Part shown: positions 1-64,000 of the stretch, piece after piece
Layout of the letters: every line of letters starts with the position of its first letter
Numbering within the stretch: position 1 is the stretch's first letter
IMG/VR virus record: IMGVR_UViG_3300045988_183451
Length of the DNA: 64,000 nt
DNA from: a virus
Direction: 5' to 3' (one strand)
The notes under the pieces: model-generated
What the model saw: the letters and a program-made list of their open reading frames with translations, nothing else
Database searches by the model: none
Told to the model about the DNA's origin: nothing
Made by a program: the position numbers and the translations under genes

Positions 1-420
1 TTTAAAAGCTTTGATGACCCTGAACTTAGAATGTTTTGGGCTAGAATTCAAAAATGGAGAAATATGCAGTCTAAGCCATTAGAAGAAGATGTTATTCCTA
101 TTTTTGTTGTTAATTTAGTTGAGAATGAAAGTACAAATTGTTTAAGAGAAAAAGAAAGCTATACTATTCTTTCTGCAAATATTGTTAATCCTTTACTTTG
201 TTATATCACAAGAGAAGTTCCTACTATGGTTGCTGAAAATATTAAGAATGAACGTGATGAAGTTGTAGGTGGAAATGTTATAAAAATGCTTGTAGCTACT
301 GACTTCTTAACCTTTGAATTAAGAGATGATATTGATATTAATACAATTAAGGCAGAGGAATTAAGAGAAATCGAAGAAAGTAGATTTTTAGATGAAGAAA
401 CATATGGTTCTTCTAATTAA
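1..420 (+). CDS. hypothetical acidic protein, 5' partial (frame open from window start)
   Basis: ORF open from position 1, ends TAA 418-420; next gene has SD taggag before ATG 435. Confidence 0.5.
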   Translation, partial: FKSFDDPELRMFWARIQKWRNMQSKPLEEDVIPIFVVNLVENESTNCLREKESYTILSANIVNPLLCYITREVPTMVAENIKNERDEVVGGNVIKMLVATDFLTFELRDDIDINTIKAEELREIEESRFLDEETYGSSN

Positions 421-434
421 TAGGAGATAAAGAA

Positions 435-3400
435 ATGGATAATGAGAGATTTAAAGCATCTGGAAATAATGGAAAAAATCCAAAAGGTTATAATAATAAT
501 CCTACAAATTCAAGAAATATAGATTTTAAGGCTACAAATAGTAAGAATAACGAAGCTACAAGCAATAATGGACCATCTGCTTCTACTGTTATTAATAAAG
601 CTATTCCTACAAATAATAATTCTAGCACACGTTCTGATGTTACAAATGAATTTGTATTTAATAAAAATAATAATGATAATTCTAATAATACAAATTGCAT
701 TAATAATAATAATGATAGCGGCAAAGGCAATAATGCTTATGATAATATAAAAAATAATGTAAATGATGATTCAAAGATAGGCTTAAATAGCCCTAGTATA
801 GGGACTGATGCAGCACGTACTTATAATGCTGTTAGTAGTACAGTTTATAATATGACTGATGGCAAAATTCGTTTAGGTTCATTACAAGATGGCAGTGAAA
901 GAGGTGGAGCTAGACAAGTTTTAGCTGAAACTGTTTATAATTACACAACACAGGGAGCTAGAGATAGAGAAAATAACAGTGTTTATGACAATAAGGTGCG
1001 ATATAATAAAACAATGGCAGTAATGTCTCTGGTTTGTCATACTTCAAGAGAAAATATAATTGCTGATGCTTATGATAAGATTGATTGGAATGATAAAGCT
1101 ACTTTTGACCATATGGAAAGAATGGGTGTTGTTTCTACTAAAGACCAGAATTATATTAATAATTTATGGAAATCTCCTATTGAGCTTGTAGATGATAATG
1201 GAAATGTTTTAAAGACAAAAGAGGGAGATACTATCACTTTAGATAAACTAGCTTCAAAAATACCTATAGACTACAAAAATGAATTTTACGCTACTGGTAA
1301 AATAAGATACGAAGAAGATGGAAAATCATATTTACTTCATATAAAAGGAAGAGACCCATCAGAAGTAAGAGAAGCTTATAATGCTGCAAAAATGGAACAG
1401 TACAAGAATAAAAATGCAATAAAAGCAACATCTTATAAGGATAAAGAGCGAATTTTAGCAAGTATTAAAAGCAAACAGATTAATTATTTAAAGAAAAAAA
1501 GCTACACTGGTAAATTTGATGGAACAATAGAAACGGCCAACAAAGAAGTAAAGGAACTTGATAAGCGAATATCAGATATTGAAAAGAAAATAGCATCGGC
1601 TAATAATCCTACTGATGAAGAAAATTTTATGAAGCAATTATCTGAATTAAAAGAAGATAAAGCAGATTATGCTACGTTTTTAAAGACAGGAGCTAAATCT
1701 GAAAGAAGCGGTAATGCTGAAAACAGAAGGTCTTATGGTAAGGTTATTGTTGAACAAAATATATTAGGGGATGATTTTTATAGAGGAACTCAATTTGTAA
1801 AAAATAGCAAAAAAGCAATTACTGCAACAGCAAGATTAGCCGTAAAGACAACAACAAAAGCAAGTGCTGGAATTATGACAGCGGCAACAGCTATCCCTAG
1901 AAAAGTAAGTCCTAATTCAAAAGCTGGATTAATAGCAGATAATTTAAATACTAAAGCTCATAATGCTAAAGATACTATAAATGAAAAAGTAAGATATAAG
2001 ACTAAAGACGAAAAAAAGCAAATAAAGCAAAATAAAAAGATAGAAAATAAAGCTAAGGTTTATAAGAAAAGAGAAGAAAGAACCGTTAAAATAGAAGACC
2101 ATATAAATAAGCTTACTTCTGGCAATTTAAGTAAAAGAGAATTAAAAAAATTAGATAATTATGAATCTCAATTAAAAAATGGGTTTTCACTTACTGATAG
2201 TGCCAAAAAGAATTATGCAGAATTACTAAAAAAACAAAAAGATGGTACTTTAACAACTAAAAATAAAAGAAATTTAAAAATTAGCAAAAAATTACAAAAA
2301 GCTAATTATATAAATAATAATAAAGCCATTGTAGCAAAAGCACAATTTAACAAGCTTAAAGCAAAAGTTGGAAATACAGGCTTGGGGAAAAAAGCAACAT
2401 CTGGAATGCAAAAATTTAAAAATTCAAAAGCAGGGCAGGTTCTTTCTAATGTTGGAGACAAGATAGGTAAAGGGTTTAAGACATTGAACAATAAGGTTAA
2501 AAGCTTTCATCCTGTAAGAAGATTATCCAAAATAAAACAGGATATACTTAAACCTTTTAATTTATTAAAAAAATGGCTTTTAAAAATATTAGGAACGTTA
2601 TTGGCTTACTATTTATTTATGATTGGGTTAGCATTTGTGTTTTTAATACCAATAATGGCATTAGGCTCATTTTTTGATGCTCTACCTAGTTCAAAAATCT
2701 CAAATGAACTAGCACAAATAAATTATGTACAGGTTATTGTTAATGATACCGCAAATACACTTGGAAAACAGCTAACAAAAACAGCAATAAAAGATGCAGA
2801 AACTCACTTTTTGTCTGAAGAAGGGGCTGTTGAAAGTAGAAAATATGCTTGGAAAAAAGCTGTATCTGAAGGTAGTATAAAACATATTTGGGCCACGGAA
2901 GATTTAGATAAAGAGGTATGGGATAGGACTGAATTATCAGGTGTATCTGCCAATTTACTTCCTATTACGAGTATGATGCATTATAGGTATAATCAATCAA
3001 TAGATTTTGATAACTATTTAACAGCAAAAGCTTATATTTATTTTATGTATGTGAGGTCACATAGTACCGCAGCAGATGAATATGGGAATGTATATAGTTA
3101 TGATACATTAGCTGATTGTCCTGATGATAGCGTGTATGTTACGAAACCTACATATAATACCGATACTTCTGCTGTTGATAGAGGAACGGAAGGTTGTACT
3201 AATCTTTATATACACGGATATTCTGCTAATTATAATAAAGCTATTAATAAAGCAAGAGCTGGATTAGGCGATTTCTTAAATTTAGTTCAAGGCGCATTAG
3301 GTATCGGTCATCCAGATGGGTCTAATGAAGACAATGGTGTATTTATTGATAAGAAACCTTATGATAGTAAAGGTGAATGTGACAACTATGAGGCTTTTCA

Positions 3401-5213
3401 AGCTGGCGTAGGAGATGATTATACAAATTGTGGTAAAAAAGAACATGACCATAAAAAAGAAGGATGTCCTGAAGCTTGGTTTGATAGTGATGGAAATGAA
3501 TGTACAAAAGAAGAACATAATCATGAGCAAGATGGCTGTACGAAAGCCTGGTTCACAACAGATGGAGATAAATGTGACATTGAAGAACATATCCATAATG
3601 ATGATTGTTATGAATGGTATCAAGAATTTTTAGGCTATAATGATGAAACGCATGAAGAAAGTTCTGATTGTTATGAAACACAATGGCTACCGACAAAGAC
3701 AAGAGTATATTTCAAGGATTGTGCTTATAATAATAATATTTTGTTAGATTATGACGAATATCATAATAGCGATGAGGACGAATATTATTGTGAAGATTGT
3801 GATGAATACCATACAGTAGACCATATATTTGATGGATTTTATGAATGGATTGATGTAATGATATGTAACGGACATCACGAACATAATGAAAACTGTGAAG
3901 TTTACAGCGACCCTGTTCGAGGTGATTTAATTTGTGGATATGATTATGAACATAGTCATGAAGATTCAGGTGAAAATTTCACTTGGGATTGTGATAAGGA
4001 AGAACATAACCATAGTGAAGCAGGAGAAGAATATACTTGGGCTTGTGGTATTGAAGGACATATACATGACCCTTGGGTATCAGAAGATAATCCAGGATGT
4101 TTCAAAACAGCTTATGTATGTATGGGTCATTGTGGCGGACATATTTCACCTACTATAAATTTATCAGAAGATATGACTTATGATACATTATGTTTTGAAG
4201 ATAATTTTAAAACACCTTTGCTATTAAGTAATACGGATTTTGCTATCTCAAATATAAGAGAAACTTATAAGACAATAGATGCATGGCAAAATCATTGGAT
4301 TGAAGCAGCTAATTCGTGGTTTTATCTACCAATAAGAAGTCCAATACAAGCTATTGAATGGAAAAATACAAAATTATTTACATCTTCATTATCAATACTT
4401 AACTGGATTAAAAATAAAGCTAGTGGAAGTAGTGATTACTCTTATGTAAATGAGGATGCTTATAAAATGCAAGATAAAGATTATTTTGAATTTGATGGTT
4501 GGACTGATGAACAATCAGATGGTAATTGGGTAATTAAAAAGGACGTTTTACAAGATTTAAAAGACCTTTATGGAGATTACTATGAGGATAATTACCAAAA
4601 TGGTATAGATAATTGGAAATCATTTGAAGTAACATTTCCTTCTGCTATTAATGAGTGTTTAAATGACAAACAAGTATCTGATACTTTAAAAAACATTCAG
4701 ACAAGTAATAATTTGACTTTATCTGAAAAGCAAAAAGCTATTCTTGAAAAAGGCTTACGTTCAGTAGGTAAGTTTTATTATTCTGAAAGTAAAAACAGTC
4801 CTAATGCTCATAAGAATGCTGTATATTCAGATACAATAGGTGGTCCAGCGGATGCTTCAGGCTTTTTAATAGGTACTTATCGAAGAGGTACAATTAATGT
4901 TAATGGATATTATGGGTTATTAGATGAAAATACTAATTTTTATAGTGAAGGTTATTCAGGCAGTGATTGGAAGGTTGGAGATATTGTTAGTTCGGCAGAT
5001 GGTAAATGTGCTATGTATTTAGGATATTTAAAGAATGGTATTGATGATTATTCTATACTTACAATGAAATTTAAGAGTCCTGATAAAAACCAAAATAAGA
5101 CAGGTATATATATACTTGAATGTTCTAAAGATTATGGTGGAGTAGTTGTAAGAAAAGTAACAATGAGTGAGCTTCAATCAACTTATCCTCATATTTATAG
5201 ACCGTCTTATTAA
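435..5213 (+). CDS. giant 1592-aa protein: Asn-rich N-terminus, K/E-rich coiled-coil region, central TM segment, C-terminal Cys/His-rich EEHxH repeats; possible tape-measure-like or surface/virion protein
   Basis: Long uninterrupted ORF with SD (taggagataaagaaATG); TM stretch LLKILGTLLAYYLFMIGLAFVFLIPIMALGSFF around nt 2580-2680; tandem repeats C-x-(K/E)EEHxH..GC.(E/K)AWF.(S/T)DG..C at about nt 3426-3620. Confidence 0.65.
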   Translation: MDNERFKASGNNGKNPKGYNNNPTNSRNIDFKATNSKNNEATSNNGPSASTVINKAIPTNNNSSTRSDVTNEFVFNKNNNDNSNNTNCINNNNDSGKGNNAYDNIKNNVNDDSKIGLNSPSIGTDAARTYNAVSSTVYNMTDGKIRLGSLQDGSERGGARQVLAETVYNYTTQGARDRENNSVYDNKVRYNKTMAVMSLVCHTSRENIIADAYDKIDWNDKATFDHMERMGVVSTKDQNYINNLWKSPIELVDDNGNVLKTKEGDTITLDKLASKIPIDYKNEFYATGKIRYEEDGKSYLLHIKGRDPSEVREAYNAAKMEQYKNKNAIKATSYKDKERILASIKSKQINYLKKKSYTGKFDGTIETANKEVKELDKRISDIEKKIASANNPTDEENFMKQLSELKEDKADYATFLKTGAKSERSGNAENRRSYGKVIVEQNILGDDFYRGTQFVKNSKKAITATARLAVKTTTKASAGIMTAATAIPRKVSPNSKAGLIADNLNTKAHNAKDTINEKVRYKTKDEKKQIKQNKKIENKAKVYKKREERTVKIEDHINKLTSGNLSKRELKKLDNYESQLKNGFSLTDSAKKNYAELLKKQKDGTLTTKNKRNLKISKKLQKANYINNNKAIVAKAQFNKLKAKVGNTGLGKKATSGMQKFKNSKAGQVLSNVGDKIGKGFKTLNNKVKSFHPVRRLSKIKQDILKPFNLLKKWLLKILGTLLAYYLFMIGLAFVFLIPIMALGSFFDALPSSKISNELAQINYVQVIVNDTANTLGKQLTKTAIKDAETHFLSEEGAVESRKYAWKKAVSEGSIKHIWATEDLDKEVWDRTELSGVSANLLPITSMMHYRYNQSIDFDNYLTAKAYIYFMYVRSHSTAADEYGNVYSYDTLADCPDDSVYVTKPTYNTDTSAVDRGTEGCTNLYIHGYSANYNKAINKARAGLGDFLNLVQGALGIGHPDGSNEDNGVFIDKKPYDSKGECDNYEAFQAGVGDDYTNCGKKEHDHKKEGCPEAWFDSDGNECTKEEHNHEQDGCTKAWFTTDGDKCDIEEHIHNDDCYEWYQEFLGYNDETHEESSDCYETQWLPTKTRVYFKDCAYNNNILLDYDEYHNSDEDEYYCEDCDEYHTVDHIFDGFYEWIDVMICNGHHEHNENCEVYSDPVRGDLICGYDYEHSHEDSGENFTWDCDKEEHNHSEAGEEYTWACGIEGHIHDPWVSEDNPGCFKTAYVCMGHCGGHISPTINLSEDMTYDTLCFEDNFKTPLLLSNTDFAISNIRETYKTIDAWQNHWIEAANSWFYLPIRSPIQAIEWKNTKLFTSSLSILNWIKNKASGSSDYSYVNEDAYKMQDKDYFEFDGWTDEQSDGNWVIKKDVLQDLKDLYGDYYEDNYQNGIDNWKSFEVTFPSAINECLNDKQVSDTLKNIQTSNNLTLSEKQKAILEKGLRSVGKFYYSESKNSPNAHKNAVYSDTIGGPADASGFLIGTYRRGTINVNGYYGLLDENTNFYSEGYSGSDWKVGDIVSSADGKCAMYLGYLKNGIDDYSILTMKFKSPDKNQNKTGIYILECSKDYGGVVVRKVTMSELQSTYPHIYRPSY

Positions 5214-5231
5214 ATTTAAAATTATTAAAGG

Positions 5232-5262
5232 GAACTGTTTGTAAAAAGCAGTTCTCTTTTTT
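5232..5262 (+). terminator. rho-independent terminator
   Basis: gaactg...cagttc hairpin followed by T-run, directly after stop at 5213. Confidence 0.55.
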
Positions 5263-5283
5263 GTTATTTTTTTTGAAATTCTT

Positions 5284-5293
5284 ACACTATTAT
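5284..5293 (+). promoter_or_regulatory. conserved ACACTATTAT promoter-like motif
   Basis: cttACACTATTATataagga, about 95 nt upstream of ATG 5389. Confidence 0.4.
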
Positions 5294-5388
5294 ATAAGGA
5301 TAATATTTTTGATTTTTAATTGCATAAAAAAAATTTTATAAAAAGAATGATTTATTAATTTTTGTATGTTATAATGGAGGAAAAGTTT

Positions 5389-6216
5389 ATGTTAGGAAGT
5401 TGGGAGACTAAGCTTAATAAAAAATATATAAAAGAGGTCAATATGAATTTAGATACAATATTCAATAAGATTAATAAAAAAAACAAAATATTTTCATTAA
5501 ATCCTAATTTTTCTACTATTAGATATATAAATGAAGAAGAGTACAACAATGAAATATATGAATATGTCGAACCTATTTTTTATGAAGAAGGTGGTTCAGA
5601 ATATAAAGAAAATAGTCCAAAGTTTATAATAATTTCTGCACCAGGAGCTACAGGGAAAACAGCTTTAGCTAAACATATTTGTTACACATATAATGGAATA
5701 TATTGGGATTTACCAGATACAAAAGTAGCGGAATATAGTTTTCAGGGAACAATTATGCAGGCTGTAGGAAGTGACAAGATAAGTTCTTTTATTCAAAGTT
5801 TAGTTGAAGGCTCTAGTTTTTTAGTAGTTGATGCTTTTGATGAAGCTGAAACTGGTTCTGGAAGAACTGGAATAGAATTCTTTTTAAGGGATTTTAATAA
5901 TATTACAGTCAATAATAAAGATATTTGTGCTGTTTTATTAGCAAGAACAGAGAGTGCCTTATTTATAAAAAAATATTTTGAAGACAACAATGTTGCTTAC
6001 AATCATTATGAAGTAAGTTATTTTGAAGAAGCTAATGCAAAAACATATATAAAAAATGGGTTAAAAAAGCGTAATATTCCGATTACTGATATTGTAGATG
6101 AATGTATAGAAGCTCAATTTAAAGAGATAAAAAGAATTTTAATGAATAAAAATACAAGTTCTTTTTTAGGTTATGCCCCTGTATTAAATGCTTTATCAAC
6201 ATCATATGATGAATAA
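5389..6216 (+). CDS. P-loop NTPase (Walker A GATGKT, Walker B VVDAFDE)
   Basis: IIISAPGATGKTALAKHI and FLVVDAFDEAE motifs; GGAGG SD 8 nt upstream of ATG 5389 (ORF-track TTG at 5362 less likely). Confidence 0.6.
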   Translation: MLGSWETKLNKKYIKEVNMNLDTIFNKINKKNKIFSLNPNFSTIRYINEEEYNNEIYEYVEPIFYEEGGSEYKENSPKFIIISAPGATGKTALAKHICYTYNGIYWDLPDTKVAEYSFQGTIMQAVGSDKISSFIQSLVEGSSFLVVDAFDEAETGSGRTGIEFFLRDFNNITVNNKDICAVLLARTESALFIKKYFEDNNVAYNHYEVSYFEEANAKTYIKNGLKKRNIPITDIVDECIEAQFKEIKRILMNKNTSSFLGYAPVLNALSTSYDE

Positions 6217-6225
6217 AGAAATACG

Positions 6226-7524
6226 TTGAATTTATTAAAAAATACTTCAAATTCTGAAAATAATTGTAGTTTATTAAAGAAAATAATGGATTGTTTATTA
6301 ATAAGAGAACGTGAAAAATTTATTAGGTCTTTGAAAATAAAATTACCGAATATTGCAAATTTTTCAGATGACATTTATTCACCAAAAGAACAGATTTTGA
6401 GAATTTTTGGTCAGATTATGTATAATGATAGTACATTTTTTATTGATACGAACTCATATAAGAGTATTCCTTCACAGTATTATGATGAATACTTAGAAGC
6501 TATCAATGCTCAATTACCTCAGCATCCATTTATAAAATGTAAAGGTGATAGTGATATAAGATATGATTTTACAGGTATAGTATTTAGTGATTATGTTGTA
6601 TCTAATATATTATCATTAGAAGATTTTAAAGATTTTGCAAGAGAATATATTTCTGATAAGAAATATAACCCTTCGCCATTATTAATAGAATTTTATAGTA
6701 TTTTTTCAAATAATAGTGTTTCTGGAAAAGATATTGCTCTTATGTATAATTCATTAAAAGCTCATACCCAGACAGGAGATAAATCATTAATTTATATCAA
6801 TGGAGATAAAGAAGAATGTTCTGTTGAGTTTGTTCTTGAAAGAGATAATAAGAAATATCTTTTAATAGAGTTTATGCTTAATGATATAAAAGAAGGTATT
6901 TATATAAATCAGTTGTCTAATTGTTATATAGACGTAGAAGCTGATGTTTATATAGGTACAGCAGATGGTGAAGCCCGTATATATAATTCAACAATTAATT
7001 GTAGTAAAATAGTATGGTGTGGTAATTTTGTATCAATAGAGGCATATTCTCCGGGAGAATGTTCATTAACTTGTAATGAAATGATGTATATTACACAAAA
7101 TATTCCTAAATTTGAAATAAAGATAGACGATAGTAAGAATTTTAAAGTTTATTGCGACTCTTTAAAAGGATATTTTAAGCTTTTACCATATTATGCAAAA
7201 GAAATTAATAATGATGATGCAGATGATTTTATTGTATTTTCAAATGTCGTTAGAAGAATTTTTAGTTGTTTACGGTCACATAGTAAAGATGCTCCAGCAA
7301 GAAAAATGGACTTTATTAATAACAGAATTATAAATAAAAATGAGAAAAAAGAAAAAATTTTGAATTTTCTTTTGGAACGAAATATTTTATATACAGATGA
7401 ACAGGATTGGCTATATAAATTAAAAACAGATGAATTATCAACATATTCTATAAAATGGAATAGTGTTCGTGAAGGAGACTTTAATTCCTTAAAAATATTA
7501 TATAACGAATATATAACAATATAA
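6226..7524 (+). CDS. hypothetical protein; same frame as the upstream ATPase ORF, separated only by TAA 6214-6216 (possibly one interrupted gene)
   Basis: ORF track TTG start, no convincing SD; frame identity with 5389..6216. Confidence 0.4.
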   Translation: MNLLKNTSNSENNCSLLKKIMDCLLIREREKFIRSLKIKLPNIANFSDDIYSPKEQILRIFGQIMYNDSTFFIDTNSYKSIPSQYYDEYLEAINAQLPQHPFIKCKGDSDIRYDFTGIVFSDYVVSNILSLEDFKDFAREYISDKKYNPSPLLIEFYSIFSNNSVSGKDIALMYNSLKAHTQTGDKSLIYINGDKEECSVEFVLERDNKKYLLIEFMLNDIKEGIYINQLSNCYIDVEADVYIGTADGEARIYNSTINCSKIVWCGNFVSIEAYSPGECSLTCNEMMYITQNIPKFEIKIDDSKNFKVYCDSLKGYFKLLPYYAKEINNDDADDFIVFSNVVRRIFSCLRSHSKDAPARKMDFINNRIINKNEKKEKILNFLLERNILYTDEQDWLYKLKTDELSTYSIKWNSVREGDFNSLKILYNEYITI

Positions 7525-7532
7525 ACATATAA

Positions 7533-7572
7533 ACAGCTACTACAAATAAAAGTGGCTGTTTATTTTTTTATT
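7533..7572 (+). terminator. rho-independent terminator
   Basis: acagctac...gtggctgt stem (one G-U) then tttatttttttattt. Confidence 0.55.
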
Positions 7573-7614
7573 TATTTTAAGTATAAAAAATAATCATTTT
7601 TTTAAAAGAAATTC

Positions 7615-7624
7615 ACACTATTAT
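7615..7624 (+). promoter_or_regulatory. conserved ACACTATTAT promoter-like motif
   Basis: attcACACTATTATagatag, 46 nt upstream of ATG 7670. Confidence 0.45.
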
Positions 7625-7669
7625 AGATAGTTTTATATAAACAATATAAAAGATGTGAAAGGTAAAAAA

Positions 7670-9274
7670 ATGGATATTTTAGAAATAAAAGAAAATAATA
7701 AAAAAATAAAAGAGATTGATAATTTAATTAACACCTATTCATTAAGTAAAGATTTAGGAATACGTCTTTATTACGTTCCTGATAAATACTCAAATGATGA
7801 TAAAGATTATATTGCAATGAAGGTAAATGATAATTTCTATAAAATACCTATGGTAAGATATAATGAAAATCCACTATATTTATTAAATATTATTACAAGA
7901 GATATTTGCAATATTCATTTATTAGAAGAGCTTACAGACACTAAGGTTATAAATGCAATTATAAGTATTTATAAAAAACAAGAATCGTTGTATGATGCTT
8001 TACAATATAAAAAGTGTGAAAGAGATTTGAGTGAAATTAAAGATATATTAGATGATGTTTTAGAACATATCACATTGCCAGCAAGAAGTAATAAAGATGG
8101 TTTTTACGATAGAGAAAAAATAGATGCTATTAAAAGTTATATATCTAAGAATAGTGTTTTTAAACCAGTTTATGAAAACGAACATTGTATTATATTTGGA
8201 AAAAGAATGCCTAAAGATACTGAAAATATATTAGTAAGTAGCCATTCAGATATTGTAAAAGGGATAACTGAAGTAAGTAGTAAATATAAGGATGGATTTT
8301 ATCATGGTACTTATGATAATTTGGGAACTAATGCAGCTTCTGTATGTATTATGTGTATGGATGGGAATAATTTGCCAGACAATGTATTTTTTGCTTTTAC
8401 TGCTGATGAAGAAACAGGTAGATGTTTAGGTGCTAAATCTGCTTATCAATTTATAGATAGAAATTCAAAATATCCAACATTATGTGTATCTTTAGATGTA
8501 ACGGATGAAGGATATGATAATAATAAATTGTGTTCAATAGAAGGACTACATGCTGATAATGATATTAAAAGTAAAATCGCAGATAGTATGATGATAACTG
8601 AAGGAGAAGAACAATCATTTTGTGTTATAAAAGCAAAACACAAAGATAATTCTCCTTTTAATAAAGATTATATTGATGGAAATTATACTGTTTTTGATGA
8701 AGGTGTTTATTATGGTCAGACTTTAAACCAAAATGCATTAAGCTTTTGTTTACCTTCTGATGGAAGTATGCATAGTAATTCAGGATTAGATGTAAAAGAA
8801 GGTGTGTTTATAGGATATATTTTGTCTCTTAATACTTTTATACATGAATACACTAATACTAAAAACTTTGAAATTGAAGATATAAAAGAATATAAAGACT
8901 ATCTTGTAAATAAAGCAAAAGAAACTAAGAAAGTCTATGCTTTTGCTAATCCTAATTATAGACCTGATTTTAATTATGCGCTAGATGATTATGATTATTA
9001 TGAAGAAGATGAAGATTCATATATGGACTCTTTTAGTATTGCTGAATTATATGGTATTGATTTAGATGAAAAAGGGAAAATACCTTCAGATAATATACCA
9101 TATGAATTAGAATCAACATTATCAGAACTTGCAGAAGGATATGATGCAACTGAAATATATGAATATTTAGCAGATATGGATTGTGAATTTGGGGGAATTG
9201 TACCTGAAGAAGTTTTAGTTCCGATTTTTAATAAGTGTCACGAACAGGAAGAGGAATTAGATTATACATCTTAA
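7670..9274 (+). CDS. protein with M42/M20-family metallopeptidase-like metal-binding motifs, acidic C-terminus
   Basis: HSDIV ... YDNLGTNAA ... DEETGRCLGAKSA resemble the HxD / D / EE metal ligands of M42/M20/M28 peptidases; ATG 7670 preferred over track GTG 7655. Confidence 0.5.
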   Translation: MDILEIKENNKKIKEIDNLINTYSLSKDLGIRLYYVPDKYSNDDKDYIAMKVNDNFYKIPMVRYNENPLYLLNIITRDICNIHLLEELTDTKVINAIISIYKKQESLYDALQYKKCERDLSEIKDILDDVLEHITLPARSNKDGFYDREKIDAIKSYISKNSVFKPVYENEHCIIFGKRMPKDTENILVSSHSDIVKGITEVSSKYKDGFYHGTYDNLGTNAASVCIMCMDGNNLPDNVFFAFTADEETGRCLGAKSAYQFIDRNSKYPTLCVSLDVTDEGYDNNKLCSIEGLHADNDIKSKIADSMMITEGEEQSFCVIKAKHKDNSPFNKDYIDGNYTVFDEGVYYGQTLNQNALSFCLPSDGSMHSNSGLDVKEGVFIGYILSLNTFIHEYTNTKNFEIEDIKEYKDYLVNKAKETKKVYAFANPNYRPDFNYALDDYDYYEEDEDSYMDSFSIAELYGIDLDEKGKIPSDNIPYELESTLSELAEGYDATEIYEYLADMDCEFGGIVPEEVLVPIFNKCHEQEEELDYTS

Positions 9275-9335
9275 TATAATAAAAAAATAATATTTTATAA
9301 GATATAAATAAAAACACCTTAAATAATATTAGAAA

Positions 9336-9345
9336 ACACTATTAT
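9336..9345 (+). promoter_or_regulatory. conserved ACACTATTAT promoter-like motif
   Basis: agaaaACACTATTATtatttgaggtga, 20 nt upstream of ATG 9365. Confidence 0.45.
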
Positions 9346-9364
9346 TATTTGAGGTGATTTTTTT

Positions 9365-10240
9365 ATGAGAAAAATAATAAGTAGTTTTGCACAATTATCT
9401 ATTCTGTTATGCTTTATTGTAATTTGTAGTTCAAATAAAATAAATGTATATGCATCAGATGATACACCAACAGTAACACTTGATGCAGGACACGATAGTT
9501 TTCATACAGGGGCTAGTGCTAATAACTTAAATGAAGAAAAACTTAATCTTATAATTACAAATTATTGTAGAGATTATTTAGAGAATAATTCAACAATCAA
9601 GGTCTTTTTATCAAGAGAAAATTTTAATTGTCCTTATCCTGATACACCCTATAAAGATTGCAATTATGAAAGATTAATGAAAGCTAAAGCGTTAGAAACA
9701 GACCTTTTTTATAGTATACATTGTAATTATAACCCTCATAATACTTTAAATGGAGCTAGTGTTATAATTCCTAATACTAATTATAAATCTATTTTTAATA
9801 CAAAAGGATTAAAGATAGCTGATGTCATTAAAACAAATTATGAAAATATTTTACCTGTAACAGAAATCTATACAAGAGATTCAGATGAAGATGAAGAAAC
9901 AATAGATAACTTTTATCCAGATGAAACAAGAGCTGATTATTATAATGTAAATAGAACAAGCAAATATAATGATTTTTTAGGAATTATTGTTGAACACGGA
10001 TTTCTTTCAAACAGTAATGATGCAAATATATTAAGTAATACAGATATGCTAAAGCAATTAGGAGAAGCAGATGCAAAATCTATAATCGAATATTTTGAAA
10101 GTGAAGGTTATGATTGTAGAAAAGAATATATAAAAGATGATAAATCTTTAAAAGAAAATATAATTAATGTTAAGAAAATTTTAATAAAGACTAAAAATCC
10201 TAGTATTACGAAATTTAAATATTTATTAAGTAAAAGATAA
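9365..10240 (+). CDS. secreted N-acetylmuramoyl-L-alanine amidase (Amidase_3 / MurNAc-LAA domain)
   Basis: Signal peptide MRKIISSFAQLSILLCFIVICSSNKINVYA; motifs TLDAGHD, IHCNYN, IVEHGFLSNSNDANIL typical of the Amidase_3 family. Confidence 0.6.
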   Translation: MRKIISSFAQLSILLCFIVICSSNKINVYASDDTPTVTLDAGHDSFHTGASANNLNEEKLNLIITNYCRDYLENNSTIKVFLSRENFNCPYPDTPYKDCNYERLMKAKALETDLFYSIHCNYNPHNTLNGASVIIPNTNYKSIFNTKGLKIADVIKTNYENILPVTEIYTRDSDEDEETIDNFYPDETRADYYNVNRTSKYNDFLGIIVEHGFLSNSNDANILSNTDMLKQLGEADAKSIIEYFESEGYDCRKEYIKDDKSLKENIINVKKILIKTKNPSITKFKYLLSKR

Positions 10241-10272
10241 GGATATTTATTGAGTTTTTTTCTAACATTTGT

Positions 10273-10282
10273 ACACTATTAT
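10273..10282 (+). promoter_or_regulatory. conserved ACACTATTAT promoter-like motif
   Basis: gtACACTATTATtatagatata, 40 nt upstream of ATG 10322. Confidence 0.45.
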
Positions 10283-10321
10283 TATAGATATATATTACAA
10301 TCATAAAAAGGAGTAAAAATA

Positions 10322-12127
10322 ATGAATAAGAGTGAATATGTTTCATATTTATTAGATGATTTAGAAGAATTATTAGCAGATGAAGCTAAAAGTTCATATC
10401 ATTTAAGTGCAGCTAAAACTTTTGATGATGATAAAGACCCTATATTATTAGTGGATTATCCTAGCAGTTCTATGAGAGCTTATGTAATTCCTTATAGTAA
10501 GAGAATTGTAAAGGATGCTAATAATTATAGAGAAATTACAATGAATTTTGTTACTCAGTTGAGAGAGTTAAAAGAAAATATTATTTTAGATATAAATAAT
10601 TTCGAACATGCTCTTAATAATACTAATGATTTTATGAATATTTCAACAAATACAGAAATAGCAATGCCAGCACCAATAGCAAGATTACATTCAGATGAAT
10701 ATTATGAAGAATATGATACAGAAGATTACGCAGAATTTTGTGATACAGTACATGATTGGCTTAGAGATTATGAAGTAGAACATAATTGTGATATTTATGG
10801 TGCTGATTATGGAGCATTATATGATGATTACAATGATAATGATGATAGTTTTTTAGAAACTATGCTTAATAATCTTGATAAATTTGATATAACTTATCAT
10901 ACTGTTTCAGAAGATAGGCAGGAAGAATCTAATAATGCAGTTCAAGACTTAACAAGTACAGAGGAACAAGAAAGTGAAAATCCTTTAGATACTAATGAAA
11001 GAATAGTACTTAATCATACAGAAGATTATTATGATGATTTTGATACAGACGATTATGAAGAATTTAAAAATGCTGTAAATGATTATATTGAAGATTATAA
11101 TAAGACAGTTAGTGAAGATAAAAGAGTTGGTTCTCTTAGTGAGTTTATGTTAGAAGACCTTTATGAAAATGATTATTTAGATAATGATGATTCCTTTTTA
11201 GAAGTTATGGAAGATAATGTTGGAAAGATTGATTTTGAAGCAATAGAACACCACAATTTGATTCCAGATGAAAATGGATATATACCTCATCATGCAAGAA
11301 ATTATTATGAAGATTATGATACAGATTATTTAGATGAATTTACTGAAACAGCTAAAGAGTGGATTGAAGATTATGAACATCTAAATGGAGTTACAGTAAC
11401 AATAGATGAAGATGCATTTGATAAATTAAATGATATTTACCAGGATAATGATTATAGTTTTAATGCTACAATGGTTAATAATATAGGAAAGCTTTTTTAC
11501 ATTACTAATCATCCTGAAGAGTATTATAATAGATTAGATGGAATTATTAATGATGAAGACCATTTTGTTAAAAATGCTAAAGAATGGATTAATGATAATT
11601 CAAAGTATTTAGTTGATTTAGATAAAAATGATATAAACAACATAGATTATGAAGATATTTATGATAATTATTGTAACAATGGTATATCATTTGTAGACAC
11701 AATGCTTAATAGTATGGTTGATTATGGATATTTAAAGGAAGACCCAAGAGAAGGAAGGGTATTTGAAAGTCCTGAAAGACATACTCCTGTTGAGAATATT
11801 GATACTCATATTCAGAATAGAAGAAATACTTTAGAACTTAGAGAACTTTATAATGAGGCAAAGGATTTTGATAATGTTAAGGACAAGGTGAGAAATTTTA
11901 ACCTTAGTGAAAACGATTTAGCTAATCCTAACATTTATCATAATGATGATGGTGTCGGTCTTATTATTATTTTCGATGAAAATACCAAATTAAAAGTATC
12001 GAATAATCTGTTTGATAAGTGGGTAACTGATTACTTTGTGGATTACATCGCTGATTGCGTAATAGAAAACGAAAGAAGAGAAGATACTTTATATTCAGAA
12101 GAAACACAAGATATTTCTTTGGATTAA
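10322..12127 (+). CDS. highly acidic protein with 4-5 tandem repeats of about 100 aa (YY(E/D)(E/D)YDT(E/D)DY(A/E)EF...W(I/L).DYE); candidate DNA mimic
   Basis: Strong SD aaaaaggagtaaaaataATG; internal repeats visible in the translation. Confidence 0.6.
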   Translation: MNKSEYVSYLLDDLEELLADEAKSSYHLSAAKTFDDDKDPILLVDYPSSSMRAYVIPYSKRIVKDANNYREITMNFVTQLRELKENIILDINNFEHALNNTNDFMNISTNTEIAMPAPIARLHSDEYYEEYDTEDYAEFCDTVHDWLRDYEVEHNCDIYGADYGALYDDYNDNDDSFLETMLNNLDKFDITYHTVSEDRQEESNNAVQDLTSTEEQESENPLDTNERIVLNHTEDYYDDFDTDDYEEFKNAVNDYIEDYNKTVSEDKRVGSLSEFMLEDLYENDYLDNDDSFLEVMEDNVGKIDFEAIEHHNLIPDENGYIPHHARNYYEDYDTDYLDEFTETAKEWIEDYEHLNGVTVTIDEDAFDKLNDIYQDNDYSFNATMVNNIGKLFYITNHPEEYYNRLDGIINDEDHFVKNAKEWINDNSKYLVDLDKNDINNIDYEDIYDNYCNNGISFVDTMLNSMVDYGYLKEDPREGRVFESPERHTPVENIDTHIQNRRNTLELRELYNEAKDFDNVKDKVRNFNLSENDLANPNIYHNDDGVGLIIIFDENTKLKVSNNLFDKWVTDYFVDYIADCVIENERREDTLYSEETQDISLD

Positions 12128-12146
12128 AATAAAATAATATTGATTT

Positions 12147-12182
12147 AACCCTTTAGAGTAAAATCTAAGGGGTTATTTTTTT
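12147..12182 (+). terminator. rho-independent terminator
   Basis: aacccttt...aaggggtt hairpin followed by attttttt. Confidence 0.5.
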
Positions 12183-12191
12183 AATGAAATT

Positions 12192-12219
12192 TTACTTATT
12201 TTAATTTATATTGTATAAT
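12192..12219 (+). promoter_or_regulatory. sigma-A-like promoter (-35 TTTACT, extended -10 TGTATAAT)
   Basis: tttacttattttaatttatatTGtATAAT with about 16 nt spacing, 40 nt upstream of ATG 12262. Confidence 0.3.
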
Positions 12220-12261
12220 ATTGATATATAGATGTTGCAAAAATTATAGAAAGGTTAAAGT

Positions 12262-13065
12262 ATGTATTGGGAAAAATTTAATGAAACTTTATGGGATAAT
12301 GCAGATTTAACAAAACATAGAGAAATTAAAGATATTAGAAACATATATAATATAGATTCAAAGTTTCCTGTTATATATGTAGATATGGATGGAACATTAT
12401 TTCAATGGAATAGGATGAAAAGTAAAGAATATCCAGATGGAGTTACATCAGAAATGGTATTTAGTAAAGGATATTTTAGAAATTTAAAACCTAATGAAGG
12501 GATTTTAAATTTAGTTAAAACTTTATATGATAAAGGCTATAATATCAGAATAGCGTCTAAAGCAAAACATTTTGCTATTAATGAGAAGTATGAAAGCTTA
12601 ATGGAATATGTACCTTTTATTAAAAAAGAAGACATATTTTTTATTCCTTTAAATGCAAATAAGTCTGATTTTCTTCCTAATATAAAGTCTAACGATATAT
12701 TGATTGATGATTATAACCCTAATTTAGAAGATTTTAACGGAATTCCTATAAAATGTATTACAGAAATGAATTCAATTAATCCTAAATATAACTGGGTTGA
12801 AGAAAATGCTCCTGTATTTAAAAATATGGATAAAATAACTTGGTCTTTACTTAAAGAATGGAAATCATCACAAACTATAAGTGATAATTCTAAAATACAA
12901 AATTTAAAATACATCTATGATAAAAGCTTAATGACCTATGATAATTTTAAATATATGTGCAAGAATTTAGATATTGATTTAGATAGTATGTTACAAGAAT
13001 TTAATAAATATGATTATAAAGATTATAATGTAAATATTGATAAAGATGATATTACATTAGATTAA
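12262..13065 (+). CDS. HAD-superfamily 5'(3')-deoxyribonucleotidase-like (NT5C-like) hydrolase
   Basis: N-terminal PVIYVDMDGTLFQW DxDGT motif; later IDDYNP-type Asp motif. Confidence 0.55.
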   Translation: MYWEKFNETLWDNADLTKHREIKDIRNIYNIDSKFPVIYVDMDGTLFQWNRMKSKEYPDGVTSEMVFSKGYFRNLKPNEGILNLVKTLYDKGYNIRIASKAKHFAINEKYESLMEYVPFIKKEDIFFIPLNANKSDFLPNIKSNDILIDDYNPNLEDFNGIPIKCITEMNSINPKYNWVEENAPVFKNMDKITWSLLKEWKSSQTISDNSKIQNLKYIYDKSLMTYDNFKYMCKNLDIDLDSMLQEFNKYDYKDYNVNIDKDDITLD

Positions 13066-13328
13066 AAATACTTAAATTTTATAATGACTTTCTTCTAAAA
13101 AATCCGGATGTTAATATATATAATATTATTGTGTTTATAAAATTTAAGTAATTTAATATTAGAAATAAAGTTATTTGGAGTAGATGGATTTTTTCGGATG
13201 TAAAAATCCGTCTACCCCCTATAAGCTTAACTTATATTATTTATTTAATTTATAATAAACAAATTAGTAAGGAATAGTTTTTCCTTACTTTTTTTATACA
13301 TTTTCTCTTATTTTTCGTAAAGGTTATC

Positions 13329-13338
13329 ACACTATTAT
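13329..13338 (+). promoter_or_regulatory. conserved ACACTATTAT promoter-like motif
   Basis: ggttatcACACTATTATtatatag, 31 nt upstream of ATG 13369. Confidence 0.45.
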
Positions 13339-13368
13339 TATATAGAAAGGTTAATAATAGGTATTTTT

Positions 13369-13581
13369 ATGAAAAGAACACAAGCTATTATTCTATGTGA
13401 TGAAATTTATGATATTTGTCAAAATGATAAAAAAGCTGAAAGTATTGATAAATTGATGGATTTTTTATCTAAAAATAAAATAGTAAAAATAGATAAAACG
13501 CTAGATTATGAATGTAAAGGTCAAATGGATATTACTGACTATCCAGAATATTTGCCTGATGATTACGAAATAGGAGATTAG
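13369..13581 (+). CDS. hypothetical small protein
   Basis: ORF ending TAG, immediately followed by ATG 13584. Confidence 0.45.
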   Translation: MKRTQAIILCDEIYDICQNDKKAESIDKLMDFLSKNKIVKIDKTLDYECKGQMDITDYPEYLPDDYEIGD

Positions 13582-13583
13582 TT

Positions 13584-14657
13584 ATGGATATACAGATAAG
13601 TAGTTATAAAGATATAAATGAATATATTAAGAATATGACTTATAATTGTACAGTAGGTGATTATTTATCAGATAGTTGGAATAATATAGTATGTCTTTAT
13701 GCTAAGAATGATGCCAACATTCCTATTAACTGGCTTAAGGACTTAGAGAGGATAAATAGTATCCTTGAAACTAAAATATTGCCTTTAATGGCTTTAAGTA
13801 AAGATAGCAGATGTATTTATGATAAAGATAACAGGTTATTAGGAGTTTCTTATAAAGATTTTTTATATATGTCTGTAAATAAGGATAACACATATTATAT
13901 TGATACGATTTGTAAAAACAATAGATTAAAGACAGCAAAAGATATTGAAACAAAAGAATATAGCTGGAAAGATATTGAATTAGCGTTAAGAGTATTGGAT
14001 GATTTTAGTGAATACGGATATAATATTGATTTTGCCAATGAGTATTATAGATTAAAGGAAACTGATAAATCATTATTAATTAAGGCATTAGATTGTAAGA
14101 CTATAAAATATAATAAAGAAAATAAGCCTTATGTAAATGGAGTAAAGGTTTATAAATTTTTATTAGAGTGCATTAATAAGAATGAACTTAATTTAGCAGT
14201 ATCAATAAAAGATAGTTTTAACATTTTAAATTATACGCCTAATTATATTAAAATTGATAAAGATAACTATTTATTTAATGAAAGCGTTTTATTTAATGAT
14301 TGTGAAAATCAATGTAGAGATTATTGTGAATTTGATTATGATATATCTTATAATATTGATAGTAAAAAACTAAGCAAGTTTATGCCTTGTTATTTTGAAA
14401 ATCCAATAACTAAAGAGAAAATTTATTTACCTTTTGTTAAGGACGAAAAAAATAAGTTTATATCTTTTGAGGAAATAAATGAAGAGATAAAAAAAGGATT
14501 TTTTACAATACATAATCCAGTATCTAATGAGAAAGAGACACACTCTTTTAAAGAGTTCTTAGATATAGATATTAATAATTACATAGAAGCAAAAGATTAT
14601 AATATCAAGAAAGATAAAACACAGATTAAAGAAAAAGAAGATGAATTAGAAAAGTAA
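13584..14657 (+). CDS. hypothetical protein
   Basis: 357-aa ORF, tightly coupled to the upstream ORF. Confidence 0.55.
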   Translation: MDIQISSYKDINEYIKNMTYNCTVGDYLSDSWNNIVCLYAKNDANIPINWLKDLERINSILETKILPLMALSKDSRCIYDKDNRLLGVSYKDFLYMSVNKDNTYYIDTICKNNRLKTAKDIETKEYSWKDIELALRVLDDFSEYGYNIDFANEYYRLKETDKSLLIKALDCKTIKYNKENKPYVNGVKVYKFLLECINKNELNLAVSIKDSFNILNYTPNYIKIDKDNYLFNESVLFNDCENQCRDYCEFDYDISYNIDSKKLSKFMPCYFENPITKEKIYLPFVKDEKNKFISFEEINEEIKKGFFTIHNPVSNEKETHSFKEFLDIDINNYIEAKDYNIKKDKTQIKEKEDELEK

Positions 14658-14766
14658 AATATTAACAAAAAGGTAATCTATACTTTTAGATGTAGATTAC
14701 CTTTACTTATATTAAGAAAGTGTATTATAATGATAATATAATACAACGTGATTGGAGATAAGAAAT

Positions 14767-16950
14767 ATGAGTTTATTTAATATGTCAACAAGACCTAAAA
14801 ACAGATATGTAGAAGAACAAAAAAGAAAAAGGGCAGAATTAGAAAGACAGTTAGCAAGTATGCCTTATGAAGTATTATATAAAAAATATATGGAAGAGAG
14901 AAAAGCTGAAGAAAGTCCATATGTTTCTTGGGGAAATTCTGAACCTTACAAAAATGAATTATTAAAAAGACCAGAGTATCAAGCAAAATTAGCAGAAGAA
15001 GAAAGAAAATATGAAGAAAGGATGAATAAGAATTACCTTGAAAAAAAAGCGAAAGAAGAGAAAAAAGAAGCTGGAACTATGAAAAATATTTCTTTGATGC
15101 ATAAGTATACCACTAAGAATATAGCTACTGACTTTAATCCTAAGAAATTACCAATAACTAAACTAGAGGAACAAGAAAAAGATAAGTTCTTTCAACATTG
15201 TTTAATAACAAAAGATTATGTTAATGATGTTGTTTATGATATAGCCCTAAACAATATTTATAATCCAAATTATATAAAAGCTTTTTATAAAAAAGAATTA
15301 AAATGGGCTGATTATTTTTTAAGAGCTAGATTAATACCTTCAATAAAAGAAAGAAATTATAATGACCGTATTACTAAGGGTAAATATCGTGATATTAATT
15401 TCCCTTGTATAGAAGCAGATGATGTAGATAGCCACTTTTTTGAGAAGGATAAGGAAGATTTATATAAAAGAGGATGTAAAGAATATTGTAATATAGAATT
15501 TACTAATGTTGATTATACATTTAATATAGAAACTGCTTTTATGTTTCTTAAAGATATTGAAAAATATGGCTATGATGCTAATTTTCAGAATTATGATATC
15601 CCTGAATATGAATTAAGAGCAATACTTAGGTATAGACAAGAAAGAAAGATAACAAGAGAGGAATTCTTAAATCTAAGTGAGTATGGCAAATTACTTTGTA
15701 TAGATTTCATCTTAGAAGAAAAGCTTGACTTAGGTATATTTATGTTATCAAAGCCTATATATCTTGATTATAGTAAGATTGAAAAATGGGCTAAAGAACA
15801 GATGAATCTTTTCTTAAAAAGAGAACTTGGAATAGGCAGTGTAGGTAATAAGCATACAGATGCAGATTTATGGAATAATCAATTAGAAAAAAGATATTGG
15901 AATGACCCATATGTAGATATAGAATTAGCTAAAGATAAGCAATGTTTATCAACAGATTATATGCAATATCCATATTTATATCCTTTATACTATTATGATA
16001 AGAATAACAGGATAGTAGAATTGCCAGTATATTATTTAAAAGAAGATAAAAATGGTGATTTTAAAGACTACACAAAGCCTTACTATACATTAAAGACGAT
16101 GAATGAAGAATTATCAAAAAGTATAATAGCGTATCAGACAAATGATGCAAGATATACAGATTTATATGTAAAATCATTAGCAGAGTTAGCTGGAAGAAAT
16201 AGTACTAATTTTTCCATTAAGGATTTTTTTGATTATAGTGAAGTATACGAAGAATATATGGTAAATGAACAATATAAAAGAGAACAGACTCTTAACAAGG
16301 AAAAACTTTTTTATAATTATTATTGTCCTAATTATGCAAAGAATAGTGATATGAAATATAATGCTAATTATTCAACATATAAAGGAATACAGGAAAATTT
16401 TAAAACTAAAGAAGAATTAGACGAGTATAACAAATGGTGGGATGATATATGTAGAAAGAATGTTGAAGAAGCAAAATGGCGTATAAATCAAATTATTAAA
16501 GATAGAGATAATAATAGATTTGACCCTAATTTAGCAGATGAACTTATCACGAAATTAGAAAGAATGATTTCAAAATATGAAAGTGGAGATAAAACCAGTA
16601 ATAGGGGAGACATATTAGAAGAAGTCGAAAAAGAATGTGATATTGAATTTAGAAAATATCAATATCTTGACAAATATGGAGAACCAGAAACAGAAGATGA
16701 TGATATAGATTCTATTGAGGATACTAATACTTTTACTGATAGTATTGATAATAATGAAGAGGAAATAAAAAAAATAGAAGAAGAAATACAGAATAGGTAT
16801 TTACATAATAAGATAACTCCTGGTTTAGGAGAAGAGATTAAATATAAACTTGCTAATAATTTAATGGATGTGGATGAAGCTTTAGAATTATTAAAAAGAG
16901 ACAAAGAGAATTATGAAAATGTAGATGAATACAATCATAATATTGAATAA
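14767..16950 (+). CDS. hypothetical protein, K/E-rich N-terminus
   Basis: SD ggagataagaaatATG at 14767 preferred over track TTG 14752; upstream hairpin aggtaatctata/tgtagattacct. Confidence 0.55.
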   Translation: MSLFNMSTRPKNRYVEEQKRKRAELERQLASMPYEVLYKKYMEERKAEESPYVSWGNSEPYKNELLKRPEYQAKLAEEERKYEERMNKNYLEKKAKEEKKEAGTMKNISLMHKYTTKNIATDFNPKKLPITKLEEQEKDKFFQHCLITKDYVNDVVYDIALNNIYNPNYIKAFYKKELKWADYFLRARLIPSIKERNYNDRITKGKYRDINFPCIEADDVDSHFFEKDKEDLYKRGCKEYCNIEFTNVDYTFNIETAFMFLKDIEKYGYDANFQNYDIPEYELRAILRYRQERKITREEFLNLSEYGKLLCIDFILEEKLDLGIFMLSKPIYLDYSKIEKWAKEQMNLFLKRELGIGSVGNKHTDADLWNNQLEKRYWNDPYVDIELAKDKQCLSTDYMQYPYLYPLYYYDKNNRIVELPVYYLKEDKNGDFKDYTKPYYTLKTMNEELSKSIIAYQTNDARYTDLYVKSLAELAGRNSTNFSIKDFFDYSEVYEEYMVNEQYKREQTLNKEKLFYNYYCPNYAKNSDMKYNANYSTYKGIQENFKTKEELDEYNKWWDDICRKNVEEAKWRINQIIKDRDNNRFDPNLADELITKLERMISKYESGDKTSNRGDILEEVEKECDIEFRKYQYLDKYGEPETEDDDIDSIEDTNTFTDSIDNNEEEIKKIEEEIQNRYLHNKITPGLGEEIKYKLANNLMDVDEALELLKRDKENYENVDEYNHNIE

Positions 16951-17034
16951 AGCTTGTTATTGTGTTAAGATGATTTTTAGTGTATTATACATACATATTA
17001 TATTTAACTTCTATAAAGATAAAGAGGTTGTTTT

Positions 17035-17400
17035 ATGACGTCAAATAAAAAAAGTGATAAATTTTTAAACAATATAATAGAAAAAATGGATATACATGAT
17101 AAATGTAAAATACAAATAGAAAAACAGGAATCAGAAATAACAAAAGATGTATTTAATATTTATCGGTTTAAAGAAACACAAGATGATTTATTGCATCAAT
17201 TAGAAGAAACAAATTATTCAATGACCAGAATAGAAGAAATAAAAACAATTTTTTTAAATTATGATAGTTCTTCTATAACCTTTAATACAGCAGAAAAATT
17301 AATAGAAGCTCAAAAACATGTAAAAGAAACACATTCATATGAAGACAATATAAAAAATACTTTTTTCTCTAAAATAGGTAATCAGATTTTTCATAAATAA
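17035..17400 (+). CDS. hypothetical protein
   Basis: SD aaagaggttgttttATG. Confidence 0.45.
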   Translation: MTSNKKSDKFLNNIIEKMDIHDKCKIQIEKQESEITKDVFNIYRFKETQDDLLHQLEETNYSMTRIEEIKTIFLNYDSSSITFNTAEKLIEAQKHVKETHSYEDNIKNTFFSKIGNQIFHK

Positions 17401-17435
17401 AAATAGATACAAACTTAAATAAGGGGAAATAAAAA

Positions 17436-17750
17436 ATGAATGAATTAAACATATATGCTAATTATAATTATCGGCGATTAATAAAAAATGCAAATAGACA
17501 GTTGAATAATAGTAGACTAGAACGCAGAACAGTATTTGCTCCTAAAAATAAAGGATATTTAATTGCAATATATAAATACAATATCCATATTATATACGAT
17601 AACTTAGAAGGACTACAAATAGTAAAACAGTTTGTAGAAGACAATATAAAAAACAAAGAAGTTGTTTTACAATATAAGAATAATTCAGATGACATTGTTA
17701 ATAGTATAAGACAGAAAAATACAATATTAAAGGAAAGATATAATGAATGA
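17436..17750 (+). CDS. hypothetical protein
   Basis: SD aaggggaaataaaaaATG. Confidence 0.45.
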   Translation: MNELNIYANYNYRRLIKNANRQLNNSRLERRTVFAPKNKGYLIAIYKYNIHIIYDNLEGLQIVKQFVEDNIKNKEVVLQYKNNSDDIVNSIRQKNTILKERYNE

Positions 17751-18153
17751 ATTTAATAAAATAAAGTTAATATTGAAAGATAACGGTATCAACTTTTTAA
17801 AAGCAGATGTATTAGATAAGTCTAAAGATATAATTTGTACTCCTTATAAAGGAATAAAAGATAGCAACAACCGTATATTTATTTTTATGCAATATGATAT
17901 TAGTAACAAAATTTTATCTTATTATTTAGTTGAACAGATAAATCCTGATTTAGATATAGATAAGGTAAAATCAAAATTATTAGATATGAATAGTAAAAAT
18001 ATAGGAATATTTAAGACAAATGATAATATGTTAATCTATGAAATAAACTTATCTTTAAATGAAAATAAATTTGTATTTTCAAATTATATGGATAATACAT
18101 TAAATTGCATAGAAACATATGAGTATTTGAAAGAACAGCAAATTATATTATGA
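17743..18153 (+). CDS. hypothetical protein
   Basis: ORF overlapping upstream stop (ATGAATGA). Confidence 0.45.
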   Translation: MNEFNKIKLILKDNGINFLKADVLDKSKDIICTPYKGIKDSNNRIFIFMQYDISNKILSYYLVEQINPDLDIDKVKSKLLDMNSKNIGIFKTNDNMLIYEINLSLNENKFVFSNYMDNTLNCIETYEYLKEQQIIL

Positions 18154-18539
18154 AAGATAATACTCAAAATAAAATAATAAAAACAATATATGATTTTATC
18201 TTATTTATTACTTTATTTTCATTGATTATTGTTCGTTTGATACTATGGAATAAAGATGTAAATTGGATATGGATTTTAAATTATTTAGGAATGGCTATCG
18301 CTAGTTTTAATTTACTTATAAATAGAATTGTAGGTTATAAAGATGTAAATTATTCATTTTTAGGATTATTAATTATAGTTATAATAATTGAAATTATATT
18401 ATTTTTCGTTATTAATTTTCTTCAATCTACAAGTTATGTTGATTTAATTAATGACGTTATTACTCTATTAGCTATATTATTTAGCATTTCTCCTAGTGTA
18501 TGGGATGTAATTTTAAATATAATTGAACAATATATATAA
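18150..18539 (+). CDS. small integral membrane protein
   Basis: Multiple hydrophobic segments; ATGA overlap with the upstream gene. Confidence 0.45.
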   Translation: MKDNTQNKIIKTIYDFILFITLFSLIIVRLILWNKDVNWIWILNYLGMAIASFNLLINRIVGYKDVNYSFLGLLIIVIIIEIILFFVINFLQSTSYVDLINDVITLLAILFSISPSVWDVILNIIEQYI

Positions 18540-18653
18540 CAATATATAAAGTAGACAAAAATGTATTAACAACGATAATATATATAATTGAAAATTATTT
18601 CTGACATTTTTAGACAGACGATTTATGATATATTTCATTTTGGGTGACAGAAA

Positions 18654-19304
18654 ATGAAAGTTATATTTTTCAATAGTATAAAAGTTACGACAGAAAAGAA
18701 AAGGAGTAAACTTATGTATGAGAATTTAATTGATGAACTTAATACAAAACCTGCAAATAACTATGTCGTAAAAGAAGCTGAAATATTAGCAGATAAAGTT
18801 CTTGAAATAGGAGGATATGCAGGGAAAAATGCAACAATGCCTATTGTAAAAATCGCTAGTCAATTTGGATTTAAAACTTATCAAGCAAACAATATGCCTG
18901 ATGACATTTCAGGAAATATATTTGTAGGTGGAAATACTTATAATGATTATGGTAATGACAAAATTATAATTGTTGATGCTAAAGAACCCCTTCCTCATCA
19001 ACGATTTATTGTAGCCCACGAATTAGCACATTATTTGCTGGATTATGTTGGTAATGAATCTTATACTCCAGAAATAATATTCTCAAAAACTTATCCTAAA
19101 ATAAATCACGAATCTTTTGATGAAATAAGAGCAGATAGATTTGCAGCCGAATTACTTATGCCTAAAAATGTATTTATGTCTGAATATATAAAAGCTATGC
19201 AAAAATCAGATGGTAATTATGAATATGTTATACCTTATCTTTCTGAATTGTTTACGGTAAAAGAAGCATGTGTAAGAAAAAGGATAAAAGAAGTATTTGA
19301 ATAA
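18654..19304 (+). CDS. ImmA/IrrE-family zinc metallopeptidase
   Basis: IVAHELAHYLLD HExxH plus downstream RADRFAAELLMP, the characteristic ImmA/IrrE (COG2856) signature; alternative start ATG 18714 with SD aaaaggagtaaactt. Confidence 0.6.
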   Translation: MKVIFFNSIKVTTEKKRSKLMYENLIDELNTKPANNYVVKEAEILADKVLEIGGYAGKNATMPIVKIASQFGFKTYQANNMPDDISGNIFVGGNTYNDYGNDKIIIVDAKEPLPHQRFIVAHELAHYLLDYVGNESYTPEIIFSKTYPKINHESFDEIRADRFAAELLMPKNVFMSEYIKAMQKSDGNYEYVIPYLSELFTVKEACVRKRIKEVFE

Positions 19305-19328
19305 TATTAAAATAACAAAGAGGACAAT

Positions 19329-19910
19329 ATGAAAAATGATGATATATTATTAACACATATTCAGTATACAGATGATTATATTTCGATATTAGATGCTTAT
19401 AAAAAGCATTTAGAAGAATCTACAAAAAATAAATTAGAGTTAAAGAAGAAATTTTTTTCAACAATTAATTTAATAATGTATGTTTCTACTTTTGCGTTTG
19501 TTGGCACTATTATTTTATCAACTATTATATTTATTATTTCAATATATAAAAATAATAGTTCAGTTGAAATAATTGCTGGGTCTATCGTAACAATGGTAGC
19601 TTCGTTTGTAACAATGGTAGTAACTATTTTTAAATTACCAGAAATTATAGCTCATTATTTGTTTAACAAAAAAGAAGATAAACAAATGGTACACATTATA
19701 GAAAATATACAACAGTATGAAATTAATGCTGTAAAAACAGAAGAATTACATAGCCAAGCAATAAATGATGCTACTGAAGTTAAAACCATAAATAAAACAA
19801 GTCAGAAAAATCTTGAAGATTTTATTATGAAAAATTTAGCCTATATAGACCCATCTATTAAAAACAAACCGATTAAAAAAACTTATAAGTTAAACGGTAT
19901 TAAAGTATAA
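19329..19910 (+). CDS. membrane protein
   Basis: SD aagaggacaatATG; two TM segments in the centre. Confidence 0.5.
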   Translation: MKNDDILLTHIQYTDDYISILDAYKKHLEESTKNKLELKKKFFSTINLIMYVSTFAFVGTIILSTIIFIISIYKNNSSVEIIAGSIVTMVASFVTMVVTIFKLPEIIAHYLFNKKEDKQMVHIIENIQQYEINAVKTEELHSQAINDATEVKTINKTSQKNLEDFIMKNLAYIDPSIKNKPIKKTYKLNGIKV

Positions 19911-20060
19911 CAATATTTATAAGCTCTTTCTTTAACACAGCAATGTGTTATTGGAAGGGCTTTATTTTTTTGCTTTTTTATATGGACTATTCACTTTTGT
20001 TATTAATAATTCCTTTTTATTTGAACCTTAAAAATAAAATATAAACTTTTTTTAACAATA

Positions 20061-20078
20061 ACACACTACTATATATAG
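20061..20078 (+). promoter_or_regulatory. degenerate variant of the conserved motif (ACACACTACTATATATAG)
   Basis: 60 nt upstream of the 20137 start. Confidence 0.3.
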
Positions 20079-20136
20079 ACAACAAATAAAAGCTGTCTAC
20101 TATATATTGATTTAAAGTGAAATAATAGAAAGTAGT

Positions 20137-20664
20137 GTGATTATTATGATGGGAAAGCAGCATTTGACATTTGGATTAGCAACAGGAGCTATTACCATTT
20201 TTACATTAAAAGAATTAGGTTATACAGACATATGGAATAATTCTCCTTATTTATTATGTATAACGGCATTAGGTTCATTACTTCCAGATATTGATAATCC
20301 TAATACAACATTAGGAAGTAAGGTGGAATTTTTAAGTAATTTTTTGTATTGCACAATAGGACATAGGACTTATACGCATGATTTATTTTTAATGTTGTCA
20401 TTAATGTTCCTTACAATAACAAAATGGAATAATATGTTTCTATGGTTTTTATGGCTTGGAATAATGGGGCATTTATTTTTAGATAGTTTAACAGCTAATG
20501 GAATTCCATTTTTTTATATCTTTAATAAAAAGAATTTACATTTAATACCTTATAAATTTAGATTTCATTCAAATAGCTCTACAGCTAAGATAGTTACAAT
20601 AATGTTCTCATTTATATATGGCTTATGTAATTATTATTATCTGACGTCTTTAAATATCCTCTAA
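20137..20664 (+). CDS. membrane-bound metal-dependent hydrolase-like protein (YdjM/DUF457-like)
   Basis: TM-rich with LLPDIDNPNTTLG and HRTYTHD motifs. Confidence 0.4.
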   Translation: MIIMMGKQHLTFGLATGAITIFTLKELGYTDIWNNSPYLLCITALGSLLPDIDNPNTTLGSKVEFLSNFLYCTIGHRTYTHDLFLMLSLMFLTITKWNNMFLWFLWLGIMGHLFLDSLTANGIPFFYIFNKKNLHLIPYKFRFHSNSSTAKIVTIMFSFIYGLCNYYYLTSLNIL

Positions 20665-20686
20665 TTATTTAGAGGATATTTTTTAT
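20654..20686 (+). terminator. rho-independent terminator
   Basis: Perfect 9-bp stem atatcctct/agaggatat with 8-nt loop then tttttt, overlapping the stop at 20664. Confidence 0.55.
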
Positions 20687-20790
20687 TAATAATTTTTAAT
20701 CCTAAAATATCAAATCTTATAAAAAATCCAAAATAAAAAACAAAAAAATATAAAAAAATATTATTTTTTTTCATTAAAAAAAAATATAAC

Positions 20791-20800
20791 TCACTATTAT
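20791..20800 (+). promoter_or_regulatory. conserved CACTATTAT promoter-like motif with no ORF downstream for about 320 nt
   Basis: ataacTCACTATTATattataat; the downstream region contains a tRNA-like minihelix. Confidence 0.4.
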
Positions 20801-20930
20801 ATTATAATCATTAATTTTTTCTTTTCGTTTATATTAATGGTTATTTATTTAAGTCTTATCTTAAATAAAACTCCTTTCTTTTGGTATTTGTTAGTAACAA
20901 TCGCTAAAAATAATTAATTTTATTTTTAGC

Positions 20931-20980
20931 CTGCATCATCTAAAAGGTAGTTAATCTAGGTTCGATTCCTAGTGGTGCAG
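20931..20980 (+). ncRNA. tRNA-like minihelix (acceptor stem + T-arm with GGTTCGATTCC T-loop) followed by T-run; not a complete tRNA
   Basis: 5' ctgcatc pairs with 3' ggtgcag (one G-U); T-stem ctagg/cctag; T-loop ttcgatt; only 17 nt between acceptor and T-arm, so no D or anticodon arm; ttttatcaat follows. Confidence 0.25.
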
Positions 20981-21116
20981 TTTTATCAATAAAAATATTG
21001 ATAATTATGTATTTTCGTTATGGAATGAAATATTTTATTTAGCTTACGTATTTCTCATAAAAAATATAAAAACCAAGAACGAAAAGAATAAAAAGATGAA
21101 AAGGAGTATTTAAGAA

Positions 21117-21311
21117 ATGCATGAGATTGTAGAAAATTATGGAAAAGTTATTTTAGCTTTATTAGCGATTGCTGTAGTTATTACATTATCTGTTTTAACT
21201 TATAATACAGTAGCAAAGAAGACAGCAGAAGGTGTTAAGTCTATTAATTACGATACTGATGCTTCAAATGTAAATAATATCTGGAATAATACAGAGCCAA
21301 CAACAAAGTAA
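21117..21311 (+). CDS. Flp-family-like mini-pilin (leaderless)
   Basis: MHEIVENYGKVILALLAIAVVITLSV matches the mature Flp N-terminus (xIEYGLIAALIAV) without any prepilin leader; SD aaaaggagtatttaagaaATG. Confidence 0.5.
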   Translation: MHEIVENYGKVILALLAIAVVITLSVLTYNTVAKKTAEGVKSINYDTDASNVNNIWNNTEPTTK

Positions 21312-21430
21312 TAATTCAATAAAAATTATTACAGAAGGTAAAAATAGAGAAGTAGAGATAATTAATTCTCTATTTCTCTATATTTTTTTTAAAAAGAAAC
21401 TAATTAATAATAAAAAAATGGAGAAAAGAT

Positions 21431-22564
21431 ATGACTGAAAATTATACAAACCGTTCATTAGAAGAAATTTTAGAAAAAAACAAAAATGAACTTTTTAGTG
21501 AAATTGAGGAGTATTTAAATAATGAAAAGATAACTGATATTGAATGGGATGGAGTTCATTTATGGATAACAGAATTGGGGAAAGGCTGTTATAAAACAAA
21601 TAAAAAATTATCAAAAGAATTTATAAATAATTTAAGTATTAGATTAGCAAATATTATGAAAACAAATTTTAATACACAAAATCCAATACTTGAAGCGCAT
21701 ACTAAAGAATTAAGAATTTCAATTTTTCATGAAACAAGAAGTGAGGAAAAATCATTAACAATAAGAAAAATTCCAACAAATTTAAGGTACGACCACGATA
21801 TTCTTATAGCTAATGGAACAATCCCAGAAGAGCTGCTTAATTTATTAGAAAATTGTATAAAAGCGCATTGCAACATAGTAATAGGTGGAAGACCCCATGC
21901 AGGAAAAACAGAATTGCTTAAGTATCTATCTAATTTTATTCCAGCAAATGAAAAAGTTGTTACATTGGAAGATAATGCAGAAATTCATTATAGAGAAATA
22001 CACCCAGATAGAAAATGTGTTCCCTTTTTAGTAGATGATAAAGTAACATATTCAGATGCTATTAAGGCTTGTTTAAGACACAATGCTGACTGGTTATTAT
22101 TATCAGAATCTCGTGGTCCAGAAATTGTAGAGCTTATAAATGCATTAAGTACTGGTAGTTATTGTATGACAACTATTCACGTAGATGGTGCAAGAGACAT
22201 TCCAGATAGAATGTATAACATGCTTGGAAATAGTAGTGATTCTCCTAGATTTATAAATAATATTTATCGTTATATGGATGTAGGAGTAATGATAAAAGCA
22301 GATAAGAAAGAAAATAGAGTTGTTTCAGAAGTAGGTTTTTTTAATAGAACGAATATAAAAAAAGAGGATGGCTCATATACAACTGAAAACATTTATACCC
22401 CTTTTTATAATACGTTTGAAGGTATTAAAGATAAGGATACATTACCTATTAATATAAAAAGAGCTTTTAGTAGAGCAAAAATAGATAATCCTTTTGAAAG
22501 ACCAGAAACACCAAAAGATATCATTTTTGAAAGGAGTAATAAAACAAATGAAGCAGCAAATTGA
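21431..22564 (+). CDS. CpaF/TadA/VirB11-family secretion ATPase
   Basis: Walker A GGRPHAGKTELL, TLEDNAEIHY, Walker B/Asp-box DWLLLSESRGPE, His-box MTTIHVDGARD; about 377 aa. Confidence 0.7.
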   Translation: MTENYTNRSLEEILEKNKNELFSEIEEYLNNEKITDIEWDGVHLWITELGKGCYKTNKKLSKEFINNLSIRLANIMKTNFNTQNPILEAHTKELRISIFHETRSEEKSLTIRKIPTNLRYDHDILIANGTIPEELLNLLENCIKAHCNIVIGGRPHAGKTELLKYLSNFIPANEKVVTLEDNAEIHYREIHPDRKCVPFLVDDKVTYSDAIKACLRHNADWLLLSESRGPEIVELINALSTGSYCMTTIHVDGARDIPDRMYNMLGNSSDSPRFINNIYRYMDVGVMIKADKKENRVVSEVGFFNRTNIKKEDGSYTTENIYTPFYNTFEGIKDKDTLPINIKRAFSRAKIDNPFERPETPKDIIFERSNKTNEAAN

Positions 22565-24053
22565 GAAAATTAAAAATTATTTTTCTTTAAGACAAATGAA
22601 GAAAGAAATCTATGGTTATGGATATACTGTGTCTGGGGTGAAATATATTTTACTTATATTATTTAGTATAGCTGTAACGATAGGTTTTAGTCTTTTATAT
22701 CAAATGAAAATTGGATTTACATTAATTGTAGCTTTTACTTTTATATGTGTAATTCCTTTAATTATTAGAGCAAAATTTATTAATTTATATCAGAAAAAGC
22801 GTTTTAATGAAGTGGATATTTACTTACATCAAATGGTTTATTCTTTTCAAAAGAAGCCTAAGATATTAACAGCATTAGAAGATACTGCAAAAGTAAGTAC
22901 AGGAAAATTAAAGAAAACATTAGAAAAAGCTATTGAAAATTTATACAACAGTGCATCTGAAAATATTTATGAAGAAACTTTTGCAATTATTGAGAAAGAA
23001 TATAATAATTCAAGAGTGAAAGCACTTAATAAATATATGATTAATATTGAACAAAATGGTGGTGAATATTCAGATTCTATTAATATCATGTTAGTAGATA
23101 TTGATAGCTGGATAAATAGAACATATATAGAGCAAGCGGATGTAGAGAATGTAAAGAAAACTAATATGATTGGTTTATTTATAGCCTTTATAATGGGTAG
23201 TGTTTGCTCAATATTCTCATTATTTTTAAATAGCAGAAACGATATGTCTATTGCTATAACTGGTAGTATTGCTGATGATATTTCTTATCAATTAGGTTGT
23301 CTTATATTTTTGATTGTTAGTATTATATTTTTTACATATACACAAACTGGATACAATAGAGATTGGGTGTCAAAATCATTAAATAATAAGACTGTTATGA
23401 CCGATTATAAAAAAGCAACTGAATTTAATCCTAATAAATTAAGACTTATTAGTATACCGATATATGTATTTTTTGCATTAATAGGTGTTATTATAATATT
23501 TATAAAAACAATTCCTTATAGGGCCGCTATTGCTATTGGATTATTTGCTTTTGATATTTATTTAATAGCATCTCCTGATATACAAAAAAAAGGAGCAGTA
23601 TCAAGAACAAAAAAGAATATTCAGGAAAGCTTTTCGGAATGGTTAAGAGACGTTTCATTAAATCTTCAAAAAGAACCTTTACTTTCTGCAATACAAGATA
23701 CTTATGAAGAATGCCCTGTAGTTTTAAAACCAGAGTTAGAAATATTCTTAAAGAGAATTGAAGAAAATCCCTCAGATGTAGAACCTTATTATGAGTTTTT
23801 AGCGCGTTTTCATATTCTTGATATAAGTTCAGCTATTAGAAATCTTTATTCAATTTCAGATAATACAGATATTGATATGGATAAGCAGTTAAATTCTTTA
23901 ATAGAACGTAACTATGAAATTATTAATAAGAATGAGATTATATCAAGCGAGGATAGAAGCGCAGTACTACATTTTTCTGAAAATATCCCAATTATTGTGG
24001 CTTGTATAAAGTTAGGTGTGGATATGCTTGCTTTAATATCAATTTTAATTTAA
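22548..24053 (+). CDS. polytopic inner-membrane platform protein (TadB/TadC / GspF-like by position and topology)
   Basis: Start reset to ATG 22548 with SD gaaaggagtaataaaacaaATG (track start 22494 lies inside the upstream gene); many TM helices. Confidence 0.45.
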   Translation: MKQQIEKIKNYFSLRQMKKEIYGYGYTVSGVKYILLILFSIAVTIGFSLLYQMKIGFTLIVAFTFICVIPLIIRAKFINLYQKKRFNEVDIYLHQMVYSFQKKPKILTALEDTAKVSTGKLKKTLEKAIENLYNSASENIYEETFAIIEKEYNNSRVKALNKYMINIEQNGGEYSDSINIMLVDIDSWINRTYIEQADVENVKKTNMIGLFIAFIMGSVCSIFSLFLNSRNDMSIAITGSIADDISYQLGCLIFLIVSIIFFTYTQTGYNRDWVSKSLNNKTVMTDYKKATEFNPNKLRLISIPIYVFFALIGVIIIFIKTIPYRAAIAIGLFAFDIYLIASPDIQKKGAVSRTKKNIQESFSEWLRDVSLNLQKEPLLSAIQDTYEECPVVLKPELEIFLKRIEENPSDVEPYYEFLARFHILDISSAIRNLYSISDNTDIDMDKQLNSLIERNYEIINKNEIISSEDRSAVLHFSENIPIIVACIKLGVDMLALISILI

Positions 24054-24065
24054 AGGAGAAAAATT

Positions 24066-24170
24066 ATGCATACTATAATAGAAAATTTTTCAGATGTCTT
24101 AATAGCCTTAATAACAAATTCTGTAATTATTGCAATTTTGTTCAAATGTCTTTTTATGATAGCAAGATAA
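24066..24170 (+). CDS. Flp-family-like mini-pilin paralogue (34 aa)
   Basis: MHTIIENFSDVLIALITNSVIIAILF; SD taaaggagaaaaattATG; below the ORF-track size cutoff. Confidence 0.45.
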   Translation: MHTIIENFSDVLIALITNSVIIAILFKCLFMIAR

Positions 24171-24238
24171 AAATATAAAAATATAGGCATTAATATTTAA
24201 TTAATAATATTAGTGCCTATAAAAAGGAGTAAAAAAAT

Positions 24239-24376
24239 ATGCATGACATAATAGAATTTTATGGAGAAACAATAGTTAATTTAATAGGAGTTTCTACAGG
24301 TATGGCACTATTTATCTTATTATTAATAAATTATGGCGCTACAGTGCAACAAATATTAAATGGAATATTTATGTAA
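24239..24376 (+). CDS. Flp-family-like mini-pilin paralogue (45 aa)
   Basis: MHDIIEFYGETIVNLIGVSTGMALFILLL; SD aaaaaggagtaaaaaaatATG. Confidence 0.45.
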   Translation: MHDIIEFYGETIVNLIGVSTGMALFILLLINYGATVQQILNGIFM

Positions 24377-24402
24377 AAAAATATAAAGAAAGGAATATAT
24401 AA

Positions 24403-24912
24403 ATGAAAAATATACTTGAAAGTAGTATTTATCTTGTATTAATGTCGTTTATTTGTATAATATCAGTTCAATTTATAATAATAAATACAAAAGTTTCAAA
24501 AGTAAACGAAGTTGCTACTTATATAGAAAATTATATTGAAGCTAATGGCACTTGTATTTCAAAACAGAAAACGATTAAAAAGATAGATACAAATGGAAAT
24601 ATTATTGATGGAATAGAAGATGAACCTGTTTATTATAAATATGATAATACAGGAAAAATAGTTGAAGCATCTGATGCTGACATTAATAATGATAATATTA
24701 CAGTATTTCCTATAATGCAGCAGGAAAAATTAGATGCTTTACAAAAAATAACTAATAGTTATGGATTTGACGTAAAATGGAAATATATAGCTAGTACTAA
24801 TAATTATGGTTATATTGAGTATACAGTAGGATATAAACTTAATAATAGCTTAATTGGCTGGAAAAAAACTCATACATATCAGGGATTAGCTAGATTTTCA
24901 TTAGATACATAA
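24403..24912 (+). CDS. TadE-like pseudopilin / minor pilin candidate (N-terminal TM anchor)
   Basis: N-terminal hydrophobic helix SSIYLVLMSFICIISVQFIII then soluble domain; position within the pilus locus. Confidence 0.35.
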   Translation: MKNILESSIYLVLMSFICIISVQFIIINTKVSKVNEVATYIENYIEANGTCISKQKTIKKIDTNGNIIDGIEDEPVYYKYDNTGKIVEASDADINNDNITVFPIMQQEKLDALQKITNSYGFDVKWKYIASTNNYGYIEYTVGYKLNNSLIGWKKTHTYQGLARFSLDT

Positions 24913-24925
24913 GGTAGGTGGTTTT

Positions 24926-25381
24926 ATGAGAACAAGTATAACAACCTCTACATTATTAATATCTATAGTTTTAATTATATTAATACATTGCACAATTATT
25001 AGCCAAAATGCAAGATATACAGAAGTAAGCACAGGCTTAAATAGTTCTATGGATTATGCCTATGACAGAATGTTTGATTATTATTCAGATAAAGAATTTA
25101 TTAATAAATATGTTGTTTTAGATGAAAATGGTTATGCTAAAACACAAGATGGAAAATTAGTATTCAAAGATGATGTTAAGAACGTACAAGCTAATTTAGT
25201 AGAATATTTTTGTAATGTGTTAAAAGAACGATTAGGCAGTGATGGTAAAATAAAAGTACAATTATTATATATGGATTTACAAGAAGGTACTTTTCAGGTA
25301 AGGGTTACTGAATATTTCCCTTATCCTCTACTTAATAAAGTTGGGACATGCGTTTACGAAAAAACATATACATTATATTAA
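24926..25381 (+). CDS. TadE/TadF-like pseudopilin candidate (N-terminal TM anchor)
   Basis: N-terminal helix TSTLLISIVLIILIHCTII; SD ataaggtaggtggttttATG. Confidence 0.35.
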   Translation: MRTSITTSTLLISIVLIILIHCTIISQNARYTEVSTGLNSSMDYAYDRMFDYYSDKEFINKYVVLDENGYAKTQDGKLVFKDDVKNVQANLVEYFCNVLKERLGSDGKIKVQLLYMDLQEGTFQVRVTEYFPYPLLNKVGTCVYEKTYTLY

Positions 25382-25392
25382 AACATATTAAA

Positions 25393-25427
25393 AGAGTTTA
25401 TAAGTAAGATTATAAGCTCTTTTTTTC
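25393..25427 (+). terminator. rho-independent terminator
   Basis: agagtttataa...ttataagctct stem followed by tttttt. Confidence 0.5.
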
Positions 25428-25445
25428 AAGTAAAAAAAATATTAA

Positions 25446-25455
25446 ACACTATTAT
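25446..25455 (+). promoter_or_regulatory. conserved ACACTATTAT promoter-like motif (second degenerate copy ACACTATTCT at 25489-25498)
   Basis: ttaaACACTATTATatatag; 70 nt upstream of ATG 25525. Confidence 0.45.
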
Positions 25456-25524
25456 ATATAGTATTTTTTTGTAAAAATACACTATTCTTATTATAAAAAA
25501 ATCAATAAAAAGTAAGGAGCAATT

Positions 25525-26802
25525 ATGAATAATCAGTATTCTATAGAAGAAAAGAAAAACAGACATTTATTATTTGATACAAATAAGAACATATTTTTGA
25601 CTGGTCCTGGAGGAACAGGAAAATCAACATTACTAAATGAATTCATTGAAAATAATCCTGATACGATTGTTACAGCTCCAACTGGGTTAGCTGCTGTAAA
25701 TATTGGGGGAGTAACTACATTTAATGCTTTTAGTATACCTATTCCTTGTTTTGGAGCAACAACAAATAAGCTTACAGAAGCTAAATTAAAAAAGATTATA
25801 TTAGCTGATAATATAATTATTGATGAAATAAGTATGTGTAGGGTAGATGCTTTTGTTTATATTGTAAAGGTAATTAAAAAAGCTGAAAAGATAAAAGGTA
25901 AGAAGATAAGAATTATTGTTAGTGGGGATTTTTCACAACTTCCTCCTGTTATTACTGATGAAGATGCTAAAATGTTAAAAAAATTTGGTTTTCATAAATC
26001 TGGATTACCTTTTACCTGTAAAGAATGGGAGAACTGTCATTTTACTACTATTGAACTTACAGAGGTTAAAAGACAGGACAATCTTGAATTTATTGAAAAC
26101 TTACATAAGGCAAGATTAGCAGATAAGAAATGTATTACATATTTTAATCAATTTGTTTCTACTGATGTACCAGAAGATTGTATTCATATATGTGGAACTA
26201 ATGCAGAAAGCTATAGACTTAATAAAGAGTATTTAGATTCTTTAGAAGGGATGCCTTATGCATATCAGGCTATAAAAAAAGGAAGAACTACAGGAGCGTA
26301 TGTAGATGATATTATAGTCCTTAAAGATGGAGCTAATGTATATTTTACTGTTAATGATATATATGGCGGTGAGTATGTTAATGGAACTTTTGGAAAAATA
26401 CATAAGTGTTACAAAGACCATATAGAGGTAGATGTTGATGGAGAAGTTATAGATGTCACACCTCATAGATATTCAGTTTATAATTATAAAATTGTAAATG
26501 GAGCTTTAAAGAAAGAAGAAATAGGTTCAGTTTTACAAATGCCTTTAAAATTAGCTAAAGCGATTACTGTACATAAATCACAAGGAAAAACATTTGACAA
26601 AGAAGTGTTCACTCCTAAAATATTTGCAGCGGGACAGGCTTATGTTGCATTAAGCAGAGTAAGAAGTCCTGAAGGTTTGTTTTTAACAGAACCTTTACTT
26701 CCAGAACAATTAATGTCAGATAAAACAGTGCTAAAATTTTATAAAAACAACTATAAATTTGACATTGTTGGAAAAAAGAAAATAAAAGAGGAAGTAGGAT
26801 GA
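25525..26802 (+). CDS. PIF1/RecD-like SF1B DNA helicase
   Basis: Walker A FLTGPGGTGKSTLLNEF; IIIDEISM; KAITVHKSQGKTFD; YVALSRVRS. Confidence 0.7.
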   Translation: MNNQYSIEEKKNRHLLFDTNKNIFLTGPGGTGKSTLLNEFIENNPDTIVTAPTGLAAVNIGGVTTFNAFSIPIPCFGATTNKLTEAKLKKIILADNIIIDEISMCRVDAFVYIVKVIKKAEKIKGKKIRIIVSGDFSQLPPVITDEDAKMLKKFGFHKSGLPFTCKEWENCHFTTIELTEVKRQDNLEFIENLHKARLADKKCITYFNQFVSTDVPEDCIHICGTNAESYRLNKEYLDSLEGMPYAYQAIKKGRTTGAYVDDIIVLKDGANVYFTVNDIYGGEYVNGTFGKIHKCYKDHIEVDVDGEVIDVTPHRYSVYNYKIVNGALKKEEIGSVLQMPLKLAKAITVHKSQGKTFDKEVFTPKIFAAGQAYVALSRVRSPEGLFLTEPLLPEQLMSDKTVLKFYKNNYKFDIVGKKKIKEEVG

Positions 26803-27257
26803 TATATGAGATAGATTTAAAATACAATAAAGAAGCTTTAGAAGATAGATATTATAAATTTAAATATAAAATATTAAACGTAATTACAATCGAAACATTA
26901 ATATGGATGTTGATGATTATTTTTATTTTGTTTTTTATAAAAGCTCCATTATTTTATGTTATTTTTACAACTATATTATATTGTATTTGTGTTTTCGTAA
27001 GTTTGTCTATTTATTCTGAATATAAACAGGCCTACAAAGTAATAATGCTATTCATAAAACAAGAACACTCTTGTTATTATAATGGAAATTTATCATGTGT
27101 GTTTAACATGCAAATACGTTCAGATACATTTTTTCAAATAGGTACGATTGGATTTAACATAAAAATAGTTTATAAGAATATTAACACAGGGTTGTTAGAT
27201 TTGAACGAAGGCTTTTTATATTTGCCTATAAGTAATAATAGATATATAGTTATATAA
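26799..27257 (+). CDS. membrane protein
   Basis: ATGA overlap with the helicase stop; two TM helices. Confidence 0.45.
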   Translation: MIYEIDLKYNKEALEDRYYKFKYKILNVITIETLIWMLMIIFILFFIKAPLFYVIFTTILYCICVFVSLSIYSEYKQAYKVIMLFIKQEHSCYYNGNLSCVFNMQIRSDTFFQIGTIGFNIKIVYKNINTGLLDLNEGFLYLPISNNRYIVI

Positions 27258-27492
27258 GTAAAAAATAGATACAAGTAATAAAAACCACTATCTCCTAGTT
27301 GACAAGAAATAGTGGCTTTTATTATGCGCAAAAAGAAAAAAATATTAATAAAATCTGACTGTTTATTGCTAAAAAATATAACAGACAAAATTATTGAAAA
27401 TAACAGGCTTAATAAAATTTAATATATATTAAGCAAATTTTAGCGTATATTTGAAAATATGCTTTATCAAATAAATTTATTAAATAATAAGA

Positions 27493-27639
27493 TTACTTAA
27501 TTTTATTTTGAAGATACAACTTAATGTATTCTCTTGTTTGAGAAGTACAATCTAACTCATCAATAGACTTTTTACCTGTTTTTACATCTTCAATAGCTTG
27601 CTTGAAAAATTCATCTTTAATTAAATCACTCATATCCAT
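27493..27639 (-). CDS. small hypothetical protein (48 aa)
   Basis: Minus-strand ORF MDMSDLIKDEFFKQAIEDVKTGKKSIDELD... with SD ggagtaagaatt; the conserved motif lies upstream on the same strand. Confidence 0.35.
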   Translation of the reverse strand: MDMSDLIKDEFFKQAIEDVKTGKKSIDELDCTSQTREYIKLYLQNKIK

Positions 27640-27687
27640 AATTCTTACTCCTTTTTTACATATATATAAGTATAACTTTTATATAAT

Positions 27688-27697
27688 ATAATAGTGA
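27688..27697 (-). promoter_or_regulatory. conserved CACTATTAT motif on the minus strand
   Basis: Reverse complement reads aactCACTATTATattatat; 50 nt upstream of the minus-strand ORF 27493..27639. Confidence 0.4.
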
Positions 27698-27735
27698 GTT
27701 ATTATTTTTTTTAAGCATATAAATATATAAACTTT

Positions 27736-27957
27736 TTATAAAAACCTATCAAAAATAGCATTAGATTTAAACTTGCAATAATTAAGTATTCTTTTCTCCT
27801 TAGTATCACCATAATATTGTATATTAGGATTGAAATTTTTAATAAGAGCATATGTTTTATCTAATGAACCATTATTTTTAATCAGCTCATCATATAGCTC
27901 TTGATATTTGCTATAACCTTCTCCATTTATTTCTGAACTTGGTTTGTTTTGTAGCAT
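27736..27957 (-). CDS. hypothetical small protein
   Basis: Minus-strand ORF abutting the HigA-like gene. Confidence 0.4.
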   Translation of the reverse strand: MLQNKPSSEINGEGYSKYQELYDELIKNNGSLDKTYALIKNFNPNIQYYGDTKEKRILNYCKFKSNAIFDRFL

Positions 27958-27959
27958 TT

Positions 27960-28238
27960 TTATACCCTCTCATAGTTTATTTCTTCCATATTTTTATCAT
28001 AGACATATTGTAAATTTAACCAAAACATCCGACTTGTCTCTGTTGCATAAGCTAATCTAAAAGCATAAAATATATCTACATCTTTATCACCATTAATTAA
28101 ATCTGTAAGGCCTTTTAAATTAATCCCAGCTTTGCTACTAAATTGTTTTAATGTTAAGTTTGTTTCCTTTATATATTCTTCAATATAATATCCTGGATGA
28201 AATATACATTGTTCATTTACTTCTAAATATTTACTCAT
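27960..28238 (-). CDS. HigA/VapI-family XRE-type HTH protein (antitoxin-like)
   Basis: FHPGYYIEEYIKE...LTLKQFSSKAGINLKGLTDLINGDKDV...AFRLAYATETSRMFWLNLQYVYD matches the HigA pattern HPGE..E....LS...LA...G.S...L..I..GKR.IS...A..LA..FG.S..FWLNLQ..YDL. Confidence 0.55.
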   Translation of the reverse strand: MSKYLEVNEQCIFHPGYYIEEYIKETNLTLKQFSSKAGINLKGLTDLINGDKDVDIFYAFRLAYATETSRMFWLNLQYVYDKNMEEINYERV

Positions 28239-28794
28239 TATGAATTCCTTCCCTTTTATTAAAAAATGCTAACCCTATACAAATACTGTCAGCAATATCA
28301 TCACTAACATTTATATCATATATTTGTTTTACTAAATTTATAGCTCTATTTTTTAACTCTTTTCTTTTTAATTTAACCTTATTTTCTGAATTAGGTATAC
28401 CTACAGCTTTTCTCCAAGTAGTAGGTGAATAAAAACATATAGAACATCTCTTATGTTCTATTGAATAACTAAGAACTAAGCCTTGTATATGACATAGCTT
28501 TTTATAAGCATATCCATCTTTTCCCATATAGGTATCTTCAATAACTATCATTTTTGGCTTATATTTCTTAAGATAATTATTAATTCCTTTGATTATATCA
28601 ATGATACGATAATCCATATTTTTCTTTTTTATTTCAGCTTTTTCCTGCTTGGTCATATCTTTATTCACTTCATAGGGATTATCTGGTTTTATATATGTAT
28701 AATCTATAAGTTCTTTTGTGTTATAATCAAAGACAGCTATACCAGTATTAGTAGTACTGCCATCTATACTTATTAAATATTGTGTGTTGTTCAT
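28231..28794 (-). CDS. RuvC-like Holliday-junction resolvase (phage-type)
   Basis: N-terminal LISIDGSTTNTGIAVFD (RuvC motif I), MIVIEDTYMG (catalytic Glu), C-terminal DIADSICIGLAFF (D-x-A-D motif). Confidence 0.6.
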   Translation of the reverse strand: MNNTQYLISIDGSTTNTGIAVFDYNTKELIDYTYIKPDNPYEVNKDMTKQEKAEIKKKNMDYRIIDIIKGINNYLKKYKPKMIVIEDTYMGKDGYAYKKLCHIQGLVLSYSIEHKRCSICFYSPTTWRKAVGIPNSENKVKLKRKELKNRAINLVKQIYDINVSDDIADSICIGLAFFNKREGIHNE

Positions 28795-29000
28795 TTCCTA
28801 TATTTCCTTTTTATATTATTTATTACTAATTTATACAAAACCTCTTTTTAATATAAAAGAGTAATCTAGTAACTTTACATTCATAATTCTTAATTGATTT
28901 AAGTGGATTACATAACATTCAGTAGATGTTATATATTATAATCGAACACCCTTTCGGGTGCAAACATTGACTAAACTAGAAATCTTATCATTCTATCCTA

Positions 29001-29294
29001 TCAATCAAATAAGAAAATTTCTAAAGTATTAATAGAACTACCATTTATAGAAGCAATTTCTAGTTCTTCTAATGCAGCCTTTAAATTATCAGATGCCTTT
29101 TCACTAAAAAAGTCTTTAGTTCTAAAATCAATAGGGTTTTCTTTATTAAAGGTTTCTATCTCAATAATTCCTAATCTCTTATTAGAATTTATCCCAAATA
29201 AAATAATATGTGTTGGTGCTATTCTTGAATATGCTGAACCATACTTTTTAATTAACTTTTCTAAAAATACTATATAATCTTTTAATCTCATCAT
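29001..29294 (-). CDS. hypothetical protein
   Basis: First gene of the minus-strand block; the conserved motif lies upstream. Confidence 0.45.
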   Translation of the reverse strand: MMRLKDYIVFLEKLIKKYGSAYSRIAPTHIILFGINSNKRLGIIEIETFNKENPIDFRTKDFFSEKASDNLKAALEELEIASINGSSINTLEIFLFD

Positions 29295-29328
29295 TACGAT
29301 TATTCCTTTCTAATATGAACTATTAATT

Positions 29329-29338
29329 ATAATAGTGT
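29329..29338 (-). promoter_or_regulatory. conserved ACACTATTAT motif on the minus strand (divergent from the 29398 copy)
   Basis: Reverse complement tttttACACTATTATaattaatag, 35 nt upstream of the minus-strand start 29294. Confidence 0.4.
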
Positions 29339-29397
29339 AAAAAAATAAAGATTTTTGTGTGTTTTTAATTTTTTTTATTGTTTTTTTTAAGTATCTT

Positions 29398-29407
29398 ACA
29401 CTATTAT
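29398..29407 (+). promoter_or_regulatory. conserved ACACTATTAT promoter-like motif
   Basis: gtatcttACACTATTATaaaatgaggtaaataaaaATG; 19 nt upstream of ATG 29426. Confidence 0.45.
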
Positions 29408-29425
29408 AAAATGAGGTAAATAAAA

Positions 29426-29698
29426 ATGAAAAACAAAAGGAAAATACAAGCTTGTATAGGAATATTTATTTGTAGTTTAAGTATTTGTATATGCGTAATA
29501 TTAGTATTTAATCTTATTAATAAATCTAAGAATATATCTTATAGAGTAAAAGAAGATATAAATAATGATTTACATAATGGATATTCATTAATCATTGATA
29601 ATATTCAATATGATAAAATTCCTATGGATATTAATATTGATGATTATATATTAACAACTAATGAAGCTAATAAAGAGATTATATTAATAAAAAGATAA
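29426..29698 (+). CDS. small protein with N-terminal TM/signal anchor
   Basis: KIQACIGIFICSLSICICVILVF hydrophobic segment. Confidence 0.4.
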   Translation: MKNKRKIQACIGIFICSLSICICVILVFNLINKSKNISYRVKEDINNDLHNGYSLIIDNIQYDKIPMDINIDDYILTTNEANKEIILIKR

Positions 29699-29710
29699 GG
29701 AGAAATAATT

Positions 29711-29920
29711 ATGAAGGCTGTAATAAGATGGACTAATAAGTTTAGTAATGAAACAGGATATGTAAAGGAGTTTAGAAAGAAAGAAGGTTGCTTTGTAAAT
29801 ACATTTGACATTAATAGTGCAAAGGCTTATGCTAGTGAAAGTACAGCAAAAGGAATTATAACTTTACTTAAGAATACAGATGAAGCTATTAATAATGAAT
29901 TTGATATTATAAGTTTATAG
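29711..29920 (+). CDS. hypothetical small protein
   Basis: SD aaggagaaataattATG; ends TAG. Confidence 0.4.
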   Translation: MKAVIRWTNKFSNETGYVKEFRKKEGCFVNTFDINSAKAYASESTAKGIITLLKNTDEAINNEFDIISL

Positions 29921-29944
29921 TCTTTTATATGAGGTAAATAGAAT

Positions 29945-30427
29945 ATGAGACCTTTTTATGAAATAGAACAAATGATTATAGCTCATTATAATAATGATGA
30001 TGATACTTTTAATGCGTATGCAAGAGCTGTAATAGATTATTATAAGAAAGATGGAAATACACTAGGAGCAGAAGAATTAGAAGAAATTATGAAAACTGGC
30101 CATTTAGAACCAAGAACTAATAGGCCTAAGTTTTTACAAGAAAGTACTCCTATATATCCAGATGAAGAAGCTATAACTACAAACACTAATGTCCTTACAG
30201 AAATAAAAGAAGAACAAGAAACAATATCAGATAACAGTAATACTGATGTAATAGATGAAAATATTAAACCTAAAAGGCATAGACGAACTAAAACTGAAAT
30301 GTTATTAGCAAGACAGCAAGAAGAGACATCTGTTAATATTAATGATAGTCCGAAGCCTAAAAGACATAGAAGAACAAAGGCTGAATTAGAAGCGATAGGC
30401 TATTATGATAGTAAGAAAAAAGAATAG
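29945..30427 (+). CDS. hypothetical protein with duplicated basic motif KPKRHRRTK(T/A)E
   Basis: Two copies of PKPKRHRRTK in the C-terminal half; SD gaggtaaatagaatATG. Confidence 0.45.
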   Translation: MRPFYEIEQMIIAHYNNDDDTFNAYARAVIDYYKKDGNTLGAEELEEIMKTGHLEPRTNRPKFLQESTPIYPDEEAITTNTNVLTEIKEEQETISDNSNTDVIDENIKPKRHRRTKTEMLLARQQEETSVNINDSPKPKRHRRTKAELEAIGYYDSKKKE

Positions 30428-30442
30428 AGAAGGAAATAAAAG

Positions 30443-30739
30443 ATGGATATATATTTATCAGATGATGAAATAATAAATGAAATAAGTAGTTATCCCAATC
30501 CTAATCATATTTGGGTTGAGATTTGGACTAGCGAATATACAATAGAAATTAATATTACTGTAAATGATACAGAAGAATGCTTTTTAGGAAAGCATAAGGT
30601 AATTTGTTGTTGTGATGCTTATATAGACAATTATGATGATATTATAAATTTAAAAACTTACGGACATTGTATAGTTAAGTTATTGCGTAAGACTTTTAAA
30701 AACAGCAAGATATATAGTAGACTCTATTATAAAGCATAA
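30443..30739 (+). CDS. hypothetical protein (Cys cluster VICCCDAY)
   Basis: SD agaaggaaataaaagATG. Confidence 0.4.
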   Translation: MDIYLSDDEIINEISSYPNPNHIWVEIWTSEYTIEINITVNDTEECFLGKHKVICCCDAYIDNYDDIINLKTYGHCIVKLLRKTFKNSKIYSRLYYKA

Positions 30740-30896
30740 ATATATTTATCTTTACATCCCATACATATTATTGTAATATAATGTATGTTAGGTGTTAGTA
30801 CAAAAGACTGCTTCTTTTCTAAGGAGGTGGTCTTTTTTTATTCTAAAAAAAAATCAATAAAAAATTCTAAAAATCTATTATTTTTTTTACTTTTCC

Positions 30897-30906
30897 ACAC
30901 TATTTT
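30897..30906 (+). promoter_or_regulatory. degenerate variant of the conserved motif (ACACTATTTTTA)
   Basis: ttttccACACTATTtttatataa, 31 nt upstream of 30937. Confidence 0.3.
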
Positions 30907-30936
30907 TATATAAACAAAAAAAGAAAGGAGTTAATT

Positions 30937-31188
30937 TTGAATGAGTCATTAGAAATTAAACAAAGTATACAGTTACTTAAAGAAAAATTCTTAAGTAATG
31001 GTGTAGGAGAATATAAAAGTTTATTAGAAGAAATATGGAATAGGATGATTATTAATGATAATAAGGCAATCTATGTTTCTTTTGAGTATAACAAATATAT
31101 TTCTCAATTATCAAAAATAGGATTTAATGCAACTTTAACAATGGATAAAGATAAGTTAGTTGTACAAATCACTATGCAGGAAGATTAA
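30937..31188 (+). CDS. hypothetical small protein
   Basis: Track start is TTG; SD aaaggagttaatttTTG. Confidence 0.35.
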   Translation: MNESLEIKQSIQLLKEKFLSNGVGEYKSLLEEIWNRMIINDNKAIYVSFEYNKYISQLSKIGFNATLTMDKDKLVVQITMQED

Positions 31189-31216
31189 AAAAGATAGAAA
31201 GGAAAATAATTAAATA

Positions 31217-32791
31217 ATGGGTTTAGGTATTGGAATATTTGTAGTTATAGCAATAATAGTATTATTACTTATGAGTTACATAAAAGCACCTACAGATAAG
31301 GCGTTTATTGTATCAGGTTTAAGAAAAAAGCCTAAGTATGTAATAGGAAGGTCAGCATTTAGAATTCCGTTTTTACAGAGAGTAGATAAGCTTGAATTAA
31401 AGATGATAAGTGTTGATGTTAAAACAAAGGAATCAGTTCCTACAAATGAATATATCAATGTAAATATTGATTCAGCAGTTAAAATTAAGGTTGGATTATC
31501 TTCTGAAATGTTAGAAAAAGCCGCTAATAACTTCTTAAATAAGAATGATTCATATATTAGAGACCAGGTTGTTGATGTACTTGAAGGTAATGTAAGAGAG
31601 ATTATCGGACAGATGAAGCTTGAAGAAATTGTTCAGGATAGAAAACTGTTTGCTGAAAAAGTACAAGAAAATGCTGCTCCTGATATGGAAAAGATGGGTC
31701 TTGAAATAGTAAGTTTCAATGTTCAGAATGTTACTGATGAAGGTAATGTTATTGAAAACTTAGGTATTGATAGAGTGGTAAGTATTTCTAAATCAGCACA
31801 GATTTCAAGAGCAGAAAGTGAAAGAGATATTGCTGTTGCTAAAGCTAATGCTGAAAAACAGGCTAATGATGCAAGAATTGAAGCAGAAACAGCTATTGCA
31901 GAAAGAAATAACGAACTTGAAATTAAGAAGCAGGAGTTAAAGAAGGCTGCTGATATTAGAAAGGCTGAAGCTGATGCTGCTTATGAAATTCAGGAACAGG
32001 AACAGCGAAAGACTATTGAAATCACAACTGCTAACGCTAATATTGCAAAGCAGGAAAAGGAAATCGAACTTAGAGAAAAGGAAATTGCTGTTAAGGAAAA
32101 GACACTTGATGCTGAAATCCGTAAGCAGGCAGAAGCAGAAAAATATGCTGCACAGCAAAAGGCAGATGCAGACCTTTACTTAAGACAGAAAGAAGCCGAA
32201 GCAAAACAGTTTGAGATTGTTAAGCAGGCTGAAGCTAAGAAGTCACAGGCAGAGGCAGATAGATTTGCTAAAGAACAGGAAGCCGAAGCTATTAAGGCAC
32301 AGGGATTAGCAGAAGCAGAAAGCATTAAGGCTAAAGGTATCGCTGATGCGGAAAGTATTAAAGCAAAGGGTATGGCTGAAGCTGAAGCTATGGAGAAGAA
32401 AGCAAATGCTTATGAGAAGTACGGTAAAGCTGCTATGACAGATATGATTATTAAGATACTTCCAGAAATGGCAGGACAGATTGCTAAACCTCTTGAAGCT
32501 ATTGATAAGGTTACTATTATTGATGGTGGTAACGGAGAAACAGGTGTAGGTTCATTTAGCGGTAATGTTCCTTCAGTACTTGCAAAGACTATTGAATCTG
32601 TTAAGGAAACAACAGGATTTGACCTTACAGAGGTTATGAAAGCTAATACATATGATGCTAAGACAACTAAGAATGTTAATTTTACAGGACTTCCTAATGA
32701 AGTCAATGTAGATGCTTCTAACACTTCTGATATAGATGATGTATTTGAAAATACTGATTTTGATAAGGCTATGAAAAAGCTTTCTGATTAA
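31217..32791 (+). CDS. flotillin-like SPFH/band-7 protein (FloT/YuaG-like)
   Basis: N-terminal TM then SPFH domain (KAFIVSGLRKKPKYVIGRSAFRIPFLQRVDKLELKMISVDVKTKE), long Ala/Glu-rich coiled coil with EA repeats, about 524 aa. Confidence 0.7.
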   Translation: MGLGIGIFVVIAIIVLLLMSYIKAPTDKAFIVSGLRKKPKYVIGRSAFRIPFLQRVDKLELKMISVDVKTKESVPTNEYINVNIDSAVKIKVGLSSEMLEKAANNFLNKNDSYIRDQVVDVLEGNVREIIGQMKLEEIVQDRKLFAEKVQENAAPDMEKMGLEIVSFNVQNVTDEGNVIENLGIDRVVSISKSAQISRAESERDIAVAKANAEKQANDARIEAETAIAERNNELEIKKQELKKAADIRKAEADAAYEIQEQEQRKTIEITTANANIAKQEKEIELREKEIAVKEKTLDAEIRKQAEAEKYAAQQKADADLYLRQKEAEAKQFEIVKQAEAKKSQAEADRFAKEQEAEAIKAQGLAEAESIKAKGIADAESIKAKGMAEAEAMEKKANAYEKYGKAAMTDMIIKILPEMAGQIAKPLEAIDKVTIIDGGNGETGVGSFSGNVPSVLAKTIESVKETTGFDLTEVMKANTYDAKTTKNVNFTGLPNEVNVDASNTSDIDDVFENTDFDKAMKKLSD

Positions 32792-32899
32792 TATTAAATA
32801 TATAAATTTGATTATAGGCACTAATTAATATTTTAGTTAGTGTCTATAATTTTATAATCGTGTAAAAAGATAATGTTTTATTTTAATAAAGAATTTTAC

Positions 32900-32909
32900 A
32901 CACTATTAT
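32900..32909 (+). promoter_or_regulatory. conserved ACACTATTAT promoter-like motif
   Basis: gaattttACACACTATTATatatataa. Confidence 0.45.
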
Positions 32910-32973
32910 ATATATAATTTTTTGAAGATTAATAATAGGAAAGGAAAAGCTATTTAGATGAAAACTATATCTA

Positions 32974-33426
32974 ATGTTTTTAATGGTAGGGTTTATGAAT
33001 AAGAAATACGAAATAGTTATTTGGAAGAATAAAAGTAAAAGAGATAGAGGAACACCTAATTATATATCCCCTTATTTAGATGCTACTAACATAGAAGCTA
33101 TAAAAGAAGAAGCCTCTGAATATAGTATTGAGGATACAGGATGTATAGAAATTAGAGATATACAAGAAGATATTGCAGTATGTCATTATGAAAATGGTAA
33201 ATGGACAGATTTAAGAGAAAATAATAATAACATGACACAAGAAATGATATGTATATTAAAAAATATATCAGATTTATGTTATCAGGCAAGTAATAAAGTT
33301 TATGATGATGATGACAAAGAAAAAGGAACTGCAAAAATATTAAGTTTGTGTGATAATTTAAGTGAAGCTATTAATGATTATATAAACGATTATGAGAAAA
33401 ATTATGAAGATATAGAATTAGATTAA
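32974..33426 (+). CDS. hypothetical protein
   Basis: ORF track; alternative ATG at 32991 or 32997. Confidence 0.45.
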   Translation: MFLMVGFMNKKYEIVIWKNKSKRDRGTPNYISPYLDATNIEAIKEEASEYSIEDTGCIEIRDIQEDIAVCHYENGKWTDLRENNNNMTQEMICILKNISDLCYQASNKVYDDDDKEKGTAKILSLCDNLSEAINDYINDYEKNYEDIELD

Positions 33427-33446
33427 GCAATAGGAGATATAAAAAT

Positions 33447-33869
33447 ATGTTTAACAAATTTAAAAGAGAAAAATATCCAGAAAGATATGTTGACTTATGT
33501 AAGTTTGTAAATTTTTATAACGAAATGAATGATTTCTATACATATAATCATCGTAGGCTTTATTTACAAGTTTCAGATAAAGATTGGACTATCATTAGTC
33601 TTGAACAGGAACAACCATTAAATAAAATTTTAAAATTTATGTCTGAGCATCCAGAAGCACGAAAAACGGCATATATAGAAGATACAATAAGCAAAGAAAA
33701 AGATATTAAATTAACAAAACAATTTCGTAAGTTAAATATAGACTACAAGAAAGCTTATAATTTAATTACAGACATAGATAGTCAATTAATACCAGCATTA
33801 GATGAAACAATCGAAAAACAATATTCTACAAAGGAAGACATTAATAATGACTATGATATTGATTATTAA
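33447..33869 (+). CDS. hypothetical protein
   Basis: SD aataggagatataaaaatATG. Confidence 0.45.
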   Translation: MFNKFKREKYPERYVDLCKFVNFYNEMNDFYTYNHRRLYLQVSDKDWTIISLEQEQPLNKILKFMSEHPEARKTAYIEDTISKEKDIKLTKQFRKLNIDYKKAYNLITDIDSQLIPALDETIEKQYSTKEDINNDYDIDY

Positions 33870-33950
33870 TGGTAAAAACAAACTATAGTTTAAAAGATTT
33901 TTATAAAATTATGAACTATATATAAATAGTAAAAATAGGAGTTCTATATT

Positions 33951-34838
33951 ATGAGAGATTGGATAAAAAATATTCATACTGTTGATAAGACTTGTGTGAA
34001 TTCTGAAGGAGAATATTATAAATACACAGAATTTGATAGAAAACCAATATCTTTATATATCGTTGTAACAAGAGATTGTAATGCTAGATGTCCTTTTTGT
34101 GAATATAGAGGGAAAACCGAAAAAATTGACATCAGTAAATTTGAGGAAATTTTTATTGAGTTAAGTAAATATTATGATATTACAACAGTTCATTTTACAG
34201 GTGGAGAACCTACCTTAGAATTAGATACAATTAATGCGTTAAGTAAAACTATAAAAGAAATATCTCCTTTATACAAAACAAGTGTTAATACTAATGGAAT
34301 ATTTTTAAATGAATTGTCTAATATAGATACAATAGATAATATTGCTTTAAGCAGACACACTATTATAGATAAAGATAATTTTGATATTTTTAGAACTAAT
34401 AATATTGCTACATATGAAGACATTTATAATAATAATCATAAGGAAAAAATCCATTTGAGTTGTAATCTTATAAGAGGATATATAGATGGTAGTGATAAAA
34501 TATTAGAATATCTTGAAATGGCATCTAAATTAGATATAAATGATGTAGGTTTTGTTAGTCTTATGGATATAAATGATTATTGTGAAGAAAATTTTGTAGA
34601 CTTTAGTAATATAATTCCAAAGGAAAATAACTTTTTTAATAAAACAAGAGATTATAGGTGTATTAATAATAAGAATGTAATTACTTGTAAGTGTGAAAAT
34701 TATCTTTATAGAGCTAAAAATATGAATTTTGTATCAATGTATCATAGATATGTTATTAAGAATAATGAAAAAGCAGATTTTCTTGTTTATGAAAACAATC
34801 ATTTAAAACAAGGATTCAATGGAAATATTATTATATAG
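33951..34838 (+). CDS. radical SAM enzyme (MoaA/SPASM-like class)
   Basis: CNARCPFC Cx3Cx2C motif in VVTRDCNARCPFCEY; HFTGGEPTL SAM-binding glycine motif; C-terminal Cys cluster CINNKNVITCKC; SD aataggagttctatattATG. Confidence 0.65.
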   Translation: MRDWIKNIHTVDKTCVNSEGEYYKYTEFDRKPISLYIVVTRDCNARCPFCEYRGKTEKIDISKFEEIFIELSKYYDITTVHFTGGEPTLELDTINALSKTIKEISPLYKTSVNTNGIFLNELSNIDTIDNIALSRHTIIDKDNFDIFRTNNIATYEDIYNNNHKEKIHLSCNLIRGYIDGSDKILEYLEMASKLDINDVGFVSLMDINDYCEENFVDFSNIIPKENNFFNKTRDYRCINNKNVITCKCENYLYRAKNMNFVSMYHRYVIKNNEKADFLVYENNHLKQGFNGNIII

Positions 34839-34855
34839 AAAGGTAGGATTTAATT

Positions 34856-35002
34856 ATGGAACAGATTATTAAGGAATTAAAAGAAGCAGGATATGATTAT
34901 GGAGTAGCTATTGCAACTAAAGCGGAAATAAAAGCTGGAGCTGCTTGTGGTCAGTTAAGTTTAATAGTTGAAAAGAGTTCAGACAAAGGGATGAATTCTT
35001 AA
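34856..35002 (+). CDS. small 48-aa Gly/Ala/Cys-containing peptide (candidate RiPP precursor)
   Basis: MEQIIKELKEAGYDYGVAIATKAEIKAGAACGQLSLIVEKSSDKGMNS; SD aggtaggatttaattATG; 18 nt downstream of the rSAM gene; below the track cutoff. Confidence 0.3.
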   Translation: MEQIIKELKEAGYDYGVAIATKAEIKAGAACGQLSLIVEKSSDKGMNS

Positions 35003-35018
35003 TATAAGGAGTTTTAAT

Positions 35019-35846
35019 ATGAAACATAATTTAAAAACAATTTCATTTATGATAGCTTCATTTAAAGATATTGTAGGTACATTTGGTATGAATGAAAAAT
35101 CAATATCCTTTTTTAAGAAAAATATAGAAGGATTGTCTGCTATAAGTCAGGTCACTTCATCAGATGCTAATTTAATATATGATATATTAGACATTAATGA
35201 TAAAAATATCAGTTATGAGCAAAGAATGAAATCTTTAAACAAATATGTGATGGCAATAAACAGGGTTCATACTGTTAAAAATAAGGAAACTATTTTTTAT
35301 ATTATAAATGATTTAAGAAATTCTAATGTGATTTCAGAAAAAACTAAAAGGAATGTATTAGAAACCTTAGATATAGATGAAGCTCTTTATAAGGAAAATG
35401 TAATTAATACAATTAAAGCAATTAAAGAAAATAATGATTTTGGAAGTTATTCATTTAATGAAAAATCAGATATTAATATTTCCGAAATTGAGAAATATAA
35501 AGAAATAATTAAAGGTAATAAAAACTTACATATAAAAATCAAAAATGAAAATGCTGTATGTTCTGGTGATAGACATTACTACATCTACAAGTTAAAAGAT
35601 TTTTTAGATACGCTTACCGATAAATATGAAGGCGATAATGCATTAAAGGCTTTAAAATATGGAGATTTTATTATAGGTCAAGAAGAGAGTTCTCCATCAG
35701 GGGACCCTTGCAGAGGTTTTATTACAACATTTAGAGAAGATACTAAGATTAAAGCTGAATTTTTAAAAATTAATTGGAACAAGGTAGTTGCTGAATTAAC
35801 TATTAATAAAGACAAACAAACTGACGATTTAGATTATGATTATTAA
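35019..35846 (+). CDS. hypothetical protein
   Basis: SD aaggagttttaatATG. Confidence 0.5.
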   Translation: MKHNLKTISFMIASFKDIVGTFGMNEKSISFFKKNIEGLSAISQVTSSDANLIYDILDINDKNISYEQRMKSLNKYVMAINRVHTVKNKETIFYIINDLRNSNVISEKTKRNVLETLDIDEALYKENVINTIKAIKENNDFGSYSFNEKSDINISEIEKYKEIIKGNKNLHIKIKNENAVCSGDRHYYIYKLKDFLDTLTDKYEGDNALKALKYGDFIIGQEESSPSGDPCRGFITTFREDTKIKAEFLKINWNKVVAELTINKDKQTDDLDYDY

Positions 35847-35909
35847 TTAATAATATTTATAAAAAAGGTGCTAAGTGAAATTATTTAGTATCTTTTTTTA
35901 ATGTCTATT

Positions 35910-35919
35910 GCACTATTAT
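35910..35919 (+). promoter_or_regulatory. conserved CACTATTAT promoter-like motif
   Basis: tctattgCACTATTATattataaagataaaaaggagtcgttaaaagATG. Confidence 0.45.
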
Positions 35920-35949
35920 ATTATAAAGATAAAAAGGAGTCGTTAAAAG

Positions 35950-36747
35950 ATGAAAGAAGTAACAAGTAGAGAGTTTGCTAATGGAAAAGTATATATGTTA
36001 ATGACTGATGATAATTATCCTATAGAAGTGACTGATACTTTTTTACCTTTCTATACAAAGGATTGTATTAATGAACACACGAATGAACTTAGGGAAGATG
36101 TGCTAGGTTCAAGAGAAGAAAGATGGATGATTGGCGTTAGTTGTATGAGTGGTTGTCCTGTAAGATGCCAATTTTGTAATACTGGGAAATTAAAAAGATA
36201 TAGAAATTTATCTGCAAAAGAGATATATGAACAGGTTGTTTTTATATTAGACAATCATCCAGAGATAAAAGAGATTAATAGTAAGGAATTTAAAATTAAT
36301 TATACAAGAATGGGAGAACCTTTCCTTAATATTGAAGCTGTAAAAGAAGCTATTACTCTTATAGACAATGAGCCAAGACTAAAGAATGTCAAGATACATC
36401 ATTATATAAGCACAATAGGTCTTAAAGGCAGTGATTTTAGTTTTGTAAAGGATAATATTACTTTACAAATTAGCCTACATAGTCTTAATGAGGATAGAAG
36501 ACATAATCTTATTCCTATAAAGGGTCTTATGAGTATAGAAGAATTAGGACAGATAAGAACTAATAGTAATTTAAAAACAACTGTTAATATGACGCTTGTA
36601 GATACAAAAGACTTTGATATTAATATTATGAAAAAGTATTTTGACCCTAAGTATTTTTTTATTAAGCTTAGTCCTATTAATGAGAATGAGGTTAGTAAGG
36701 AACATAATATGGGTAAAGGTATTATTCATAGAGATAATTTAATTTAA
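35950..36747 (+). CDS. RlmN/Cfr-like radical SAM RNA methyltransferase, truncated (265 aa)
   Basis: GVSCMSGCPVRCQFCNTG (compare RlmN SQVGCALECKFCSTA); YTRMGEPFLN (compare MGMGEPLLN); ISTIGLKGS...LQISLHSLNEDRRHNLIPIKG (compare LSTSG...[21 protein letters not shown]); lacks the N- and C-terminal extensions of RlmN. Confidence 0.6.
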   Translation: MKEVTSREFANGKVYMLMTDDNYPIEVTDTFLPFYTKDCINEHTNELREDVLGSREERWMIGVSCMSGCPVRCQFCNTGKLKRYRNLSAKEIYEQVVFILDNHPEIKEINSKEFKINYTRMGEPFLNIEAVKEAITLIDNEPRLKNVKIHHYISTIGLKGSDFSFVKDNITLQISLHSLNEDRRHNLIPIKGLMSIEELGQIRTNSNLKTTVNMTLVDTKDFDINIMKKYFDPKYFFIKLSPINENEVSKEHNMGKGIIHRDNLI

Positions 36748-36870
36748 GATTTATTACGAATACCACATCAAGCATTATTGGTGTGGTATTTTTTTACTTG
36801 TAATGTATCTCCAATTTGGATATAATATAACAAAAATAGATTGTGGTATAAAAGAAAAAGAGGAATTTTT

Positions 36871-37305
36871 ATGTATAATAATATTTCAAGTAATATAAAA
36901 GGATTAAGAAAAATAACAGGATTATCACAAAGCGAATTTGCTTCTAAATATAAAATACAAAAGAGAACCTTACAAAATTGGGAGCAAGGTATATCAAAAG
37001 CACCAGAGTATTTTATAGACCTGTTATCAAAAGATATTCTAAAGACAAATGATACAACAAAAACATATACTATTACTGGAAAAAAGGGAAAATATATCTA
37101 TAATGATTGTAAAGGACGTCTTATAGACGATAAAGGAAATAATATTAATATAAAAATACCTGATTTTGATAAGATAAATAAACATAATTTAGGTTTGTAT
37201 TGTGACTTTTTATTTGAAGATTATAAAAATAGTATTAAAGATTTTATAAATCAATGTAAAGGAGATATAAAATCAGATGTAATATGGACTACTTTTGATA
37301 ATTAA
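36871..37305 (+). CDS. XRE-family HTH protein (HipB-like antitoxin candidate)
   Basis: IKGLRKITGLSQSEFASKYKIQKRTLQNWEQGISKAP helix-turn-helix; SD aagaggaatttttATG at 36871 (track start 36841 is non-ATG). Confidence 0.55.
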   Translation: MYNNISSNIKGLRKITGLSQSEFASKYKIQKRTLQNWEQGISKAPEYFIDLLSKDILKTNDTTKTYTITGKKGKYIYNDCKGRLIDDKGNNINIKIPDFDKINKHNLGLYCDFLFEDYKNSIKDFINQCKGDIKSDVIWTTFDN

Positions 37306-37308
37306 AAG

Positions 37309-38580
37309 ATGAAAGGAAAATTTATGAAAGATTATATATTAATGCATAAGAATATTGAAGTAGCATTAATGAAGTTAGATGAAAATGATGCTAATTCAAA
37401 ACCATCAAAAATATATCTGAATGAAAAAGAACAAGACCATATTCCTATTGGAGCAAGGATGAATAATATTAAATTCATTAACTGGTGGCAGGATAGAGCA
37501 ATACCTAAAACAAGACAGGGAGCAAAAACAGCCCTACAAAGATTAGGATATAGTTCAGTTACTAATGCTATGATAAATAATCTAGCCTTAAGTCTTAATG
37601 ATTGCTATTGGATTAAGCCCAGATATTCAGAACTTACCTGGGAAGAAGTTAATTTATTTTCAAATAATTTTGTTGATGCTTTTGGAGAACTTACCTTTAA
37701 CCAAACAGAAGATTTAGATTTGAGAAGATATACTAAGTTTTTAAGTGCTGTTTCACAAGGAGAGGTTCAAAAAAAATGGTGTATAGATAAGAATAATCAT
37801 AGGTATCTTGTAAAAGGTAATTATGGCAATTCATATCAACAAAGTATTAATGAGGTGTTTGCAAGTAATTTTCATAAAGACCAGGATTTTAATAATTATA
37901 CTCCTTATTATTTTTGTAATATTGAACTTACAAATAGTAGAAAAGGATTAGGATGTTTTTCTTATAATTTTTGTAATGAAAATATTGAGAGTATTTCAGC
38001 TTGGGAATTATTACAAACTAGAAAGATTAAACAAAATGAAAGCTTATATTATCCTTTCAAAGATATATGTTTATCACTAGGAATCAAAGAAGATGATTTT
38101 GATAATTTTATTGATTATGAGATTTGTAGTGATTTTTTATTTACTAATCTTGATAGACATATGAATAATATCAGTATTTTAAGAAATCCAGATACATTAG
38201 AAATATTAGGGTTTGCTCCTATATATGATACTGGAAATAGTATGTTTTATAATGTTCCTACTAATGAATTAAATAATGTTAAGTTAGGACAAGATAAAAC
38301 ACATTCATTTATAACGTCAAAAGAAAATAGATTACTAAAGTATGTTAGAAATAAAGAGATTATAAACATAGACAAAATTAATGCTGATTTCTCAATATAC
38401 GAAAAGGATATTTATGATAATGATTTAAGGATTTCTTTATTAAAAGAAAAATTTGAAAGAAAAGTAGATTTATTGTTGTCTTTTCAAAAAGGTAATAATA
38501 TATGGGAAGATAATTATAATAAATCATATATACAAAAATTTAATAATCTAATAGGAACTGATGAAATTGATTTAGATTAA
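37309..38580 (+). CDS. HipA-like Ser/Thr kinase (toxin candidate)
   Basis: Catalytic loop FLFTNLDRHMNNISIL (D-x-H-x-x-N) and APIYDTGNSMFY (HipA YD motif); alternative start ATG 37324. Confidence 0.6.
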   Translation: MKGKFMKDYILMHKNIEVALMKLDENDANSKPSKIYLNEKEQDHIPIGARMNNIKFINWWQDRAIPKTRQGAKTALQRLGYSSVTNAMINNLALSLNDCYWIKPRYSELTWEEVNLFSNNFVDAFGELTFNQTEDLDLRRYTKFLSAVSQGEVQKKWCIDKNNHRYLVKGNYGNSYQQSINEVFASNFHKDQDFNNYTPYYFCNIELTNSRKGLGCFSYNFCNENIESISAWELLQTRKIKQNESLYYPFKDICLSLGIKEDDFDNFIDYEICSDFLFTNLDRHMNNISILRNPDTLEILGFAPIYDTGNSMFYNVPTNELNNVKLGQDKTHSFITSKENRLLKYVRNKEIINIDKINADFSIYEKDIYDNDLRISLLKEKFERKVDLLLSFQKGNNIWEDNYNKSYIQKFNNLIGTDEIDLD

Positions 38581-38590
38581 TAGTAGTATG

Positions 38591-38629
38591 AGAGCTTATT
38601 TTTATATTAAAAAATAGGCTCTTTTTTTA
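38591..38629 (+). terminator. rho-independent terminator
   Basis: agagcttat...ataggctct stem then ttttttt. Confidence 0.55.
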
Positions 38630-38638
38630 TACTCTGAT

Positions 38639-38648
38639 ACACTATTAT
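38639..38648 (+). promoter_or_regulatory. conserved ACACTATTAT promoter-like motif
   Basis: ctctgatACACTATTATattataaaag; 50 nt upstream of ATG 38698. Confidence 0.45.
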
Positions 38649-38697
38649 ATTATAAAAGATATTTATCGTTTTTTTAAAATGGAAAGGAAAATACAAT

Positions 38698-39045
38698 ATG
38701 TTTAATAGTGTTCCTTTAACATTATTTACAAATACATATAATAGAAAAAATAATAAGAGCTTTTTTAATAACGGAAAAAAGATTAACAAAAATATCAAAA
38801 AATTTATATTAGAAGGAGATATTTATATGGATATAAAGACAGATGAAACAGTATTAATGTTTATTGCTGATAATACATATAGTATTTGGACTTTGCGAAA
38901 GAATGAAGAAACAATAAGTACTGGAGATATATCTGAATGTTTACAGACAATTTTTTCAAATTATGATGTAAAGGGAATTGATTTAGTTCCAACACAGTTT
39001 AGTGAAAGTCGTGTATTGCAGTATTTAATTATGGTTAAAATCTAA
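38698..39045 (+). CDS. hypothetical protein (basic N-terminus)
   Basis: SD aatggaaaggaaaatacaatATG. Confidence 0.4.
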   Translation: MFNSVPLTLFTNTYNRKNNKSFFNNGKKINKNIKKFILEGDIYMDIKTDETVLMFIADNTYSIWTLRKNEETISTGDISECLQTIFSNYDVKGIDLVPTQFSESRVLQYLIMVKI

Positions 39046-39059
39046 ATGGAGAATATTTT

Positions 39060-39335
39060 ATGAAGTGTATTTTTATTAATATGTTTCCTATTTTAATATC
39101 AATTATATCTTTTGGATTATTTTTAATAAATATTTACTTTTCTATAAAAGAAAAAAGTCATCAAAACCAAATTATTTTAATATACAAGAGTATTATTTTA
39201 GCAATAATTGGAATTTTTAATTTTATATTTTTTGTGATTTTTAAATTATTCAATCCTATATTTATAATTATATTACTTATTATTGAAATTCCTATATTAT
39301 TGTTCGTCATTTTTTATAAGGATTTAGATTGTTAA
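39060..39335 (+). CDS. small membrane protein
   Basis: Three hydrophobic segments. Confidence 0.4.
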   Translation: MKCIFINMFPILISIISFGLFLINIYFSIKEKSHQNQIILIYKSIILAIIGIFNFIFFVIFKLFNPIFIIILLIIEIPILLFVIFYKDLDC

Positions 39336-39407
39336 AAATAAGCCTTTTATATTTAAGTATACCATATATAAACAGATAAAATAATTTTATTAGAGAGAAG
39401 GAAAATA

Positions 39408-39998
39408 ATGAATATTGAATATAACATTCCTTTTAAGTACACAAAAGATAATATTATAGATTTTTTATGTGAAAATGATGATAAAGATTGGTTTTTACAT
39501 AAAAATGATTTAAAAAATTATGTAGAAGAATATATATCAAAAATTCCTGAACAAATATTAAAAATATTTGATAAGGAAGGATGGAAAATAATTTTAACAA
39601 ATGAAAACTTAGAAGATAAGTTTGGTTTTAACTTTGAAATATATGGAGTTACAGATAAAGATTATAAAACAATATATACATATGCACATCCTGTCGCAAT
39701 AACTTATGGATTAGGTCACGAAATAGGTCATTTTGTTGATATATTTTTAGGAAATATTTCAAGAACTAATCAATGGAAAAATATATGTAAGCAACATATC
39801 CAATTATCAGATATACCATTATATTATTTTACATTAGGTAAGTGTGAATTTTATGATGAAGAATATTTTGCAGATAGCTTTTTATTATTCCTTAATGATA
39901 AGACATTACTTAAGAAGTGTAATGAAAGCGCATATAATTTATTTGATAGGTTATTTAAAAATATAGATACAGTTATAGATGTAGTATCAAGAAATTGA
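39408..39998 (+). CDS. putative zinc metallopeptidase (HExxH)
   Basis: YAHPVAITYGLGHEIGHFVD HEIGH motif; SD agagagaaggaaaataATG. Confidence 0.4.
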   Translation: MNIEYNIPFKYTKDNIIDFLCENDDKDWFLHKNDLKNYVEEYISKIPEQILKIFDKEGWKIILTNENLEDKFGFNFEIYGVTDKDYKTIYTYAHPVAITYGLGHEIGHFVDIFLGNISRTNQWKNICKQHIQLSDIPLYYFTLGKCEFYDEEYFADSFLLFLNDKTLLKKCNESAYNLFDRLFKNIDTVIDVVSRN

Positions 39999-40013
39999 TT
40001 AAAGGAGGATGTA

Positions 40014-40544
40014 ATGAATTATAATATTATTACTACATTAATCGTAATTATTCCTATATTAATGTTTTGTATTTATTATTGTTTTGCGGGAATAAAAGAA
40101 GAAAATATATGGGATAGTCCATCAACAGATAAAGGATGTATATGTGCAATTATTAGCTTTATTAATGTTGTATGTTTCATAGGATTTGAGATTAATAATA
40201 GTATTTTTACAACCATATTAATTATTATCGAAGCTCCTATTTTAATATGGACTGTATTTACAAAATGTTTTAATAAATTTGAAAATAAGAAGATGCTGTA
40301 TAGTGAATTATTATATATCTATAATCAGGAAAATTTAACTGATTTTAAAAAACATATGACACGTAAAGAACAAATAGAGTTTCTTAAAAGCATTAAGGTT
40401 GAATGTTTAGATAGAACCAGAGAAGAAAATATAAATAGTAATGGAGAAAAAGTTGTTGCAACTAAGGATATTTACCAGTATATTCCATTAATCGAAAATG
40501 AAGAAGATTTAAAATATTGGGAAGATATTTTAAGAAAGGAATAG
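40014..40544 (+). CDS. membrane-anchored hypothetical protein
   Basis: SD taaaggaggatgtaATG; two N-terminal TM segments. Confidence 0.45.
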   Translation: MNYNIITTLIVIIPILMFCIYYCFAGIKEENIWDSPSTDKGCICAIISFINVVCFIGFEINNSIFTTILIIIEAPILIWTVFTKCFNKFENKKMLYSELLYIYNQENLTDFKKHMTRKEQIEFLKSIKVECLDRTREENINSNGEKVVATKDIYQYIPLIENEEDLKYWEDILRKE

Positions 40545-40547
40545 CTT

Positions 40548-40826
40548 ATGACTTTTAAAGAAGCTAGAAAACAAGCAAGAGAAATAGCCATAAGAAAAAA
40601 TCATTGGGTTTATATTTATAAAGATAATAGTAAAAAGAATAATTATCATATGTCAGAAGATTATGATTTTTCAGCTAATCTTACAACCAGCTATTATGTA
40701 CATAAAAGTGGAAGAATTCTAAATATAGCCATTTATAAAGAAATAGATAAGGCCTTTAAAAAGAGAGGTATACATACTTATCCATTCTCACCCATTATTA
40801 TGAATTATTTAGAAGATAAGAGGTAA
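40548..40826 (+). CDS. hypothetical protein
   Basis: Tightly packed operon ORF. Confidence 0.4.
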   Translation: MTFKEARKQAREIAIRKNHWVYIYKDNSKKNNYHMSEDYDFSANLTTSYYVHKSGRILNIAIYKEIDKAFKKRGIHTYPFSPIIMNYLEDKR

Positions 40827-40831
40827 TATTT

Positions 40832-41089
40832 ATGAATAAAAAGAGAAATATCAAATATTATATTGTGGTGTTAGTTATAGGAATACTAATTGAGTCTACA
40901 TATTTGCTTCCTATTTTTACTATTGCTATAAATAGAAGCTTATCTATGGATGATAGTTTTTTATTATTACAAACCCAATTTCCAGAAGTTATAAATATAT
41001 TAAGATGTTATTCAATTATCGGAGGTACAGCTATTGGATTTTCAATAGGAGTAATATTTTCCAAAGAGAGGTGTAAAGAATATGAATAA
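40832..41089 (+). CDS. small membrane protein
   Basis: SD taagaggtaatatttATG. Confidence 0.4.
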   Translation: MNKKRNIKYYIVVLVIGILIESTYLLPIFTIAINRSLSMDDSFLLLQTQFPEVINILRCYSIIGGTAIGFSIGVIFSKERCKEYE

Positions 41090-41504
41090 AAATGATATTA
41101 AAGTAGGTAATAAAGTTTGGTTTCAAGAATATCTTACAGAAAGAATTGTATACGGAATAGTAGAGCAAATAGGTGATAATGAAATAGGTAATGATGTTGT
41201 AAAAATTCATGGAAAACATTATGATAATGGAAATAGTTTCTTAGGGTTTTGTTGGAAATCATTTAAAGATATATATAAAACTAAAGATGATTGTATTAAT
41301 GATATTAGAGCTAAAAATGATGTTATTGTTAAAAAATATAAAGCAGAAATTGTCGATTTATATAGTCTTATAAACTTTCCTCTTGAACATAATGTAGGGC
41401 AATGTGATGAATATACCGATTATGAAGCTATTAGGGCTTATAAGGAAAGAGCTGTTGAATTAGGCTTTGATATAGATTTAGAAAATGATATAGAAAGGGA
41501 TTGA
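41082..41504 (+). CDS. hypothetical protein
   Basis: Overlaps the upstream stop; SD gagaggtgtaaagaatATG. Confidence 0.45.
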   Translation: MNKNDIKVGNKVWFQEYLTERIVYGIVEQIGDNEIGNDVVKIHGKHYDNGNSFLGFCWKSFKDIYKTKDDCINDIRAKNDVIVKKYKAEIVDLYSLINFPLEHNVGQCDEYTDYEAIRAYKERAVELGFDIDLENDIERD

Positions 41505-41923
41505 TGATGTCAAGAATAAGAAAAGATTTAATTAATGAAGAATTAACTTCTCAAAATGAAAAGTATAAGAATTTTAATCTACATAATAGTCTCATAAGTA
41601 AATTAAAAAATCATTATAATTGTGTAGAATTTGTTGAAAATTCTTATGATTTAGATGATGATTTAACAGAGGAACAAAGACTTCATACTTGTAACTGGCA
41701 AGAACCTTATTTTGAGGGTAATTGGGGCTATTCTTTGCAATATGTTAATAATTGTGCCTTAAATAATTTAAGATGGCTTAAAAGGCAAAATATAGGTTTA
41801 AAAGATAGATTTTATATAAGTATTCATACAAGCGAAGATAATAAAGAATATATTTATATCTATTTTTATGGAAGGGATGTTTTACAGGTAGATTATTGGT
41901 TTATTTTTGAGAGGAAAATATAA
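41501..41923 (+). CDS. hypothetical protein
   Basis: ATGA overlap. Confidence 0.45.
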   Translation: MMMSRIRKDLINEELTSQNEKYKNFNLHNSLISKLKNHYNCVEFVENSYDLDDDLTEEQRLHTCNWQEPYFEGNWGYSLQYVNNCALNNLRWLKRQNIGLKDRFYISIHTSEDNKEYIYIYFYGRDVLQVDYWFIFERKI

Positions 41924-41926
41924 TTT

Positions 41927-42469
41927 ATGTATGACAAAAATAATAAAAAGATATTAGTTATTTTAATAATTATAATTATAAGCAGCGTAATAGGATTTAC
42001 CTATTTTATTTACGACTCAAAAAAACAAGTAAAGAAAAATGCTATAAAATATGAAGAAGAAAAAGATAAGCCAGAGTTTAATGCTCTTACTAAAAAGAAT
42101 ATTTCTATTTATAAGTTAGCAGATACAGAAAATACAGAATATTTCATAAAATTTTCTGACACACATTTAGATTCAAGTAATTATTATCCAATAGGCTTAG
42201 ATTTATCCAAAGATATTATTTTATCAAAAAATTTAAAAGATAAATCTCAATTAATGATTGTTAATAACAAAGTATTTATTATTGAAAGTAGAAGAATATC
42301 TGGTAGTGCAGGTGATGGTCATAGTTGTAGTGTTGGTTTATGGAATATAACGGAAATAGTAAACGAAACAGAGAAAACAAATATTACTAATGAATTGTTA
42401 AAAAATAATAATAATTACTATAAAATAAATACATCTGATTTAGTAAAAGACGAACCATTATTAAAATAA
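41927..42469 (+). CDS. hypothetical protein with N-terminal TM anchor
   Basis: KILVILIIIIISSVIGFTYFIY anchor. Confidence 0.45.
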   Translation: MYDKNNKKILVILIIIIISSVIGFTYFIYDSKKQVKKNAIKYEEEKDKPEFNALTKKNISIYKLADTENTEYFIKFSDTHLDSSNYYPIGLDLSKDIILSKNLKDKSQLMIVNNKVFIIESRRISGSAGDGHSCSVGLWNITEIVNETEKTNITNELLKNNNNYYKINTSDLVKDEPLLK

Positions 42470-42531
42470 TTACAATGCATTTTTAGAAAGGGATTATTAT
42501 TAAAAATAATCTCTTTTTTTTATATCTTAAT

Positions 42532-42541
42532 ACACTATTAT
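42532..42541 (+). promoter_or_regulatory. conserved ACACTATTAT promoter-like motif
   Basis: tcttaatACACTATTATtaaaagatg. Confidence 0.45.
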
Positions 42542-42578
42542 TAAAAGATGAAAAACTTATTTAAGGAGAAGTTAAGAT

Positions 42579-42715
42579 ATGAATTTATTAGAAAATGTAT
42601 AAGCCGCTATCCTCAAAGCTTCAGCTTTGTAGGTTAAGGCTTATGCATTTAATTCTGGAATATTATTTTTAAATAATATGGAAGAAAATCACCGAAGCTT
42701 AAGCTTCGTGTGATG
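42579..42715 (+). promoter_or_regulatory. leader region: 7-codon mini-ORF with strong SD, two GC-rich perfect palindromes, and an 11-codon uORF overlapping the gene start (TGATG)
   Basis: aaggagaagttaagatATG-MNLLENV-TAA; palindromes caaagcttcagctttg (42614-42629) and cgaagcttaagcttcg (42693-42708); ATG 42678 uORF ends TGA overlapping ATG 42713. Confidence 0.3.
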
Positions 42716-42916
42716 TTTAATGTTTTGTTGAAAAGATATATTCAAAAAACAGATATTACAGAAGAATATCGTAAAAAGGTAAATAATGTTATTACAGAAA
42801 AATATTATCTTGTTGATATGTCTTATAACAGTTATGGTTCAATTACAAGAACAAAGAAAATGATGAGTGAAAGTGAATATGACAAAATAATTAAACAAGG
42901 ATATTTTATGAGATAA
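42713..42916 (+). CDS. hypothetical small protein
   Basis: No SD of its own; apparently coupled to the upstream uORF. Confidence 0.4.
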   Translation: MFNVLLKRYIQKTDITEEYRKKVNNVITEKYYLVDMSYNSYGSITRTKKMMSESEYDKIIKQGYFMR

Positions 42917-42925
42917 GGAGAAAAT

Positions 42926-43207
42926 ATGGATTTTAATAACGAAATAGCAGAATTTATTAATAGATATAGCAATATGAAAGCGCAACATGAACATACAGAA
43001 AATGTAATTAAAAATATAGATATATTGCATAAAGATATTTTAAAGAATTTAGATTTACAGAAAGATATTTCAAGAGAAGAAAGAAATATTATTTGCGATG
43101 AAATAATTCTTGCTACAGGAGCTTTGGAAAGAATTAAGGATATATTAATGGAGAAGATGAATGAGCTGCAATATGATTATAATAAAGAGAACATAGATAG
43201 AGAATGA
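42926..43207 (+). CDS. hypothetical protein
   Basis: SD gataaggagaaaatATG. Confidence 0.45.
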   Translation: MDFNNEIAEFINRYSNMKAQHEHTENVIKNIDILHKDILKNLDLQKDISREERNIICDEIILATGALERIKDILMEKMNELQYDYNKENIDRE

Positions 43208-43677
43208 AAACTAAGAAAACACTTAAACTGGAAAAACAAATATATAATATTACTAAAAAAATGGGAGTTTTTGGATGCTTTGAAGTCACAATAGGGTTCT
43301 TTGGCAGGGAAAGAGTAGATTATATGACTTATGATACAAAAGGTATATTTAGATGCTATGAAATAAAGGTGAGTAAGTCTGATTTTCATAGTAATGCTAA
43401 ATTAAGCTTTGTAGGCCATTATAATTATTATGTTCTTACAAGAAAATTATATGAAGAAGTTAAAGATGAAATACCTGATTGGATTGGAATTTATGTAGGA
43501 GAAAGCCTTGTAAAATCCCCTAAAAAGCAAGATATAGACGATAAGATATATAAATATAGAAGAACAATAAATGGTCGCTCTAGTGAGCTTACAATACCTT
43601 ACACAGATATGTTAAAAGAGAGTTTAATAAGGTCACTATACAGAGAAGCTAATAAATGGTATACTTATAATTACTAA
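43204..43677 (+). CDS. PD-(D/E)xK nuclease-superfamily protein
   Basis: GCFEVTIGFFGRERVDYMTYDTKGIFRCYEIKVSKSDF: G..E....R.D...........CYEIK pattern; ATGA overlap upstream. Confidence 0.45.
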   Translation: MKTKKTLKLEKQIYNITKKMGVFGCFEVTIGFFGRERVDYMTYDTKGIFRCYEIKVSKSDFHSNAKLSFVGHYNYYVLTRKLYEEVKDEIPDWIGIYVGESLVKSPKKQDIDDKIYKYRRTINGRSSELTIPYTDMLKESLIRSLYREANKWYTYNY

Positions 43678-43698
43678 TCAAAAGGTGGTACTTAAAAT

Positions 43699-44496
43699 AT
43701 GATGATAGCTTTAACATATAGATGTAATATGGGATGCACTCATTGTATTTCAGATTGTAAACCAGATGGAATAGATATGAGTAAAGACACCCTAATTGAT
43801 AGTCTTGATTTTATAAATAAACATAAAATAAAAGCAATATTATTTTCTGGCGGTGAACCATTTGCGCATCCAGATATTATATCTTTACTTGATGTTATAG
43901 AAGAAAAATTAGATAAGAATATCCCTATTACCTTTGCTACAAATGGAAGAGTTTTAGCAGATAATATTGAAATTTATGAAAAAGTATCTGAATTAGTTAA
44001 GAAAAATAAGAAAAGAATAATCATACAGGTTACAGATGATGATAGATTTTACCCTACTAAACTTAATGAAAAACAAAGATATAGACTAGAAAAAATAGGT
44101 GCTATTATAGAAGGCGTTCCTAGTTATGTTTCTGATAGAAATAAATGTTTATATCCACAAGGTAGAGCTTTAGATAATTTTGATGAATCTTTTTATTATA
44201 CTATTGCTCCTAAATGTGTAAATGTACGATTATTAGTAAGACAGAATATAAATAAAATATCAAATATATGTGATACATTGCTTATGAGAGGAAAAATGTG
44301 TACTCCAGTAATTGCTCCTAATGGTATGTTAAAAATAGGAGAGTCGGCTTTGTGTCCTGAAGTAGCTTCAATTTATGATAATGAAACAGATATTATAAGA
44401 AAAATATCTCATTTTAATTGTAATAAATGTACATACGCACTTGAACAGTTAAAGAGAAATAACTTACTTGCTTATAATCTATTAATAAAGGAGTAA
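43699..44496 (+). CDS. radical SAM enzyme (MoaA/SPASM-like class)
   Basis: ALTYRCNMGCTHC Cx3Cx2C; LFSGGEPFAHPD; C-terminal Cys-rich region including FNCNKCTY; SD aaaaggtggtacttaaaatATG. Confidence 0.65.
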   Translation: MMIALTYRCNMGCTHCISDCKPDGIDMSKDTLIDSLDFINKHKIKAILFSGGEPFAHPDIISLLDVIEEKLDKNIPITFATNGRVLADNIEIYEKVSELVKKNKKRIIIQVTDDDRFYPTKLNEKQRYRLEKIGAIIEGVPSYVSDRNKCLYPQGRALDNFDESFYYTIAPKCVNVRLLVRQNINKISNICDTLLMRGKMCTPVIAPNGMLKIGESALCPEVASIYDNETDIIRKISHFNCNKCTYALEQLKRNNLLAYNLLIKE

Positions 44497-44500
44497 TATT

Positions 44501-44962
44501 ATGGGAAATTATTATGAAGGAAATATCCGTTTTATATTAAAAAAAGATTTACCAGAGTTTATAATAGATGCTTTATTATTTATACAAGATAAAGATTTTA
44601 AAATGCCTAAAAAATATTCTGGAATAGATATTTTCACTGAAGAAAATAGAAATAAGGTCAATATTGATTTTTCTGCTATAATAGATGACATAGACAATAC
44701 TATGTATATAGATAAAGATAATTATAAGTATATCACCAATACATATAAGAATCAGATTTTAGGCTATGATTTATTTGTTTCAATCGTTCTAAAAGGTAAG
44801 GATAATTATAACAATATTGGGGATAAATGGTATGATTTTTTCAAGAATTATATAAATATACCTTTAAGTGAAGAGTATTTCACATTAAAAGGAGATAATT
44901 TGTTAGGCAGAATATATGATGAAGATTTTACTTATGATAAATGCTATTTTTTAGAAGCTTAA
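44501..44962 (+). CDS. hypothetical protein
   Basis: SD ataaaggagtaatattATG. Confidence 0.5.
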   Translation: MGNYYEGNIRFILKKDLPEFIIDALLFIQDKDFKMPKKYSGIDIFTEENRNKVNIDFSAIIDDIDNTMYIDKDNYKYITNTYKNQILGYDLFVSIVLKGKDNYNNIGDKWYDFFKNYINIPLSEEYFTLKGDNLLGRIYDEDFTYDKCYFLEA

Positions 44963-45066
44963 TAAAAAAATGAATATATAAAAACAATATATATAAAAAA
45001 AGAGTTATTGACTGTATGAATGAATTATGTTAATACAACAATACGATTAAAAATTAAATTTTTGTA

Positions 45067-45099
45067 GGGAATGGGTAATTACTCGTTCCCGATTTTTTT
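45067..45099 (+). terminator. rho-independent terminator
   Basis: gggaatg-(10 nt loop)-cgttccc then gattttttt. Confidence 0.55.
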
Positions 45100-45204
45100 A
45101 TTATAAAATAAGATAAATAGTTTGAGATTATTTTTCATAACAGATAAGTGACTGATAAAATACATAAAAGGCGTATTAGCGATGGCATTTTTTTTTATTT
45201 TATT

Positions 45205-45214
45205 ACACTATTAT
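45205..45214 (+). promoter_or_regulatory. conserved ACACTATTAT promoter-like motif
   Basis: ttttattACACTATTATatatagacg. Confidence 0.45.
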
Positions 45215-45303
45215 ATATAGACGATAAAGAATAAAGCTGTTAAAATAGAAAGTATTATTAGACTAACAACAATGAATTTTAACTTTTCTTATGAGGTGAT
45301 ATT

Positions 45304-45483
45304 TTGAAAAAAGTCAGATATGCGATTGAAAAAGTAATAGAAGTTCCTGAAACAGAAGGAGAAGAGTCAATTAATAATATAATCCGCAGAAGATGTGAAG
45401 AAGAAAATGGATTAGATTATATTTATACAGCAGAAAATGATATGAAGGAAAATGGATTGAAAAGTTTGTTTGATGAAATATAA
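45304..45483 (+). CDS. small hypothetical protein (TTG start)
   Basis: SD tgaggtgatatttTTG; 59-aa ORF LKKVRYAIEKVIEVPETEGEE...; below the track cutoff. Confidence 0.3.
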   Translation: MKKVRYAIEKVIEVPETEGEESINNIIRRRCEEENGLDYIYTAENDMKENGLKSLFDEI

Positions 45484-45523
45484 GGGATATAAGCAAATAT
45501 AGTTAAAGATTATTTAGAAGAAG

Positions 45524-45838
45524 GTGTTTGAAATTAGAACAGAAACAAAAGCAATAAAGTTATTATTAAAAGAATTATATCCAGAAGAAATATTTTCAAT
45601 AAACCTAAAGCAACCTTCTTCATACATTAGTAATTCAGACAAAATAAAAATTAAATGCCCTAAATCAATAAATAAAAAAGAAGTAATTAGTACATTAAAA
45701 AAATATGTATATGGTATTGATGTTTATGAAAAAGGAAACTTTGGGTATATAAAACATACTAATAATACATCATATATCATCTTGATGAATGGTGAAAAAA
45801 TAGATATGGATATGGTTGAATTTATTGAAGTCCAATAA
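45524..45838 (+). CDS. hypothetical protein (non-ATG start uncertain)
   Basis: ORF track; GTG/TTG start near 45524-45528. Confidence 0.4.
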   Translation: MFEIRTETKAIKLLLKELYPEEIFSINLKQPSSYISNSDKIKIKCPKSINKKEVISTLKKYVYGIDVYEKGNFGYIKHTNNTSYIILMNGEKIDMDMVEFIEVQ

Positions 45839-46003
45839 AACCAAGTTTTTATATAAGAGTTGATAACAAAGGCTATCCTTATGGATATGAATGTTTAAAA
45901 TATGGGGATTCTGTATTTCGAGAGCATTTTCAAGATACAAAAGAATTTAAGAATTATAAATCTAAGGTAATTTAATTTTACTTAGGAGATTAGAGGTAGA
46001 AAA

Positions 46004-46540
46004 ATGGAAAATAGAGAGATAAAGTTTATTTGCGGTTGGACTATTGAACAAGCTATAAAGGAATTACATGAAAGAGCGAAGGATGGCAATAAATATTATG
46101 GTGATTTTAATGGGAACAAACTGACATCCGATATGTCTTTAGATGATGCTTATATGCTTTGTATCGGAAAAACTTTTGAACAATTTAATAAAGAACAAGA
46201 AGAGAGCCGTCAAAGATTAATTCAAGAAGAGGAAGAACATAAAAGGAAAATTCCTGAATTATCAAAGTATTGGATAAAAGAAGGTCATAAAGTCTTATCA
46301 AAGGATAAATGGGAAATGTGGGATAAATGTGTTCCTATTCGACTTAGTGATTTATATAGAGGAATGGAACTTGGTCTGTGCTTAGACATTATCAGAACCG
46401 TTAAAGAAAAATCTATTCAAGATGGAATTGAAGTTATGAATAATCAGGAACATTCTGGTATGTCATGGGGATTAATGAAGTCTATGATTAGAGAATTTTG
46501 TGATTGCGGAAATGAATTTTTAGAACAGTTAGAAGAATAA
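46004..46540 (+). CDS. hypothetical protein
   Basis: SD gattagaggtagaaaaATG. Confidence 0.5.
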   Translation: MENREIKFICGWTIEQAIKELHERAKDGNKYYGDFNGNKLTSDMSLDDAYMLCIGKTFEQFNKEQEESRQRLIQEEEEHKRKIPELSKYWIKEGHKVLSKDKWEMWDKCVPIRLSDLYRGMELGLCLDIIRTVKEKSIQDGIEVMNNQEHSGMSWGLMKSMIREFCDCGNEFLEQLEE

Positions 46541-46930
46541 TGCCGTAAGATGAGATACATAATTAAACTAAAAAGCCAAAGAACTTTAACTTATTTATAT
46601 CTGGACTCTGCATTGATTAAATGCATAGGATATAAATATGAAAGCGGAAATGGCAAAGCTGCAATGCATTTTGAGATAATGATTGGATTAAAATAGATTC
46701 TTTAGAATATTGGAGGAATAATTATGGTAAATAAAACAGTTAAACAGATTATTGAAGAAAATAAAGATAAAGAAATTCATTTAATTGATGGAATGGGTGT
46801 ATGGGGTTAGTTACCACTTACAGAGAATAAAATGCCGCATATACCTAATGCGGTTGAAATTAATGATGATGTTGTAAAAATGTATGTTCAATAAAATAAT
46901 AAAACAAACTTTCTTTAGAGGTGAAAGGTA

Positions 46931-47167
46931 ATGAATAATAATTGTGAATTATGTGATGGAGTTGATTTTTGCGATAAGCCCGATATGAGAGAAAAAGTAA
47001 GAGAATATATTACTGAACTTGATAAAGAAATTGATAGATGTCAAAATGAATTGCAAAAATATTATAAGAGTAATGGTGATATGGGTGTTATAAATATGCA
47101 AAATAGAATTCAAGTTTTAATCGAAGTAAAGAATGATTTATTGAAAAGATTGGAAGAAGTGATATAA
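46931..47167 (+). CDS. small Cys-containing protein (CELCDGVDFCD)
   Basis: SD agaggtgaaaggtaATG. Confidence 0.4.
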   Translation: MNNNCELCDGVDFCDKPDMREKVREYITELDKEIDRCQNELQKYYKSNGDMGVINMQNRIQVLIEVKNDLLKRLEEVI

Positions 47168-47176
47168 TGATATAAG

Positions 47177-47398
47177 ATGAAAATTTTATATAGTAATAAG
47201 ACAGATGAAGAATTATCATTAATTTATAAAGATTATGTTATTTCAAAAAATGAAGGAACAAGATGTGAAAGTTTTATACCTTATGCAAAAGAAATCAAAG
47301 AAAATATAGGTGGAGATTTTACTTTAGCCGAAGCAATTAGATTGGCAAAGTTAGAGTTTTTTGAAGAAGTATGTAATAGGTTTTTTATAAGTAAATGA
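47177..47398 (+). CDS. hypothetical small protein
   Basis: ORF track. Confidence 0.4.
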   Translation: MKILYSNKTDEELSLIYKDYVISKNEGTRCESFIPYAKEIKENIGGDFTLAEAIRLAKLEFFEEVCNRFFISK

Positions 47399-47419
47399 AT
47401 AAATAATAGAGGTAATAAT

Positions 47420-47749
47420 ATGTTTACATTTATTAAAGGAATTAATCATGTAACAATGAAATGGTATATAGAAAATTTAAAAGACAAAATTAATATCTGT
47501 GATGCGAATATTACAGATTATAGTACAAGCGAATTAGAAAATGTTATCAAAGATATTATGTCTAATATTGGTATTGGTAATATTACTGTCACAGATAAAT
47601 ACGCAGTAGCAGAAGGAAGAAAACGCATCTATGCTATTAATGCTTTCATTGATGGTAAAATCAAATTCTCAAATAAATATTATACAGGGTTATCAAAAGA
47701 AGAACTAGATAATTTTAATAACTATGAGCTTGTAATTTATGTCGGATAA
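47420..47749 (+). CDS. hypothetical protein
   Basis: SD atagaggtaataatATG. Confidence 0.45.
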   Translation: MFTFIKGINHVTMKWYIENLKDKINICDANITDYSTSELENVIKDIMSNIGIGNITVTDKYAVAEGRKRIYAINAFIDGKIKFSNKYYTGLSKEELDNFNNYELVIYVG

Positions 47750-47806
47750 ATTATGCTTTAAAGAAAAGTTGATTGATAGACTATAAAGAATAATTAAGAG
47801 GGAAAT

Positions 47807-47986
47807 ATGATAATAAAAAATAAAAGTTCAATCAATAATGTTGAAAAAGCTATTGATAATTGGAAAAAAGAAAATCCAGATAGAAAGGTAACAATAGAAG
47901 TTCCAAGTAATAGTATAACTATAAAATTATCTGAAGCAAACATATATACCGACCAAGCTGGAAATTTATATTTTGATGCAGAATAA
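47807..47986 (+). CDS. small hypothetical protein (59 aa)
   Basis: SD taagagggaaatATG; below the track cutoff. Confidence 0.35.
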   Translation: MIIKNKSSINNVEKAIDNWKKENPDRKVTIEVPSNSITIKLSEANIYTDQAGNLYFDAE

Positions 47987-48075
47987 TAAGTTAATTATAA
48001 AAAAATCAAATAATAATAAAAGGTGATAAAGAGAAGCTTAAATTCAAGGTTTCTCTTTATTTTTTTACTCTTTTC

Positions 48076-48085
48076 ACACTATTAT
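48076..48085 (+). promoter_or_regulatory. conserved ACACTATTAT promoter-like motif
   Basis: ttttcACACTATTATaaatataagtaaaagaaaaggagttaataaaTTG. Confidence 0.45.
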
Positions 48086-48116
48086 AAATATAAGTAAAAG
48101 AAAAGGAGTTAATAAA

Positions 48117-49610
48117 TTGTCTTTAAAACAAAAGTTAAAAAATGATATTAATTATTATAATAATGCTTTGTCAAAACCTAAAGTTACAAATGTTATAAAT
48201 ATAGTTATGTATTTTAGTCTATTTATAATACCTTTATTGTTTATTCCAAGAACCTTAGATGGTGATAGTTGGTTTTTACTTAATAGTGGAAGATATATAG
48301 CTAATAGTGGGTTTGCTACAATAGAACCTTTTTCAATACATCAAGATATGAATTTTATCTTTCAGCAATGGCTAACAGATTATTATTTCTGGATTATTTT
48401 TGAAAAATTTGGTCAATCTGGATTATTATTGTGTATTTATTTTGAAACAGTAGTATTAAATGTATTATTGTATATACTTCTTAATTTTATAGGTAATAAT
48501 AAAACAGCTTCATTTTTAGGAATTGTATTATTTAACATATTTGCTAAATGCTATTATGTTGTCAGACCACAAGTTACTACAATGATTAACTTAATATTAT
48601 TGTTAATCTGTCTTGAAAAATATGCAAAGAGTAATGATAAAAAATGGTTATTCCCTTTACCATTAATTAGTATTTTAGAGATTAATTTGCATTCAAGTAT
48701 ATGGTGGATGCTATTTATATTTACATTACCTTATATATTTGATTTCATCAATATTAAGGCTTTAGGTTTAAAAGGAGATAGAGGTTATAAAAAAATAAAT
48801 ATAATTATTGCTGATATAGTAATGTTTATAGTAGGATTTATAAATCCTTATACTTATAAAGCAGTATTTTATTTGTTTAATTCAATGAGTTCTAAGTATA
48901 AAAATGGAATTTCAGAATTAGCTCATTTTAATTTGTCTTATAAGCCTAATATTGCAGCATTAATATTAATCTTTATTATAATTATAACATATTGTTATGA
49001 GGTATTTAGAAAAAATGAAGTATTTTTAAGCAGATATATATATATATTTATAGGTTGTGTTATTTTATATTTTAATGCTTTAAGAAGTATTGTTTTTTTT
49101 GCAATAACATTATCTATAATGTTTGTAATACTTACTAAGGATTTTATAAAATTAAATAATATTTCTAAGCTATTATTGGATATATTTTTATGTGTTATAG
49201 GAGTATTAATTTTAATTAGTAAACCAGAGTTAAATCAGTATTCAGCATCACAAAACCAATTAAAAGAAATAAGAGACTATCTTTTAGAACAGACTGATAA
49301 TCCTGAAGATATTAATTTATATACATCTTTTAATGATGGTTCTTTTTTTGAATTTTTTGGATTTAGGTGTTATATGGATGCAAGAATGGAAGTGTTTACT
49401 AAGAAAATAAATAATCAGTACGATTATTTTGATGAGTATTCAGAAATTTCAAATGGAACAAAGCACTATAATACTGTCTTTGAAAAATATGATTTTGATT
49501 ACTATGTTGTGAATAAAAGAGTTGTTTATTATCAATATCTTTTAACAGATAGTAATTATGAATCAATATTTTTAAATGAAAGTTATGATTTATTTATAAG
49601 GAAGGAATAA
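48117..49610 (+). CDS. polytopic membrane protein, candidate GT-C-type/GtrC-like glycosyltransferase partner of the downstream GtrB-like gene
   Basis: About 12 predicted TM segments plus a C-terminal soluble domain; operonic with the GT2 gene (5-nt gap). Confidence 0.45.
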   Translation: MSLKQKLKNDINYYNNALSKPKVTNVINIVMYFSLFIIPLLFIPRTLDGDSWFLLNSGRYIANSGFATIEPFSIHQDMNFIFQQWLTDYYFWIIFEKFGQSGLLLCIYFETVVLNVLLYILLNFIGNNKTASFLGIVLFNIFAKCYYVVRPQVTTMINLILLLICLEKYAKSNDKKWLFPLPLISILEINLHSSIWWMLFIFTLPYIFDFINIKALGLKGDRGYKKINIIIADIVMFIVGFINPYTYKAVFYLFNSMSSKYKNGISELAHFNLSYKPNIAALILIFIIIITYCYEVFRKNEVFLSRYIYIFIGCVILYFNALRSIVFFAITLSIMFVILTKDFIKLNNISKLLLDIFLCVIGVLILISKPELNQYSASQNQLKEIRDYLLEQTDNPEDINLYTSFNDGSFFEFFGFRCYMDARMEVFTKKINNQYDYFDEYSEISNGTKHYNTVFEKYDFDYYVVNKRVVYYQYLLTDSNYESIFLNESYDLFIRKE

Positions 49611-49614
49611 TATA

Positions 49615-50544
49615 ATGATTTTTACAACAGATATTGCAATTATTCTTCCTGTTTATAATGAAGAATTTGCATTACAAAAAGTAATAGATGATATTAGAGG
49701 TAATATTAATAATACTTATGATTATGAAATATTCGTAATTAATAACAATAGTACAGACAAAAGTAAAGAAATTGCCTTAAAAAATAAATGTATTGTCATA
49801 GATGAATATAGACAAGGTAAAGGGTATGTTCTAAAAAGAGCCTTTGAGGATATTAATGCTAATTGTTATATTTGTGTTGATGCAGATGATACATATGATT
49901 TATCTGAAATTAATAATTTTATTTCGTTAGTATTAAATGAAAATTATGATATGATTATTGGTGATAGATTAAGTACAGATTATTATACAGAAAATAAAAG
50001 GAAATTTCATAATTTTGGAAATAATCTTATAAGGTTTTTTATTAATAAAATGTTTAAGGGAGAGATTGCAGATATGCTTACAGGATTTAGAGCTTTCAGT
50101 AAAAGATTTGTAAAGACTTTTCCAATAGCTTCAGATGGTTTCCAAATAGAAACAGAAATGACCATATATTTACTGGATAATGGTTATAGATATAAATGTG
50201 TACCTGTAGGGTATAAGGATAGAGATAGCAGTAATCCTAGTAAGTTAAATACTTATAAAGATGGATTTAAAGTAATTCATATGTTAGTACAGATGTTTAA
50301 GGAATATAAACCTAATTGGTATTATGGGATAATTAGTCTTATATTAACAATAATATCAACTTGCTTTATTATTCCTGTATTAGAAACATATAATAATACT
50401 GGAATGGTTTATAGATTTCCAACTCTTATTGTATGTTGCTTTACTTATTTAATGGCTTTCTTATTTTTCTTTATAGGTATTATTCTTAATAATAGAAGAA
50501 AATCGGACAAGAAGATGATTAATTTAAAAATTTTATCAATATAA
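49615..50544 (+). CDS. GtrB/CsbB-like family-2 glycosyltransferase (polyprenyl-phosphate sugar transferase) with two C-terminal TM helices
   Basis: IAIILPVYNEEFAL, VINNNSTDKSKEIA, CVDADDTYD GT2 motifs; C-terminal TMs ISLILTIISTCFIIPVL and LIVCCFTYLMAFLFFFIGIIL. Confidence 0.65.
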   Translation: MIFTTDIAIILPVYNEEFALQKVIDDIRGNINNTYDYEIFVINNNSTDKSKEIALKNKCIVIDEYRQGKGYVLKRAFEDINANCYICVDADDTYDLSEINNFISLVLNENYDMIIGDRLSTDYYTENKRKFHNFGNNLIRFFINKMFKGEIADMLTGFRAFSKRFVKTFPIASDGFQIETEMTIYLLDNGYRYKCVPVGYKDRDSSNPSKLNTYKDGFKVIHMLVQMFKEYKPNWYYGIISLILTIISTCFIIPVLETYNNTGMVYRFPTLIVCCFTYLMAFLFFFIGIILNNRRKSDKKMINLKILSI

Positions 50545-50596
50545 TTTTGAAGCTGGTGTATATAGTGTATACATCAGCTTTTATTTTTACTTTCAT

Positions 50597-50606
50597 ACAC
50601 TATTAT
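50597..50606 (+). promoter_or_regulatory. conserved ACACTATTAT promoter-like motif
   Basis: tttcatACACTATTATtataaag. Confidence 0.45.
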
Positions 50607-50644
50607 TATAAAGATATAAATTTGAAAAATGAAAGGTAAAAGTA

Positions 50645-50791
50645 ATGTTTGGTAATATTTTATATATTTTATTAATGTTATCTTTAATTTTTTTTATTAT
50701 AAAAGGTATTAAAGATAAGGATATTATTATTTGCTTGTTTAATATAATGATAGCCTTTATGATAAGCGTGATATATTTTTATACATTATAA
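50645..50791 (+). CDS. small 48-aa membrane protein
   Basis: SD gaaaggtaaaagtaATG; two hydrophobic helices; below the track cutoff. Confidence 0.35.
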   Translation: MFGNILYILLMLSLIFFIIKGIKDKDIIICLFNIMIAFMISVIYFYTL

Positions 50792-50831
50792 ATAGGAATA
50801 AATATAACAATAAAAGAGGTAAGTAAATCGT

Positions 50832-51416
50832 ATGAAAGATAATTATAAGTATGCAATAGATAGTAGTAATTATATGTTAAAAGATGAAATAATTATTGGA
50901 GCAGGATTTAATAATTACATAAATTTCTTGGATTTAATCATATATACAAATAAAGATGAAAACATACAGATTGATAATAAATGTGAGTTTGTCTGTAATA
51001 TTATTCAAAAAATGTGTGGAGCAAAAGTAATATTAACAAATAGTCAAAGAAATATTATAAAAAATATATGCTTAAGATTATATAAAGAATATGTTTTTAA
51101 ACTAAAACTAAGAAATAAAAATGATGATGAAATTCTTTATGATAAAGAACTAAATCCAACATTAAAAGATTTATATGATGACTTAAAATGTGTTCCTAGT
51201 ATAGAAATAGAGTTACTTGTGTGTATGTTAGAGGTATTTGTATATAGATTGGATATATACAACAGACATACGAATGTTATTTTGAATAAAGATAAGGTTA
51301 ATGTGTTTACTTTAGACTATATACCTATTTTTTTAAAAGATGTCACGCAAGATATTCTATTGGAATTTATTAAAAATGAAAATATGATTGAAGATAGTAA
51401 AGGAGATATAAGATAG
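50832..51416 (+). CDS. hypothetical protein
   Basis: SD aagaggtaagtaaatcgtATG; ends TAG. Confidence 0.5.
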   Translation: MKDNYKYAIDSSNYMLKDEIIIGAGFNNYINFLDLIIYTNKDENIQIDNKCEFVCNIIQKMCGAKVILTNSQRNIIKNICLRLYKEYVFKLKLRNKNDDEILYDKELNPTLKDLYDDLKCVPSIEIELLVCMLEVFVYRLDIYNRHTNVILNKDKVNVFTLDYIPIFLKDVTQDILLEFIKNENMIEDSKGDIR

Positions 51417-51418
51417 TT

Positions 51419-51658
51419 ATGAAAAATAAAAATGGCATTAAAATTAAATTCAATAAACACAATAAATATGGAAATGAACCTTGTTGTTGTGAAAAAGGAT
51501 ATTTAACTAAGTTTGGTTCTTCAACATTATTTTGTTTCATATGTAATTTATTTTGTTGTAGGAAATTATTTAAGACAGAAAGCTTTTGTAAAAAATATGG
51601 ATGGAATAAAACTTGTAGAACTTGTCAACAAAAAGGTGATTATAAGTTACTTGAATAA
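51419..51658 (+). CDS. small Cys-rich protein (10 Cys in 79 aa)
   Basis: EPCCCEKGY...LFCFICNLFCCRKL...CRTCQQKG. Confidence 0.45.
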   Translation: MKNKNGIKIKFNKHNKYGNEPCCCEKGYLTKFGSSTLFCFICNLFCCRKLFKTESFCKKYGWNKTCRTCQQKGDYKLLE

Positions 51659-51883
51659 AAGTGATAGATATATAGATGCCCTTATTTGAAAAATAAACAT
51701 AATAAGGGTGTCTTTTTTTTGATTTATAACAAAATACAGAAATATATGTGTTTTATAAATAAAAATCATTATTTTTTTAGTATATATATGCATACTTTTT
51801 TGTTGTATTAATCCCATTATTTTTATAGTTATTTATAAAAGTGAAAATGATTTTTTTGTTAAGGGAGAGTATTTATAAATATT

Positions 51884-51912
51884 TATTACACAAAAGGATA
51901 TTCGGTGTAATA
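51884..51912. repeat. perfect 8-bp inverted repeat TATTACAC/GTGTAATA with 14-nt spacer inside a 600-bp AT-rich non-coding region; arm sequence GTGTAATAAA recurs near 52122
   Basis: Read directly: atttattacacaaaaggatattcggtgtaataaaa. Confidence 0.35.
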
Positions 51913-52221
51913 AAAATACAAACAGCAAAATTCATTTTTTCTATAAGCAAAATCTTCTACCATCTATTTAAAACAATACAAATAATATAATTTTTCTTTT
52001 ATGCTTCTTTATATTGATTATATCAATTTCCCCCAATATCCTCATAATTATGTATTAAAAAATCTAATTGTAAAAACTAAAAGGTTAAGACAGTAGTTTA
52101 TACATTTTTCTACTCCCTTTGTGTAATAAATATTATTAAAACTCTATCCACCTTTAATCAAAAATTTTCTAAAAACTTTCAAAAATTCTTATTTTTTATA
52201 CCTCTTTATTTTTATTTTACC

Positions 52222-52231
52222 ACACTATTAT
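52222..52231 (+). promoter_or_regulatory. conserved ACACTATTAT promoter-like motif
   Basis: ttttaccACACTATTATtttataacc. Confidence 0.45.
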
Positions 52232-52274
52232 TTTATAACCAAAAATTGTGAACAAAAGAAAGAAGGAAATTCAT

Positions 52275-52421
52275 ATGAGTATTAATACTAATCTAAATAA
52301 TTTACCTATAAATGAGCTTAAAGATTTCCTTAAAGCTAATGGGTTAAAGGTTGTTTTAGAAGACGGAAAGATTACTGAGACAGTTGAAGAAAAGGAATTA
52401 GAAGAAGAAAAAGAAAGATAG
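52275..52421 (+). CDS. small K/E-rich protein (48 aa)
   Basis: SD aaagaaggaaattcatATG; ends TAG; below the track cutoff. Confidence 0.35.
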   Translation: MSINTNLNNLPINELKDFLKANGLKVVLEDGKITETVEEKELEEEKER

Positions 52422-52453
52422 ATGAAAAGCACTAAAGAAAGGGGTTTTGTTTT

Positions 52454-55219
52454 ATGGATAATACAAATAATAACGTAATTGAGTGTATGGTTCATCTTGA
52501 AAGATTTAATGAAAAACCAAATAAGTTTCAGATAGGTTCTATTCAGAATAATATGCATCCAGAAACTATTCAAATTGAATATCTTGCAGAATCTCTTGTT
52601 AATGGTGCTTCTTTTAAGCCAGGAGTATTGATAGGTGGACGTTCTAAAGATAACTGGGTAAGACAACAGCTTTTCGGATTAGATTTTGATGATGGAACTC
52701 CAATAGAAATCTCTTATAGAAAAGCTATTGATTTAGGATTAACACCTATTTTTATGTATACTACATTTAGTCATACATCAGAACATCATAAGTATAGAAT
52801 GATTTTTTGTGCAGATGAAGTAATTACAGATGGAAATAAAAGAGACAAGCTTCAAGCAACTCTTATGGGAATAATGGGAGATATAGACAAGGTTTGTTTT
52901 AATAGAGATAGATTATTTTTTGGTGGAAAAGGTAAAGAAGTACTTTTTCCTAGTTTTAATGCAAGAGTTAATGCTAACGAAGTAATTAATAAATATTGGA
53001 AAGATGAATATGCTGCTTTTATAAGTGGAAATACATCTTCAAGCAAACAGAAAAGAACAAAAAAAGTAAGTACTAAAAATACTTTAACAAGTATAAATAC
53101 ATCAAATGTAATTAATTATGAACCATTAATAGATGAGGAAATAAAAGCAGCTTATCCTGTAAAATGTGTTTCTATGTATAATTTAAAATGCTTAAAAGAA
53201 TATTTTGACTATAATGTATGGATTGAGGGGTCTCATAGAGAAAGATTTATATTCATATATTATAACTGTTCTAAAATTATAAATGGTTCGGTACAGGCTT
53301 TTAAAGAATGCTTAGAATACAATAGGGAGATGGATGAGCCATTATCAATGTATGAATTAAAATCAGCAATAATGCATACAGATGAGCATATTGAGAATAA
53401 AGATTGGTATAGACTAGCATTACATGACAATGGCAGTTTTATTTTTAAGCCAGAAACTATTATAAGTGAAAAATGGTTAGATATAAACGAAGATATAGCA
53501 AAAGCTTGTGGATTTCTTGACAATAAAATAAATAAAGAGAATATACTTAAGAATAAAGAAAGAGACAGACAGAGAGATAAAATGATAGCAGAATTATATT
53601 TATCTGGATTAGGTTATCAGAATGTATCTAAGGCATTACCGGAAGAATATAAATGTTGTAAGAATACTGTTAAAAGAACAGTAGAAAGACTAGGAATTAA
53701 AGACAGAAATATATCTTTTAATAATATACAATTTGAAGAAAAGGAAAAGTATAAGCGTGTAGGGGTGCAAACATTGACTAAACTAGAAAAAAGTTCAAGC
53801 TTCCCTATCTTCTCTAACATAACTTCAGTAGATGATAAAAATGAAATGAATATATTAGATAAAGAAATTATTAAAGAAGAGAATATTAATAGAATTAACG
53901 CAGGTAGGTATTTAGACAAGACTTGTGAAGAATTGGCTAACAAGGCTAAAGAAGCTAATAAGAAGTCTAATGACAATGAACAAGATATAGCTATAAATAC
54001 AATATTAGCAAATCCTAATATAAATTATTGTTTATACGGTAAAGCTGGTACTGGCAAGAGTTTTTGTATTAATACTTTATTACAAAGGTTATCAGAAGAA
54101 GAAAGAAATAGAACAGTTGTAATAGCTCCAACAGGTATAGCAGCTTCTAATATTACATATGCAACAGCAACAACTATACATTCATTATTTGAGTTACATA
54201 CATTTATTTACAGTAAAGATAGTTCTATTAAGATACCTAACAAGTTATTAGGAGTAAGAAGAATAATTATAGATGAAATAGGAATGGTTAGGAAAGATAT
54301 ATTTACACAATTAATAAGAGTTGTTAAGGCTGTTGAAGAAAAGACAGGAAATAAGATACAACTCATCTTTTCAGGTGACTATGGTCAGATTTCTCCAGTT
54401 GTTACTAAGAAAGATAAGGCAATAATAGATATGTATTATGAAGAAAGCAAGAATAAGTATTTTTGTTTTGATAGTCCATTATGGAACGAACTTAATCTTC
54501 AGAATATTGTTTTAAGAAACAATCATAGACATAATAACAATAATAACGATGAATTACAGGAAGAATTTATCAATGCTTGTGATGATATTAAGTTTGGATT
54601 ATTAAACAGAATATCTTGGTTAAACAACAATATAGCTCATACAGCTATTAATGATGCAATATATCTTTGTGCTAATAATAAGCAGGTAGATGATTATAAT
54701 TCACTTTATACTAAGGATTTTATAGGAACACAAGTATACAAAGCTAAGATTGAATTAGGTGAAAGATATAATGAAGGATTTAATCTTAACAATGTTAAAC
54801 TGCCTGTAAAAGCAGAATTAAATTTAGCAGTAGGCATGCGTGTAATGACACTTGTTAATACAAAGAGCTATAAGAATGGAAGCTTAGGTACTATCACAGC
54901 ATTATTAGACAACAAGGTAAAAGTTAAGTTAGATAGTACTGGAAGAGAAGTAACAGTAAGAGCTGCTAAATTTGATATTGAAAGCTTAGAGGAAAGCAAT
55001 ATGTATCAGATACCAATAGCAATAGCATATGCAATAACAGTAAATAAAGCACAAGGATTAACACTTGATAAGGCTAATATCGTTCCAGGATTTTTTGCAC
55101 CAGGACAGTTATATACAGCTATTACAAGAATAAAAAATGTACATAACATAAGTATAATTGGTGACTTAAAAGAAAGTGATTTAGTTGTAGATTCAAGAGC
55201 ATTAAGTCTAATAGCTTAA
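52454..55219 (+). CDS. replication protein: N-terminal AEP-type primase-polymerase (PrimPol) domain, central HTH, C-terminal PIF1/RecD-like SF1B helicase
   Basis: N-terminal FGLDFDDGTPIE (DxD) and FSHTSEHHKYRMIF (sxH..H) AEP motifs; HTH IAELYLSGLGYQNVSKALPE; C-terminal LYGKAGTGKSFCINTL, IIIDEIGMVRKD, YAITVNKAQGLTLD, YTAITRIKN; SD aaagaaaggggttttgttttATG. Confidence 0.65.
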   Translation: MDNTNNNVIECMVHLERFNEKPNKFQIGSIQNNMHPETIQIEYLAESLVNGASFKPGVLIGGRSKDNWVRQQLFGLDFDDGTPIEISYRKAIDLGLTPIFMYTTFSHTSEHHKYRMIFCADEVITDGNKRDKLQATLMGIMGDIDKVCFNRDRLFFGGKGKEVLFPSFNARVNANEVINKYWKDEYAAFISGNTSSSKQKRTKKVSTKNTLTSINTSNVINYEPLIDEEIKAAYPVKCVSMYNLKCLKEYFDYNVWIEGSHRERFIFIYYNCSKIINGSVQAFKECLEYNREMDEPLSMYELKSAIMHTDEHIENKDWYRLALHDNGSFIFKPETIISEKWLDINEDIAKACGFLDNKINKENILKNKERDRQRDKMIAELYLSGLGYQNVSKALPEEYKCCKNTVKRTVERLGIKDRNISFNNIQFEEKEKYKRVGVQTLTKLEKSSSFPIFSNITSVDDKNEMNILDKEIIKEENINRINAGRYLDKTCEELANKAKEANKKSNDNEQDIAINTILANPNINYCLYGKAGTGKSFCINTLLQRLSEEERNRTVVIAPTGIAASNITYATATTIHSLFELHTFIYSKDSSIKIPNKLLGVRRIIIDEIGMVRKDIFTQLIRVVKAVEEKTGNKIQLIFSGDYGQISPVVTKKDKAIIDMYYEESKNKYFCFDSPLWNELNLQNIVLRNNHRHNNNNNDELQEEFINACDDIKFGLLNRISWLNNNIAHTAINDAIYLCANNKQVDDYNSLYTKDFIGTQVYKAKIELGERYNEGFNLNNVKLPVKAELNLAVGMRVMTLVNTKSYKNGSLGTITALLDNKVKVKLDSTGREVTVRAAKFDIESLEESNMYQIPIAIAYAITVNKAQGLTLDKANIVPGFFAPGQLYTAITRIKNVHNISIIGDLKESDLVVDSRALSLIA

Positions 55220-55247
55220 AGATAAAAAAATAAGGAGATAAAATTTT

Positions 55248-55700
55248 ATGGATAAAAGAAGAATAATTACAGGACATTATCAGGAAAATATGTTTGGAGA
55301 TTTAATGGATAGAGAAGACTATTTTCATAAGTTGCCTAATATATCTAATAGGAGACAATTAGAAGAACCCAAAACAAAAGTATTTTATGTAAAAGAAGAA
55401 AGTAATTGGGAAAATGAAAGTCAGGAGCTTTTAGATGAAAAAGGAAATTCGATATATGAGGTTTATAACCTTACAGATTGTCCTGAAGATGCAACAATAC
55501 ATAGAGGTTTATTTAGTGCTTATGATTATATAGAAGCTGTAAGATATGGGATACAGTTAGCAAGGCAAGGAGTTATGGAGATTAAAGTAGAAGATTATAA
55601 TAAAGATAAAACTGATTTTGTAGAGGAAGCAAATACAGTAACACCAGATAATAATGAAATAGATGATAATGAACTAGAAGATTTGTTTTCATTAGATTAG
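55248..55700 (+). CDS. acidic hypothetical protein
   Basis: SD aataaggagataaaattttATG; ends TAG. Confidence 0.5.
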   Translation: MDKRRIITGHYQENMFGDLMDREDYFHKLPNISNRRQLEEPKTKVFYVKEESNWENESQELLDEKGNSIYEVYNLTDCPEDATIHRGLFSAYDYIEAVRYGIQLARQGVMEIKVEDYNKDKTDFVEEANTVTPDNNEIDDNELEDLFSLD

Positions 55701-55714
55701 ATAAGGAGTATTAT

Positions 55715-55885
55715 ATGAGTGAGTTTGTAGAAATGTTTCTTGCATTAACAGTATTATTATTGGTAATATTTGGATTTATATCGTATTTTATTTTTAAAGT
55801 TAGTCTAATAATGATTATAGCAAGAATAATATCTATAGTGTTTGTTTTAAGTATTATAATAGCTATTATAATTAATGTGGTCTAA
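55715..55885 (+). CDS. small hydrophobic membrane peptide (56 aa)
   Basis: SD ataaggagtattatATG; below the track cutoff. Confidence 0.35.
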   Translation: MSEFVEMFLALTVLLLVIFGFISYFIFKVSLIMIIARIISIVFVLSIIIAIIINVV

Positions 55886-55952
55886 GGTTTGTAAATAAAA
55901 TTCTTTGAGCTTATGTATAGTGTGGTAAATAATTACTTTGAAGAGGTAAAAA

Positions 55953-56360
55953 GTGATAAATGTTATTTACTTTACAAATGTTGTTGATATTGGCAAATTA
56001 TATATTGAACATATTTTTTATGAATCTGAAAATGAGCCGATATTATTTTTATGTAAAGACAAAATGGATAATATTTATTTATGTTTATGTTCTGATATTC
56101 GTTATGGTCAAAAATGGGTTATTACTAAATGTACAATAGATATTTTAAAAAAGCATATTGAAAAAGATGTAGACATATCCTTTATTTTTTTACATCAGAA
56201 TAAAGCTATAATTATTAATATGGATTTGCAAGGTAATGAAAATAGTTTTGAAATAGATACTCAAAACATAAACCTATTAGATTTACCTAAAAAAGAAACT
56301 TATATAAAATGCAATAAAGCAGAAACACGAAATTATGTAACAGCATTAGAAAATATTTGA
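55953..56360 (+). CDS. hypothetical protein
   Basis: Track start GTG/ATG; SD gaagaggtaaaaaGTG. Confidence 0.45.
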   Translation: MINVIYFTNVVDIGKLYIEHIFYESENEPILFLCKDKMDNIYLCLCSDIRYGQKWVITKCTIDILKKHIEKDVDISFIFLHQNKAIIINMDLQGNENSFEIDTQNINLLDLPKKETYIKCNKAETRNYVTALENI

Positions 56361-56391
56361 TAACTCTTTTTTGTTATTTTTTTACTTTTTA

Positions 56392-56401
56392 ACACTATTA
56401 T
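56392..56401 (+). promoter_or_regulatory. conserved ACACTATTAT promoter-like motif
   Basis: ctttttaACACTATTATtataaaaaaacagaaaaggagtttgaaaatatATG. Confidence 0.45.
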
Positions 56402-56433
56402 TATAAAAAAACAGAAAAGGAGTTTGAAAATAT

Positions 56434-56508
56434 ATGAAAAGCTTTTCTACAGTAAAATTACAAAATAAAAAGAGTTTTTGGCGTGTATTTTTAAAAGTCA
56501 TACAATAA
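56434..56508 (+). pseudogene. 24-codon N-terminal remnant of the KKSFW membrane-protein family
   Basis: MKSFSTVKLQNKKSFWRVFLKVIQ* shares the KKSFW..F motif with the starts of genes 57040 and 60889. Confidence 0.3.
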
Positions 56509-56541
56509 TAAAATAACAAAATATTATTTTTTTATAATCCT

Positions 56542-56551
56542 ACACTATTAT
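56542..56551 (+). promoter_or_regulatory. conserved ACACTATTAT promoter-like motif
   Basis: aatcctACACTATTATatgtataat. Confidence 0.45.
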
Positions 56552-56629
56552 ATGTATAATAAACAATTCTACTTTCATAGAATGGAATTTTGTTAGTAAA
56601 GAGTAAAGATAAGTAAAAGGAGAAATAAT

Positions 56630-57034
56630 ATGGATATTTTAAATTTTGAGGACATAATAACACTAATTATATTATGTGCTATACCGCTTTTTTTAATAGT
56701 ATCATCTGTATTTAACTGTAAAATATTACCAGGTATCTTTATCTGCATAATTCTAATATCAATATTAGTAGTAATATCTTCTGAAGCATTATTAGACAAT
56801 GCAGTTCCAACAGAAAATAGAACTGAAATACAGGAAATAATAGAACAAAAATCGACAAGTCAAAACTTTAATATAAGAGTGACATATAAAGACTTATCAG
56901 GTAACACAAAGGAAGCACTTGTTATAGATGCAAAGACCTCTGATGATGATATTTCTTATTCATATATAGAGACTAAAACCTATAAATATGGTTTCTTGTA
57001 TAAAGATGTAAATACATTATATTTTAGAAGGTGA
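56630..57034 (+). CDS. membrane protein
   Basis: SD aaaaggagaaataatATG; two TM helices. Confidence 0.45.
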   Translation: MDILNFEDIITLIILCAIPLFLIVSSVFNCKILPGIFICIILISILVVISSEALLDNAVPTENRTEIQEIIEQKSTSQNFNIRVTYKDLSGNTKEALVIDAKTSDDDISYSYIETKTYKYGFLYKDVNTLYFRR

Positions 57035-57039
57035 TTTTA

Positions 57040-57708
57040 ATGAAAAATATAAGTAAAAAGAAATCATTCTGGAAGGAATTTTTTAATGAGTGTTATGGAA
57101 TGATAGTACTCGGAGCAATTACGATATATATTGTTTTATCTGCCATTGTAGGAAATTTGATATTGCCATGTATAAATAATGGAGAAGCAATAAATCCGTG
57201 TATAGAAGATGTAAGCGGTAAGTTTACATTATTTGTAATAAAAACAATCATAGGTGGTTTGTATTTATTTGGTGTTATTTTCATACTATTAATTGCTTTT
57301 TCTATTATAGGCATAATTGTAATAAAATTAGTAACTGGAATAACGCATATACTAGCTGTAAAACGATATACATACCTACCATTAACAATAGATGAAGTAA
57401 AAGAAGCTATAAATGTAGGATTATTTGAAGATACTCCTGAAAGCTATACAGATTATCTTGCAAAACAGATGAAGTATTTTGATGGCAGTGTAACCTTTTC
57501 AGTTGATGATATGAAAATGATAATAAAAACAATAAAAGCAATATGGAATCAATCATTTAAGATTGATAAAGATTTTCTTATCAGAAATAAAATAGAAAGT
57601 TATCATCAGCTTCCATTTGGACTTAAGGATGACAGAGCCGATTTATTTTGCAAATTAGAGAAAAACCAAACAGTATCTTTTGATATGAACGACGTTTATT
57701 TCATTTAG
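57040..57708 (+). CDS. membrane protein, KKSFW-family paralogue
   Basis: MKNISKKKSFWKEFFNECYGMIVL...; SD agaaggtgattttaATG (track start 57031 is 9 nt earlier); ends TAG. Confidence 0.5.
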   Translation: MKNISKKKSFWKEFFNECYGMIVLGAITIYIVLSAIVGNLILPCINNGEAINPCIEDVSGKFTLFVIKTIIGGLYLFGVIFILLIAFSIIGIIVIKLVTGITHILAVKRYTYLPLTIDEVKEAINVGLFEDTPESYTDYLAKQMKYFDGSVTFSVDDMKMIIKTIKAIWNQSFKIDKDFLIRNKIESYHQLPFGLKDDRADLFCKLEKNQTVSFDMNDVYFI

Positions 57709-57885
57709 AACATCAGGTGAAAAGCTGCTTGCATTAAGCGTGAAATTAATGAGTTTTCACAAGAAGCCACAGAAGAATAACAATATCTGGTTTTTGTTAT
57801 TGTTTTTTATACCTCATAAATAATAAAATATTATTTTTTAATAAGAGCTGTATTAAAAAACAGTTCTTATTTTTTTATGTTTTTT

Positions 57886-57895
57886 ACACTATTAT
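57886..57895 (+). promoter_or_regulatory. conserved ACACTATTAT promoter-like motif
   Basis: tttttACACTATTATttataaatgg. Confidence 0.45.
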
Positions 57896-57945
57896 TTATA
57901 AATGGAGAAGAAATAAATAATATAAATAAAGAGGAAATAAATAAT

Positions 57946-58146
57946 ATGAGAACAAGAAAAATACTTAGAGCAAGGACATTGCAAGGTGATTTAATAATGG
58001 AAGATATAAATCATTTTACTGAAGATAAATATAATTATATTTTTATAATTCAAATTAATAAGATAAATAAGAAAATGATATTTCCCAAAAAATTATATCG
58101 GTTAGAAAGAATAAATAATTTTATAGATGTAGAAATAAGAGGATAA
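57946..58146 (+). CDS. small basic hypothetical protein
   Basis: SD aaagaggaaataaataatATG; the track start 57877 would precede the promoter motif. Confidence 0.35.
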   Translation: MRTRKILRARTLQGDLIMEDINHFTEDKYNYIFIIQINKINKKMIFPKKLYRLERINNFIDVEIRG

Positions 58147-58151
58147 TAAAT

Positions 58152-59024
58152 ATGGATAATACAGCGTTAGCACAAAGAATGAAAAGATATTATGAAGAAG
58201 TACCCAAGACAAGATTAATAAGGAAAATACCTGTTTGTATAAGACTTGATGGAAAAGCATTTCATACATTTTTAAAAGGATTTCAGAAGCCATTTGATGA
58301 TATATTTATTAAGACAATGCAGGATACTATGAAATATTTGTGTCAGAACATACAAGGATGTGTATTGGGATATACTCAGTCAGATGAAATCAGTCTAATA
58401 CTTATAGATTATCAAAAACTTACAACAAGTGCTTGGTTTGATTATGAGGTTCAGAAAATATGTAGTGTTTCAGCTAGTATGGCAACAATGGCATTTAATA
58501 GAGCTTTTGAAAAGAATGTAGAAGCTGAAAGTCATGTATTTACTGATGAGTGGTTAGATAATGGAGAATATAATCCTAATTATAAGAGCAAAGAATTAGA
58601 AGACTTATGGTTAACACATAAAAAGGCTTTAGAAAAAGGAGCAATGTTTGATAGTAGATGTTTTAATATACCAAAGGAAGATGTTGCTAATTTAATATTC
58701 TGGAGACAGTTTGATGCTAGTAAGAATTCAGTACAAATGGTAGGGCAGGCTAATTTTTCACATAAAGAATTGCAGAATAAATCTAGTAATGATATTCAAG
58801 ATATGCTTATGATTCAGAAAGGTATTAACTGGAATGATTTACCGACTTATCAGAAGAGAGGAAGTTGTTGTGTAAAAAAGGAAATTGAAAATAAATCAAC
58901 TGGATATAATGGTGAAATCAGAGCTATTGAATATAGAACAGAATGGATTATAGATAAAAATATTCCTATATTCAAAGGAGAAAATAGAAGATATATAAAT
59001 GAATTAATACTTTTTAAGGAGTAA
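58152..59024 (+). CDS. Thg1-like protein (tRNA-His guanylyltransferase family, 3'-5' nucleotidyltransferase)
   Basis: CIRLDGKAFHTF (compare Thg1 VVRLDGRNFHRF), GYTQSDEISLIL (compare AYGQSDEYSFVF), FDSRCFNIP...IFWRQFDASKNS (compare FDGRVVVYP...LSWRQADCHINN), PTYQKRGSCC (compare PMYRKGTVL). Confidence 0.7.
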   Translation: MDNTALAQRMKRYYEEVPKTRLIRKIPVCIRLDGKAFHTFLKGFQKPFDDIFIKTMQDTMKYLCQNIQGCVLGYTQSDEISLILIDYQKLTTSAWFDYEVQKICSVSASMATMAFNRAFEKNVEAESHVFTDEWLDNGEYNPNYKSKELEDLWLTHKKALEKGAMFDSRCFNIPKEDVANLIFWRQFDASKNSVQMVGQANFSHKELQNKSSNDIQDMLMIQKGINWNDLPTYQKRGSCCVKKEIENKSTGYNGEIRAIEYRTEWIIDKNIPIFKGENRRYINELILFKE

Positions 59025-59030
59025 AAATAA

Positions 59031-59228
59031 ATGGATAATGTGTGGCATATATTTGACAAAGAATATCCAGATAAAAAATTAATAAAAGGGAAAAGATATT
59101 TGATTTGCACTTGGAGTAATGAGTATTTTTGTGCTGAATTTACAGGCGAAGATTTTTTCGGATATCCATTATTAACAAAAGCTTGGGCTGAATTTGAAAG
59201 ATTTGAAGAAAAAGAATATAAAAAATAA
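59031..59228 (+). CDS. hypothetical small protein
   Basis: SD ttaaggagtaaaaataaATG. Confidence 0.4.
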   Translation: MDNVWHIFDKEYPDKKLIKGKRYLICTWSNEYFCAEFTGEDFFGYPLLTKAWAEFERFEEKEYKK

Positions 59229-59257
59229 ATTTACAAATAAAAGGGAGAATTTTAGAT

Positions 59258-59686
59258 ATGGGAAGTTATACAAATTATAGTATGGAAATAATAGATATTG
59301 ATAATAAAGGATATAATGCATACAAAATTGCAAAATATATGTTAGAAAAAAATAATGAAGCTGAAAAATATTATGCTTTTTATAATAGTTTAGAAAATTT
59401 TATAGAAACTGTAGACCCTACATCAAAAATAGATTATGAATTATATCTTGATGATGATGGTGAAACTAAATGGTATGATAATGAAGAAGATATGTTAGAG
59501 TTATCAAAAGAATTTCCTGATATACTTTTTAAATTACACGGAGAAGGCGAAAGAAATGAAGATATATGGGATAAGTATTTTATGAATGGAAAAATGCAAT
59601 ATTGTCCAGCAGAAATATATATTCCAGAATTCGATAGAAACAAATTAAAGGAAATAGATAAAGATAATATAGAAATGGATAGGTAA
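59258..59686 (+). CDS. hypothetical acidic protein
   Basis: SD aaagggagaattttagatATG. Confidence 0.45.
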   Translation: MGSYTNYSMEIIDIDNKGYNAYKIAKYMLEKNNEAEKYYAFYNSLENFIETVDPTSKIDYELYLDDDGETKWYDNEEDMLELSKEFPDILFKLHGEGERNEDIWDKYFMNGKMQYCPAEIYIPEFDRNKLKEIDKDNIEMDR

Positions 59687-59691
59687 AGATT

Positions 59692-59952
59692 ATGGAAAAA
59701 AGGACAAATGTATATTTAGCAGAGATAGCTTTTTTAATATTAAGAAATATTCCTAATGGATATTCAAAAGAAGAGGAAGAATATTTTACAAAAGGCGTTA
59801 TATCAATGTCAAATGTTTTATCTAAGTCATTAGATGCTTTGAAAGAAAATTCTAATATAGGAATGGAAGATATAGAAGAAATTATTAAAAAAGAGATTAA
59901 TAATATAGAGGAAATATATAATGAAAGAACAGAAGAACAAAGAGATATGTAG
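59692..59952 (+). CDS. hypothetical small protein
   Basis: Ends TAG. Confidence 0.4.
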   Translation: MEKRTNVYLAEIAFLILRNIPNGYSKEEEEYFTKGVISMSNVLSKSLDALKENSNIGMEDIEEIIKKEINNIEEIYNERTEEQRDM

Positions 59953-60391
59953 GGATATAAGAATAATAAGGTTTAAGTTAAAGGACTATAAAAGTATAAT
60001 TCAAATGTCTAGGAAGCTGGATGACTTACATATAAAGAATAGACCAGATATATTCACAGATGGTTCTATGTTAGGTAATTTTATACTATATTCTGAATAT
60101 TTCTTTAAAGATACTATATTTGTTGCTATTAAAGATAATTGTGTAGTAGGAATGGTTGTAGGTGAGAAATTAAGTGATTTCTGTTATCTGATAAAGGATA
60201 TATTTGCGGAAGAAGAATACAGACATATGGGAATAGGAAAAAGACTAATTGAAGCTATTGAAAATTATGCTAGGAAAAAAGATTATGAGAGGGTTATATT
60301 AAACTGTTATGAATTCAATAACAATGCTAAAGGCTTCTATGAAAATGAAGGATTTAGTTCATATGTAATAACCTATGAAAAGAAATTATAA
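59921..60391 (+). CDS. GNAT-family N-acetyltransferase
   Basis: VVGMVVGEK...EEEYRHMGIGKRLIEAIENYARKKDYERVILNCYEFNNNAKGFYENEGF acetyl-CoA binding motif. Confidence 0.65.
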   Translation: MKEQKNKEICRDIRIIRFKLKDYKSIIQMSRKLDDLHIKNRPDIFTDGSMLGNFILYSEYFFKDTIFVAIKDNCVVGMVVGEKLSDFCYLIKDIFAEEEYRHMGIGKRLIEAIENYARKKDYERVILNCYEFNNNAKGFYENEGFSSYVITYEKKL

Positions 60392-60431
60392 TAGGTTAAT
60401 AAGAAATACTGCTTGTTTTTTACACTTTGAT

Positions 60432-60441
60432 ACACTATTAT
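60432..60441 (+). promoter_or_regulatory. conserved ACACTATTAT promoter-like motif
   Basis: ctttgatACACTATTATaattgtaag. Confidence 0.45.
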
Positions 60442-60480
60442 AATTGTAAGTAAAATAATTACAATAGTGAGGTATCGTGT

Positions 60481-60759
60481 ATGAGAAGAGATGAAGGAAA
60501 ATTATCAAAGATAATAAAGAAAGCATTATTAATAATAATTCTATTTTATATAGCAGGATTATTATTTGCAGACCTGATAGCCAATACAGGAATTGAGTAT
60601 TTAGGAATATTTTTTGTTGTAAGTGGAATTATTTTAACATATTTATTATATAAATACATACCTAGAGTAGTCTGGTATATAAAAACAGCTCCACAAAGAA
60701 GAAGAGAAAGAACTGAAATGAAAAAGTTTATGAAAGATTATAAAAGAAATTATAAGTAA
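60481..60759 (+). CDS. small membrane protein with basic C-terminus
   Basis: Two TM helices then RRRERTEMKKFMKDYKRNYK. Confidence 0.45.
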   Translation: MRRDEGKLSKIIKKALLIIILFYIAGLLFADLIANTGIEYLGIFFVVSGIILTYLLYKYIPRVVWYIKTAPQRRRERTEMKKFMKDYKRNYK

Positions 60760-60832
60760 TTATAAAACTAAATAAATATACAATTAAAGGGTACTAAATG
60801 AATTGAGTTTAGTATCTTTTTTTATATTTTAT

Positions 60833-60842
60833 ACACTATTAT
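60833..60842 (+). promoter_or_regulatory. conserved ACACTATTAT promoter-like motif
   Basis: attttatACACTATTATatatagatattaaaag. Confidence 0.45.
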
Positions 60843-60888
60843 ATATAGATATTAAAAGTAGGGTCACTAAGAAAGGATAGTAGTTGAG

Positions 60889-61515
60889 ATGAATAATATA
60901 AAAACTAAAAAAAGCTTTTGGTCTGTATTTTATAACGAATATGAAGATGAAATTTTAATTATTCTAACATTTATGCTTGTTGTTGGACTACCTTTTATAT
61001 TAGGTTTTATTAATATAAAGATAAAAATAATAGATACAAATAATGAACCATTAAATTTTATTATAGGGTCTTTAAGTTTTTATTTGTTTATAATTGGAAT
61101 ATATTTATTATATCGTATTATATCTTTGTTATATCATTCATTATGGAGTATTGTAAATTTTATATTTAAAATAAAAGCTATGAATAGATGTAGACAAATA
61201 CCATTAACAGAAAATGAATTTAAATTGCTTGATATTAAAAATATAGATGAATTTATAGAGCTAATAGACTCCTATATTTCATATGATTTTAATATTTATA
61301 AAACAAAATATAAAGAATATATTATTAATTACGAAGATATTATAGAAATGATAAAAACATATAATAAGTTAAAAACAATATCATTAGAAGATATGTATGC
61401 GATACAACACTATTTTTTATCTTTAACTTTAGAAATAAGTAATAATAAATTAAGAGAAAAAAATTTTCATTTTGTATGGGATTTCGACAAAATTATAAAA
61501 GAAATTGGATTGTAA
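60889..61515 (+). CDS. membrane protein, KKSFW-family paralogue
   Basis: MNNIKTKKSFWSVFYNEYEDEIL, then TM helices. Confidence 0.5.
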   Translation: MNNIKTKKSFWSVFYNEYEDEILIILTFMLVVGLPFILGFINIKIKIIDTNNEPLNFIIGSLSFYLFIIGIYLLYRIISLLYHSLWSIVNFIFKIKAMNRCRQIPLTENEFKLLDIKNIDEFIELIDSYISYDFNIYKTKYKEYIINYEDIIEMIKTYNKLKTISLEDMYAIQHYFLSLTLEISNNKLREKNFHFVWDFDKIIKEIGL

Positions 61516-61608
61516 AGTGAGGAGAGACATATGAAGGTATTATTTGTAAGTGGCACTTGGAATGAAGATGCACAGAAGTAGAAGGATTGTTTACATTTTA
61601 TAGAAAGA

Positions 61609-61875
61609 TTGAAGAAAAATAGAATGAAAAAATCAAATATTAGAGTATTTGGCGAAATAAGTATTGCACATGTAGAAAAGAGAGGCTGGTTTTCATATGT
61701 AGTTGTAAGAGACTTTGATAAAAAGGTACTTGCAAAATCTTTTTCATTTAGAAAATACATAAACGATACTATTCGTACAATGTATACAGGAGAATATTAC
61801 GCAACAGGTGATTATATATTGGTTGCTGATACTGTAAATGGAGATAAAGAAATTTATAGATGGCATAGAAGCTAA
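61609..61875 (+). CDS. hypothetical protein; upstream in-frame ATG 61531 with strong SD is separated by TAG 61579-61581
   Basis: gtgaggagagacatATG + 16 codons + TAG, then the same frame continues into this ORF (track TTG start). Confidence 0.4.
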   Translation: MKKNRMKKSNIRVFGEISIAHVEKRGWFSYVVVRDFDKKVLAKSFSFRKYINDTIRTMYTGEYYATGDYILVADTVNGDKEIYRWHRS

Positions 61876-62071
61876 GTAGTGAAAATTATAACTGTATGAT
61901 GAGATTTTTGTTAAAAATTTGATAGGACACGGTAGCATTATTATGTGGAATAATATGGAACAGTTTCATAAAGAGATTGAACCAACACTTGAATATTATA
62001 AACGTGAAATGCCTGAAATAATGTATTAATGAAAAATAAGAGAAGTTTGTTTTTAAGAAAGGGAAATTGTT

Positions 62072-62353
62072 ATGAAGAAGAAGATTTTAGTAATTATATT
62101 GGGATTAATATTTGTGTTTGGAATGTTAGGATGTGCATATGAAGGAAGTAAAGATTATGAGATACATTCAAAATTAATAAAAATAGAAGGCGAAGATGAT
62201 TTGTATTATTATGCAACGACTCATACCGTTTATATAGTATTTAATGAATTCGCTGGTATTCAGGGATATGGATATATGGCCCCATATTATTCAAATGGTA
62301 AATCATGTATATATGACACAGAAAATAAAGTTATTACAGAAATAGGAGAATAA
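62072..62353 (+). CDS. putative lipoprotein
   Basis: MKKKILVIILGLIFVFGMLGCAYEG signal peptide with Cys lipobox-like site; SD aagaaagggaaattgttATG. Confidence 0.45.
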   Translation: MKKKILVIILGLIFVFGMLGCAYEGSKDYEIHSKLIKIEGEDDLYYYATTHTVYIVFNEFAGIQGYGYMAPYYSNGKSCIYDTENKVITEIGE

Positions 62354-62358
62354 TATTA

Positions 62359-62853
62359 ATGATAGATTACAAGAGCTTAAAGATAATAGCTTATGATTTT
62401 GATGATACTTTGTTTGCTCATTCAAATCATAAAACAGAAACAATAGAAGAAGAGATAGATTATTTAAAAAGATGTTTGTTATACAAAAATGATGCTTCAG
62501 ATGTCTTTCAAAATTGCACAAAGAATATGTATTTGCAGAATTTTATGAATAAGGCATATAGAGATAATATTATTCAAGGATTAATAAGTGGAACAGAAGC
62601 ATATGTATGTTCTAAAGCTAAGATAGATTATGTTAAAAGCATATATGGTCATTATTTAGAAAATTGATGCATGTGTTCACAAGAAAAAAAGACAATAATG
62701 CTAAAGGCATTAGCAGAAAGTTATAATTGTAATGCATCAAATATTCTTATAATAGATGACAACCCATTAGTTATAACAATGGCCGCAGATGCAGGTTTTC
62801 AATCAGCAACGCCAATAGAGATTGTTAATTATTGTGAATTAAATAATAGATAG
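62359..62853 (+). pseudogene. HAD-superfamily hydrolase interrupted by in-frame TGA (62668-62670)
   Basis: Motif I AYDFDDTLF in 62359..62667; motif III/IV (K...IIDDNP) in the same-frame ORF 62671..62853. Confidence 0.45.
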
Positions 62854-63020
62854 AGGAAAATATGTTAGAGATTATAAATGATACTATAAAGCAAAAGTAT
62901 ACTGTACTATATGATAGTTCAAAATATTAAATAAAATTAAATGATGTTAAAATGATTTAATATTTTATATTACTTATTAATTATTTAAGTACTATACTTA
63001 ATTAAAAAAGAGGTGATAAA

Positions 63021-63212
63021 ATGACAGCAGCCGAAGTACTTGGATTCTTCAAATCACAAGACCTACATTAACTAAGTATATCAAGAAAGGAAAAATAAAA
63101 GTAACTATTAAATGTAATGGCAGATATGATTACGATGCCGATAGTGTGAGAAAACAATTCTTTGATATGCTTGATGATATATTAGCTGGTAAAGTTTTGA
63201 AGAAATTATAAG
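63021..63212 (+). pseudogene. frameshifted small MerR/excisionase-like HTH ORF of the type found upstream of tnpB in IS607/IS1341-like elements
   Basis: MTAAEVLGFFKSQ then, after a +1 shift, RPTLTKYIKKGKIKVTIKCNGRYDYDADSVRKQF...; SD aaaagaggtgataaaATG. Confidence 0.3.
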
Positions 63213-63287
63213 TTTATTATATTGTTATTCAATGAAACTTTATAGCAGTAGGAAAGCTAAAAAAAATTAAGGAGATTTTAGAGAAAG

Positions 63288-64000
63288 ATGATAGTCCAGA
63301 GAGTTGAAAAGCATCTTATAAAACAGAATAATTTATATTATCATATGTTTTGTGATTTTGCACATAAGTCAAAGAATCTCTATAATCACGCAAATTTTCT
63401 TGTAAGAAATGAATTTGTTAAAAAGAATAAATGGCTTCGTTATGATAAAATGGATAAAATGTTAAAAACAGATTTGAAATTTGATGATTATAAACAAATG
63501 CCAACTGCTCAATCAGCACAACAGATACTCCGTCTTTTAGAAAAGGATTGGAAGTCATTCTTTACTACAATTAAAGACTGGTCAAAAAATAAAGATAAAT
63601 ATTTAGGCAGACCAAAGTTACCTAAATATAAAGCAAAAGATGGTAAGCATATTCTTATTCTTACAAATCAAAATGTAAAATTAAAAGATAACATACTTGT
63701 CTTTCCGAAAACATTTTGTGGATTTGTAATGCAGCCACAGTTTATCAAACATGATAATTTTGTTTCATTCCAGCAGGTAAGATTCATTCCTAACTATAAA
63801 TCATTTATTGTAGAGCTTGTATATAATATAGAAGTTCCGAATAAAGTTCTGCCTGATAATAAAAGGTATTTGAGTGTAGATATTGGTTTAGATAACTTAG
63901 CAACCATTGTAAATAATGTAGGATTAAAGCCTATAGTAATCAATGGTAAAGGTCTGAAATCAATTAATAAATATTACAATAAGCAAATATCCCATTATCG
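63288..64000 (+). CDS. tnpB: IS605/IS1341-family TnpB (OrfB) RuvC-like RNA-guided nuclease / transposase accessory protein, 3' partial
   Basis: N-terminal region ...RLLEKDWKSFF...YLSVDIGLDNLATIVNNVGLKPIVINGKGLKSINKYYNKQISHY typical of TnpB; SD gagaaagATG; ORF continues beyond the window. Confidence 0.65.
   Translation, partial: MIVQRVEKHLIKQNNLYYHMFCDFAHKSKNLYNHANFLVRNEFVKKNKWLRYDKMDKMLKTDLKFDDYKQMPTAQSAQQILRLLEKDWKSFFTTIKDWSKNKDKYLGRPKLPKYKAKDGKHILILTNQNVKLKDNILVFPKTFCGFVMQPQFIKHDNFVSFQQVRFIPNYKSFIVELVYNIEVPNKVLPDNKRYLSVDIGLDNLATIVNNVGLKPIVINGKGLKSINKYYNKQISHY

Follow-up and report, generated by a model that had tools for sequence, protein, structure and literature searches.

Identification and counting of the motif

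Ahead of many genes in the stretch of DNA analysed here (64,000 nt, referred to as the window) a short sequence recurs, which raises the question whether it serves as a promoter and, if so, by which factor it would be read. Judged from the sequence, the motif is well supported as a promoter of the element itself, with different versions in related elements.

The 10-base core ACACTATTAT, which is not palindromic as read directly from the sequence, was the commonest 10-mer on the + strand of the window and was matched exactly 22 times (20 on the +, 2 on the − strand), against 0.66 matches expected from dinucleotide shuffles, none of 100 shuffles reaching 22. With one mismatch allowed, 48 matches were obtained (17.8 expected). 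Twenty exact copies and five one-mismatch variants were intergenic and on the strand of the downstream gene; the roughly 25 copies of a conserved motif reported in the preliminary description are thus real, both in enrichment and in placement. Most of the positions given there were exact (5284, 7615, 9336, 10273, 13329, 25446, 29398, 32900, 38639, 42532, 45205, 48076, 50597, 52222, 56392, 56542, 57886, 60432, 60833 and, on the − strand, 29329), while 20791 (TCAC..), 35910 (GCAC..) and 27688(−) (TCAC..) proved to be one-mismatch variants. Among the copies called degenerate, 30897 was retained, 20061 was moved to 20063 and 25489 to 25479, and two exact copies within ORFs and without the upstream context, 6710(−) and 34357(+), were added. 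All sites are given below.

Predicted promoter copies and further matches (coordinates, with core in brackets; strand; description; gene or operon that would be driven)
5267–5299 (5284–5293); +; promoter copy after terminator hairpin 5227–5259; 5362–6216
7597–7630 (7615–7624); +; promoter copy; 7655–9274 (M20-like protein)
9336–9351 (9336–9345); +; promoter copy without T-run, SD GAGGTG 6 nt after core; 9365–10240 (Amidase_3)
10255–10288 (10273–10282); +; promoter copy; 10322–12127 (acidic repeat protein)
13329–13344 (13329–13338); +; promoter copy; 13369–14657
20045–20078 (20063–20072); +; variant ACACTACTAT, same in relative L126; 20137–20664 (YdjM)
20791–20806; +; variant TCACTATTAT with upstream A-run, same in L126; at the head of a structured non-coding stretch, 20800–21030
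25446–25488 (25446–25455; 25479–25488); +; promoter copy and weaker tandem ACACTATTCT; 25525–26802 (PIF1-type helicase)
27682–27697; −; variant TCACTATTAT; 48-aa ORF 27639–27493
29323–29355 (29329–29338); −; promoter copy; block 29294–27736 (97 aa, RuvC-like, HTH, 73 aa)
29381–29413 (29398–29407); +; promoter copy divergent to 29329(−), SD GAGGT 6 nt after core; 29426–29698
30880–30912 (30897–30906); +; variant ACACTATTTT; 30937–31188 and flotillin-like gene 31217–32791
32900–32915; +; promoter copy without T-run; 32974–33426
35893–35925; +; variant GCACTATTAT after strong hairpin; 35950–36747 (radical SAM)
38622–38654; +; promoter copy after terminator hairpin; 38698–39045
42514–42547; +; promoter copy after terminator hairpin; operon from about 42570/42710
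45188–45220; +; promoter copy; 45304–45483
48060–48091; +; promoter copy after terminator hairpin; 48117–50544
50580–50612; +; promoter copy after terminator hairpin; 50645–51658
52205–52237; +; promoter copy; small ORF and gene 52454–55219 (921-aa PIF1-type helicase)
56377–56407; +; promoter copy; small ORF starting near 56424
56527–56557; +; promoter copy; 56630–57708
57870–57901; +; promoter copy after terminator hairpin; operon including Thg1-like gene 58152–59024
60416–60447; +; promoter copy; 60481–60759
60817–60848; +; promoter copy after terminator hairpin; 60889–61515
6710–6719; −; exact 10-mer, antisense within an ORF, without upstream context; probably not functional
34357–34366; +; exact 10-mer in radical-SAM ORF 33951–34838, with neither T-run nor A-run and with a low matrix score; weak internal promoter or chance copy

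Placement and sequence context

Intergenic DNA makes up 14.3% of the window and holds 20 of the 22 exact copies (P = 2 × 10−15), and all intergenic copies are co-oriented with the next gene. As described before, the minus-strand copies stand at the head of the only minus-strand genes, 29329(−) preceding 29294–27736 and 27688(−) a 48-aa ORF with a good Shine–Dalgarno (SD, ribosome-binding) sequence; the divergent pair 29329/29398 was confirmed. Start codons mostly follow the core at 16–90 nt, and in the two shortest leaders (9336, 29398) the SD begins exactly 6 nt after the core.

The T-run noted upstream is likewise real and was found to be phase-locked in a position-specific matrix, which, counted from the first A of the core, shows T at −17 to −10, A at −8, TTT at −6 to −4 and T at −1; copies 9336 and 32900 are without it. 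Information in this matrix is limited to the 10-bp core and T-richness. Promoters of the sigma-70 family carry an A/T-rich −10 element some 6–8 nt ahead of the transcription start. TATTAT is present in all copies, and no −35 hexamer (TTGACA-like, 16–18 nt upstream of the −10) was found, the matrix showing just the T-run there. In relatives of 45% GC, TTGnnC-like words precede TATT by 22–23 nt, a spacing that does not suit a −35.

The motif starts about 9 nt past the T-run of hairpin terminators, and 9 of 25 sites are preceded by a hairpin of −8 kcal/mol or more stable, compared with 4% of random 45-mers (P = 3 × 10−7). Being packed against the terminator in this way, the motif leaves no room for another promoter, and transcripts from upstream would end before it. 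A first G stands 5–7 nt past the core at 12 of 25 sites (P = 0.003), and this conserved purine is likely the start site.

Versions of the motif in related elements

In a relative with a 70% identical 732-aa protein, the same variant forms were found at orthologous sites. The promoter-like behaviour proposed at the outset was borne out in its intergenic and strand-matched position between terminator and SD, in the divergent pair and in orthologous conservation in a diverged relative. The core RCACTAyT was also found upstream of genes in elements of 31–47% GC with a VirB4 identity of 66–72%, its place being taken in other relatives by a T-run with ACATATA or by TTTTTTCGTATATAAT, the latter with 8 copies in one relative, five of them with perfect TATAAT. 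Aligned on TAT, all types share a T-rich stretch, a lineage-specific element of 3–4 nt, TAT(A/T) and, after a few more nt, a purine; the slot that holds ...ACATATA or ...CGTATATAAT in related elements can be aligned with a bacterial −10 region that is extended upstream in a lineage-specific manner. VirB4 similarity was 72–91% within the CACTAyT type and 66–74% between types, and the split into motif types follows VirB4 similarity only roughly. No enrichment of CACTATT was seen in 1.34 Mb of ordinary Firmicutes (Clostridia/Bacilli) ICE loci (50/26 observed, 62/110 expected).

Carrier element

The window (GC 25%) is part of a contig of 291,454 bp that carries a Firmicutes-type conjugation system, with a CD1110-type VirB4 about 0.5 kb upstream of the window. 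The element belongs to a large family, most of it unannotated, which is linked by resemblance only to the megaplasmids 'Inocle' (PMC12340149) and 'Hodor' (PMC12934698), giant plasmid-like elements of human-associated Bacillota of 245–395 kb, with which the 291-kb contig was compared. The likeness would lie in VirB4/VirD4 conjugation genes, DNA polymerase III, RecJ, RecD-like helicases and mostly unknown proteins; GC is 24% in Inocle-delta and 45–47% in Hodors. Inocle elements are circular, of 245–395 kb, with VirB4 and VirD4, and are marked by InoC, a protein of about 454 aa with an N-terminal Replic_Relax domain, PF13814 (PMC12340149); Hodors exceed 300 kb and carry Rep_3 and an HD-type MOBH relaxase with helicase beside VirB4/VirD4 at 45–47% GC (PMC12934698). 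Within the about 84 kb of the 291-kb contig that were read, there was no sign of VirD4, circularity, InoC, Rep_3 or a MOBH relaxase, and no gene in the window and flanks matched PF13814. HD-domain genes adjoin the T4SS cluster in relatives L129 and L317, and relatives L127, L130 and L131 have a GC of 45–47%. Inocle elements, which match the present one in GC, size and VirB4 features, are reported to encode a sigma factor annotated as RpoS (PMC12340149), which may serve as an independent hint at an element-encoded reader. Promoters go unmentioned in the main text of both papers (0 occurrences; PMC12340149, PMC12934698).

Search for sigma factor and polymerase genes

Pfam scans and phmmer were used, and about 30% of each of two walked elements was read. 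For sigma genes the outcome was negative in the window and flanks (about 84 kb of the 291-kb element), in a 244-kb relative, of which about 62 kb were covered, and in eight other relatives over about 20 kb surrounding VirB4; nor did a Sigma70 domain or similarity to RpoS/RpoD turn up in family sequence amounting to about 260 kb. The same held for further relatives (L319 and L320 by local phmmer, L316–L318 by precomputed Pfam). A single-subunit RNA polymerase gene was absent from the same 84 kb and 62 kb and from all other sequence that was read.

Proposed mechanism

In the reading considered best, to which a probability of about one half was given, a giant conjugative plasmid-like element has a standard promoter with ACACTATTAT as its core; this promoter belongs to the −10 class and is read through an element-specific sigma-type factor, a reader that we infer. 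The T-rich tract upstream of the core, here the T-run at −17 to −10, would often double as the U-tract of the preceding gene's terminator; ACAC would form a short specificity element and TATTAT an A/T-rich melting element, with a preferred purine 5–7 nt further on. A dedicated sigma-type factor, most likely specified by the plasmid-like element itself, would recognize this −10-class, extended −10-like sequence without a −35 hexamer, and bacterial RNA polymerase would start about 5–8 nt downstream of the core. The small operons would then be self-contained units of promoter, genes and terminator, each terminator packed against the next promoter. Related elements keep the architecture but vary the specificity element of 3–4 nt (RCAC, TCA/ACA, TCG), which suggests that factor and promoter co-evolve. 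Against this reading stand the lack of a sigma gene in the sequence read (about 30% of each of the two walked elements), the only rough agreement of motif types with VirB4 similarity, the link to Inocles and Hodors through resemblance only, and an ambiguous −10 register. If TATTAT is taken as the hexamer, its last T is not conserved in relatives; if CACTAT is, A at −11 is not retained in the two remaining motif types.

Alternative readings

The host sigma-A holoenzyme might itself read TATTAT as a −10, the T-rich DNA, with or without an element-encoded activator, offsetting the missing −35 and ACAC being secondary. This is a possibility of modest weight: TATTAT fits TATAAT at 5 of 6 positions, the relative of the CGTATATAAT type has perfect TATAAT in 5 of 8 copies, the spacing of the purine peak is that expected of a bacterial holoenzyme, and the sequence read yielded no element-encoded sigma. 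However, ten bases are invariant in 20 copies, far above the conservation of sigma-A promoters, and the invariant ACAC, with no −35, sits directly upstream of the −10, where Firmicutes sigma-A prefers TRTG. The CACTAyT core moreover persists across elements of 25–47% GC, presumably in different hosts, is not enriched in the 1.34 Mb of Clostridia/Bacilli loci, and other genes of the window carry ordinary TTGnnA-17-TATAAT sites instead. The second, sigma-A-like promoter class proposed in the preliminary description is plausible but thin, examples being TTGTAA-17-TATAAT ahead of the gene for an Xre-type HTH regulator (36841) and, at 12191–12219, TTTACT-17-TATAAT; a generic sigma-70 scan of the window (158 sites, 164 expected) was uninformative in DNA of 25% GC.

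That the motif is read by a single-subunit RNA polymerase of the T7/SP6 kind whose gene lies elsewhere on the element, the lead followed earlier, is unlikely. Promoters of the SP6/T7 group have an uninterrupted consensus that spans −17 to +6 (about 23 bp), ATTTAGGTGACACTATAGAAGAG in SP6, with initiation directly after TATA. ACACTAT equals SP6 positions −8 to −2; these seven identical bases, the very high copy-to-copy conservation, the purine-rich sequence downstream and promoter variants that differ between related elements all recall phage-polymerase promoters, and the about 84 kb read leave most of the 291-kb element for such a gene. Against it, neither these 84 kb nor the 62 kb of the relative contain one, the conserved purine and likely start lie 5–7 nt past the core and not directly after TATA, the equivalents of −17 to −9 are merely T-rich, and the sequences CGTATATAAT and ACATATA of relatives do not suit a T7-type specificity region, lining up instead as a −10 region. 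The link to SP6/T7 is thus not supported, and the shared ACACTAT, the only resemblance in sequence, looks superficial.

An operator of a global element-encoded regulator, like the KorA/KorB sites of IncP plasmids, overlapping ordinary promoters, would account for many identical copies at operon heads, and Xre-type HTH genes are present in the window (27960–28238(−) and 36841–37305). It is nevertheless improbable, as the motif has no dyad symmetry and its orientation strictly follows that of the gene. Space for a separate promoter is missing between terminator and motif and, in short leaders, between motif and SD, and the sole −10-like sequence lies in the motif itself. Least credible is that the motif acts in the RNA, as a processing site or leader element, or that it is a dispersed repeat with no role in initiation, the latter raised in the preliminary description. 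Although the motif is orientation-coupled and lies in 5′ regions, copies immediately past terminators would not be transcribed from upstream, similarity ends within about 30 nt, flanks and hairpin sequences are unrelated between copies, and the distance to the start codon ranges from 16 to about 90 nt.

Comparison with known promoter systems

T4 late promoters (TATAAATA, gp55) and SPO1 middle and late promoters (gp28, gp33/34) are read by phage-encoded sigma factors on host core polymerase. Shared with these are a consensus that is short, nearly invariant, specific to the element and centred on the −10 region, in T4 late promoters also without a −35, and many copies heading the element's own operons, which would insulate them from host promoters. 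The carrier here is a conjugative plasmid-like element and not a phage, the consensus differs, the motif has lineage-specific variants across the family, and the about 84 kb read hold no gene like those for gp55 or gp28. In Firmicutes extended −10 promoters (TRTGnTATAAT, read by sigma-A region 3.0), a −10 hexamer is likewise combined with a conserved element of 3–4 nt directly upstream that can make a −35 unnecessary; the ACAC-type element here (TCA/ACA and TCG in relatives), in contrast, is unlike TRTG, adjacent to the hexamer and invariant, which points to a different reader. Sigma factors supplied by Firmicutes extrachromosomal elements for their own genes, as the inferred reader would be, include SigN of B. 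subtilis pBS32 and the TcdR/BotR/UviA group of clostridial toxin and bacteriocin loci. Those control few promoters with −35 and −10 elements, whereas most operons of the present element, roughly 300 kb in size, are headed by the motif.

Distribution of the motif

There were 22 exact copies of the 10-mer ACACTATTAT (the core) in the 64-kb window, where dinucleotide-preserving shuffles predict 0.66; this bears out the roughly 25-fold recurrence of a promoter-like core reported in the preliminary description. At one mismatch, 48 matches were counted (17.8 expected), and the core was the top-ranked 10-mer of the + strand despite C making up only 9.4% of that strand. Twenty of the 22 exact copies were intergenic, compared with 14.3% of the window (P = 2e-15), and a matrix built from these 20 returned 25 convincing sites. 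A copy was present in 25 of the approximately 46 intergenic gaps of at least 40 nt, and the motif was seen beyond the window on either side. The strand match to downstream genes also held: the next gene was co-directional with every intergenic copy in the window, where 82 of 86 called genes lie on the + strand.

Nearly all previously assigned coordinates were correct, but 20791, 35910 and 27688(−) are one-mismatch variants (beginning TCAC, GCAC and TCAC, respectively), and the degenerate copies placed at 20061, 25489 and 30897 lie at 20063, 25479 and 30897. Two exact copies had been overlooked, 6710(−) and 34357(+), both within ORFs and without the upstream context. The divergent pair was recovered, with 29329(−) at the head of the block 29294-27736 and back-to-back with 29398(+), as was the second minus-strand copy, 27688(−), which heads an ORF of 48 aa that has a good Shine-Dalgarno sequence (SD).

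Motif anatomy and adjacent terminators

Counted from the first A of the core, the matrix showed T at −17 to −10, A at −8 (17/20), TTT at −6 to −4 and T at −1, followed by the invariant 10-mer and four A/T positions. The T-run described earlier is conserved in the matrix; five copies carry an A-run in its place (20791, 25446, 27688 and, in the retrieved locus L001, 9170 and 4439).

Upstream hairpins of −8 kcal/mol or below were found at 9/25 sites versus 4% of random 45-mers (P = 3e-7), the region folded being the 45 nt ending just within the T-run. Hairpins of different sites were unrelated in sequence, and some copies had the T-run without a hairpin. At hairpin-bearing sites the T-run doubles as terminator U-tract and upstream edge of the motif; hairpin, T-run and core are packed in one unit of ~60 nt with the U-tract ending ~9 nt before the core.

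Terminator-promoter units (hairpin, T-run and core) in the window
5227-5293
35860-35919
38590-38648
42495-42541
48040-48085
50560-50606
57850-57895
60795-60842

A motif that begins ~9 nt past a terminator can neither be a transcribed leader element nor leave space for another promoter. This adjacency is the main argument for the motif itself as the start signal. In a relative of 33% GC, the T-run directly abuts the core (L233:103, L233:893).

The first G after the core stood at offset 5-7 in 12/25 sites (P = 0.003 versus other TATTAT sites), and in the shortest two leaders (9336, 29398) the SD lies exactly 6 nt past the core. Tandem copies 33 nt apart, ACACTATTAT followed by ACACTATTCT, occupy 25446-25488 ahead of a PIF1-type helicase gene.

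Promoter types in related elements

Relatives were retrieved through two window-associated proteins. For the 732-aa protein a single relative (70% identity) was found among 5.8 billion clusters. Its contig, L126, retains copies orthologous to 20063, 20791 and 25446, variant spellings included, with the second tandem copy degraded to ATACTATTTT; this conservation is weak footprinting, since the intergenic regions are 82-94% identical overall. With the conjugation ATPase VirB4, >100 relatives sharing 50-97% identity were retrieved; contigs of 200-460 kb carry many of them, a 2.46-Mb contig carries one and a 244-kb IMG/VR contig another; the only close matches in GTDB were three Lachnospiraceae MAG contigs. 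The common gene order was DnaE or VirD4, T2SSE ATPase, PrgI, VirB4, a ~250-aa protein, a 1200-1600-aa protein, an M20-like protein and then amidase or NT5C.

Three promoter lineages, each stereotyped, were distinguished by their motifs (CACTAyT, ACATATA and CGTATATAAT).

Promoter types upstream of genes in VirB4 relatives
Type 1: RCACTAyT; L128/L210 (33% GC), L316 (31%), L127 (45%), L131 (47%)
Type 2: T-run followed by (T/A)CATATA; L129, L130, L132, L317
Type 3: TTTTTTCGTATATAAT; L318, 8 copies in 22 kb

When aligned on TAT, all three types consist of a T-rich tract, a lineage-specific element of 3-4 nt (ACAC, TCA/ACA or TCG), TAT(A/T) and a purine cluster 5-9 nt further on. Most type-1 relatives have an A-tract at −12 to −8, and 5/8 copies of type 3 close with a perfect TATAAT. 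TTGnnC words upstream of the motif in the 45% GC relatives would be poor candidates for a −35 element, their spacing being wrong (n = 7). On the 381 alignment columns common to all ten sequences, type-1 VirB4 proteins shared 72-91% identity with one another and 66-74% with those of type 2; promoter types follow VirB4 similarity only roughly.

CACTATT was not enriched across 77 loci from ordinary Firmicutes ICEs and chromosomes (1.34 Mb; 50/26 observed, 62/110 expected). The motif belongs to this element family and is not general to Clostridia or Bacilli. A scan of IMG/VR with TTTTTTN{7,12}ACACTATTAT gave only single chance matches among the matches listed, and motif fishing in public collections is therefore insufficiently specific.

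Two relatives are of separate interest. L127 (VirB4 66% identical, 45% GC, RCACTATT promoters) lies at 1.534-1.557 Mb of a long-read contig of 2,464,116 bp (ENA ERZ27273429 contig_583_polypolish); integration into a chromosome or a join made in assembly may account for this. For a 150-aa protein of the 244-kb IMG/VR relative there are >160 homologues on viral contigs of 30-60 kb, mostly from metagenome 3300045988 among the matches listed, a distribution which suggests gene exchange with phages.

Promoter reading and rival explanations

The motif is a strand-specific, intergenic, terminator-adjacent and family-conserved signal heading operons, and was taken to be a promoter with a probability of about 0.9. 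It would be a promoter of the −10 class, lacking a −35 and used by bacterial RNA polymerase, in which the lineage-specific element would occupy the extended −10 place and a dedicated sigma-type factor would act as reader. For this full statement the chances were judged about even. Several features argue for an element-encoded reader, namely the ten invariant bases, the persistence of the core in elements of 25-47% GC and the switching of the specificity element between lineages. Firmicutes sigma-A prefers TRTG where ACAC stands in the motif, and this substitution is a further argument. A sigma factor is reported from Inocles, giant plasmid-like elements (PMC12340149), and was counted on the same side. 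Against it stand the absence of a sigma or RNA polymerase gene from the stretches searched, a start site that is predicted, and a −10 register not fixable from sequence.

The resemblance to SP6 and T7 promoters pointed out in the preliminary description is real as far as seven identical bases go, but the upstream half is merely T-rich, the likely start lies 5-7 nt beyond the core, the replacement sequences of the relatives align as a −10 region, and the sequence searched contained no single-subunit polymerase gene. A promoter for an SP6/T7-like single-subunit polymerase is accordingly considered very improbable. Host sigma-A may serve a second class, as had been proposed, since several motif-less gaps hold ordinary-looking promoter sites behind terminators; these are only a handful, in very AT-rich DNA, and a generic sigma-70 promoter scan was uninformative at the 25% GC of the window.

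Sigma-A-like sites in the window
36748-36840: TTGTAA-17-TATAAT, before the Xre-type HTH regulator gene 36841-37305
12191-12219: TTTACT-17-TATAAT
14720-14731 and 16980-16990: GTGTATTATA, with GTG where the main motif has CAC

Such sites would fit a host-read class for regulators.

A more far-reaching version of the dedicated-factor reading, thought unlikely, is that the family runs its own transcription code: nearly every operon would have a −35-less promoter, with a 3-4 nt specificity element switched at least twice between lineages (ACAC, ACA/TCA, TCG). The reader would be invisible to standard sigma and RNA polymerase profiles, whether as a sigma of high divergence, a minimal sigma like gp55 or a polymerase subunit of a new kind, and such invisibility would account for the negative searches in ~146 kb of two elements.

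Search for the reader

Pfam and PHROGs on the window proteins agreed with the earlier statement that the window holds no single-subunit RNA polymerase or sigma gene, and when all six-frame ORFs of family loci were compared with E. coli RpoS and RpoD by local phmmer, nothing scored at E ≤ 10. The rest of the genome had been named as a possible location; no sigma or RNA polymerase gene, T7/SP6-like polymerases included, was found in the ~84 kb read of this element, the ~62 kb read of the 244-kb relative or the VirB4 surroundings of eight further relatives. Between 223 and 161 kb, the 244-kb relative encodes RadC, GGDEF, a Mob_Pre relaxase, PIN, IS3, Fic, topoisomerase, RecJ and YpsA, and no sigma. 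A profile scan of IMG/VR with RpoS/RpoD was swamped by unrelated matches.

Three proteins were rejected as readers: the 1592-aa protein has no DxDxD motif, DFDTD/DYDTD in the 601-aa protein belong to a four-fold acidic repeat, and the 732-aa protein, with its one relative in the 5.8 billion clusters, has no counterpart at the syntenic position of relatives.

Carrier element and known systems

The window (25% GC, strong positive GC skew) is part of the ENA metagenome contig ERZ27229528:k119_91722 (291,454 bp), of which it spans about 131.9-195.9 kb, and a 407-kb scaffold (ERZ28638715 scaffold_9) carries a near-identical stretch. PrgI and a CD1110-family VirB4 lie ~0.5-3.4 kb upstream of the window; the carrier thus has a Firmicutes-type conjugation system. 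Recognisable window genes encode two PIF1/RecD-like helicases, three radical-SAM proteins, Thg1-like, flotillin-like and RuvC-like proteins, Amidase_3, NT5C, a T2SSE ATPase, an IrrE/M78 peptidase, Xre-type HTH proteins and GNAT, and the majority of window proteins belong to no family. No match was obtained for 20 kb of the window in a phage collection (megablast), for the 1592-aa protein in PLSDB plasmids (tblastn) or GTDB species representatives, for the 921-aa helicase in IMG/VR, or for three large proteins in PDB sequence searches; tRNA and Rfam scans of the window were negative.

Inocles (245-395 kb; Inocle-delta 24% GC) carry VirB4/VirD4, DNA polymerase III, RecJ and a RecD-like protein (PMC12340149), and Hodors (~357 kb, 45-47% GC) an HD-type relaxase (PMC12934698). 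These and their relatives are plasmid-like elements, giant in size, from gut and oral Bacillota, first described in 2025-2026, with >90% of genes without known function (PMC12340149, PMC12934698). The carrier resembles both; InoC, Rep_3 and MOBH were not located in the sequence read. The main text of neither paper mentions promoters (PMC12340149, PMC12934698), and a full-text literature search for ACACTATTAT gave only primer-like chance matches. Saliva metatranscriptomes are used in the Inocle paper, and paired DNA/RNA data of PRJNA492158 in the Hodor preprint. In function, the nearest parallels are phage promoters whose readers are phage sigmas (T4 gp55, SPO1 gp28), and the sigmas of plasmids (pBS32 SigN, the TcdR family). 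The promoter family is real and well defined, and is new as a variant.

A near-invariant promoter at the head of most operons allows an operon map of these elements to be drawn from sequence alone, and provides a signature for spotting family members and sub-lineages in metagenomes. Comparing promoter type with candidate factors offers a handle on the protein through which a plasmid, like a phage, transcribes its genes independently of the host. Should the element itself encode the factor, matched promoter/factor variants would be candidates for use as orthogonal expression parts in Clostridia and Bacilli.

Further features of the window were recorded.
20800-21030 (+): structured non-coding stretch within the 452-nt gene-free gap 20665-21116
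10322-12127 (+): 601-aa protein
~63288 to past 64000: IS605-family TnpB gene (OrfB_IS605 / Cas12f-like)
33951-34838, 35950-36747 and 43699-44496: three radical-SAM genes

The structured stretch (MFE −50.7 kcal/mol, z = −5.7) lies downstream of the TCACTATTAT variant, and is near-identical in the diverged relative L126. Within it, a possible acceptor-like stem, CTGCATCA...TGGTGCAG, flanks a tRNA-like T-arm, CTAGGTTCGATTCCTAG. ARAGORN and Rfam found nothing in the stretch; a small RNA or tRNA-like element may be encoded here, and the Thg1-like gene (58152-59024) that the element also has makes this worth noting. The 601-aa protein is very acidic, with about four repeats of ~90-95 aa (...EDYYxDFDTDDYEEFxxAVxDWIEDYE...) and no family match; a role as DNA mimic or anti-restriction-like protein is speculation. 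The TnpB gene, delimited from L004/L005:10930-12165, runs off the right end of the window, hence the apparent absence of ORFs at 62854-64000. All three radical-SAM genes fall in an 11-kb stretch, amid small ORFs of unknown function, and may form a peptide- or nucleotide-modification cluster.

Follow-up and report, generated by a model that had tools for sequence, protein, structure and literature searches.

Seven co-directional genes at positions 21117-25381 (+) of the window, i.e., the whole 64-kb stretch of DNA analysed here, encode what we read, with moderate confidence, as a minimal type IV filament-like machine, one that works without a prepilin peptidase and is adapted to the single membrane of a Gram-positive envelope. 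The same unrecognised module is found in many Lachnospira genomes, and pLS20, pXO2, and other conjugative plasmids of Gram-positive bacteria carry a split form of it.

Organization of the locus

All seven ORFs were found on the + strand where the preliminary description had placed them, with spacing of -17 to 119 nt (Table 1). The length of the platform protein is counted from an ATG with a GGAG site, the longest frame opening at TTG 22494. The G+C content of the operon region is 24-27% and short ORFs are plentiful in it, and the mini-proteins mp1, mp2, and mp3 belong to no database family, as would be expected if AT-rich DNA had thrown up the mini-ORFs by chance and the genuine genes were just those for the ATPase and the membrane protein. 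We give this explanation next to no credence, as it is refuted by conservation: in dozens of species with ATPases no more than 40-60% identical, the mini-ORFs keep their position, their length class, their N-terminal motif, and their ribosome-binding sites.

Table 1. Features of the operon region, with coordinates in the window.
Feature	Coordinates	Strand	Description
mp1	21117-21311	+	64 aa; leaderless, pilin-like
Terminator-like hairpin	21344-21391	+	mp1/ATPase intergenic; consensus scan
ATPase gene	21431-22564	+	377 aa; T2SSE superfamily
Platform gene	22548-24053	+	501 aa; polytopic, GspF/PilC-like repeats
mp2	24066-24170	+	34 aa; leaderless mini-protein
mp3	24239-24376	+	45 aa; leaderless mini-protein
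p169	24403-24912	+	leaderless, minor-pilin-like
p151	24926-25381	+	N-anchored; last cassette gene

The ATPase and the platform protein

As the preliminary description had expected of a Pfam search, the ATPase matches T2SSE (E = 1.8e-23, 83 bits; cut-off 24.9), and its best PDB match is CpaF (6.7e-21), with the archaeal GspE homolog 2oap (4e-19) and VirB11 (4e-18) also retrieved. Judged by its sequence, the protein is a true secretion ATPase of the hexameric type in the T2SSE superfamily. Its motifs are a Walker A GRPHAGKT, a Walker B LLLSESRGPE, a His box TTIHVDG, and an Asp box LEDNAEIH (within VVTLEDNAEIH); the Asp box had earlier been misplaced at DWLLLSESRGPE, which aligns with the Walker B segment of CpaF (IIVGEVRGPE). 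The score is far under the cut-off of every NCBIfam equivalog, i.e., 96 bits for TIGR03819 (cut-off 373), 96 bits for the VirB11 model TIGR02788 (cut-off 250), and 84 for the TrbB model (cut-off 305). An NJ tree, made with small sampling and a simple method, joins the cassette and Gram-positive plasmid ATPases in one clade apart from CpaF and VirB11 (190/200). The original assignment to a CpaF/TadA/VirB11 family thus stands at the level of the secretion superfamily and falls for the CpaF/TadA clade.

The 501-aa protein, at first called platform-like, is a remote GspF/PilC-type platform with two tandem repeats, equivalent to a fusion of pLS20 genes 38 and 39: by hhalign, its N-terminal half aligns with gene 38 (E = 1.7e-4, 182 columns) and its C-terminal half with gene 39 (E = 7.5e-6, 177 columns). 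The locus possesses the polytopic platform of GspF/PilC/TadB-C type that goes with membership of the type IV filament superfamily.

The small proteins are leaderless

The three mini-proteins have related architectures. In mp1, MHEIVENYGK is followed by a hydrophobic helix and a hydrophilic tail of ~30 aa; mp2 consists of MHTIIENFSD and a single hydrophobic helix, with almost nothing else in its 34 aa; and mp3 runs from MHDIIEFYGE through a hydrophobic helix into a short amphipathic tail. The common start MH(E/T/D)I(V/I)E(N/F)(Y/F)(G/S), already noticed in the preliminary description, is real and far beyond chance, and 141 further mini-ORFs with the shared start motif lie at matching operon positions in related loci. 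Homologs of mp1 were recovered independently by phmmer in the equivalent position of 52 loci, and an alignment of 17 sequences shows invariant M, Y8, G9, and K10. ORFs of 32-36 aa equivalent to mp2 lie immediately 3' of the platform gene in many loci, and the position of the mp3 equivalents (41-47 aa) is likewise conserved. No family could be assigned to mp1 from Pfam, NCBIfam, or PHROG; the best matches of its profile in the PDB, which are sub-threshold (E 0.04-3, not significant), are mostly type IV pilins, over the alpha1 helix.

An AAAGGAG site precedes each of the three mini-genes, with an in-frame stop one (mp1), four (mp2), or two (mp3) codons upstream. Every small gene has an AAGGAG/GGAG site 6-10 nt on the 5' side of its ATG, and a stop 0-7 codons upstream closes the reading frame, so that longer N-termini are impossible. 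A Shine-Dalgarno-like site is present in 140 of 144 mini-ORFs (the 141 from related loci and the window's three), and the start motif M-x-(D/E)-I-I-E-x-Y-G is conserved over about 90 loci. Because both the ribosome-binding-site-preceded ATGs and the N-terminal motif are conserved to this extent, we conclude that the small proteins are truly leaderless, as had been proposed from the window alone. All mp1 relatives agree with this, including the five retrieved among 1.84 billion representative proteins, each of which aligned from target residue 1 or 2. The proteins thus lack the class III signal peptide by which pilins are defined, in which a hydrophilic leader with a terminal Gly/Ala precedes 20-25 hydrophobic residues, often with Glu5; nevertheless, the hydrophobic stretch and an acidic residue 6 are present. 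Their N-termini are acidic and hold no obvious substitute for the role of the class III leader in fixing N-in topology. To our knowledge, all known type IV pilins carry a leader peptide.

The protein p169 also bears the start motif (MKNILESS), and Glu is therefore found at position 6 in four of the five small proteins, which share one bitopic design. Its N-terminal helix is long and its head is a beta-sheet, and p169 is modelled as a pilin "lollipop" similar to PilX, GspI, and GspK-type minor pilins. The p151 family begins with M-R-x-x-I-S/T, has no position-6 Glu, and is kept as the final cassette gene in 52 loci; it matches no Pfam family and resembles the gene 36 family of pLS20 only weakly and marginally (E = 0.018). 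Glu5-less tip pilins are known, as are minor-pilin sets in which a subunit without Glu5 forms the cap (PMC10191384), a parallel to the five small proteins by which p151 becomes a candidate cap or initiator subunit. The label "TadE/F-like" for p169 and p151 finds no sequence support (hhalign versus TadE, E > 0.5).

The locus is not a Tad/Flp system

The mini-proteins had also been described as Flp-like. None of 72 mini-proteins matched Flp_Fap (at E <= 10) or any other pilin Pfam family, and hhalign against three real Flp pilins gave E values of 0.016-0.024 over 1-11 columns; at the sequence level, the peptides therefore show no similarity to Flp/Fap pilins, while a pilin-like architecture survives. 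Neither the locus proteins nor those encoded next to them include a TadZ/CpaE, TadV, or TadE/TadF family member. A24 prepilin peptidases were sought with an HMM made from three annotated TadV-type sequences; its three positive controls score 1e-52 to 1e-76, and it retrieved no such peptidase from the 64-kb window or from ~100 related loci totalling 1.79 Mb, extending the earlier observation that the locus has no TadV. With the ATPase outside the CpaF and VirB11 clades, a Tad/Flp system was rejected.

Nine N-terminal residues so well conserved might themselves be a leader. The system would then be of the ordinary Tad/type IV kind, with M-x-D-I-I-E-x-Y-G as a short leader that a host peptidase encoded elsewhere removes by cleaving behind Gly9, and this would fit the invariable Gly at position 9 in the mp1 family, the Gly or Ala at which class III leaders terminate (PMC10191384), and the MSH pilus loci, which likewise have no peptidase of their own and borrow one (PMC6668835). 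The peptidase search, moreover, was confined to the loci, the window, and the examined plasmid modules. We consider such a leader decidedly unlikely, however. True leaders vary in sequence and are basic or neutral, but these nine residues are acidic and the best conserved stretch of the proteins. The p169 and p151 families conserve neither Gly nor Ala at the matching position, and a protein cut after Gly9 would be without Glu5. The A24 search came up empty over about 10 kb around each of the ~100 related loci, over the window, and over the examined plasmid modules, and the ATPase is outside the CpaF clade.

The cassette resembles Tad/Flp (type IVc) systems, of which secretin-less versions are present in monoderms (PMC6668835), in the best PDB match of its ATPase, in its tiny and largely helical subunits, similar to Flp in size, and in the way the operon is arranged (small subunit, ATPase, platform, minor subunits). 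In contrast to those systems, it has no Flp_Fap match, G/XXXXEY leader site, TadV, TadZ/CpaE, or CpaB, no TadE/F detectable by sequence, and no CpaF-clade ATPase, and its platform is one fused protein where theirs is divided between TadB and TadC. The TANB77 Tad-like locus (PMC11680825) is similar to the cassette in coming from gut Clostridia, in its fused TadC-TadB platform, and in its run of unannotated pilin-like genes; unlike the cassette, it retains CpaB, TadZ, and CpaE, has a CpaF of 640 aa and pilin-like proteins of 143-621 aa, and belongs to a different family.

A related module in conjugative plasmids

By sequence comparison, the cassette is closest to an uncharacterised module, genes 37-40, that is shared by pLS20, pXO2, and enterococcal conjugative plasmids. 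In the pLS20 family, genes 36-41 of the conjugation operon are without an assigned function (PMC8557374): gene 37 is annotated as "putative VirB11" and the others as "unknown". Equivalents are carried by pXO2 and by conjugative plasmids of Enterococcus and Listeria. A 2025 review states that Gram-positive T4SSs lack VirB11 (PMC12857230). Over the core that can be aligned, cassette and plasmid ATPases are 25-31% identical, with 33% in the tblastn segment that matches best, and hhalign pairs p169 with gene 40 (E = 1.5e-4) as it does the platform halves with genes 38 and 39. The result is a clean diagonal with nearly all off-diagonal pairs insignificant; the lowest of these were mp1/g40 (0.0024, 28 columns) and p151/g41 (0.0085, 17 columns), and the mini-proteins versus g41 were not significant. 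Thus, ATPase clade, homologous platform, gene-40-like protein, and matching order are all found in the cassette, and both modules have a large adhesin next door and tiny leaderless one-helix proteins (47-50 aa in the plasmids), common in design with sequence similarity undetected. The location differs: the plasmid module, with its platform in two genes, sits inside a T4SS operon (VirD4, VirB4, VirB2-like gene), whereas the window and chromosomal cassettes stand alone outside any conjugation operon with the platform fused.

This kinship brings in a DNA-transfer accessory, i.e., a VirB11-type energiser with membrane partners serving Gram-positive conjugative type IV secretion (e.g., VirB2-like pilus assembly), in which case the window would be a conjugative element and not a phage. 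The nearest annotated relatives do lie within conjugation operons (pLS20-like, pXO2, Enterococcus, Listeria) beside TrbC/VirB2-family and VirD4 genes, the ATPase clade and the alignments to genes 38, 39, and 40 speak for it as well, and a preprint reports VirB2-like pili in Gram-positive systems. We nonetheless hold it to be unlikely. VirB4, VirD4, VirB6, and VirB2-like proteins were not found among the window ORFs scanned, the Pfam-annotated chromosomal neighbourhoods consist of housekeeping genes with no T4SS genes, so that the cassette is self-contained in most genomes, and the VirB11 model score is well short of its cut-off.

Distribution and neighbours

The order small subunit-ATPase-platform-small subunits is kept in >50 Lachnospira-group genomes, and the cassette resides mainly on chromosomes, in Lachnospira and other Lachnospiraceae. 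The copy in the window falls in a phage-like sister clade and lies on a phage-like element of gut Lachnospiraceae. The apparatus is thus not peculiar to phage, as the preliminary description might have led one to think.

Adhesin-type proteins (Flg_new, RicinB, SpaA, and an adhesive pectate-lyase-like domain) make up seven of the nine neighbours sampled, and plasmid homologs adjoin a Tie or SpaA adhesin. This adjacency holds in only about half of the loci, and the adhesins have ordinary Sec signals and sortase-like anchors. The neighbours differ from locus to locus, and there is no adhesin-type neighbour beside the window's own copy.

Proposed machine

In the filament-like machine that we favour, a cytoplasmic hexameric ATPase would power a membrane platform of two fused GspF-like repeats, which would pull small bitopic subunits out of the membrane and stack them through the cell wall as a thin helical fibre or a short pseudopilus. 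The subunits would be made in final form, beginning with Met, with the conserved acidic residue 6 standing in for pilin Glu5 ahead of the hydrophobic helix. We infer polymerisation and subunit roles, mp1 being the likely major subunit, mp2, mp3, and p169 putative minor subunits, and p151, without the Glu, the likely cap or initiator. The most likely role of the fibre is adhesion or cell-cell contact, because chromosomal copies are often beside large Sec-exported adhesins and the plasmid homolog is beside a mating adhesin. On a phage-like element, it could speculatively be an auxiliary module, kin to that of the Lachnospira chromosomes, altering the surface of the infected or lysogenic cell.

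The minimal type IV filaments of monoderms (Com pilus) and T2SS pseudopili have a comparable composition, with a core ATPase, a two-repeat platform, and one major and about four minor subunits, one of these without the conserved Glu. Unlike the cassette's proteins, their pilins carry class III signal peptides and require a prepilin peptidase (ComC/GspO), and their ATPases form the PilB/GspE branch, to which the cassette ATPase is much less similar. In contrast to SpoIIIAA-SpoIIIAB, which belong to the feeding channel of sporulation, the cassette has no SpoIIIAE-AH homologs, no sporulation context, and no detected sequence similarity, and its platform has two repeats and many transmembrane helices.

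A piston or channel without an extended filament, such as a T2SS-like pseudopilus or a SpoIIIA-like ATPase-platform complex that includes small membrane subunits, might instead carry large Sec-exported adhesins or enzymes across the thick wall or display them. We think this improbable, given that the neighbours vary between loci and are missing beside the window's copy, and that no ring-building (SpoIIIAG/AH-like) or secretin-like partner is present; we also know of no established T2SS-like secretion in monoderms. Most parts are common to the piston and the filament, which differ only in output.

The hairpin between mp1 and the ATPase gene, detected by a consensus scan, has a 15-pair stem followed by the T-run ATTTTTTTTA. 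It is absent as a conserved feature from the chromosomal loci, where mp1 abuts the ATPase gene. In the window, it may act as an attenuator giving a surplus of mp1 transcript.

A seven-gene cassette encoding a secretion ATPase and a remote platform protein

The seven ORFs are as given in the preliminary description, all on the + strand and within positions 21117-25381 (see table). The window has a G+C content of 21-31%, and almost every long ORF lies on the + strand. Each small gene of the cassette is preceded by an AAGGAG/GGAG site 6-10 nt 5' of its ATG and by an in-frame stop 0-7 codons upstream, and consecutive genes are separated by -17 to 119 nt. In the window, mp1 is followed by a terminator-like hairpin and a T-run, which may be a phage-specific means of raising mp1 expression; the chromosomal loci, in which mp1 and the ATPase gene adjoin, do not have it.

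The cassette, its surroundings and features of related loci
Feature	Position	Remarks
Very large protein	window 435-5213	1592 aa; no Pfam or PHROG match
YdjM-family membrane hydrolase	window 20137-20664	Pfam 1.6e-23; directly 5' of cassette
tRNA-like element	window 20892-20981	borderline; just 5' of mp1; anticodon TTA (would read UAA stop); T-loop-like GGTTCGATTCC at 20959
mp1 (mini-protein)	window 21117-21311	64 aa
Terminator-like hairpin	window 21344-21391	3' of mp1
ATPase	window 21431-22564	377 aa
Putative platform	window 22548-24053	501 aa
mp2 (mini-protein)	window 24066-24170	34 aa
mp3 (mini-protein)	window 24239-24376	45 aa
p169 (N-anchored)	window 24403-24912
p151 (N-anchored)	window 24926-25381
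Dda/PIF1-like helicase	window 25525-26802	directly after cassette
Minus-strand stretch	window 27400-29300	sole stretch with minus-strand genes; local GC skew dip
RuvC-like resolvase	window 28231-28794	in the minus-strand stretch, which also holds an HTH-like gene
Radical SAM proteins (three)	window 33951-34838; 35950-36747; 43699-44496
Dda/PIF1-like helicase	window 52454-55219	921 aa; extra N-terminal domain matching unknown PHROG
Thg1-like tRNA-His guanylyltransferase	window 58152-59024	PHROG 3e-85
Very large protein of a related element	L004 15843-20654	1603 aa; near cassette; no Pfam or PHROG match
Large Sec-signal surface proteins beside cassettes of related loci	L002 4533-8606; L029 13718-16750; L066 7123-9720; L074 13612-17649; L093 7987-10008

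Matching Pfam T2SSE at 1.8e-23, the 377-aa product is a secretion ATPase, as first proposed; its nearest PDB match is CpaF (6.7e-21), followed by an archaeal GspE homolog and VirB11. It falls far under the cut-off of every curated NCBIfam model (VirB11, TadA-type, TrbB, FlaI, ComGA). TIGR03819, the 'helicase/secretion neighbourhood ATPase' family, is among its best sub-threshold NCBIfam matches, and the placing of a helicase beside the secretion ATPase in the window recalls that family. The His box had been called correctly; the segment first read as the Asp box (DWLLLSESRGPE) lines up with IIVGEVRGPE in CpaF and is Walker B, and the Asp box is LEDNAEIH. A simple and thinly sampled neighbour-joining tree, built on 304 columns, recovers the cassette ATPases as one clade in 200/200 bootstrap replicates and separates them, together with Gram-positive plasmid ATPases, from CpaF and VirB11 in 190/200, which places the protein outside the CpaF clade.

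The 501-aa protein itself scores only 16.7 bits against T2SSF, and its profile found no real match among PDB sequences. Because 11 of 32 homologs match T2SSF (best 1.8e-6) and the two halves of the protein can be aligned to one another in T2SSF-domain register (E 3e-4), we take it as a remote two-repeat platform of the GspF/PilC type.

The small proteins lack leaders

None of the five small proteins (mp1, mp2, mp3, p169 and p151) belongs to a family in Pfam, NCBIfam or PHROGs. At equivalent operon positions, related loci hold 141 mini-ORFs, all of which start M-x-(D/E)-I-(I/V)-E-x-(Y/F)-G, although in the 'downstream' set, which was chosen by regular expression, the columns of this motif are partly circular; the in-frame sequence upstream of these starts is unconserved. 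When the window's three are included, an SD-like site is present in 140 of 144. Independently of this, phmmer recovered homologs of mp1 in 52 loci, their first fourteen residues being nearly invariant (MHDIIEHYGKVVVA), and 1.84 billion representatives, searched exhaustively, contained five mp1 relatives, all of which align from target residue 1 or 2. Given the conserved starts and SD-like sites, the independent recovery of mp1 and the alignment of its relatives from their first residues, the leaderlessness noted in the preliminary description is real and family-wide. No paper on 'leaderless pilins' or the like was found in the literature.

One could instead suppose that the nine-residue N-terminal segment is itself a short leader, cut by a peptidase of the host. 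We disfavour this, since these nine residues, which are acidic, are also the most conserved part of the proteins, and since p169 and p151 lack a conserved Gly at that position.

The cassette is distinct from Tad/Flp systems

The mini-proteins had been described as Flp-like and the two larger small proteins as TadE/F-like. For comparison, real Flp, TadV, CpaF, TadB/C and TadE sequences were taken from three annotated Tad loci, yielding alignments of two to four sequences each, which limits profile-profile sensitivity. None of 72 mini-proteins matches Flp_Fap, TadE or N_methyl by profile; profile-profile comparison with the small Flp alignments gave E-values of 0.016-0.024 over at most 11 columns, and p169 and p151 gave nothing against the similarly small TadE alignments. 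The platform shows a faint in-register signal to TadB (E 0.018, 126 columns). A simple charge-based topology count does not discriminate here, since a genuine Flp prepilin, taken as a control, yields much the same pattern. The reported lack of a TadV-type peptidase held up, as the A24 peptidase HMM matches nothing in the window or in about 100 related loci (1.79 Mb) and recovers its three controls at 1e-52 to 1e-76. No TadZ/CpaE or CpaB was found among the locus proteins or the neighbours scanned. Judged by these comparisons, the cassette does not belong to the Tad/Flp family, because Flp_Fap and TadE matches, an A24 peptidase, TadZ/CpaE and CpaB are all missing and the ATPase is separate from CpaF.

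The YdjM-family hydrolase was considered as a substitute processing enzyme. It is kept at that position only in the phage-like clade (the window and the related loci L006 and L087) and is missing from chromosomal cassettes, and is thus not a core part.

Relatives in Gram-positive conjugative plasmids

Searched at the protein level, the plasmid collection gave its best matches in genes of the 'CpaF/VirB11 family' on Gram-positive conjugative plasmids, namely E. faecium p32 (33% identity), the pLS20-like pBS64, pXO2, and Listeria and Enterococcus plasmids. The conjugation operons compared (L095-L101, from E. faecium p32, pBS64, pXO2, E. innesii and Listeria plasmids) conserve an ATPase, two platform-like proteins of half size, and both pilin-like and tiny one-helix proteins. 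Their common order opens with a large adhesin (SpaA or thioester-domain Tie) and an N-anchored protein of ~125 aa; the ATPase comes next, followed by two membrane proteins of ~250-270 aa, an N-anchored protein of ~120 aa and tiny one-helix proteins of 47-50 aa, and a TrbC/VirB2-like gene and VirD4 close the series.

In profile-profile comparisons with genes 36-41 of pLS20-family plasmids, the N-terminal half of the platform matches gene 38 (1.7e-4, 182 columns), its C-terminal half gene 39 (7.5e-6, 177 columns) and p169 gene 40 (1.5e-4), with a marginal similarity between p151 and gene 36. Off-diagonal pairs are nearly all insignificant, the lowest two being mp1 with gene 40 (E 0.0024, 28 columns) and p151 with gene 41 (E 0.0085, 17 columns), and no similarity was detectable between the tiny plasmid proteins and the cassette mini-proteins. 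The two ~250-270-aa plasmid proteins look like a split GspF-type platform. Plasmid genes 36 and 40 touch DUF5411 and DUF4320 below threshold, and no literature on either DUF was found.

The pLS20 family paper gives gene 37 as 'putative VirB11' and genes 36 and 38-41 as 'unknown' (PMC8557374), and a December 2025 review holds VirB11 to be universally missing from Gram-positive T4SSs (PMC12857230). VirB2-like pili, built from proteins of another, two-helix kind, are proposed in a preprint of December 2025. The literature gives the plasmid module no function, and we found no account of it as a type IV filament-like system. A role of the cassette as a conjugation accessory is kept open.

A proposed type IV filament-like machine without leaders

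In reviews, four core parts are ascribed to every type IV filament system, among them a prepilin peptidase and leader-bearing pilins (PMC10191384). The cassette has the parts of a minimal such machine, minus leader and peptidase: a motor ATPase, a putative two-repeat platform, a ~60-aa subunit encoded first, and four more small bitopic proteins, three of which keep the acidic residue at position 6 and one of which does not. It is a distinct, widespread and uncharacterised relative of type IV filament machines, with subunits that have no class III signal peptides. The observation holds up and has more to offer than an ordinary Tad locus would, but the Tad/Flp label must change.

The homologies and the leaderless starts are shown; from the parts list we infer the mechanism, including polymerisation and the subunit roles: the ATPase-driven platform would lift ready-made subunits out of the membrane to form a thin fibre or a pseudopilus, with mp1 as the presumed major subunit and p151 as a candidate cap. 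A machine that acts as a piston or channel, with no fibre formed, is likewise kept open.

A wider proposal, which we offer tentatively and hold to be somewhat doubtful, is that the cassette represents an unrecognised branch of type IV filaments built from leaderless, ready-made pilins, in which the 'universal' prepilin peptidase is dispensable. The branch would be common to Lachnospira abundant in the human gut, their large phages and, with a split platform, the pLS20/pXO2/enterococcal conjugative plasmids, explaining their orphan 'VirB11-like' genes and giving them a mating or adhesion fibre. If true, the rule of leader-bearing pilins and a prepilin peptidase in every type IV filament system (PMC10191384) would be broken, and the leaderless system would serve as a very small model of subunit recognition and membrane extraction. 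The plasmid link provides a testable hypothesis for conserved Gram-positive conjugation-operon genes so far listed as 'unknown' (PMC8557374) or overlooked (PMC12857230).

Distribution and adhesin neighbours

Relatives of the ATPase number in the hundreds, and a scan of one genome per species yielded 202 loci. The best 80 of these belong to Lachnospira, the Eubacterium eligens group and other Lachnospiraceae; the ATPase-platform pair is conserved in 80/80 and the full cassette in about 50. In L. multipara and others, housekeeping genes lie on both sides of the cassette, which is therefore chromosomal rather than prophage-borne. Two Lachnospira-type cassettes (L014 and L023, ATPase 56% identical to the window's) come from bins labelled Desulfovibrio piger and Evtepia, probably through binning contamination; in L014 the platform-to-p151 region is seemingly truncated.

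Large Sec-exported proteins of adhesin type adjoin about half of the chromosomal cassettes on the same strand, and also the plasmid modules. They include PelX-type pectate lyase, Flg_new/RicinB, SpaA-repeat proteins with sortase-like anchors and 'adhesive pectate-lyase-like' proteins, and in L093 the gene overlaps the ATPase start codon. This proximity points to a role in adhesion or cell-cell contact or, alternatively, in helping to display the neighbouring adhesins. A reading of these neighbours as pilin-like tip subunits is rejected, as they have ordinary Sec signal peptides and, in several cases, sortase-type anchors. The Lachnospira and E. eligens group species, many of which carry the cassette, are common fibre-degrading gut commensals, so it may bear on their attachment to substrates or to each other, and its carriage by a phage-like element suggests an ability of viruses to move the trait or remodel it.

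The element carrying the cassette

The window falls in a sister clade (198/200) of contigs resembling large mobile elements or phages, among them a 244-kb IMG/VR contig whose ATPase is 73% identical by tblastn match and 79% over the aligned core. More distant versions are carried by uncultivated gut 'Bacteriophage sp.' contigs. Nucleotide searches of the phage and plasmid collections, with the locus and with the window's first 25 kb as queries, gave no match. Because of PHROG matches to endolysin-like, RuvC-like, Dda/PIF1-like helicase (two), Thg1 and radical SAM genes, and because of the related IMG/VR contigs, 'phage-like' is a plausible description of the window. No virion structural genes were found in its 64 kb. 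A conjugative element was also considered and set aside, T4SS genes not being found in the window ORFs scanned.

The minus-strand stretch may mark the boundary of a regulatory or recombination module. The Thg1-like gene and the three radical SAM genes are unusual auxiliary content for such an element, the former accompanied by no tRNA in the window by default ARAGORN. The tRNA-like element was called by ARAGORN at a relaxed threshold only, with default ARAGORN and Rfam negative, and could be a degenerate suppressor tRNA or an attachment-site remnant.

Follow-up and report, generated by a model that had tools for sequence, protein, structure and literature searches.

A 48-residue phage peptide is probably the detached catalytic arm of a nearby RlmN/Cfr-like radical SAM enzyme

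Results

Main Finding and Layout of the Locus

The window analysed, 64,000 nucleotides of the IMG/VR record IMGVR_UViG_3300045988_183451, most likely belongs to a large phage of the gut or to a phage-like element. It encodes a 48-aa peptide (PEP) that is probably the detached catalytic arm of a nearby RlmN/Cfr-like enzyme (the core, 265 aa), and not an antibiotic-like precursor. PEP is, by way of intermediate sequences, homologous to the C-terminal helix-strand-loop of RlmN and Cfr, the bearer of the methyl-carrier cysteine; this cysteine is absent from the 265-aa chain and present as Cys31 in the AACGQL motif of PEP. Core and PEP are carried by phages and conserved as a pair in hundreds of their genomes. 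The constant unit of this system is, on balance, probably a two-chain enzyme related to the class A radical SAM methylases RlmN and Cfr. The pair is a new form of these methylases and not a canonical RlmN, and no description of a split core/peptide enzyme was found in a literature search.

The features of the locus are collected in Table 1. The four open reading frames (rSAM1 and those of 48, 275 and 265 aa) were confirmed as described in an earlier, sequence-only reading, as was the Cx3Cx2C motif of rSAM1 (CNARCPFC) with cysteines towards the C-terminus (C236, C246 and C248). The separate Shine-Dalgarno sequence claimed for the 48-aa ORF was also present (GGTAGGA), but the ORF starts 17 nt past the rSAM1 stop codon and not 18 nt as stated there.

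Table 1. Features of the core/PEP locus, with positions counted from the first letter of the window.
Feature	Position	Strand	Remarks
Terminator-like hairpin	30802..30836	+	16-pair stem, then T run; 5' limit of the transcription unit that closes with the module
SPFH/flotillin protein, 524 aa	31217..32791	+	Pfam Band_7 5e-22, Flot 2e-10
rSAM1, accessory radical SAM enzyme, 295 aa	33951..34838	+	Pfam Radical_SAM 4.4e-12; CNARCPFC (residues 43-50) 34077-34100; codons of C15 33993-33995, C171 34461-34463, C246/C248 within 34686-34709
Shine-Dalgarno-like GGTAGGA	34842..34848	+	Read from sequence; 7 nt 5' of the ATG of the small ORF
PEP, putative 48-aa Cys-carrier peptide	34856..35002	+	AACGQL 34940-34957; Cys31 codon 34946-34948
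p275, accessory protein, 275 aa	35019..35846	+	GDPC 35700-35711; AVCSGD 35553-35570
Core, RlmN/Cfr-like radical SAM core, 265 aa	35950..36747	+	GCPVRCQFC 36151-36177; Gly62 within 36130-36144
Terminator-like hairpin	36758..36791	+	14-pair stem, 4 GC pairs, then T run; ends the unit

Four terminator-like sites were counted in 8.4 kb, compared to 0.9 expected from shuffled sequence. The same scan gave no further site between the upstream hairpin (30802..30836) and position 36758, where the downstream hairpin begins 10 nt past the core stop codon. SPFH genes recur as upstream neighbours, possibly co-transcribed with the module: one was found at a distance of 1-5 kb in 8 of 117 loci, among them crAss-like Kehishuvirus and locus L124. 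The gene is regarded here as context, and any role in the mechanism is only hypothetical.

The RlmN-like Core

The core carries the motifs GCPVRCQFC (residues 68-76), MGEP (121-124) and ISLHS (174-178), and its cysteines C69, C73 and C76 are invariant in the family. It matched the RlmN profile TIGR00048 at 1.4e-22 and the sequences of RlmN crystal structures at 1.2e-13. Since the profile match spans only positions 91-244 of 355, the chain is truncated at both ends, in agreement with the sequence-only reading, which had described it as RlmN/Cfr-like and cut on both sides. Its scores were far below the curated cut-offs, reaching 80.1 bits versus 290 for RlmN (TIGR00048), and 60.1 versus 530 and 55.5 versus 550 bits for Cfr (NF000424 and TIGR04432, respectively). 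Automated pipelines mislabel the core as '23S rRNA methyltransferase'.

The chain begins at the β-hairpin equivalent to RlmN residues ~85-105, with nothing aligned before profile position 91, and both profile and alignment indicated the absence of the N-terminal helical RNA-binding domain. At the other end it closes after FIKLSPINEN (36658-36687), the counterpart of 'INLIPWNP' in RlmN. The core thus stops just past the strand that precedes AACGQL, and the missing segment is exactly the one with this motif. Gly62 of the core aligns with RlmN C118 and shows no variation within the family. Cys65, at position -4, does vary, with Thr or Val in many members, and besides the cluster and carrier residues the family alignments contained no other conserved cysteine in core or peptide. 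When core and PEP were modelled with AF2 as an artificial concatenation, an RlmN-like fold was predicted, with RlmN as the best structural match.

Conservation of the 48-aa Peptide and Its Pairing with the Core

The PEP family follows the consensus MExIxxxLxxxGYDYA[VI]A[IV]ATxAEIxxGAACGQL, in which AACGQ is invariant, and the peptide hardly varies among relatives with enzymes of 35-80% identity. Within codons 12-36, variable columns at codon positions 1, 2 and 3 numbered 10, 6 and 24, respectively, and the ORF was also called by gene callers on metagenome contigs. The ORF is conserved far more than expected by chance. No family in Pfam, NCBIfam, PHROGs or PADLOC was matched by these ORFs of 40-48 aa; two members of the 48-aa cluster were independently named 'adenine C2-methylase RlmN' by the JGI pipeline.

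Core and PEP occurred together in 110 of 113 related loci (32 of 33 genome or metagenome loci and 78 of 80 viral loci), whatever the accessory genes. The two genes are often adjacent, with a core-to-PEP gap of -26 to +23 nt in approximately 28 viral loci, and often one to three functional genes are inserted between them. Carriers comprised 250 IMG/VR contigs, MAG contigs from many phyla and cultured phages, among them crAss-like Kehishuvirus and phages of Moorella and Pectobacterium; in the last two, PEP adjoins even cores of only 35-44% identity. PEP was present but rSAM1 absent in about 85% of loci, and practically no locus had PEP and lacked the core.

Natural fusions of the two parts were also observed, with PEP at the C-terminus of the core in P0188 and P0202, and at its N-terminus in P0125, where the position of the arm corresponds to a circular permutation. 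In one homolog (P0378), PEP is fused to rSAM1; the peptide may therefore also work for that enzyme or be a target of it.

Relationship of the Peptide to the RlmN/Cfr C-Terminus

The PEP HMM recognized the fusions P0125, P0188 and P0202 at 3e-12, 4.5e-8 and 1.9e-5, respectively, and 38 real RlmN-type proteins scored at their C-terminus ahead of the best of 2,710 decoys. After iteration, E-values of 1e-13 to 1e-18 were obtained for a class of single-chain relatives of about 300 aa, and no decoy was drawn in. Alignments of these relatives to the curated RlmN and Cfr profiles extend up to the C-terminal end of the profile, and PEP aligns in register with the C-termini of the relatives. The C-terminal end of E. 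coli RlmN carries the same AACGQL motif as PEP.

Direct comparisons gave negative results. PEP alone reached a Smith-Waterman score of 33 against bona fide RlmN, which was equalled by 144 of 2,000 shuffles; its profile search of the PDB returned no RlmN at E<10; and E. coli RlmN stayed at E ~0.07-0.12 with the PEP HMM, even after iteration. Because PEP alone is not statistically linked to RlmN, the link is drawn through intermediates and positional logic.

The Accessory Genes rSAM1 and p275

The rSAM1 and p275 genes of this window make up an accessory sub-module that is optional and lies nested between core and peptide. rSAM1 was present in ~19 of ~119 loci (about one in six), and the 275-aa protein likewise in about one in six. 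Other phages carry an alternative sub-module in the same place, consisting of a different radical SAM protein (F5) and a small methyltransferase-like protein (F6). The rSAM1 family is narrow and unnamed, with 126 homologs found, and members of just 33-38% identity still adjoin core and PEP.

Pfam assigned only Radical_SAM and Fer4_12 to rSAM1, with no SPASM (PF13186) or twitch domain. Its N-terminal half alone resembles MoaA, viperin and HxsC, all far below curated cut-offs: 24.5 bits versus 450 for viperin (TIGR04278), with the PADLOC pVip match confined to residues 36-169, and ~49-52 bits versus 231-325 for MoaA. Beyond the triad, only C15, C171, C246 and C248 were invariant among 36 homologs. 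The C-terminal cysteine pattern, a CxC plus distant cysteines, is not the CX2CX13C of MoaA; from the four extra invariant cysteines, rSAM1 probably holds an auxiliary Fe-S cluster. The AF2 model (pLDDT 92.5) predicts that residues 229-287 form a C-terminal β-sheet domain with the invariant CxC. Foldseek matched this model through the generic core only, a viperin-like fold being best at TM ~0.5 over ~200 columns, and the modelled similarity to SuiB, CteB, anSME and SkfB likewise spans only the ~200-residue core.

The p275 protein accompanies rSAM1 and is fast-evolving. No family was matched in the libraries scanned (Pfam, NCBIfam, PHROGs and PADLOC), and its homologs formed only 11 clusters, in which Pfam recognized no domain. 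The place of p275 is taken in other rSAM1 loci by a short protein with the C-terminal pattern [DG][PG]C[GSTH]x(4-22)C-COOH. Nine such ORFs were found among 2,534, eight of them in rSAM1 loci, and jackhmmer gave no link between the long (p275) and short Cys-tailed forms. rSAM1 probably has its Cys-tailed neighbour as a target or partner, and it may modify a protein or peptide, namely this variable neighbour (here p275 with its 'DPC' cysteine motif).

Discussion

Proposed Mechanism

In the proposed scheme, the 265-aa core would bind a [4Fe-4S] cluster and SAM, and PEP would dock on it as the C-terminal helix-strand-loop arm, placing Cys31 in the active site. We infer that a complex is formed and that Cys31 becomes S-methylated. 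By analogy with RlmN and Cfr, a first SAM would methylate Cys31, a second would be cleaved to a 5'-deoxyadenosyl radical that activates the S-methyl group, and the resulting methylene radical would attack an unreactive carbon of the substrate. As the methyl-carrier cysteine of RlmN and Cfr lies on a flexible loop and acts in a ping-pong mechanism (PMC9692996), its supply in trans is chemically plausible. In RlmN and Cfr, the resolving cysteine (C118 and C105, respectively) stands seven residues ahead of the first cluster cysteine and is described as indispensable for resolution of the cross-link (PMC9692996). Because its place is taken by an invariant glycine, and no other conserved cysteine is available, the canonical catalytic cycle cannot run here as written.

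Alternative Readings

Two readings had been offered from the sequence alone, and the RlmN/Cfr-type one fared better; the other, a RiPP cassette, was not supported. It would make PEP a precursor whose cysteine is cross-linked by rSAM1 in a sacti- or ranthipeptide-like manner, the RlmN-like enzyme being a tailoring methylase or unrelated. The close spacing of rSAM1 and PEP, which is usually the next gene where rSAM1 is present, agrees with such a cassette, as do the rSAM1::PEP fusion P0378 and the weak N-terminal matches of rSAM1 to the peptide maturases HxsC, CcpM and PapB. These matches, however, are generic to the radical SAM N-terminus and far below cut-offs, and PEP follows the core and not rSAM1, occurs in natural fusions at either end of the core and shares homology with part of an enzyme. 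The small ORF, whose conservation had been named as a check, proved extremely conserved in relatives, near-invariant across phage lineages and with no leader/core pattern; no conserved protease or exporter was found near it in the loci compared. The 'GAAC' segment, taken as a hint of a sactipeptide core, turned out to belong to AACGQL, the methyl-carrier motif of RlmN/Cfr. The 265-aa chain indeed has neither of the mechanistic cysteines asked about, but the 48-aa ORF provides one of them. With no SPASM domain in rSAM1 by Pfam or fold, the RiPP reading is refuted as it had been posed, and it is considered very improbable. Decay of a housekeeping rlmN into two fragments would explain why both pieces together resemble one RlmN without its N-terminal domain. 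Over 110 loci from widely divergent phages nevertheless keep the split, often with the parts set apart by one to three functional genes, and both pieces are under purifying selection and have a start codon and a ribosome-binding site each; these conservation data effectively refute the broken gene, which is given practically no weight.

Since the family has no resolving cysteine, PEP could be a stoichiometric co-substrate that is left on its target, a base or a protein, through a methylene thioether, the system then tagging with a peptide and not acting as a methyltransferase. The invariant glycine at the C118 position, with no other conserved cysteine, fits this idea; RlmN C118A traps such a protein-RNA cross-link (PDB 5HR6/5HR7; PMC9692996), and PEP, encoded apart from the core and behind a dedicated ribosome-binding site, could be made in excess over the enzyme. 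The adduct is nevertheless purely hypothetical, and C118 could be replaced by another base or an external thiol. Single-chain relatives also lack the resolving cysteine and would be inactivated by a suicide reaction, which suggests another route of adduct resolution. Consumption of PEP is rather unlikely. A similarly small chance is given to a broader speculation, in which PEP is an exchangeable 'methyl(ene)-carrier peptide' that ends covalently, through a methylene thioether, on a nucleic-acid base of host or phage or on the Cys-tailed partner, or is alternatively shared by core and rSAM1, as the natural fusions to both suggest. It is unlikely that rSAM1 and the RlmN-like pair work on free nucleotides and yield a modified purine nucleotide for use in phage DNA hypermodification or in anti-defence. 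The nearest sequence and fold neighbours of rSAM1, MoaA and viperin, do act on GTP and CTP, the core has no RNA-binding domain, and phage genes of nucleotide metabolism (NrdD, thymidylate synthase and NAMPT) lie nearby in some loci. The viperin/MoaA likeness, however, is that of a generic N-terminal half (TM ~0.5, 24-52 bits versus cut-offs of 231-450), rSAM1 is missing from most loci, and, to our knowledge, no phage DNA with C-methylated adenine has been described. The two-chain enzyme with PEP as its arm remains the preferred reading.

Significance

RlmN and Cfr are textbook single-chain class A enzymes defined by two cysteines. The core/PEP pair represents a large natural family with the putative methyl-carrier cysteine on a separate peptide of 40-50 aa and no resolving cysteine, and with it comes the question whether the covalent adduct is resolved at all and, if so, how. 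If PEP works in trans, a carrier that can be loaded, isolated and titrated would allow the ping-pong mechanism to be dissected.

CrAss-like phages are among the most abundant human gut viruses. They and jumbo phages are among the carriers, in which core and PEP are annotated only as 'hypothetical protein'; this annotation, together with conservation in hundreds of phages, indicates that the pair is probably an important infection function. At least one carrier, Kehishuvirus 'tikkala', has a cultured host, Bacteroides cellulosilyticus, which makes the question directly testable.

Comparison with Known Systems

The best sequence and structural match of the core is RlmN, the dual-specificity C2-methylase of 23S rRNA A2503 and tRNA A37 (PDB 3RFA, 5HR7 and 6FZ6). 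GCxxxCxFC, MGEP, SLHS...R and the 'INLIPxNP'-type strand recur in the core, and AACGQL is identical in PEP. In contrast to RlmN, two polypeptides are used here instead of one, the N-terminal RNA-binding domain is absent, C118 is replaced by an invariant glycine, two extra residues separate G[FY] from the cysteine, and the system is phage-borne with no substrate assigned. The same differences apply to Cfr, the 23S rRNA A2503 C8-methylase of antibiotic resistance (PDB 9P0P), for which the core reached 60 bits versus 530; any action of core and PEP on the ribosome would be purely hypothetical.

The single-chain RlmN-like proteins of about 300 aa, which end in '...G[FY]xxIxSIGxxxENxIGSNCGQ' (such as P0180, P0200, P0209 and P0261), and the fused P0188 and P0202 have a homologous core and a C-terminal segment homologous to PEP, and are also without the N-terminal domain and the C118 equivalent. 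All of these differ in having core and arm in one chain.

The radical SAM/SPASM RiPP maturases, among them the sactisynthases AlbA and CteB, the ranthipeptide maturase PapB and SkfB, share with this locus a radical SAM gene directly 5' of a small cysteine-containing ORF and a weak generic similarity. They have SPASM/twitch domains, whereas rSAM1 has none and PEP tracks the core; the leader/core architecture and the conserved protease or transporter of RiPP loci are likewise absent here. Viperin/pVip and MoaA resemble the N-terminal half of rSAM1 (PADLOC pVip 9e-12, MoaA 6e-14), but only ~200 of 295 residues align, at TM ~0.5. rSAM1 has a distinct C-terminal β-domain, an invariant CxC and the invariant C15 and C171, and, in contrast to pVip, it is found in phages and not in defence islands.

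Gene Arrangement and Genomic Setting

All four open reading frames that the sequence-only reading had placed at 33951–36747 were found in the sequence, namely the radical SAM protein rSAM1, the 48-aa peptide, the 275-aa protein p275 and the RlmN/Cfr-like radical SAM protein referred to here as the core. The peptide gene has its own Shine-Dalgarno-like sequence, as had been noted, while its distance from rSAM1, given as 18 nt, was corrected to 17 nt. The module probably belongs to a single transcription unit that begins with an SPFH/flotillin gene, ends with the RlmN-like gene and is flanked by two terminator-like hairpins; in the window, no terminator separates the SPFH gene from the module.

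The G+C content of the window is about 25%, and nearly all genes lie on the + strand. Megablast of the 30–40 kb segment against phage and plasmid collections gave zero matches, tRNA and Rfam scans of the entire window found nothing, IMG/VR contained no exact copy of a 44-mer taken from the window, and searches of 20 large window ORFs against PHROGs and Pfam returned almost no matches. The very few recognisable genes include two Dda/RecD-like helicases and a T2SSE/VirB11-type ATPase. Pfam and PHROGs had no match for most of the large ORFs, the 1,592-aa ORF among them. Few of the window's genes match PHROGs. The window probably derives from a large phage or similar element, and the replicon may be a jumbo phage or a megaplasmid.

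Directly downstream of the module's terminator, genes for an HTH protein and a HipA_C-like kinase are closed by a further terminator-like hairpin. The kinase matched the PADLOC candidate PDC-M03A (1.8e-15), and the two genes are a candidate toxin-antitoxin or defence pair. Acidic/hydrophobic C-terminal tails (e.g., ...DDLDYDY, ...YEDIELD, ...DEIDLD) were observed in 8 of the 82 window ORFs, while internal 8-mer frequencies would predict about 1.2; they may represent a common docking motif.

Coordinates of features in the window and at homologous loci (L-numbers) on other contigs and phages
Feature	Position	Strand	Remarks
1,592-aa ORF	435-5213		
T2SSE/VirB11-type ATPase, two Dda/RecD-like helicases	21431-22564, 25525-26802, 52454-55219		
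Terminator-like hairpins flanking the probable unit	30802-30836, 36758-36791	+	
SPFH/Band_7 gene, window	31217-32791		
SPFH/Band_7 genes, other loci	L041:3455-4672, L124:3566-4423		
rSAM1	33951-34838	+	295 aa; CNARCPFC
Peptide	34856-35002	+	48 aa; starts 17 nt past rSAM1 stop; GGTAGGA 7 nt upstream of ATG
p275	35019-35846	+	275 aa
Core	35950-36747	+	265 aa
HTH protein	36841-37305	+	
HipA_C-like kinase	37309-38580	+	
Hairpin closing HTH/HipA_C-like pair	38590-38623		
Third radical SAM protein	43699-44496	+	265 aa; CNMGCTHC at residues 9-16
ORFs with acidic/hydrophobic tail	7655-9274, 12262-13065, 13369-13581, 32974-33426, 35019-35846, 37309-38580, 41082-41504, 46004-46540		also 33447-33869
Core homolog with intein-like insertion	L039:143-1768		
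DPC...C small proteins	L035:6784-7116, L045:4814-5266, L058:4801-5088, L071:5155-5442, L125:5427-5999		and others
RtcB; NrdD	L124:7051-7608; L125:235-1833		

The Core Protein and Its Distribution

The assignment of the 265-aa protein to the RlmN/Cfr type was upheld by its motifs (GCPVRCQFC, MGEP, ISLHS) and by a match to the RlmN profile TIGR00048 at 1.4e-22, covering only profile positions 91–244 of 355 and scoring 80 bits against a cut-off of 290. Crystal-structure sequences of RlmN and Cfr were matched as well. The protein is also short at both ends, as had been stated: the N-terminal RNA-binding domain is absent, and the chain stops before the RlmN C-terminal arm, just past FIKLSPINEN, the counterpart of RlmN 'INLIPWNP'.

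Homologs of 262–270 aa numbered 1,977 (word-indexed), and representative hits 6,015. Proteins identical to the window's were found on contigs as long as 291–296 kb from human-gut metagenomes, and cores at 56–67% identity on contigs whose bins were assigned to Bacilli, Clostridia, Bacteroidales, Alphaproteobacteria, Saccharibacteria and three archaeal lineages. The core was present on 250 IMG/VR viral contigs and in cultured phages, namely the crAss-like Kehishuvirus 'tikkala' (61%), Moorella phage MTATph1 (44%) and Pectobacterium, Yersinia and Vibrio phages (33–35%), and the family is therefore phage-borne. In the cultured phages it is annotated as hypothetical everywhere.

In one core homolog, whose contig belongs to a Methanoregula MAG bin, the Fe-S cluster motif is followed at once by an intein-like insertion of about 280 aa (GCPVGCKFC / LLPTS...VHN / CATGKL). 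Inteins are usually located at functionally critical sites of important proteins.

The Peptide as a Probable Detached C-Terminal Arm

The peptide was encoded together with the core in 32 of 33 genome and metagenome loci, in 78 of 80 viral loci and in all three cultured phages inspected; the core-peptide pair is widespread in phages. In about 28 viral loci the peptide gene begins at −26 to +23 nt relative to the core stop; elsewhere the two are separated by one to three accessory genes. The viral architectures comprised core-peptide (33), core-F5-F6-peptide (33, plus variants), core-rSAM1(-p275)-peptide (about 10) and mixtures, F5 being a different, MoaA-like radical SAM protein and F6 a protein with a weak class I methyltransferase match.

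The peptide is better conserved than the enzymes (consensus MExIxxxLxxxGYDYA[VI]A[IV]ATxAEIxxGAACGQL, with AACGQ invariant), and its variable columns at codon positions 1/2/3 (10/6/24) bear a coding signature. One copy, in a viral locus (probably L116), has no cysteine motif (…AEISAGAASIITEE) and is either degenerate or an assembly error.

Family scans gave no match for either the peptide or p275. On comparison with the E. coli RlmN C-terminus, AACGQL corresponded to the RlmN/Cfr motif bearing the methyl-carrier cysteine. Direct statistics for the peptide were weak: a Smith-Waterman comparison with E. coli RlmN fell short of significance, the peptide alignment retrieved no RlmN at E<10 in a profile search of the PDB, and E. 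coli RlmN scored against the peptide HMM at E of about 0.07–0.12. The link was closed because fused and single-chain intermediates bridge it. The peptide is naturally fused to the core N-terminus in the database protein P0125 and to the C-terminus in P0188 and P0202 (peptide HMM 3e-12, 4.5e-8 and 1.9e-5). With the same HMM, 38 real RlmN-type proteins scored, at their extreme C-terminus, ahead of the best of 2,710 decoys. Iteration reached single-chain relatives of about 300 aa at 1e-13 to 1e-18 with zero decoys included; curated RlmN and Cfr profiles align with these relatives through to the profile C-terminal end, and the window peptide is in register with their C-termini. Independently of these searches, two 48-aa members of the peptide cluster are named 'adenine C2-methylase RlmN' by the JGI pipeline.

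The window core was concatenated with the peptide as one chain and modelled by AlphaFold2 with 38 database homologs, including natural fusions. The model reached a pLDDT of 91.5 and a pTM of 0.90, the peptide blocks (81–95) forming an ordered helix-strand-loop(Cys)-helix. The ten best PDB matches in Foldseek were all RlmN (E 6e-15 to 2e-10, TM up to 0.70), followed by SkfB as the next family (5e-6, TM 0.44). As 258 residues were aligned despite a family-specific core insertion at about residues 33–57, the aligned length suggests that part of the peptide superposes on RlmN too.

Accessory Proteins and Neighbours

rSAM1 was confirmed as a radical SAM protein by family scan, its N-terminal half being weakly similar to MoaA, viperin and HxsC, with scores far short of the cut-offs. 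The SPASM or twitch domain for which it was to be checked was found neither by family scan, which gave no SPASM domain, nor by fold. Invariant cysteines beyond the cluster triad (C15, C171, C246 and C248) are compatible with an auxiliary Fe-S cluster; their pattern does not fit a SPASM or twitch signature. In the rSAM1 model (pLDDT 92.5), a β-sheet domain forms the C-terminal part. Matches in the fold search were confined to the generic radical SAM core (about 200 residues); viperin-like enzymes led by a narrow margin (TM about 0.5), and SPASM and twitch enzymes ranked no higher. Membership among viperins or MoaA was ruled out by cut-offs and fold, and among SPASM or twitch enzymes by family scan and fold. 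Specific kinship with F5 was also rejected, since only the generic N-terminal half is common (hhalign 1.8e-9 over 102 columns, similar to the value for rSAM1 against the core).

The family is narrow (126 homologs), and homologs at only 33–38% identity still adjoin core and peptide; rSAM1 is therefore a dedicated accessory. In P0378, an rSAM1 homolog, the peptide is fused at the C-terminus, which hints that it may interact with rSAM1 as well.

p275 evolves fast (11 clusters, zero domains). Its position in other rSAM1 loci is held by short proteins ending in [DG][PG]C[GSTH]x(4-22)C-COOH; 9 of 2,534 ORFs have this ending, and 8 of these belong to the 19 loci with rSAM1 (p about 2e-6, for a motif defined post hoc). 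Small proteins of the form '...DPC[GSH]x(8-14)C-COOH' adjoining rSAM1 are otherwise unrelated and share the terminal cysteine, and a Gly/Cys-rich variant occurs in locus L124. The GDPC of p275 is internal, and a jackhmmer search started from p275 did not reach these partners. The DPC...C tail looks like an rSAM1 substrate or carrier tail.

In 8 of 117 loci, one of them in a crAss-like phage, the core has an SPFH/Band_7 gene (flotillin- or prohibitin-like) at a distance of 1–5 kb, a frequency that rules it out as an obligatory partner. In two phage records the core match is labelled 'prohibitin family protein'. In one locus the module adjoins an RtcB RNA ligase gene, and in another an anaerobic ribonucleotide reductase (NrdD) is encoded in its vicinity; these single cases hint at an RNA or nucleotide context.

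The third radical SAM protein of the window has a Cys-rich C-terminus and only generic family matches (best TIGR04317, 7.5e-14, 51.6 bits against a cut-off of 380). Comparison with the core was negative, so it is not a core paralog and three different radical SAM enzymes are encoded within 10 kb. Its flanking ORFs gave no hits.

Interpretation and Comparison with RlmN and Cfr

The sequence-only reading had singled out a real and, as it turned out, more interesting system than proposed; its interpretation needs re-wiring. A RiPP precursor role for the 48-aa peptide is now very improbable, as the peptide tracks the core, is fused to it and is homologous to the RlmN/Cfr arm. What survives of that idea is the hypothesis that rSAM1 may modify, or work with, a Cys-tailed partner. 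We favour, as the probable reading, a constant unit that would be a class A-type radical SAM enzyme in two pieces, with the Cys-arm supplied in trans to the core by the peptide. Within this two-chain model the peptide is likely the enzyme's arm, and methyl transfer to a nucleic-acid base is a plausible chemistry with slightly less than an even chance. As far as full-text literature searches show, such an enzyme is undescribed so far, no account of a split or phage RlmN-like system having been found.

In RlmN/Cfr, according to a review (PMC9692996), C355/C338 on a flexible loop is the methyl carrier; resolution of the covalent cross-link between enzyme and RNA strictly requires C118/C105, and the adduct is trapped in the C118A mutant. 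Gly62 of the core aligns with RlmN residue 118 and is invariant in the family; the only invariant core cysteines are the three cluster ligands, and the peptide has one conserved cysteine. A consumable carrier, the peptide ending covalently attached to its target, would agree with the lack of a resolving cysteine in both core and peptide, yet we regard it as unlikely. The split enzyme, by analogy, most likely works like RlmN/Cfr up to methylene radical formation. RlmN and Cfr possess a resolving cysteine and an N-terminal RNA-binding domain, whereas the core-peptide pair has neither and therefore departs from them in two defining features.
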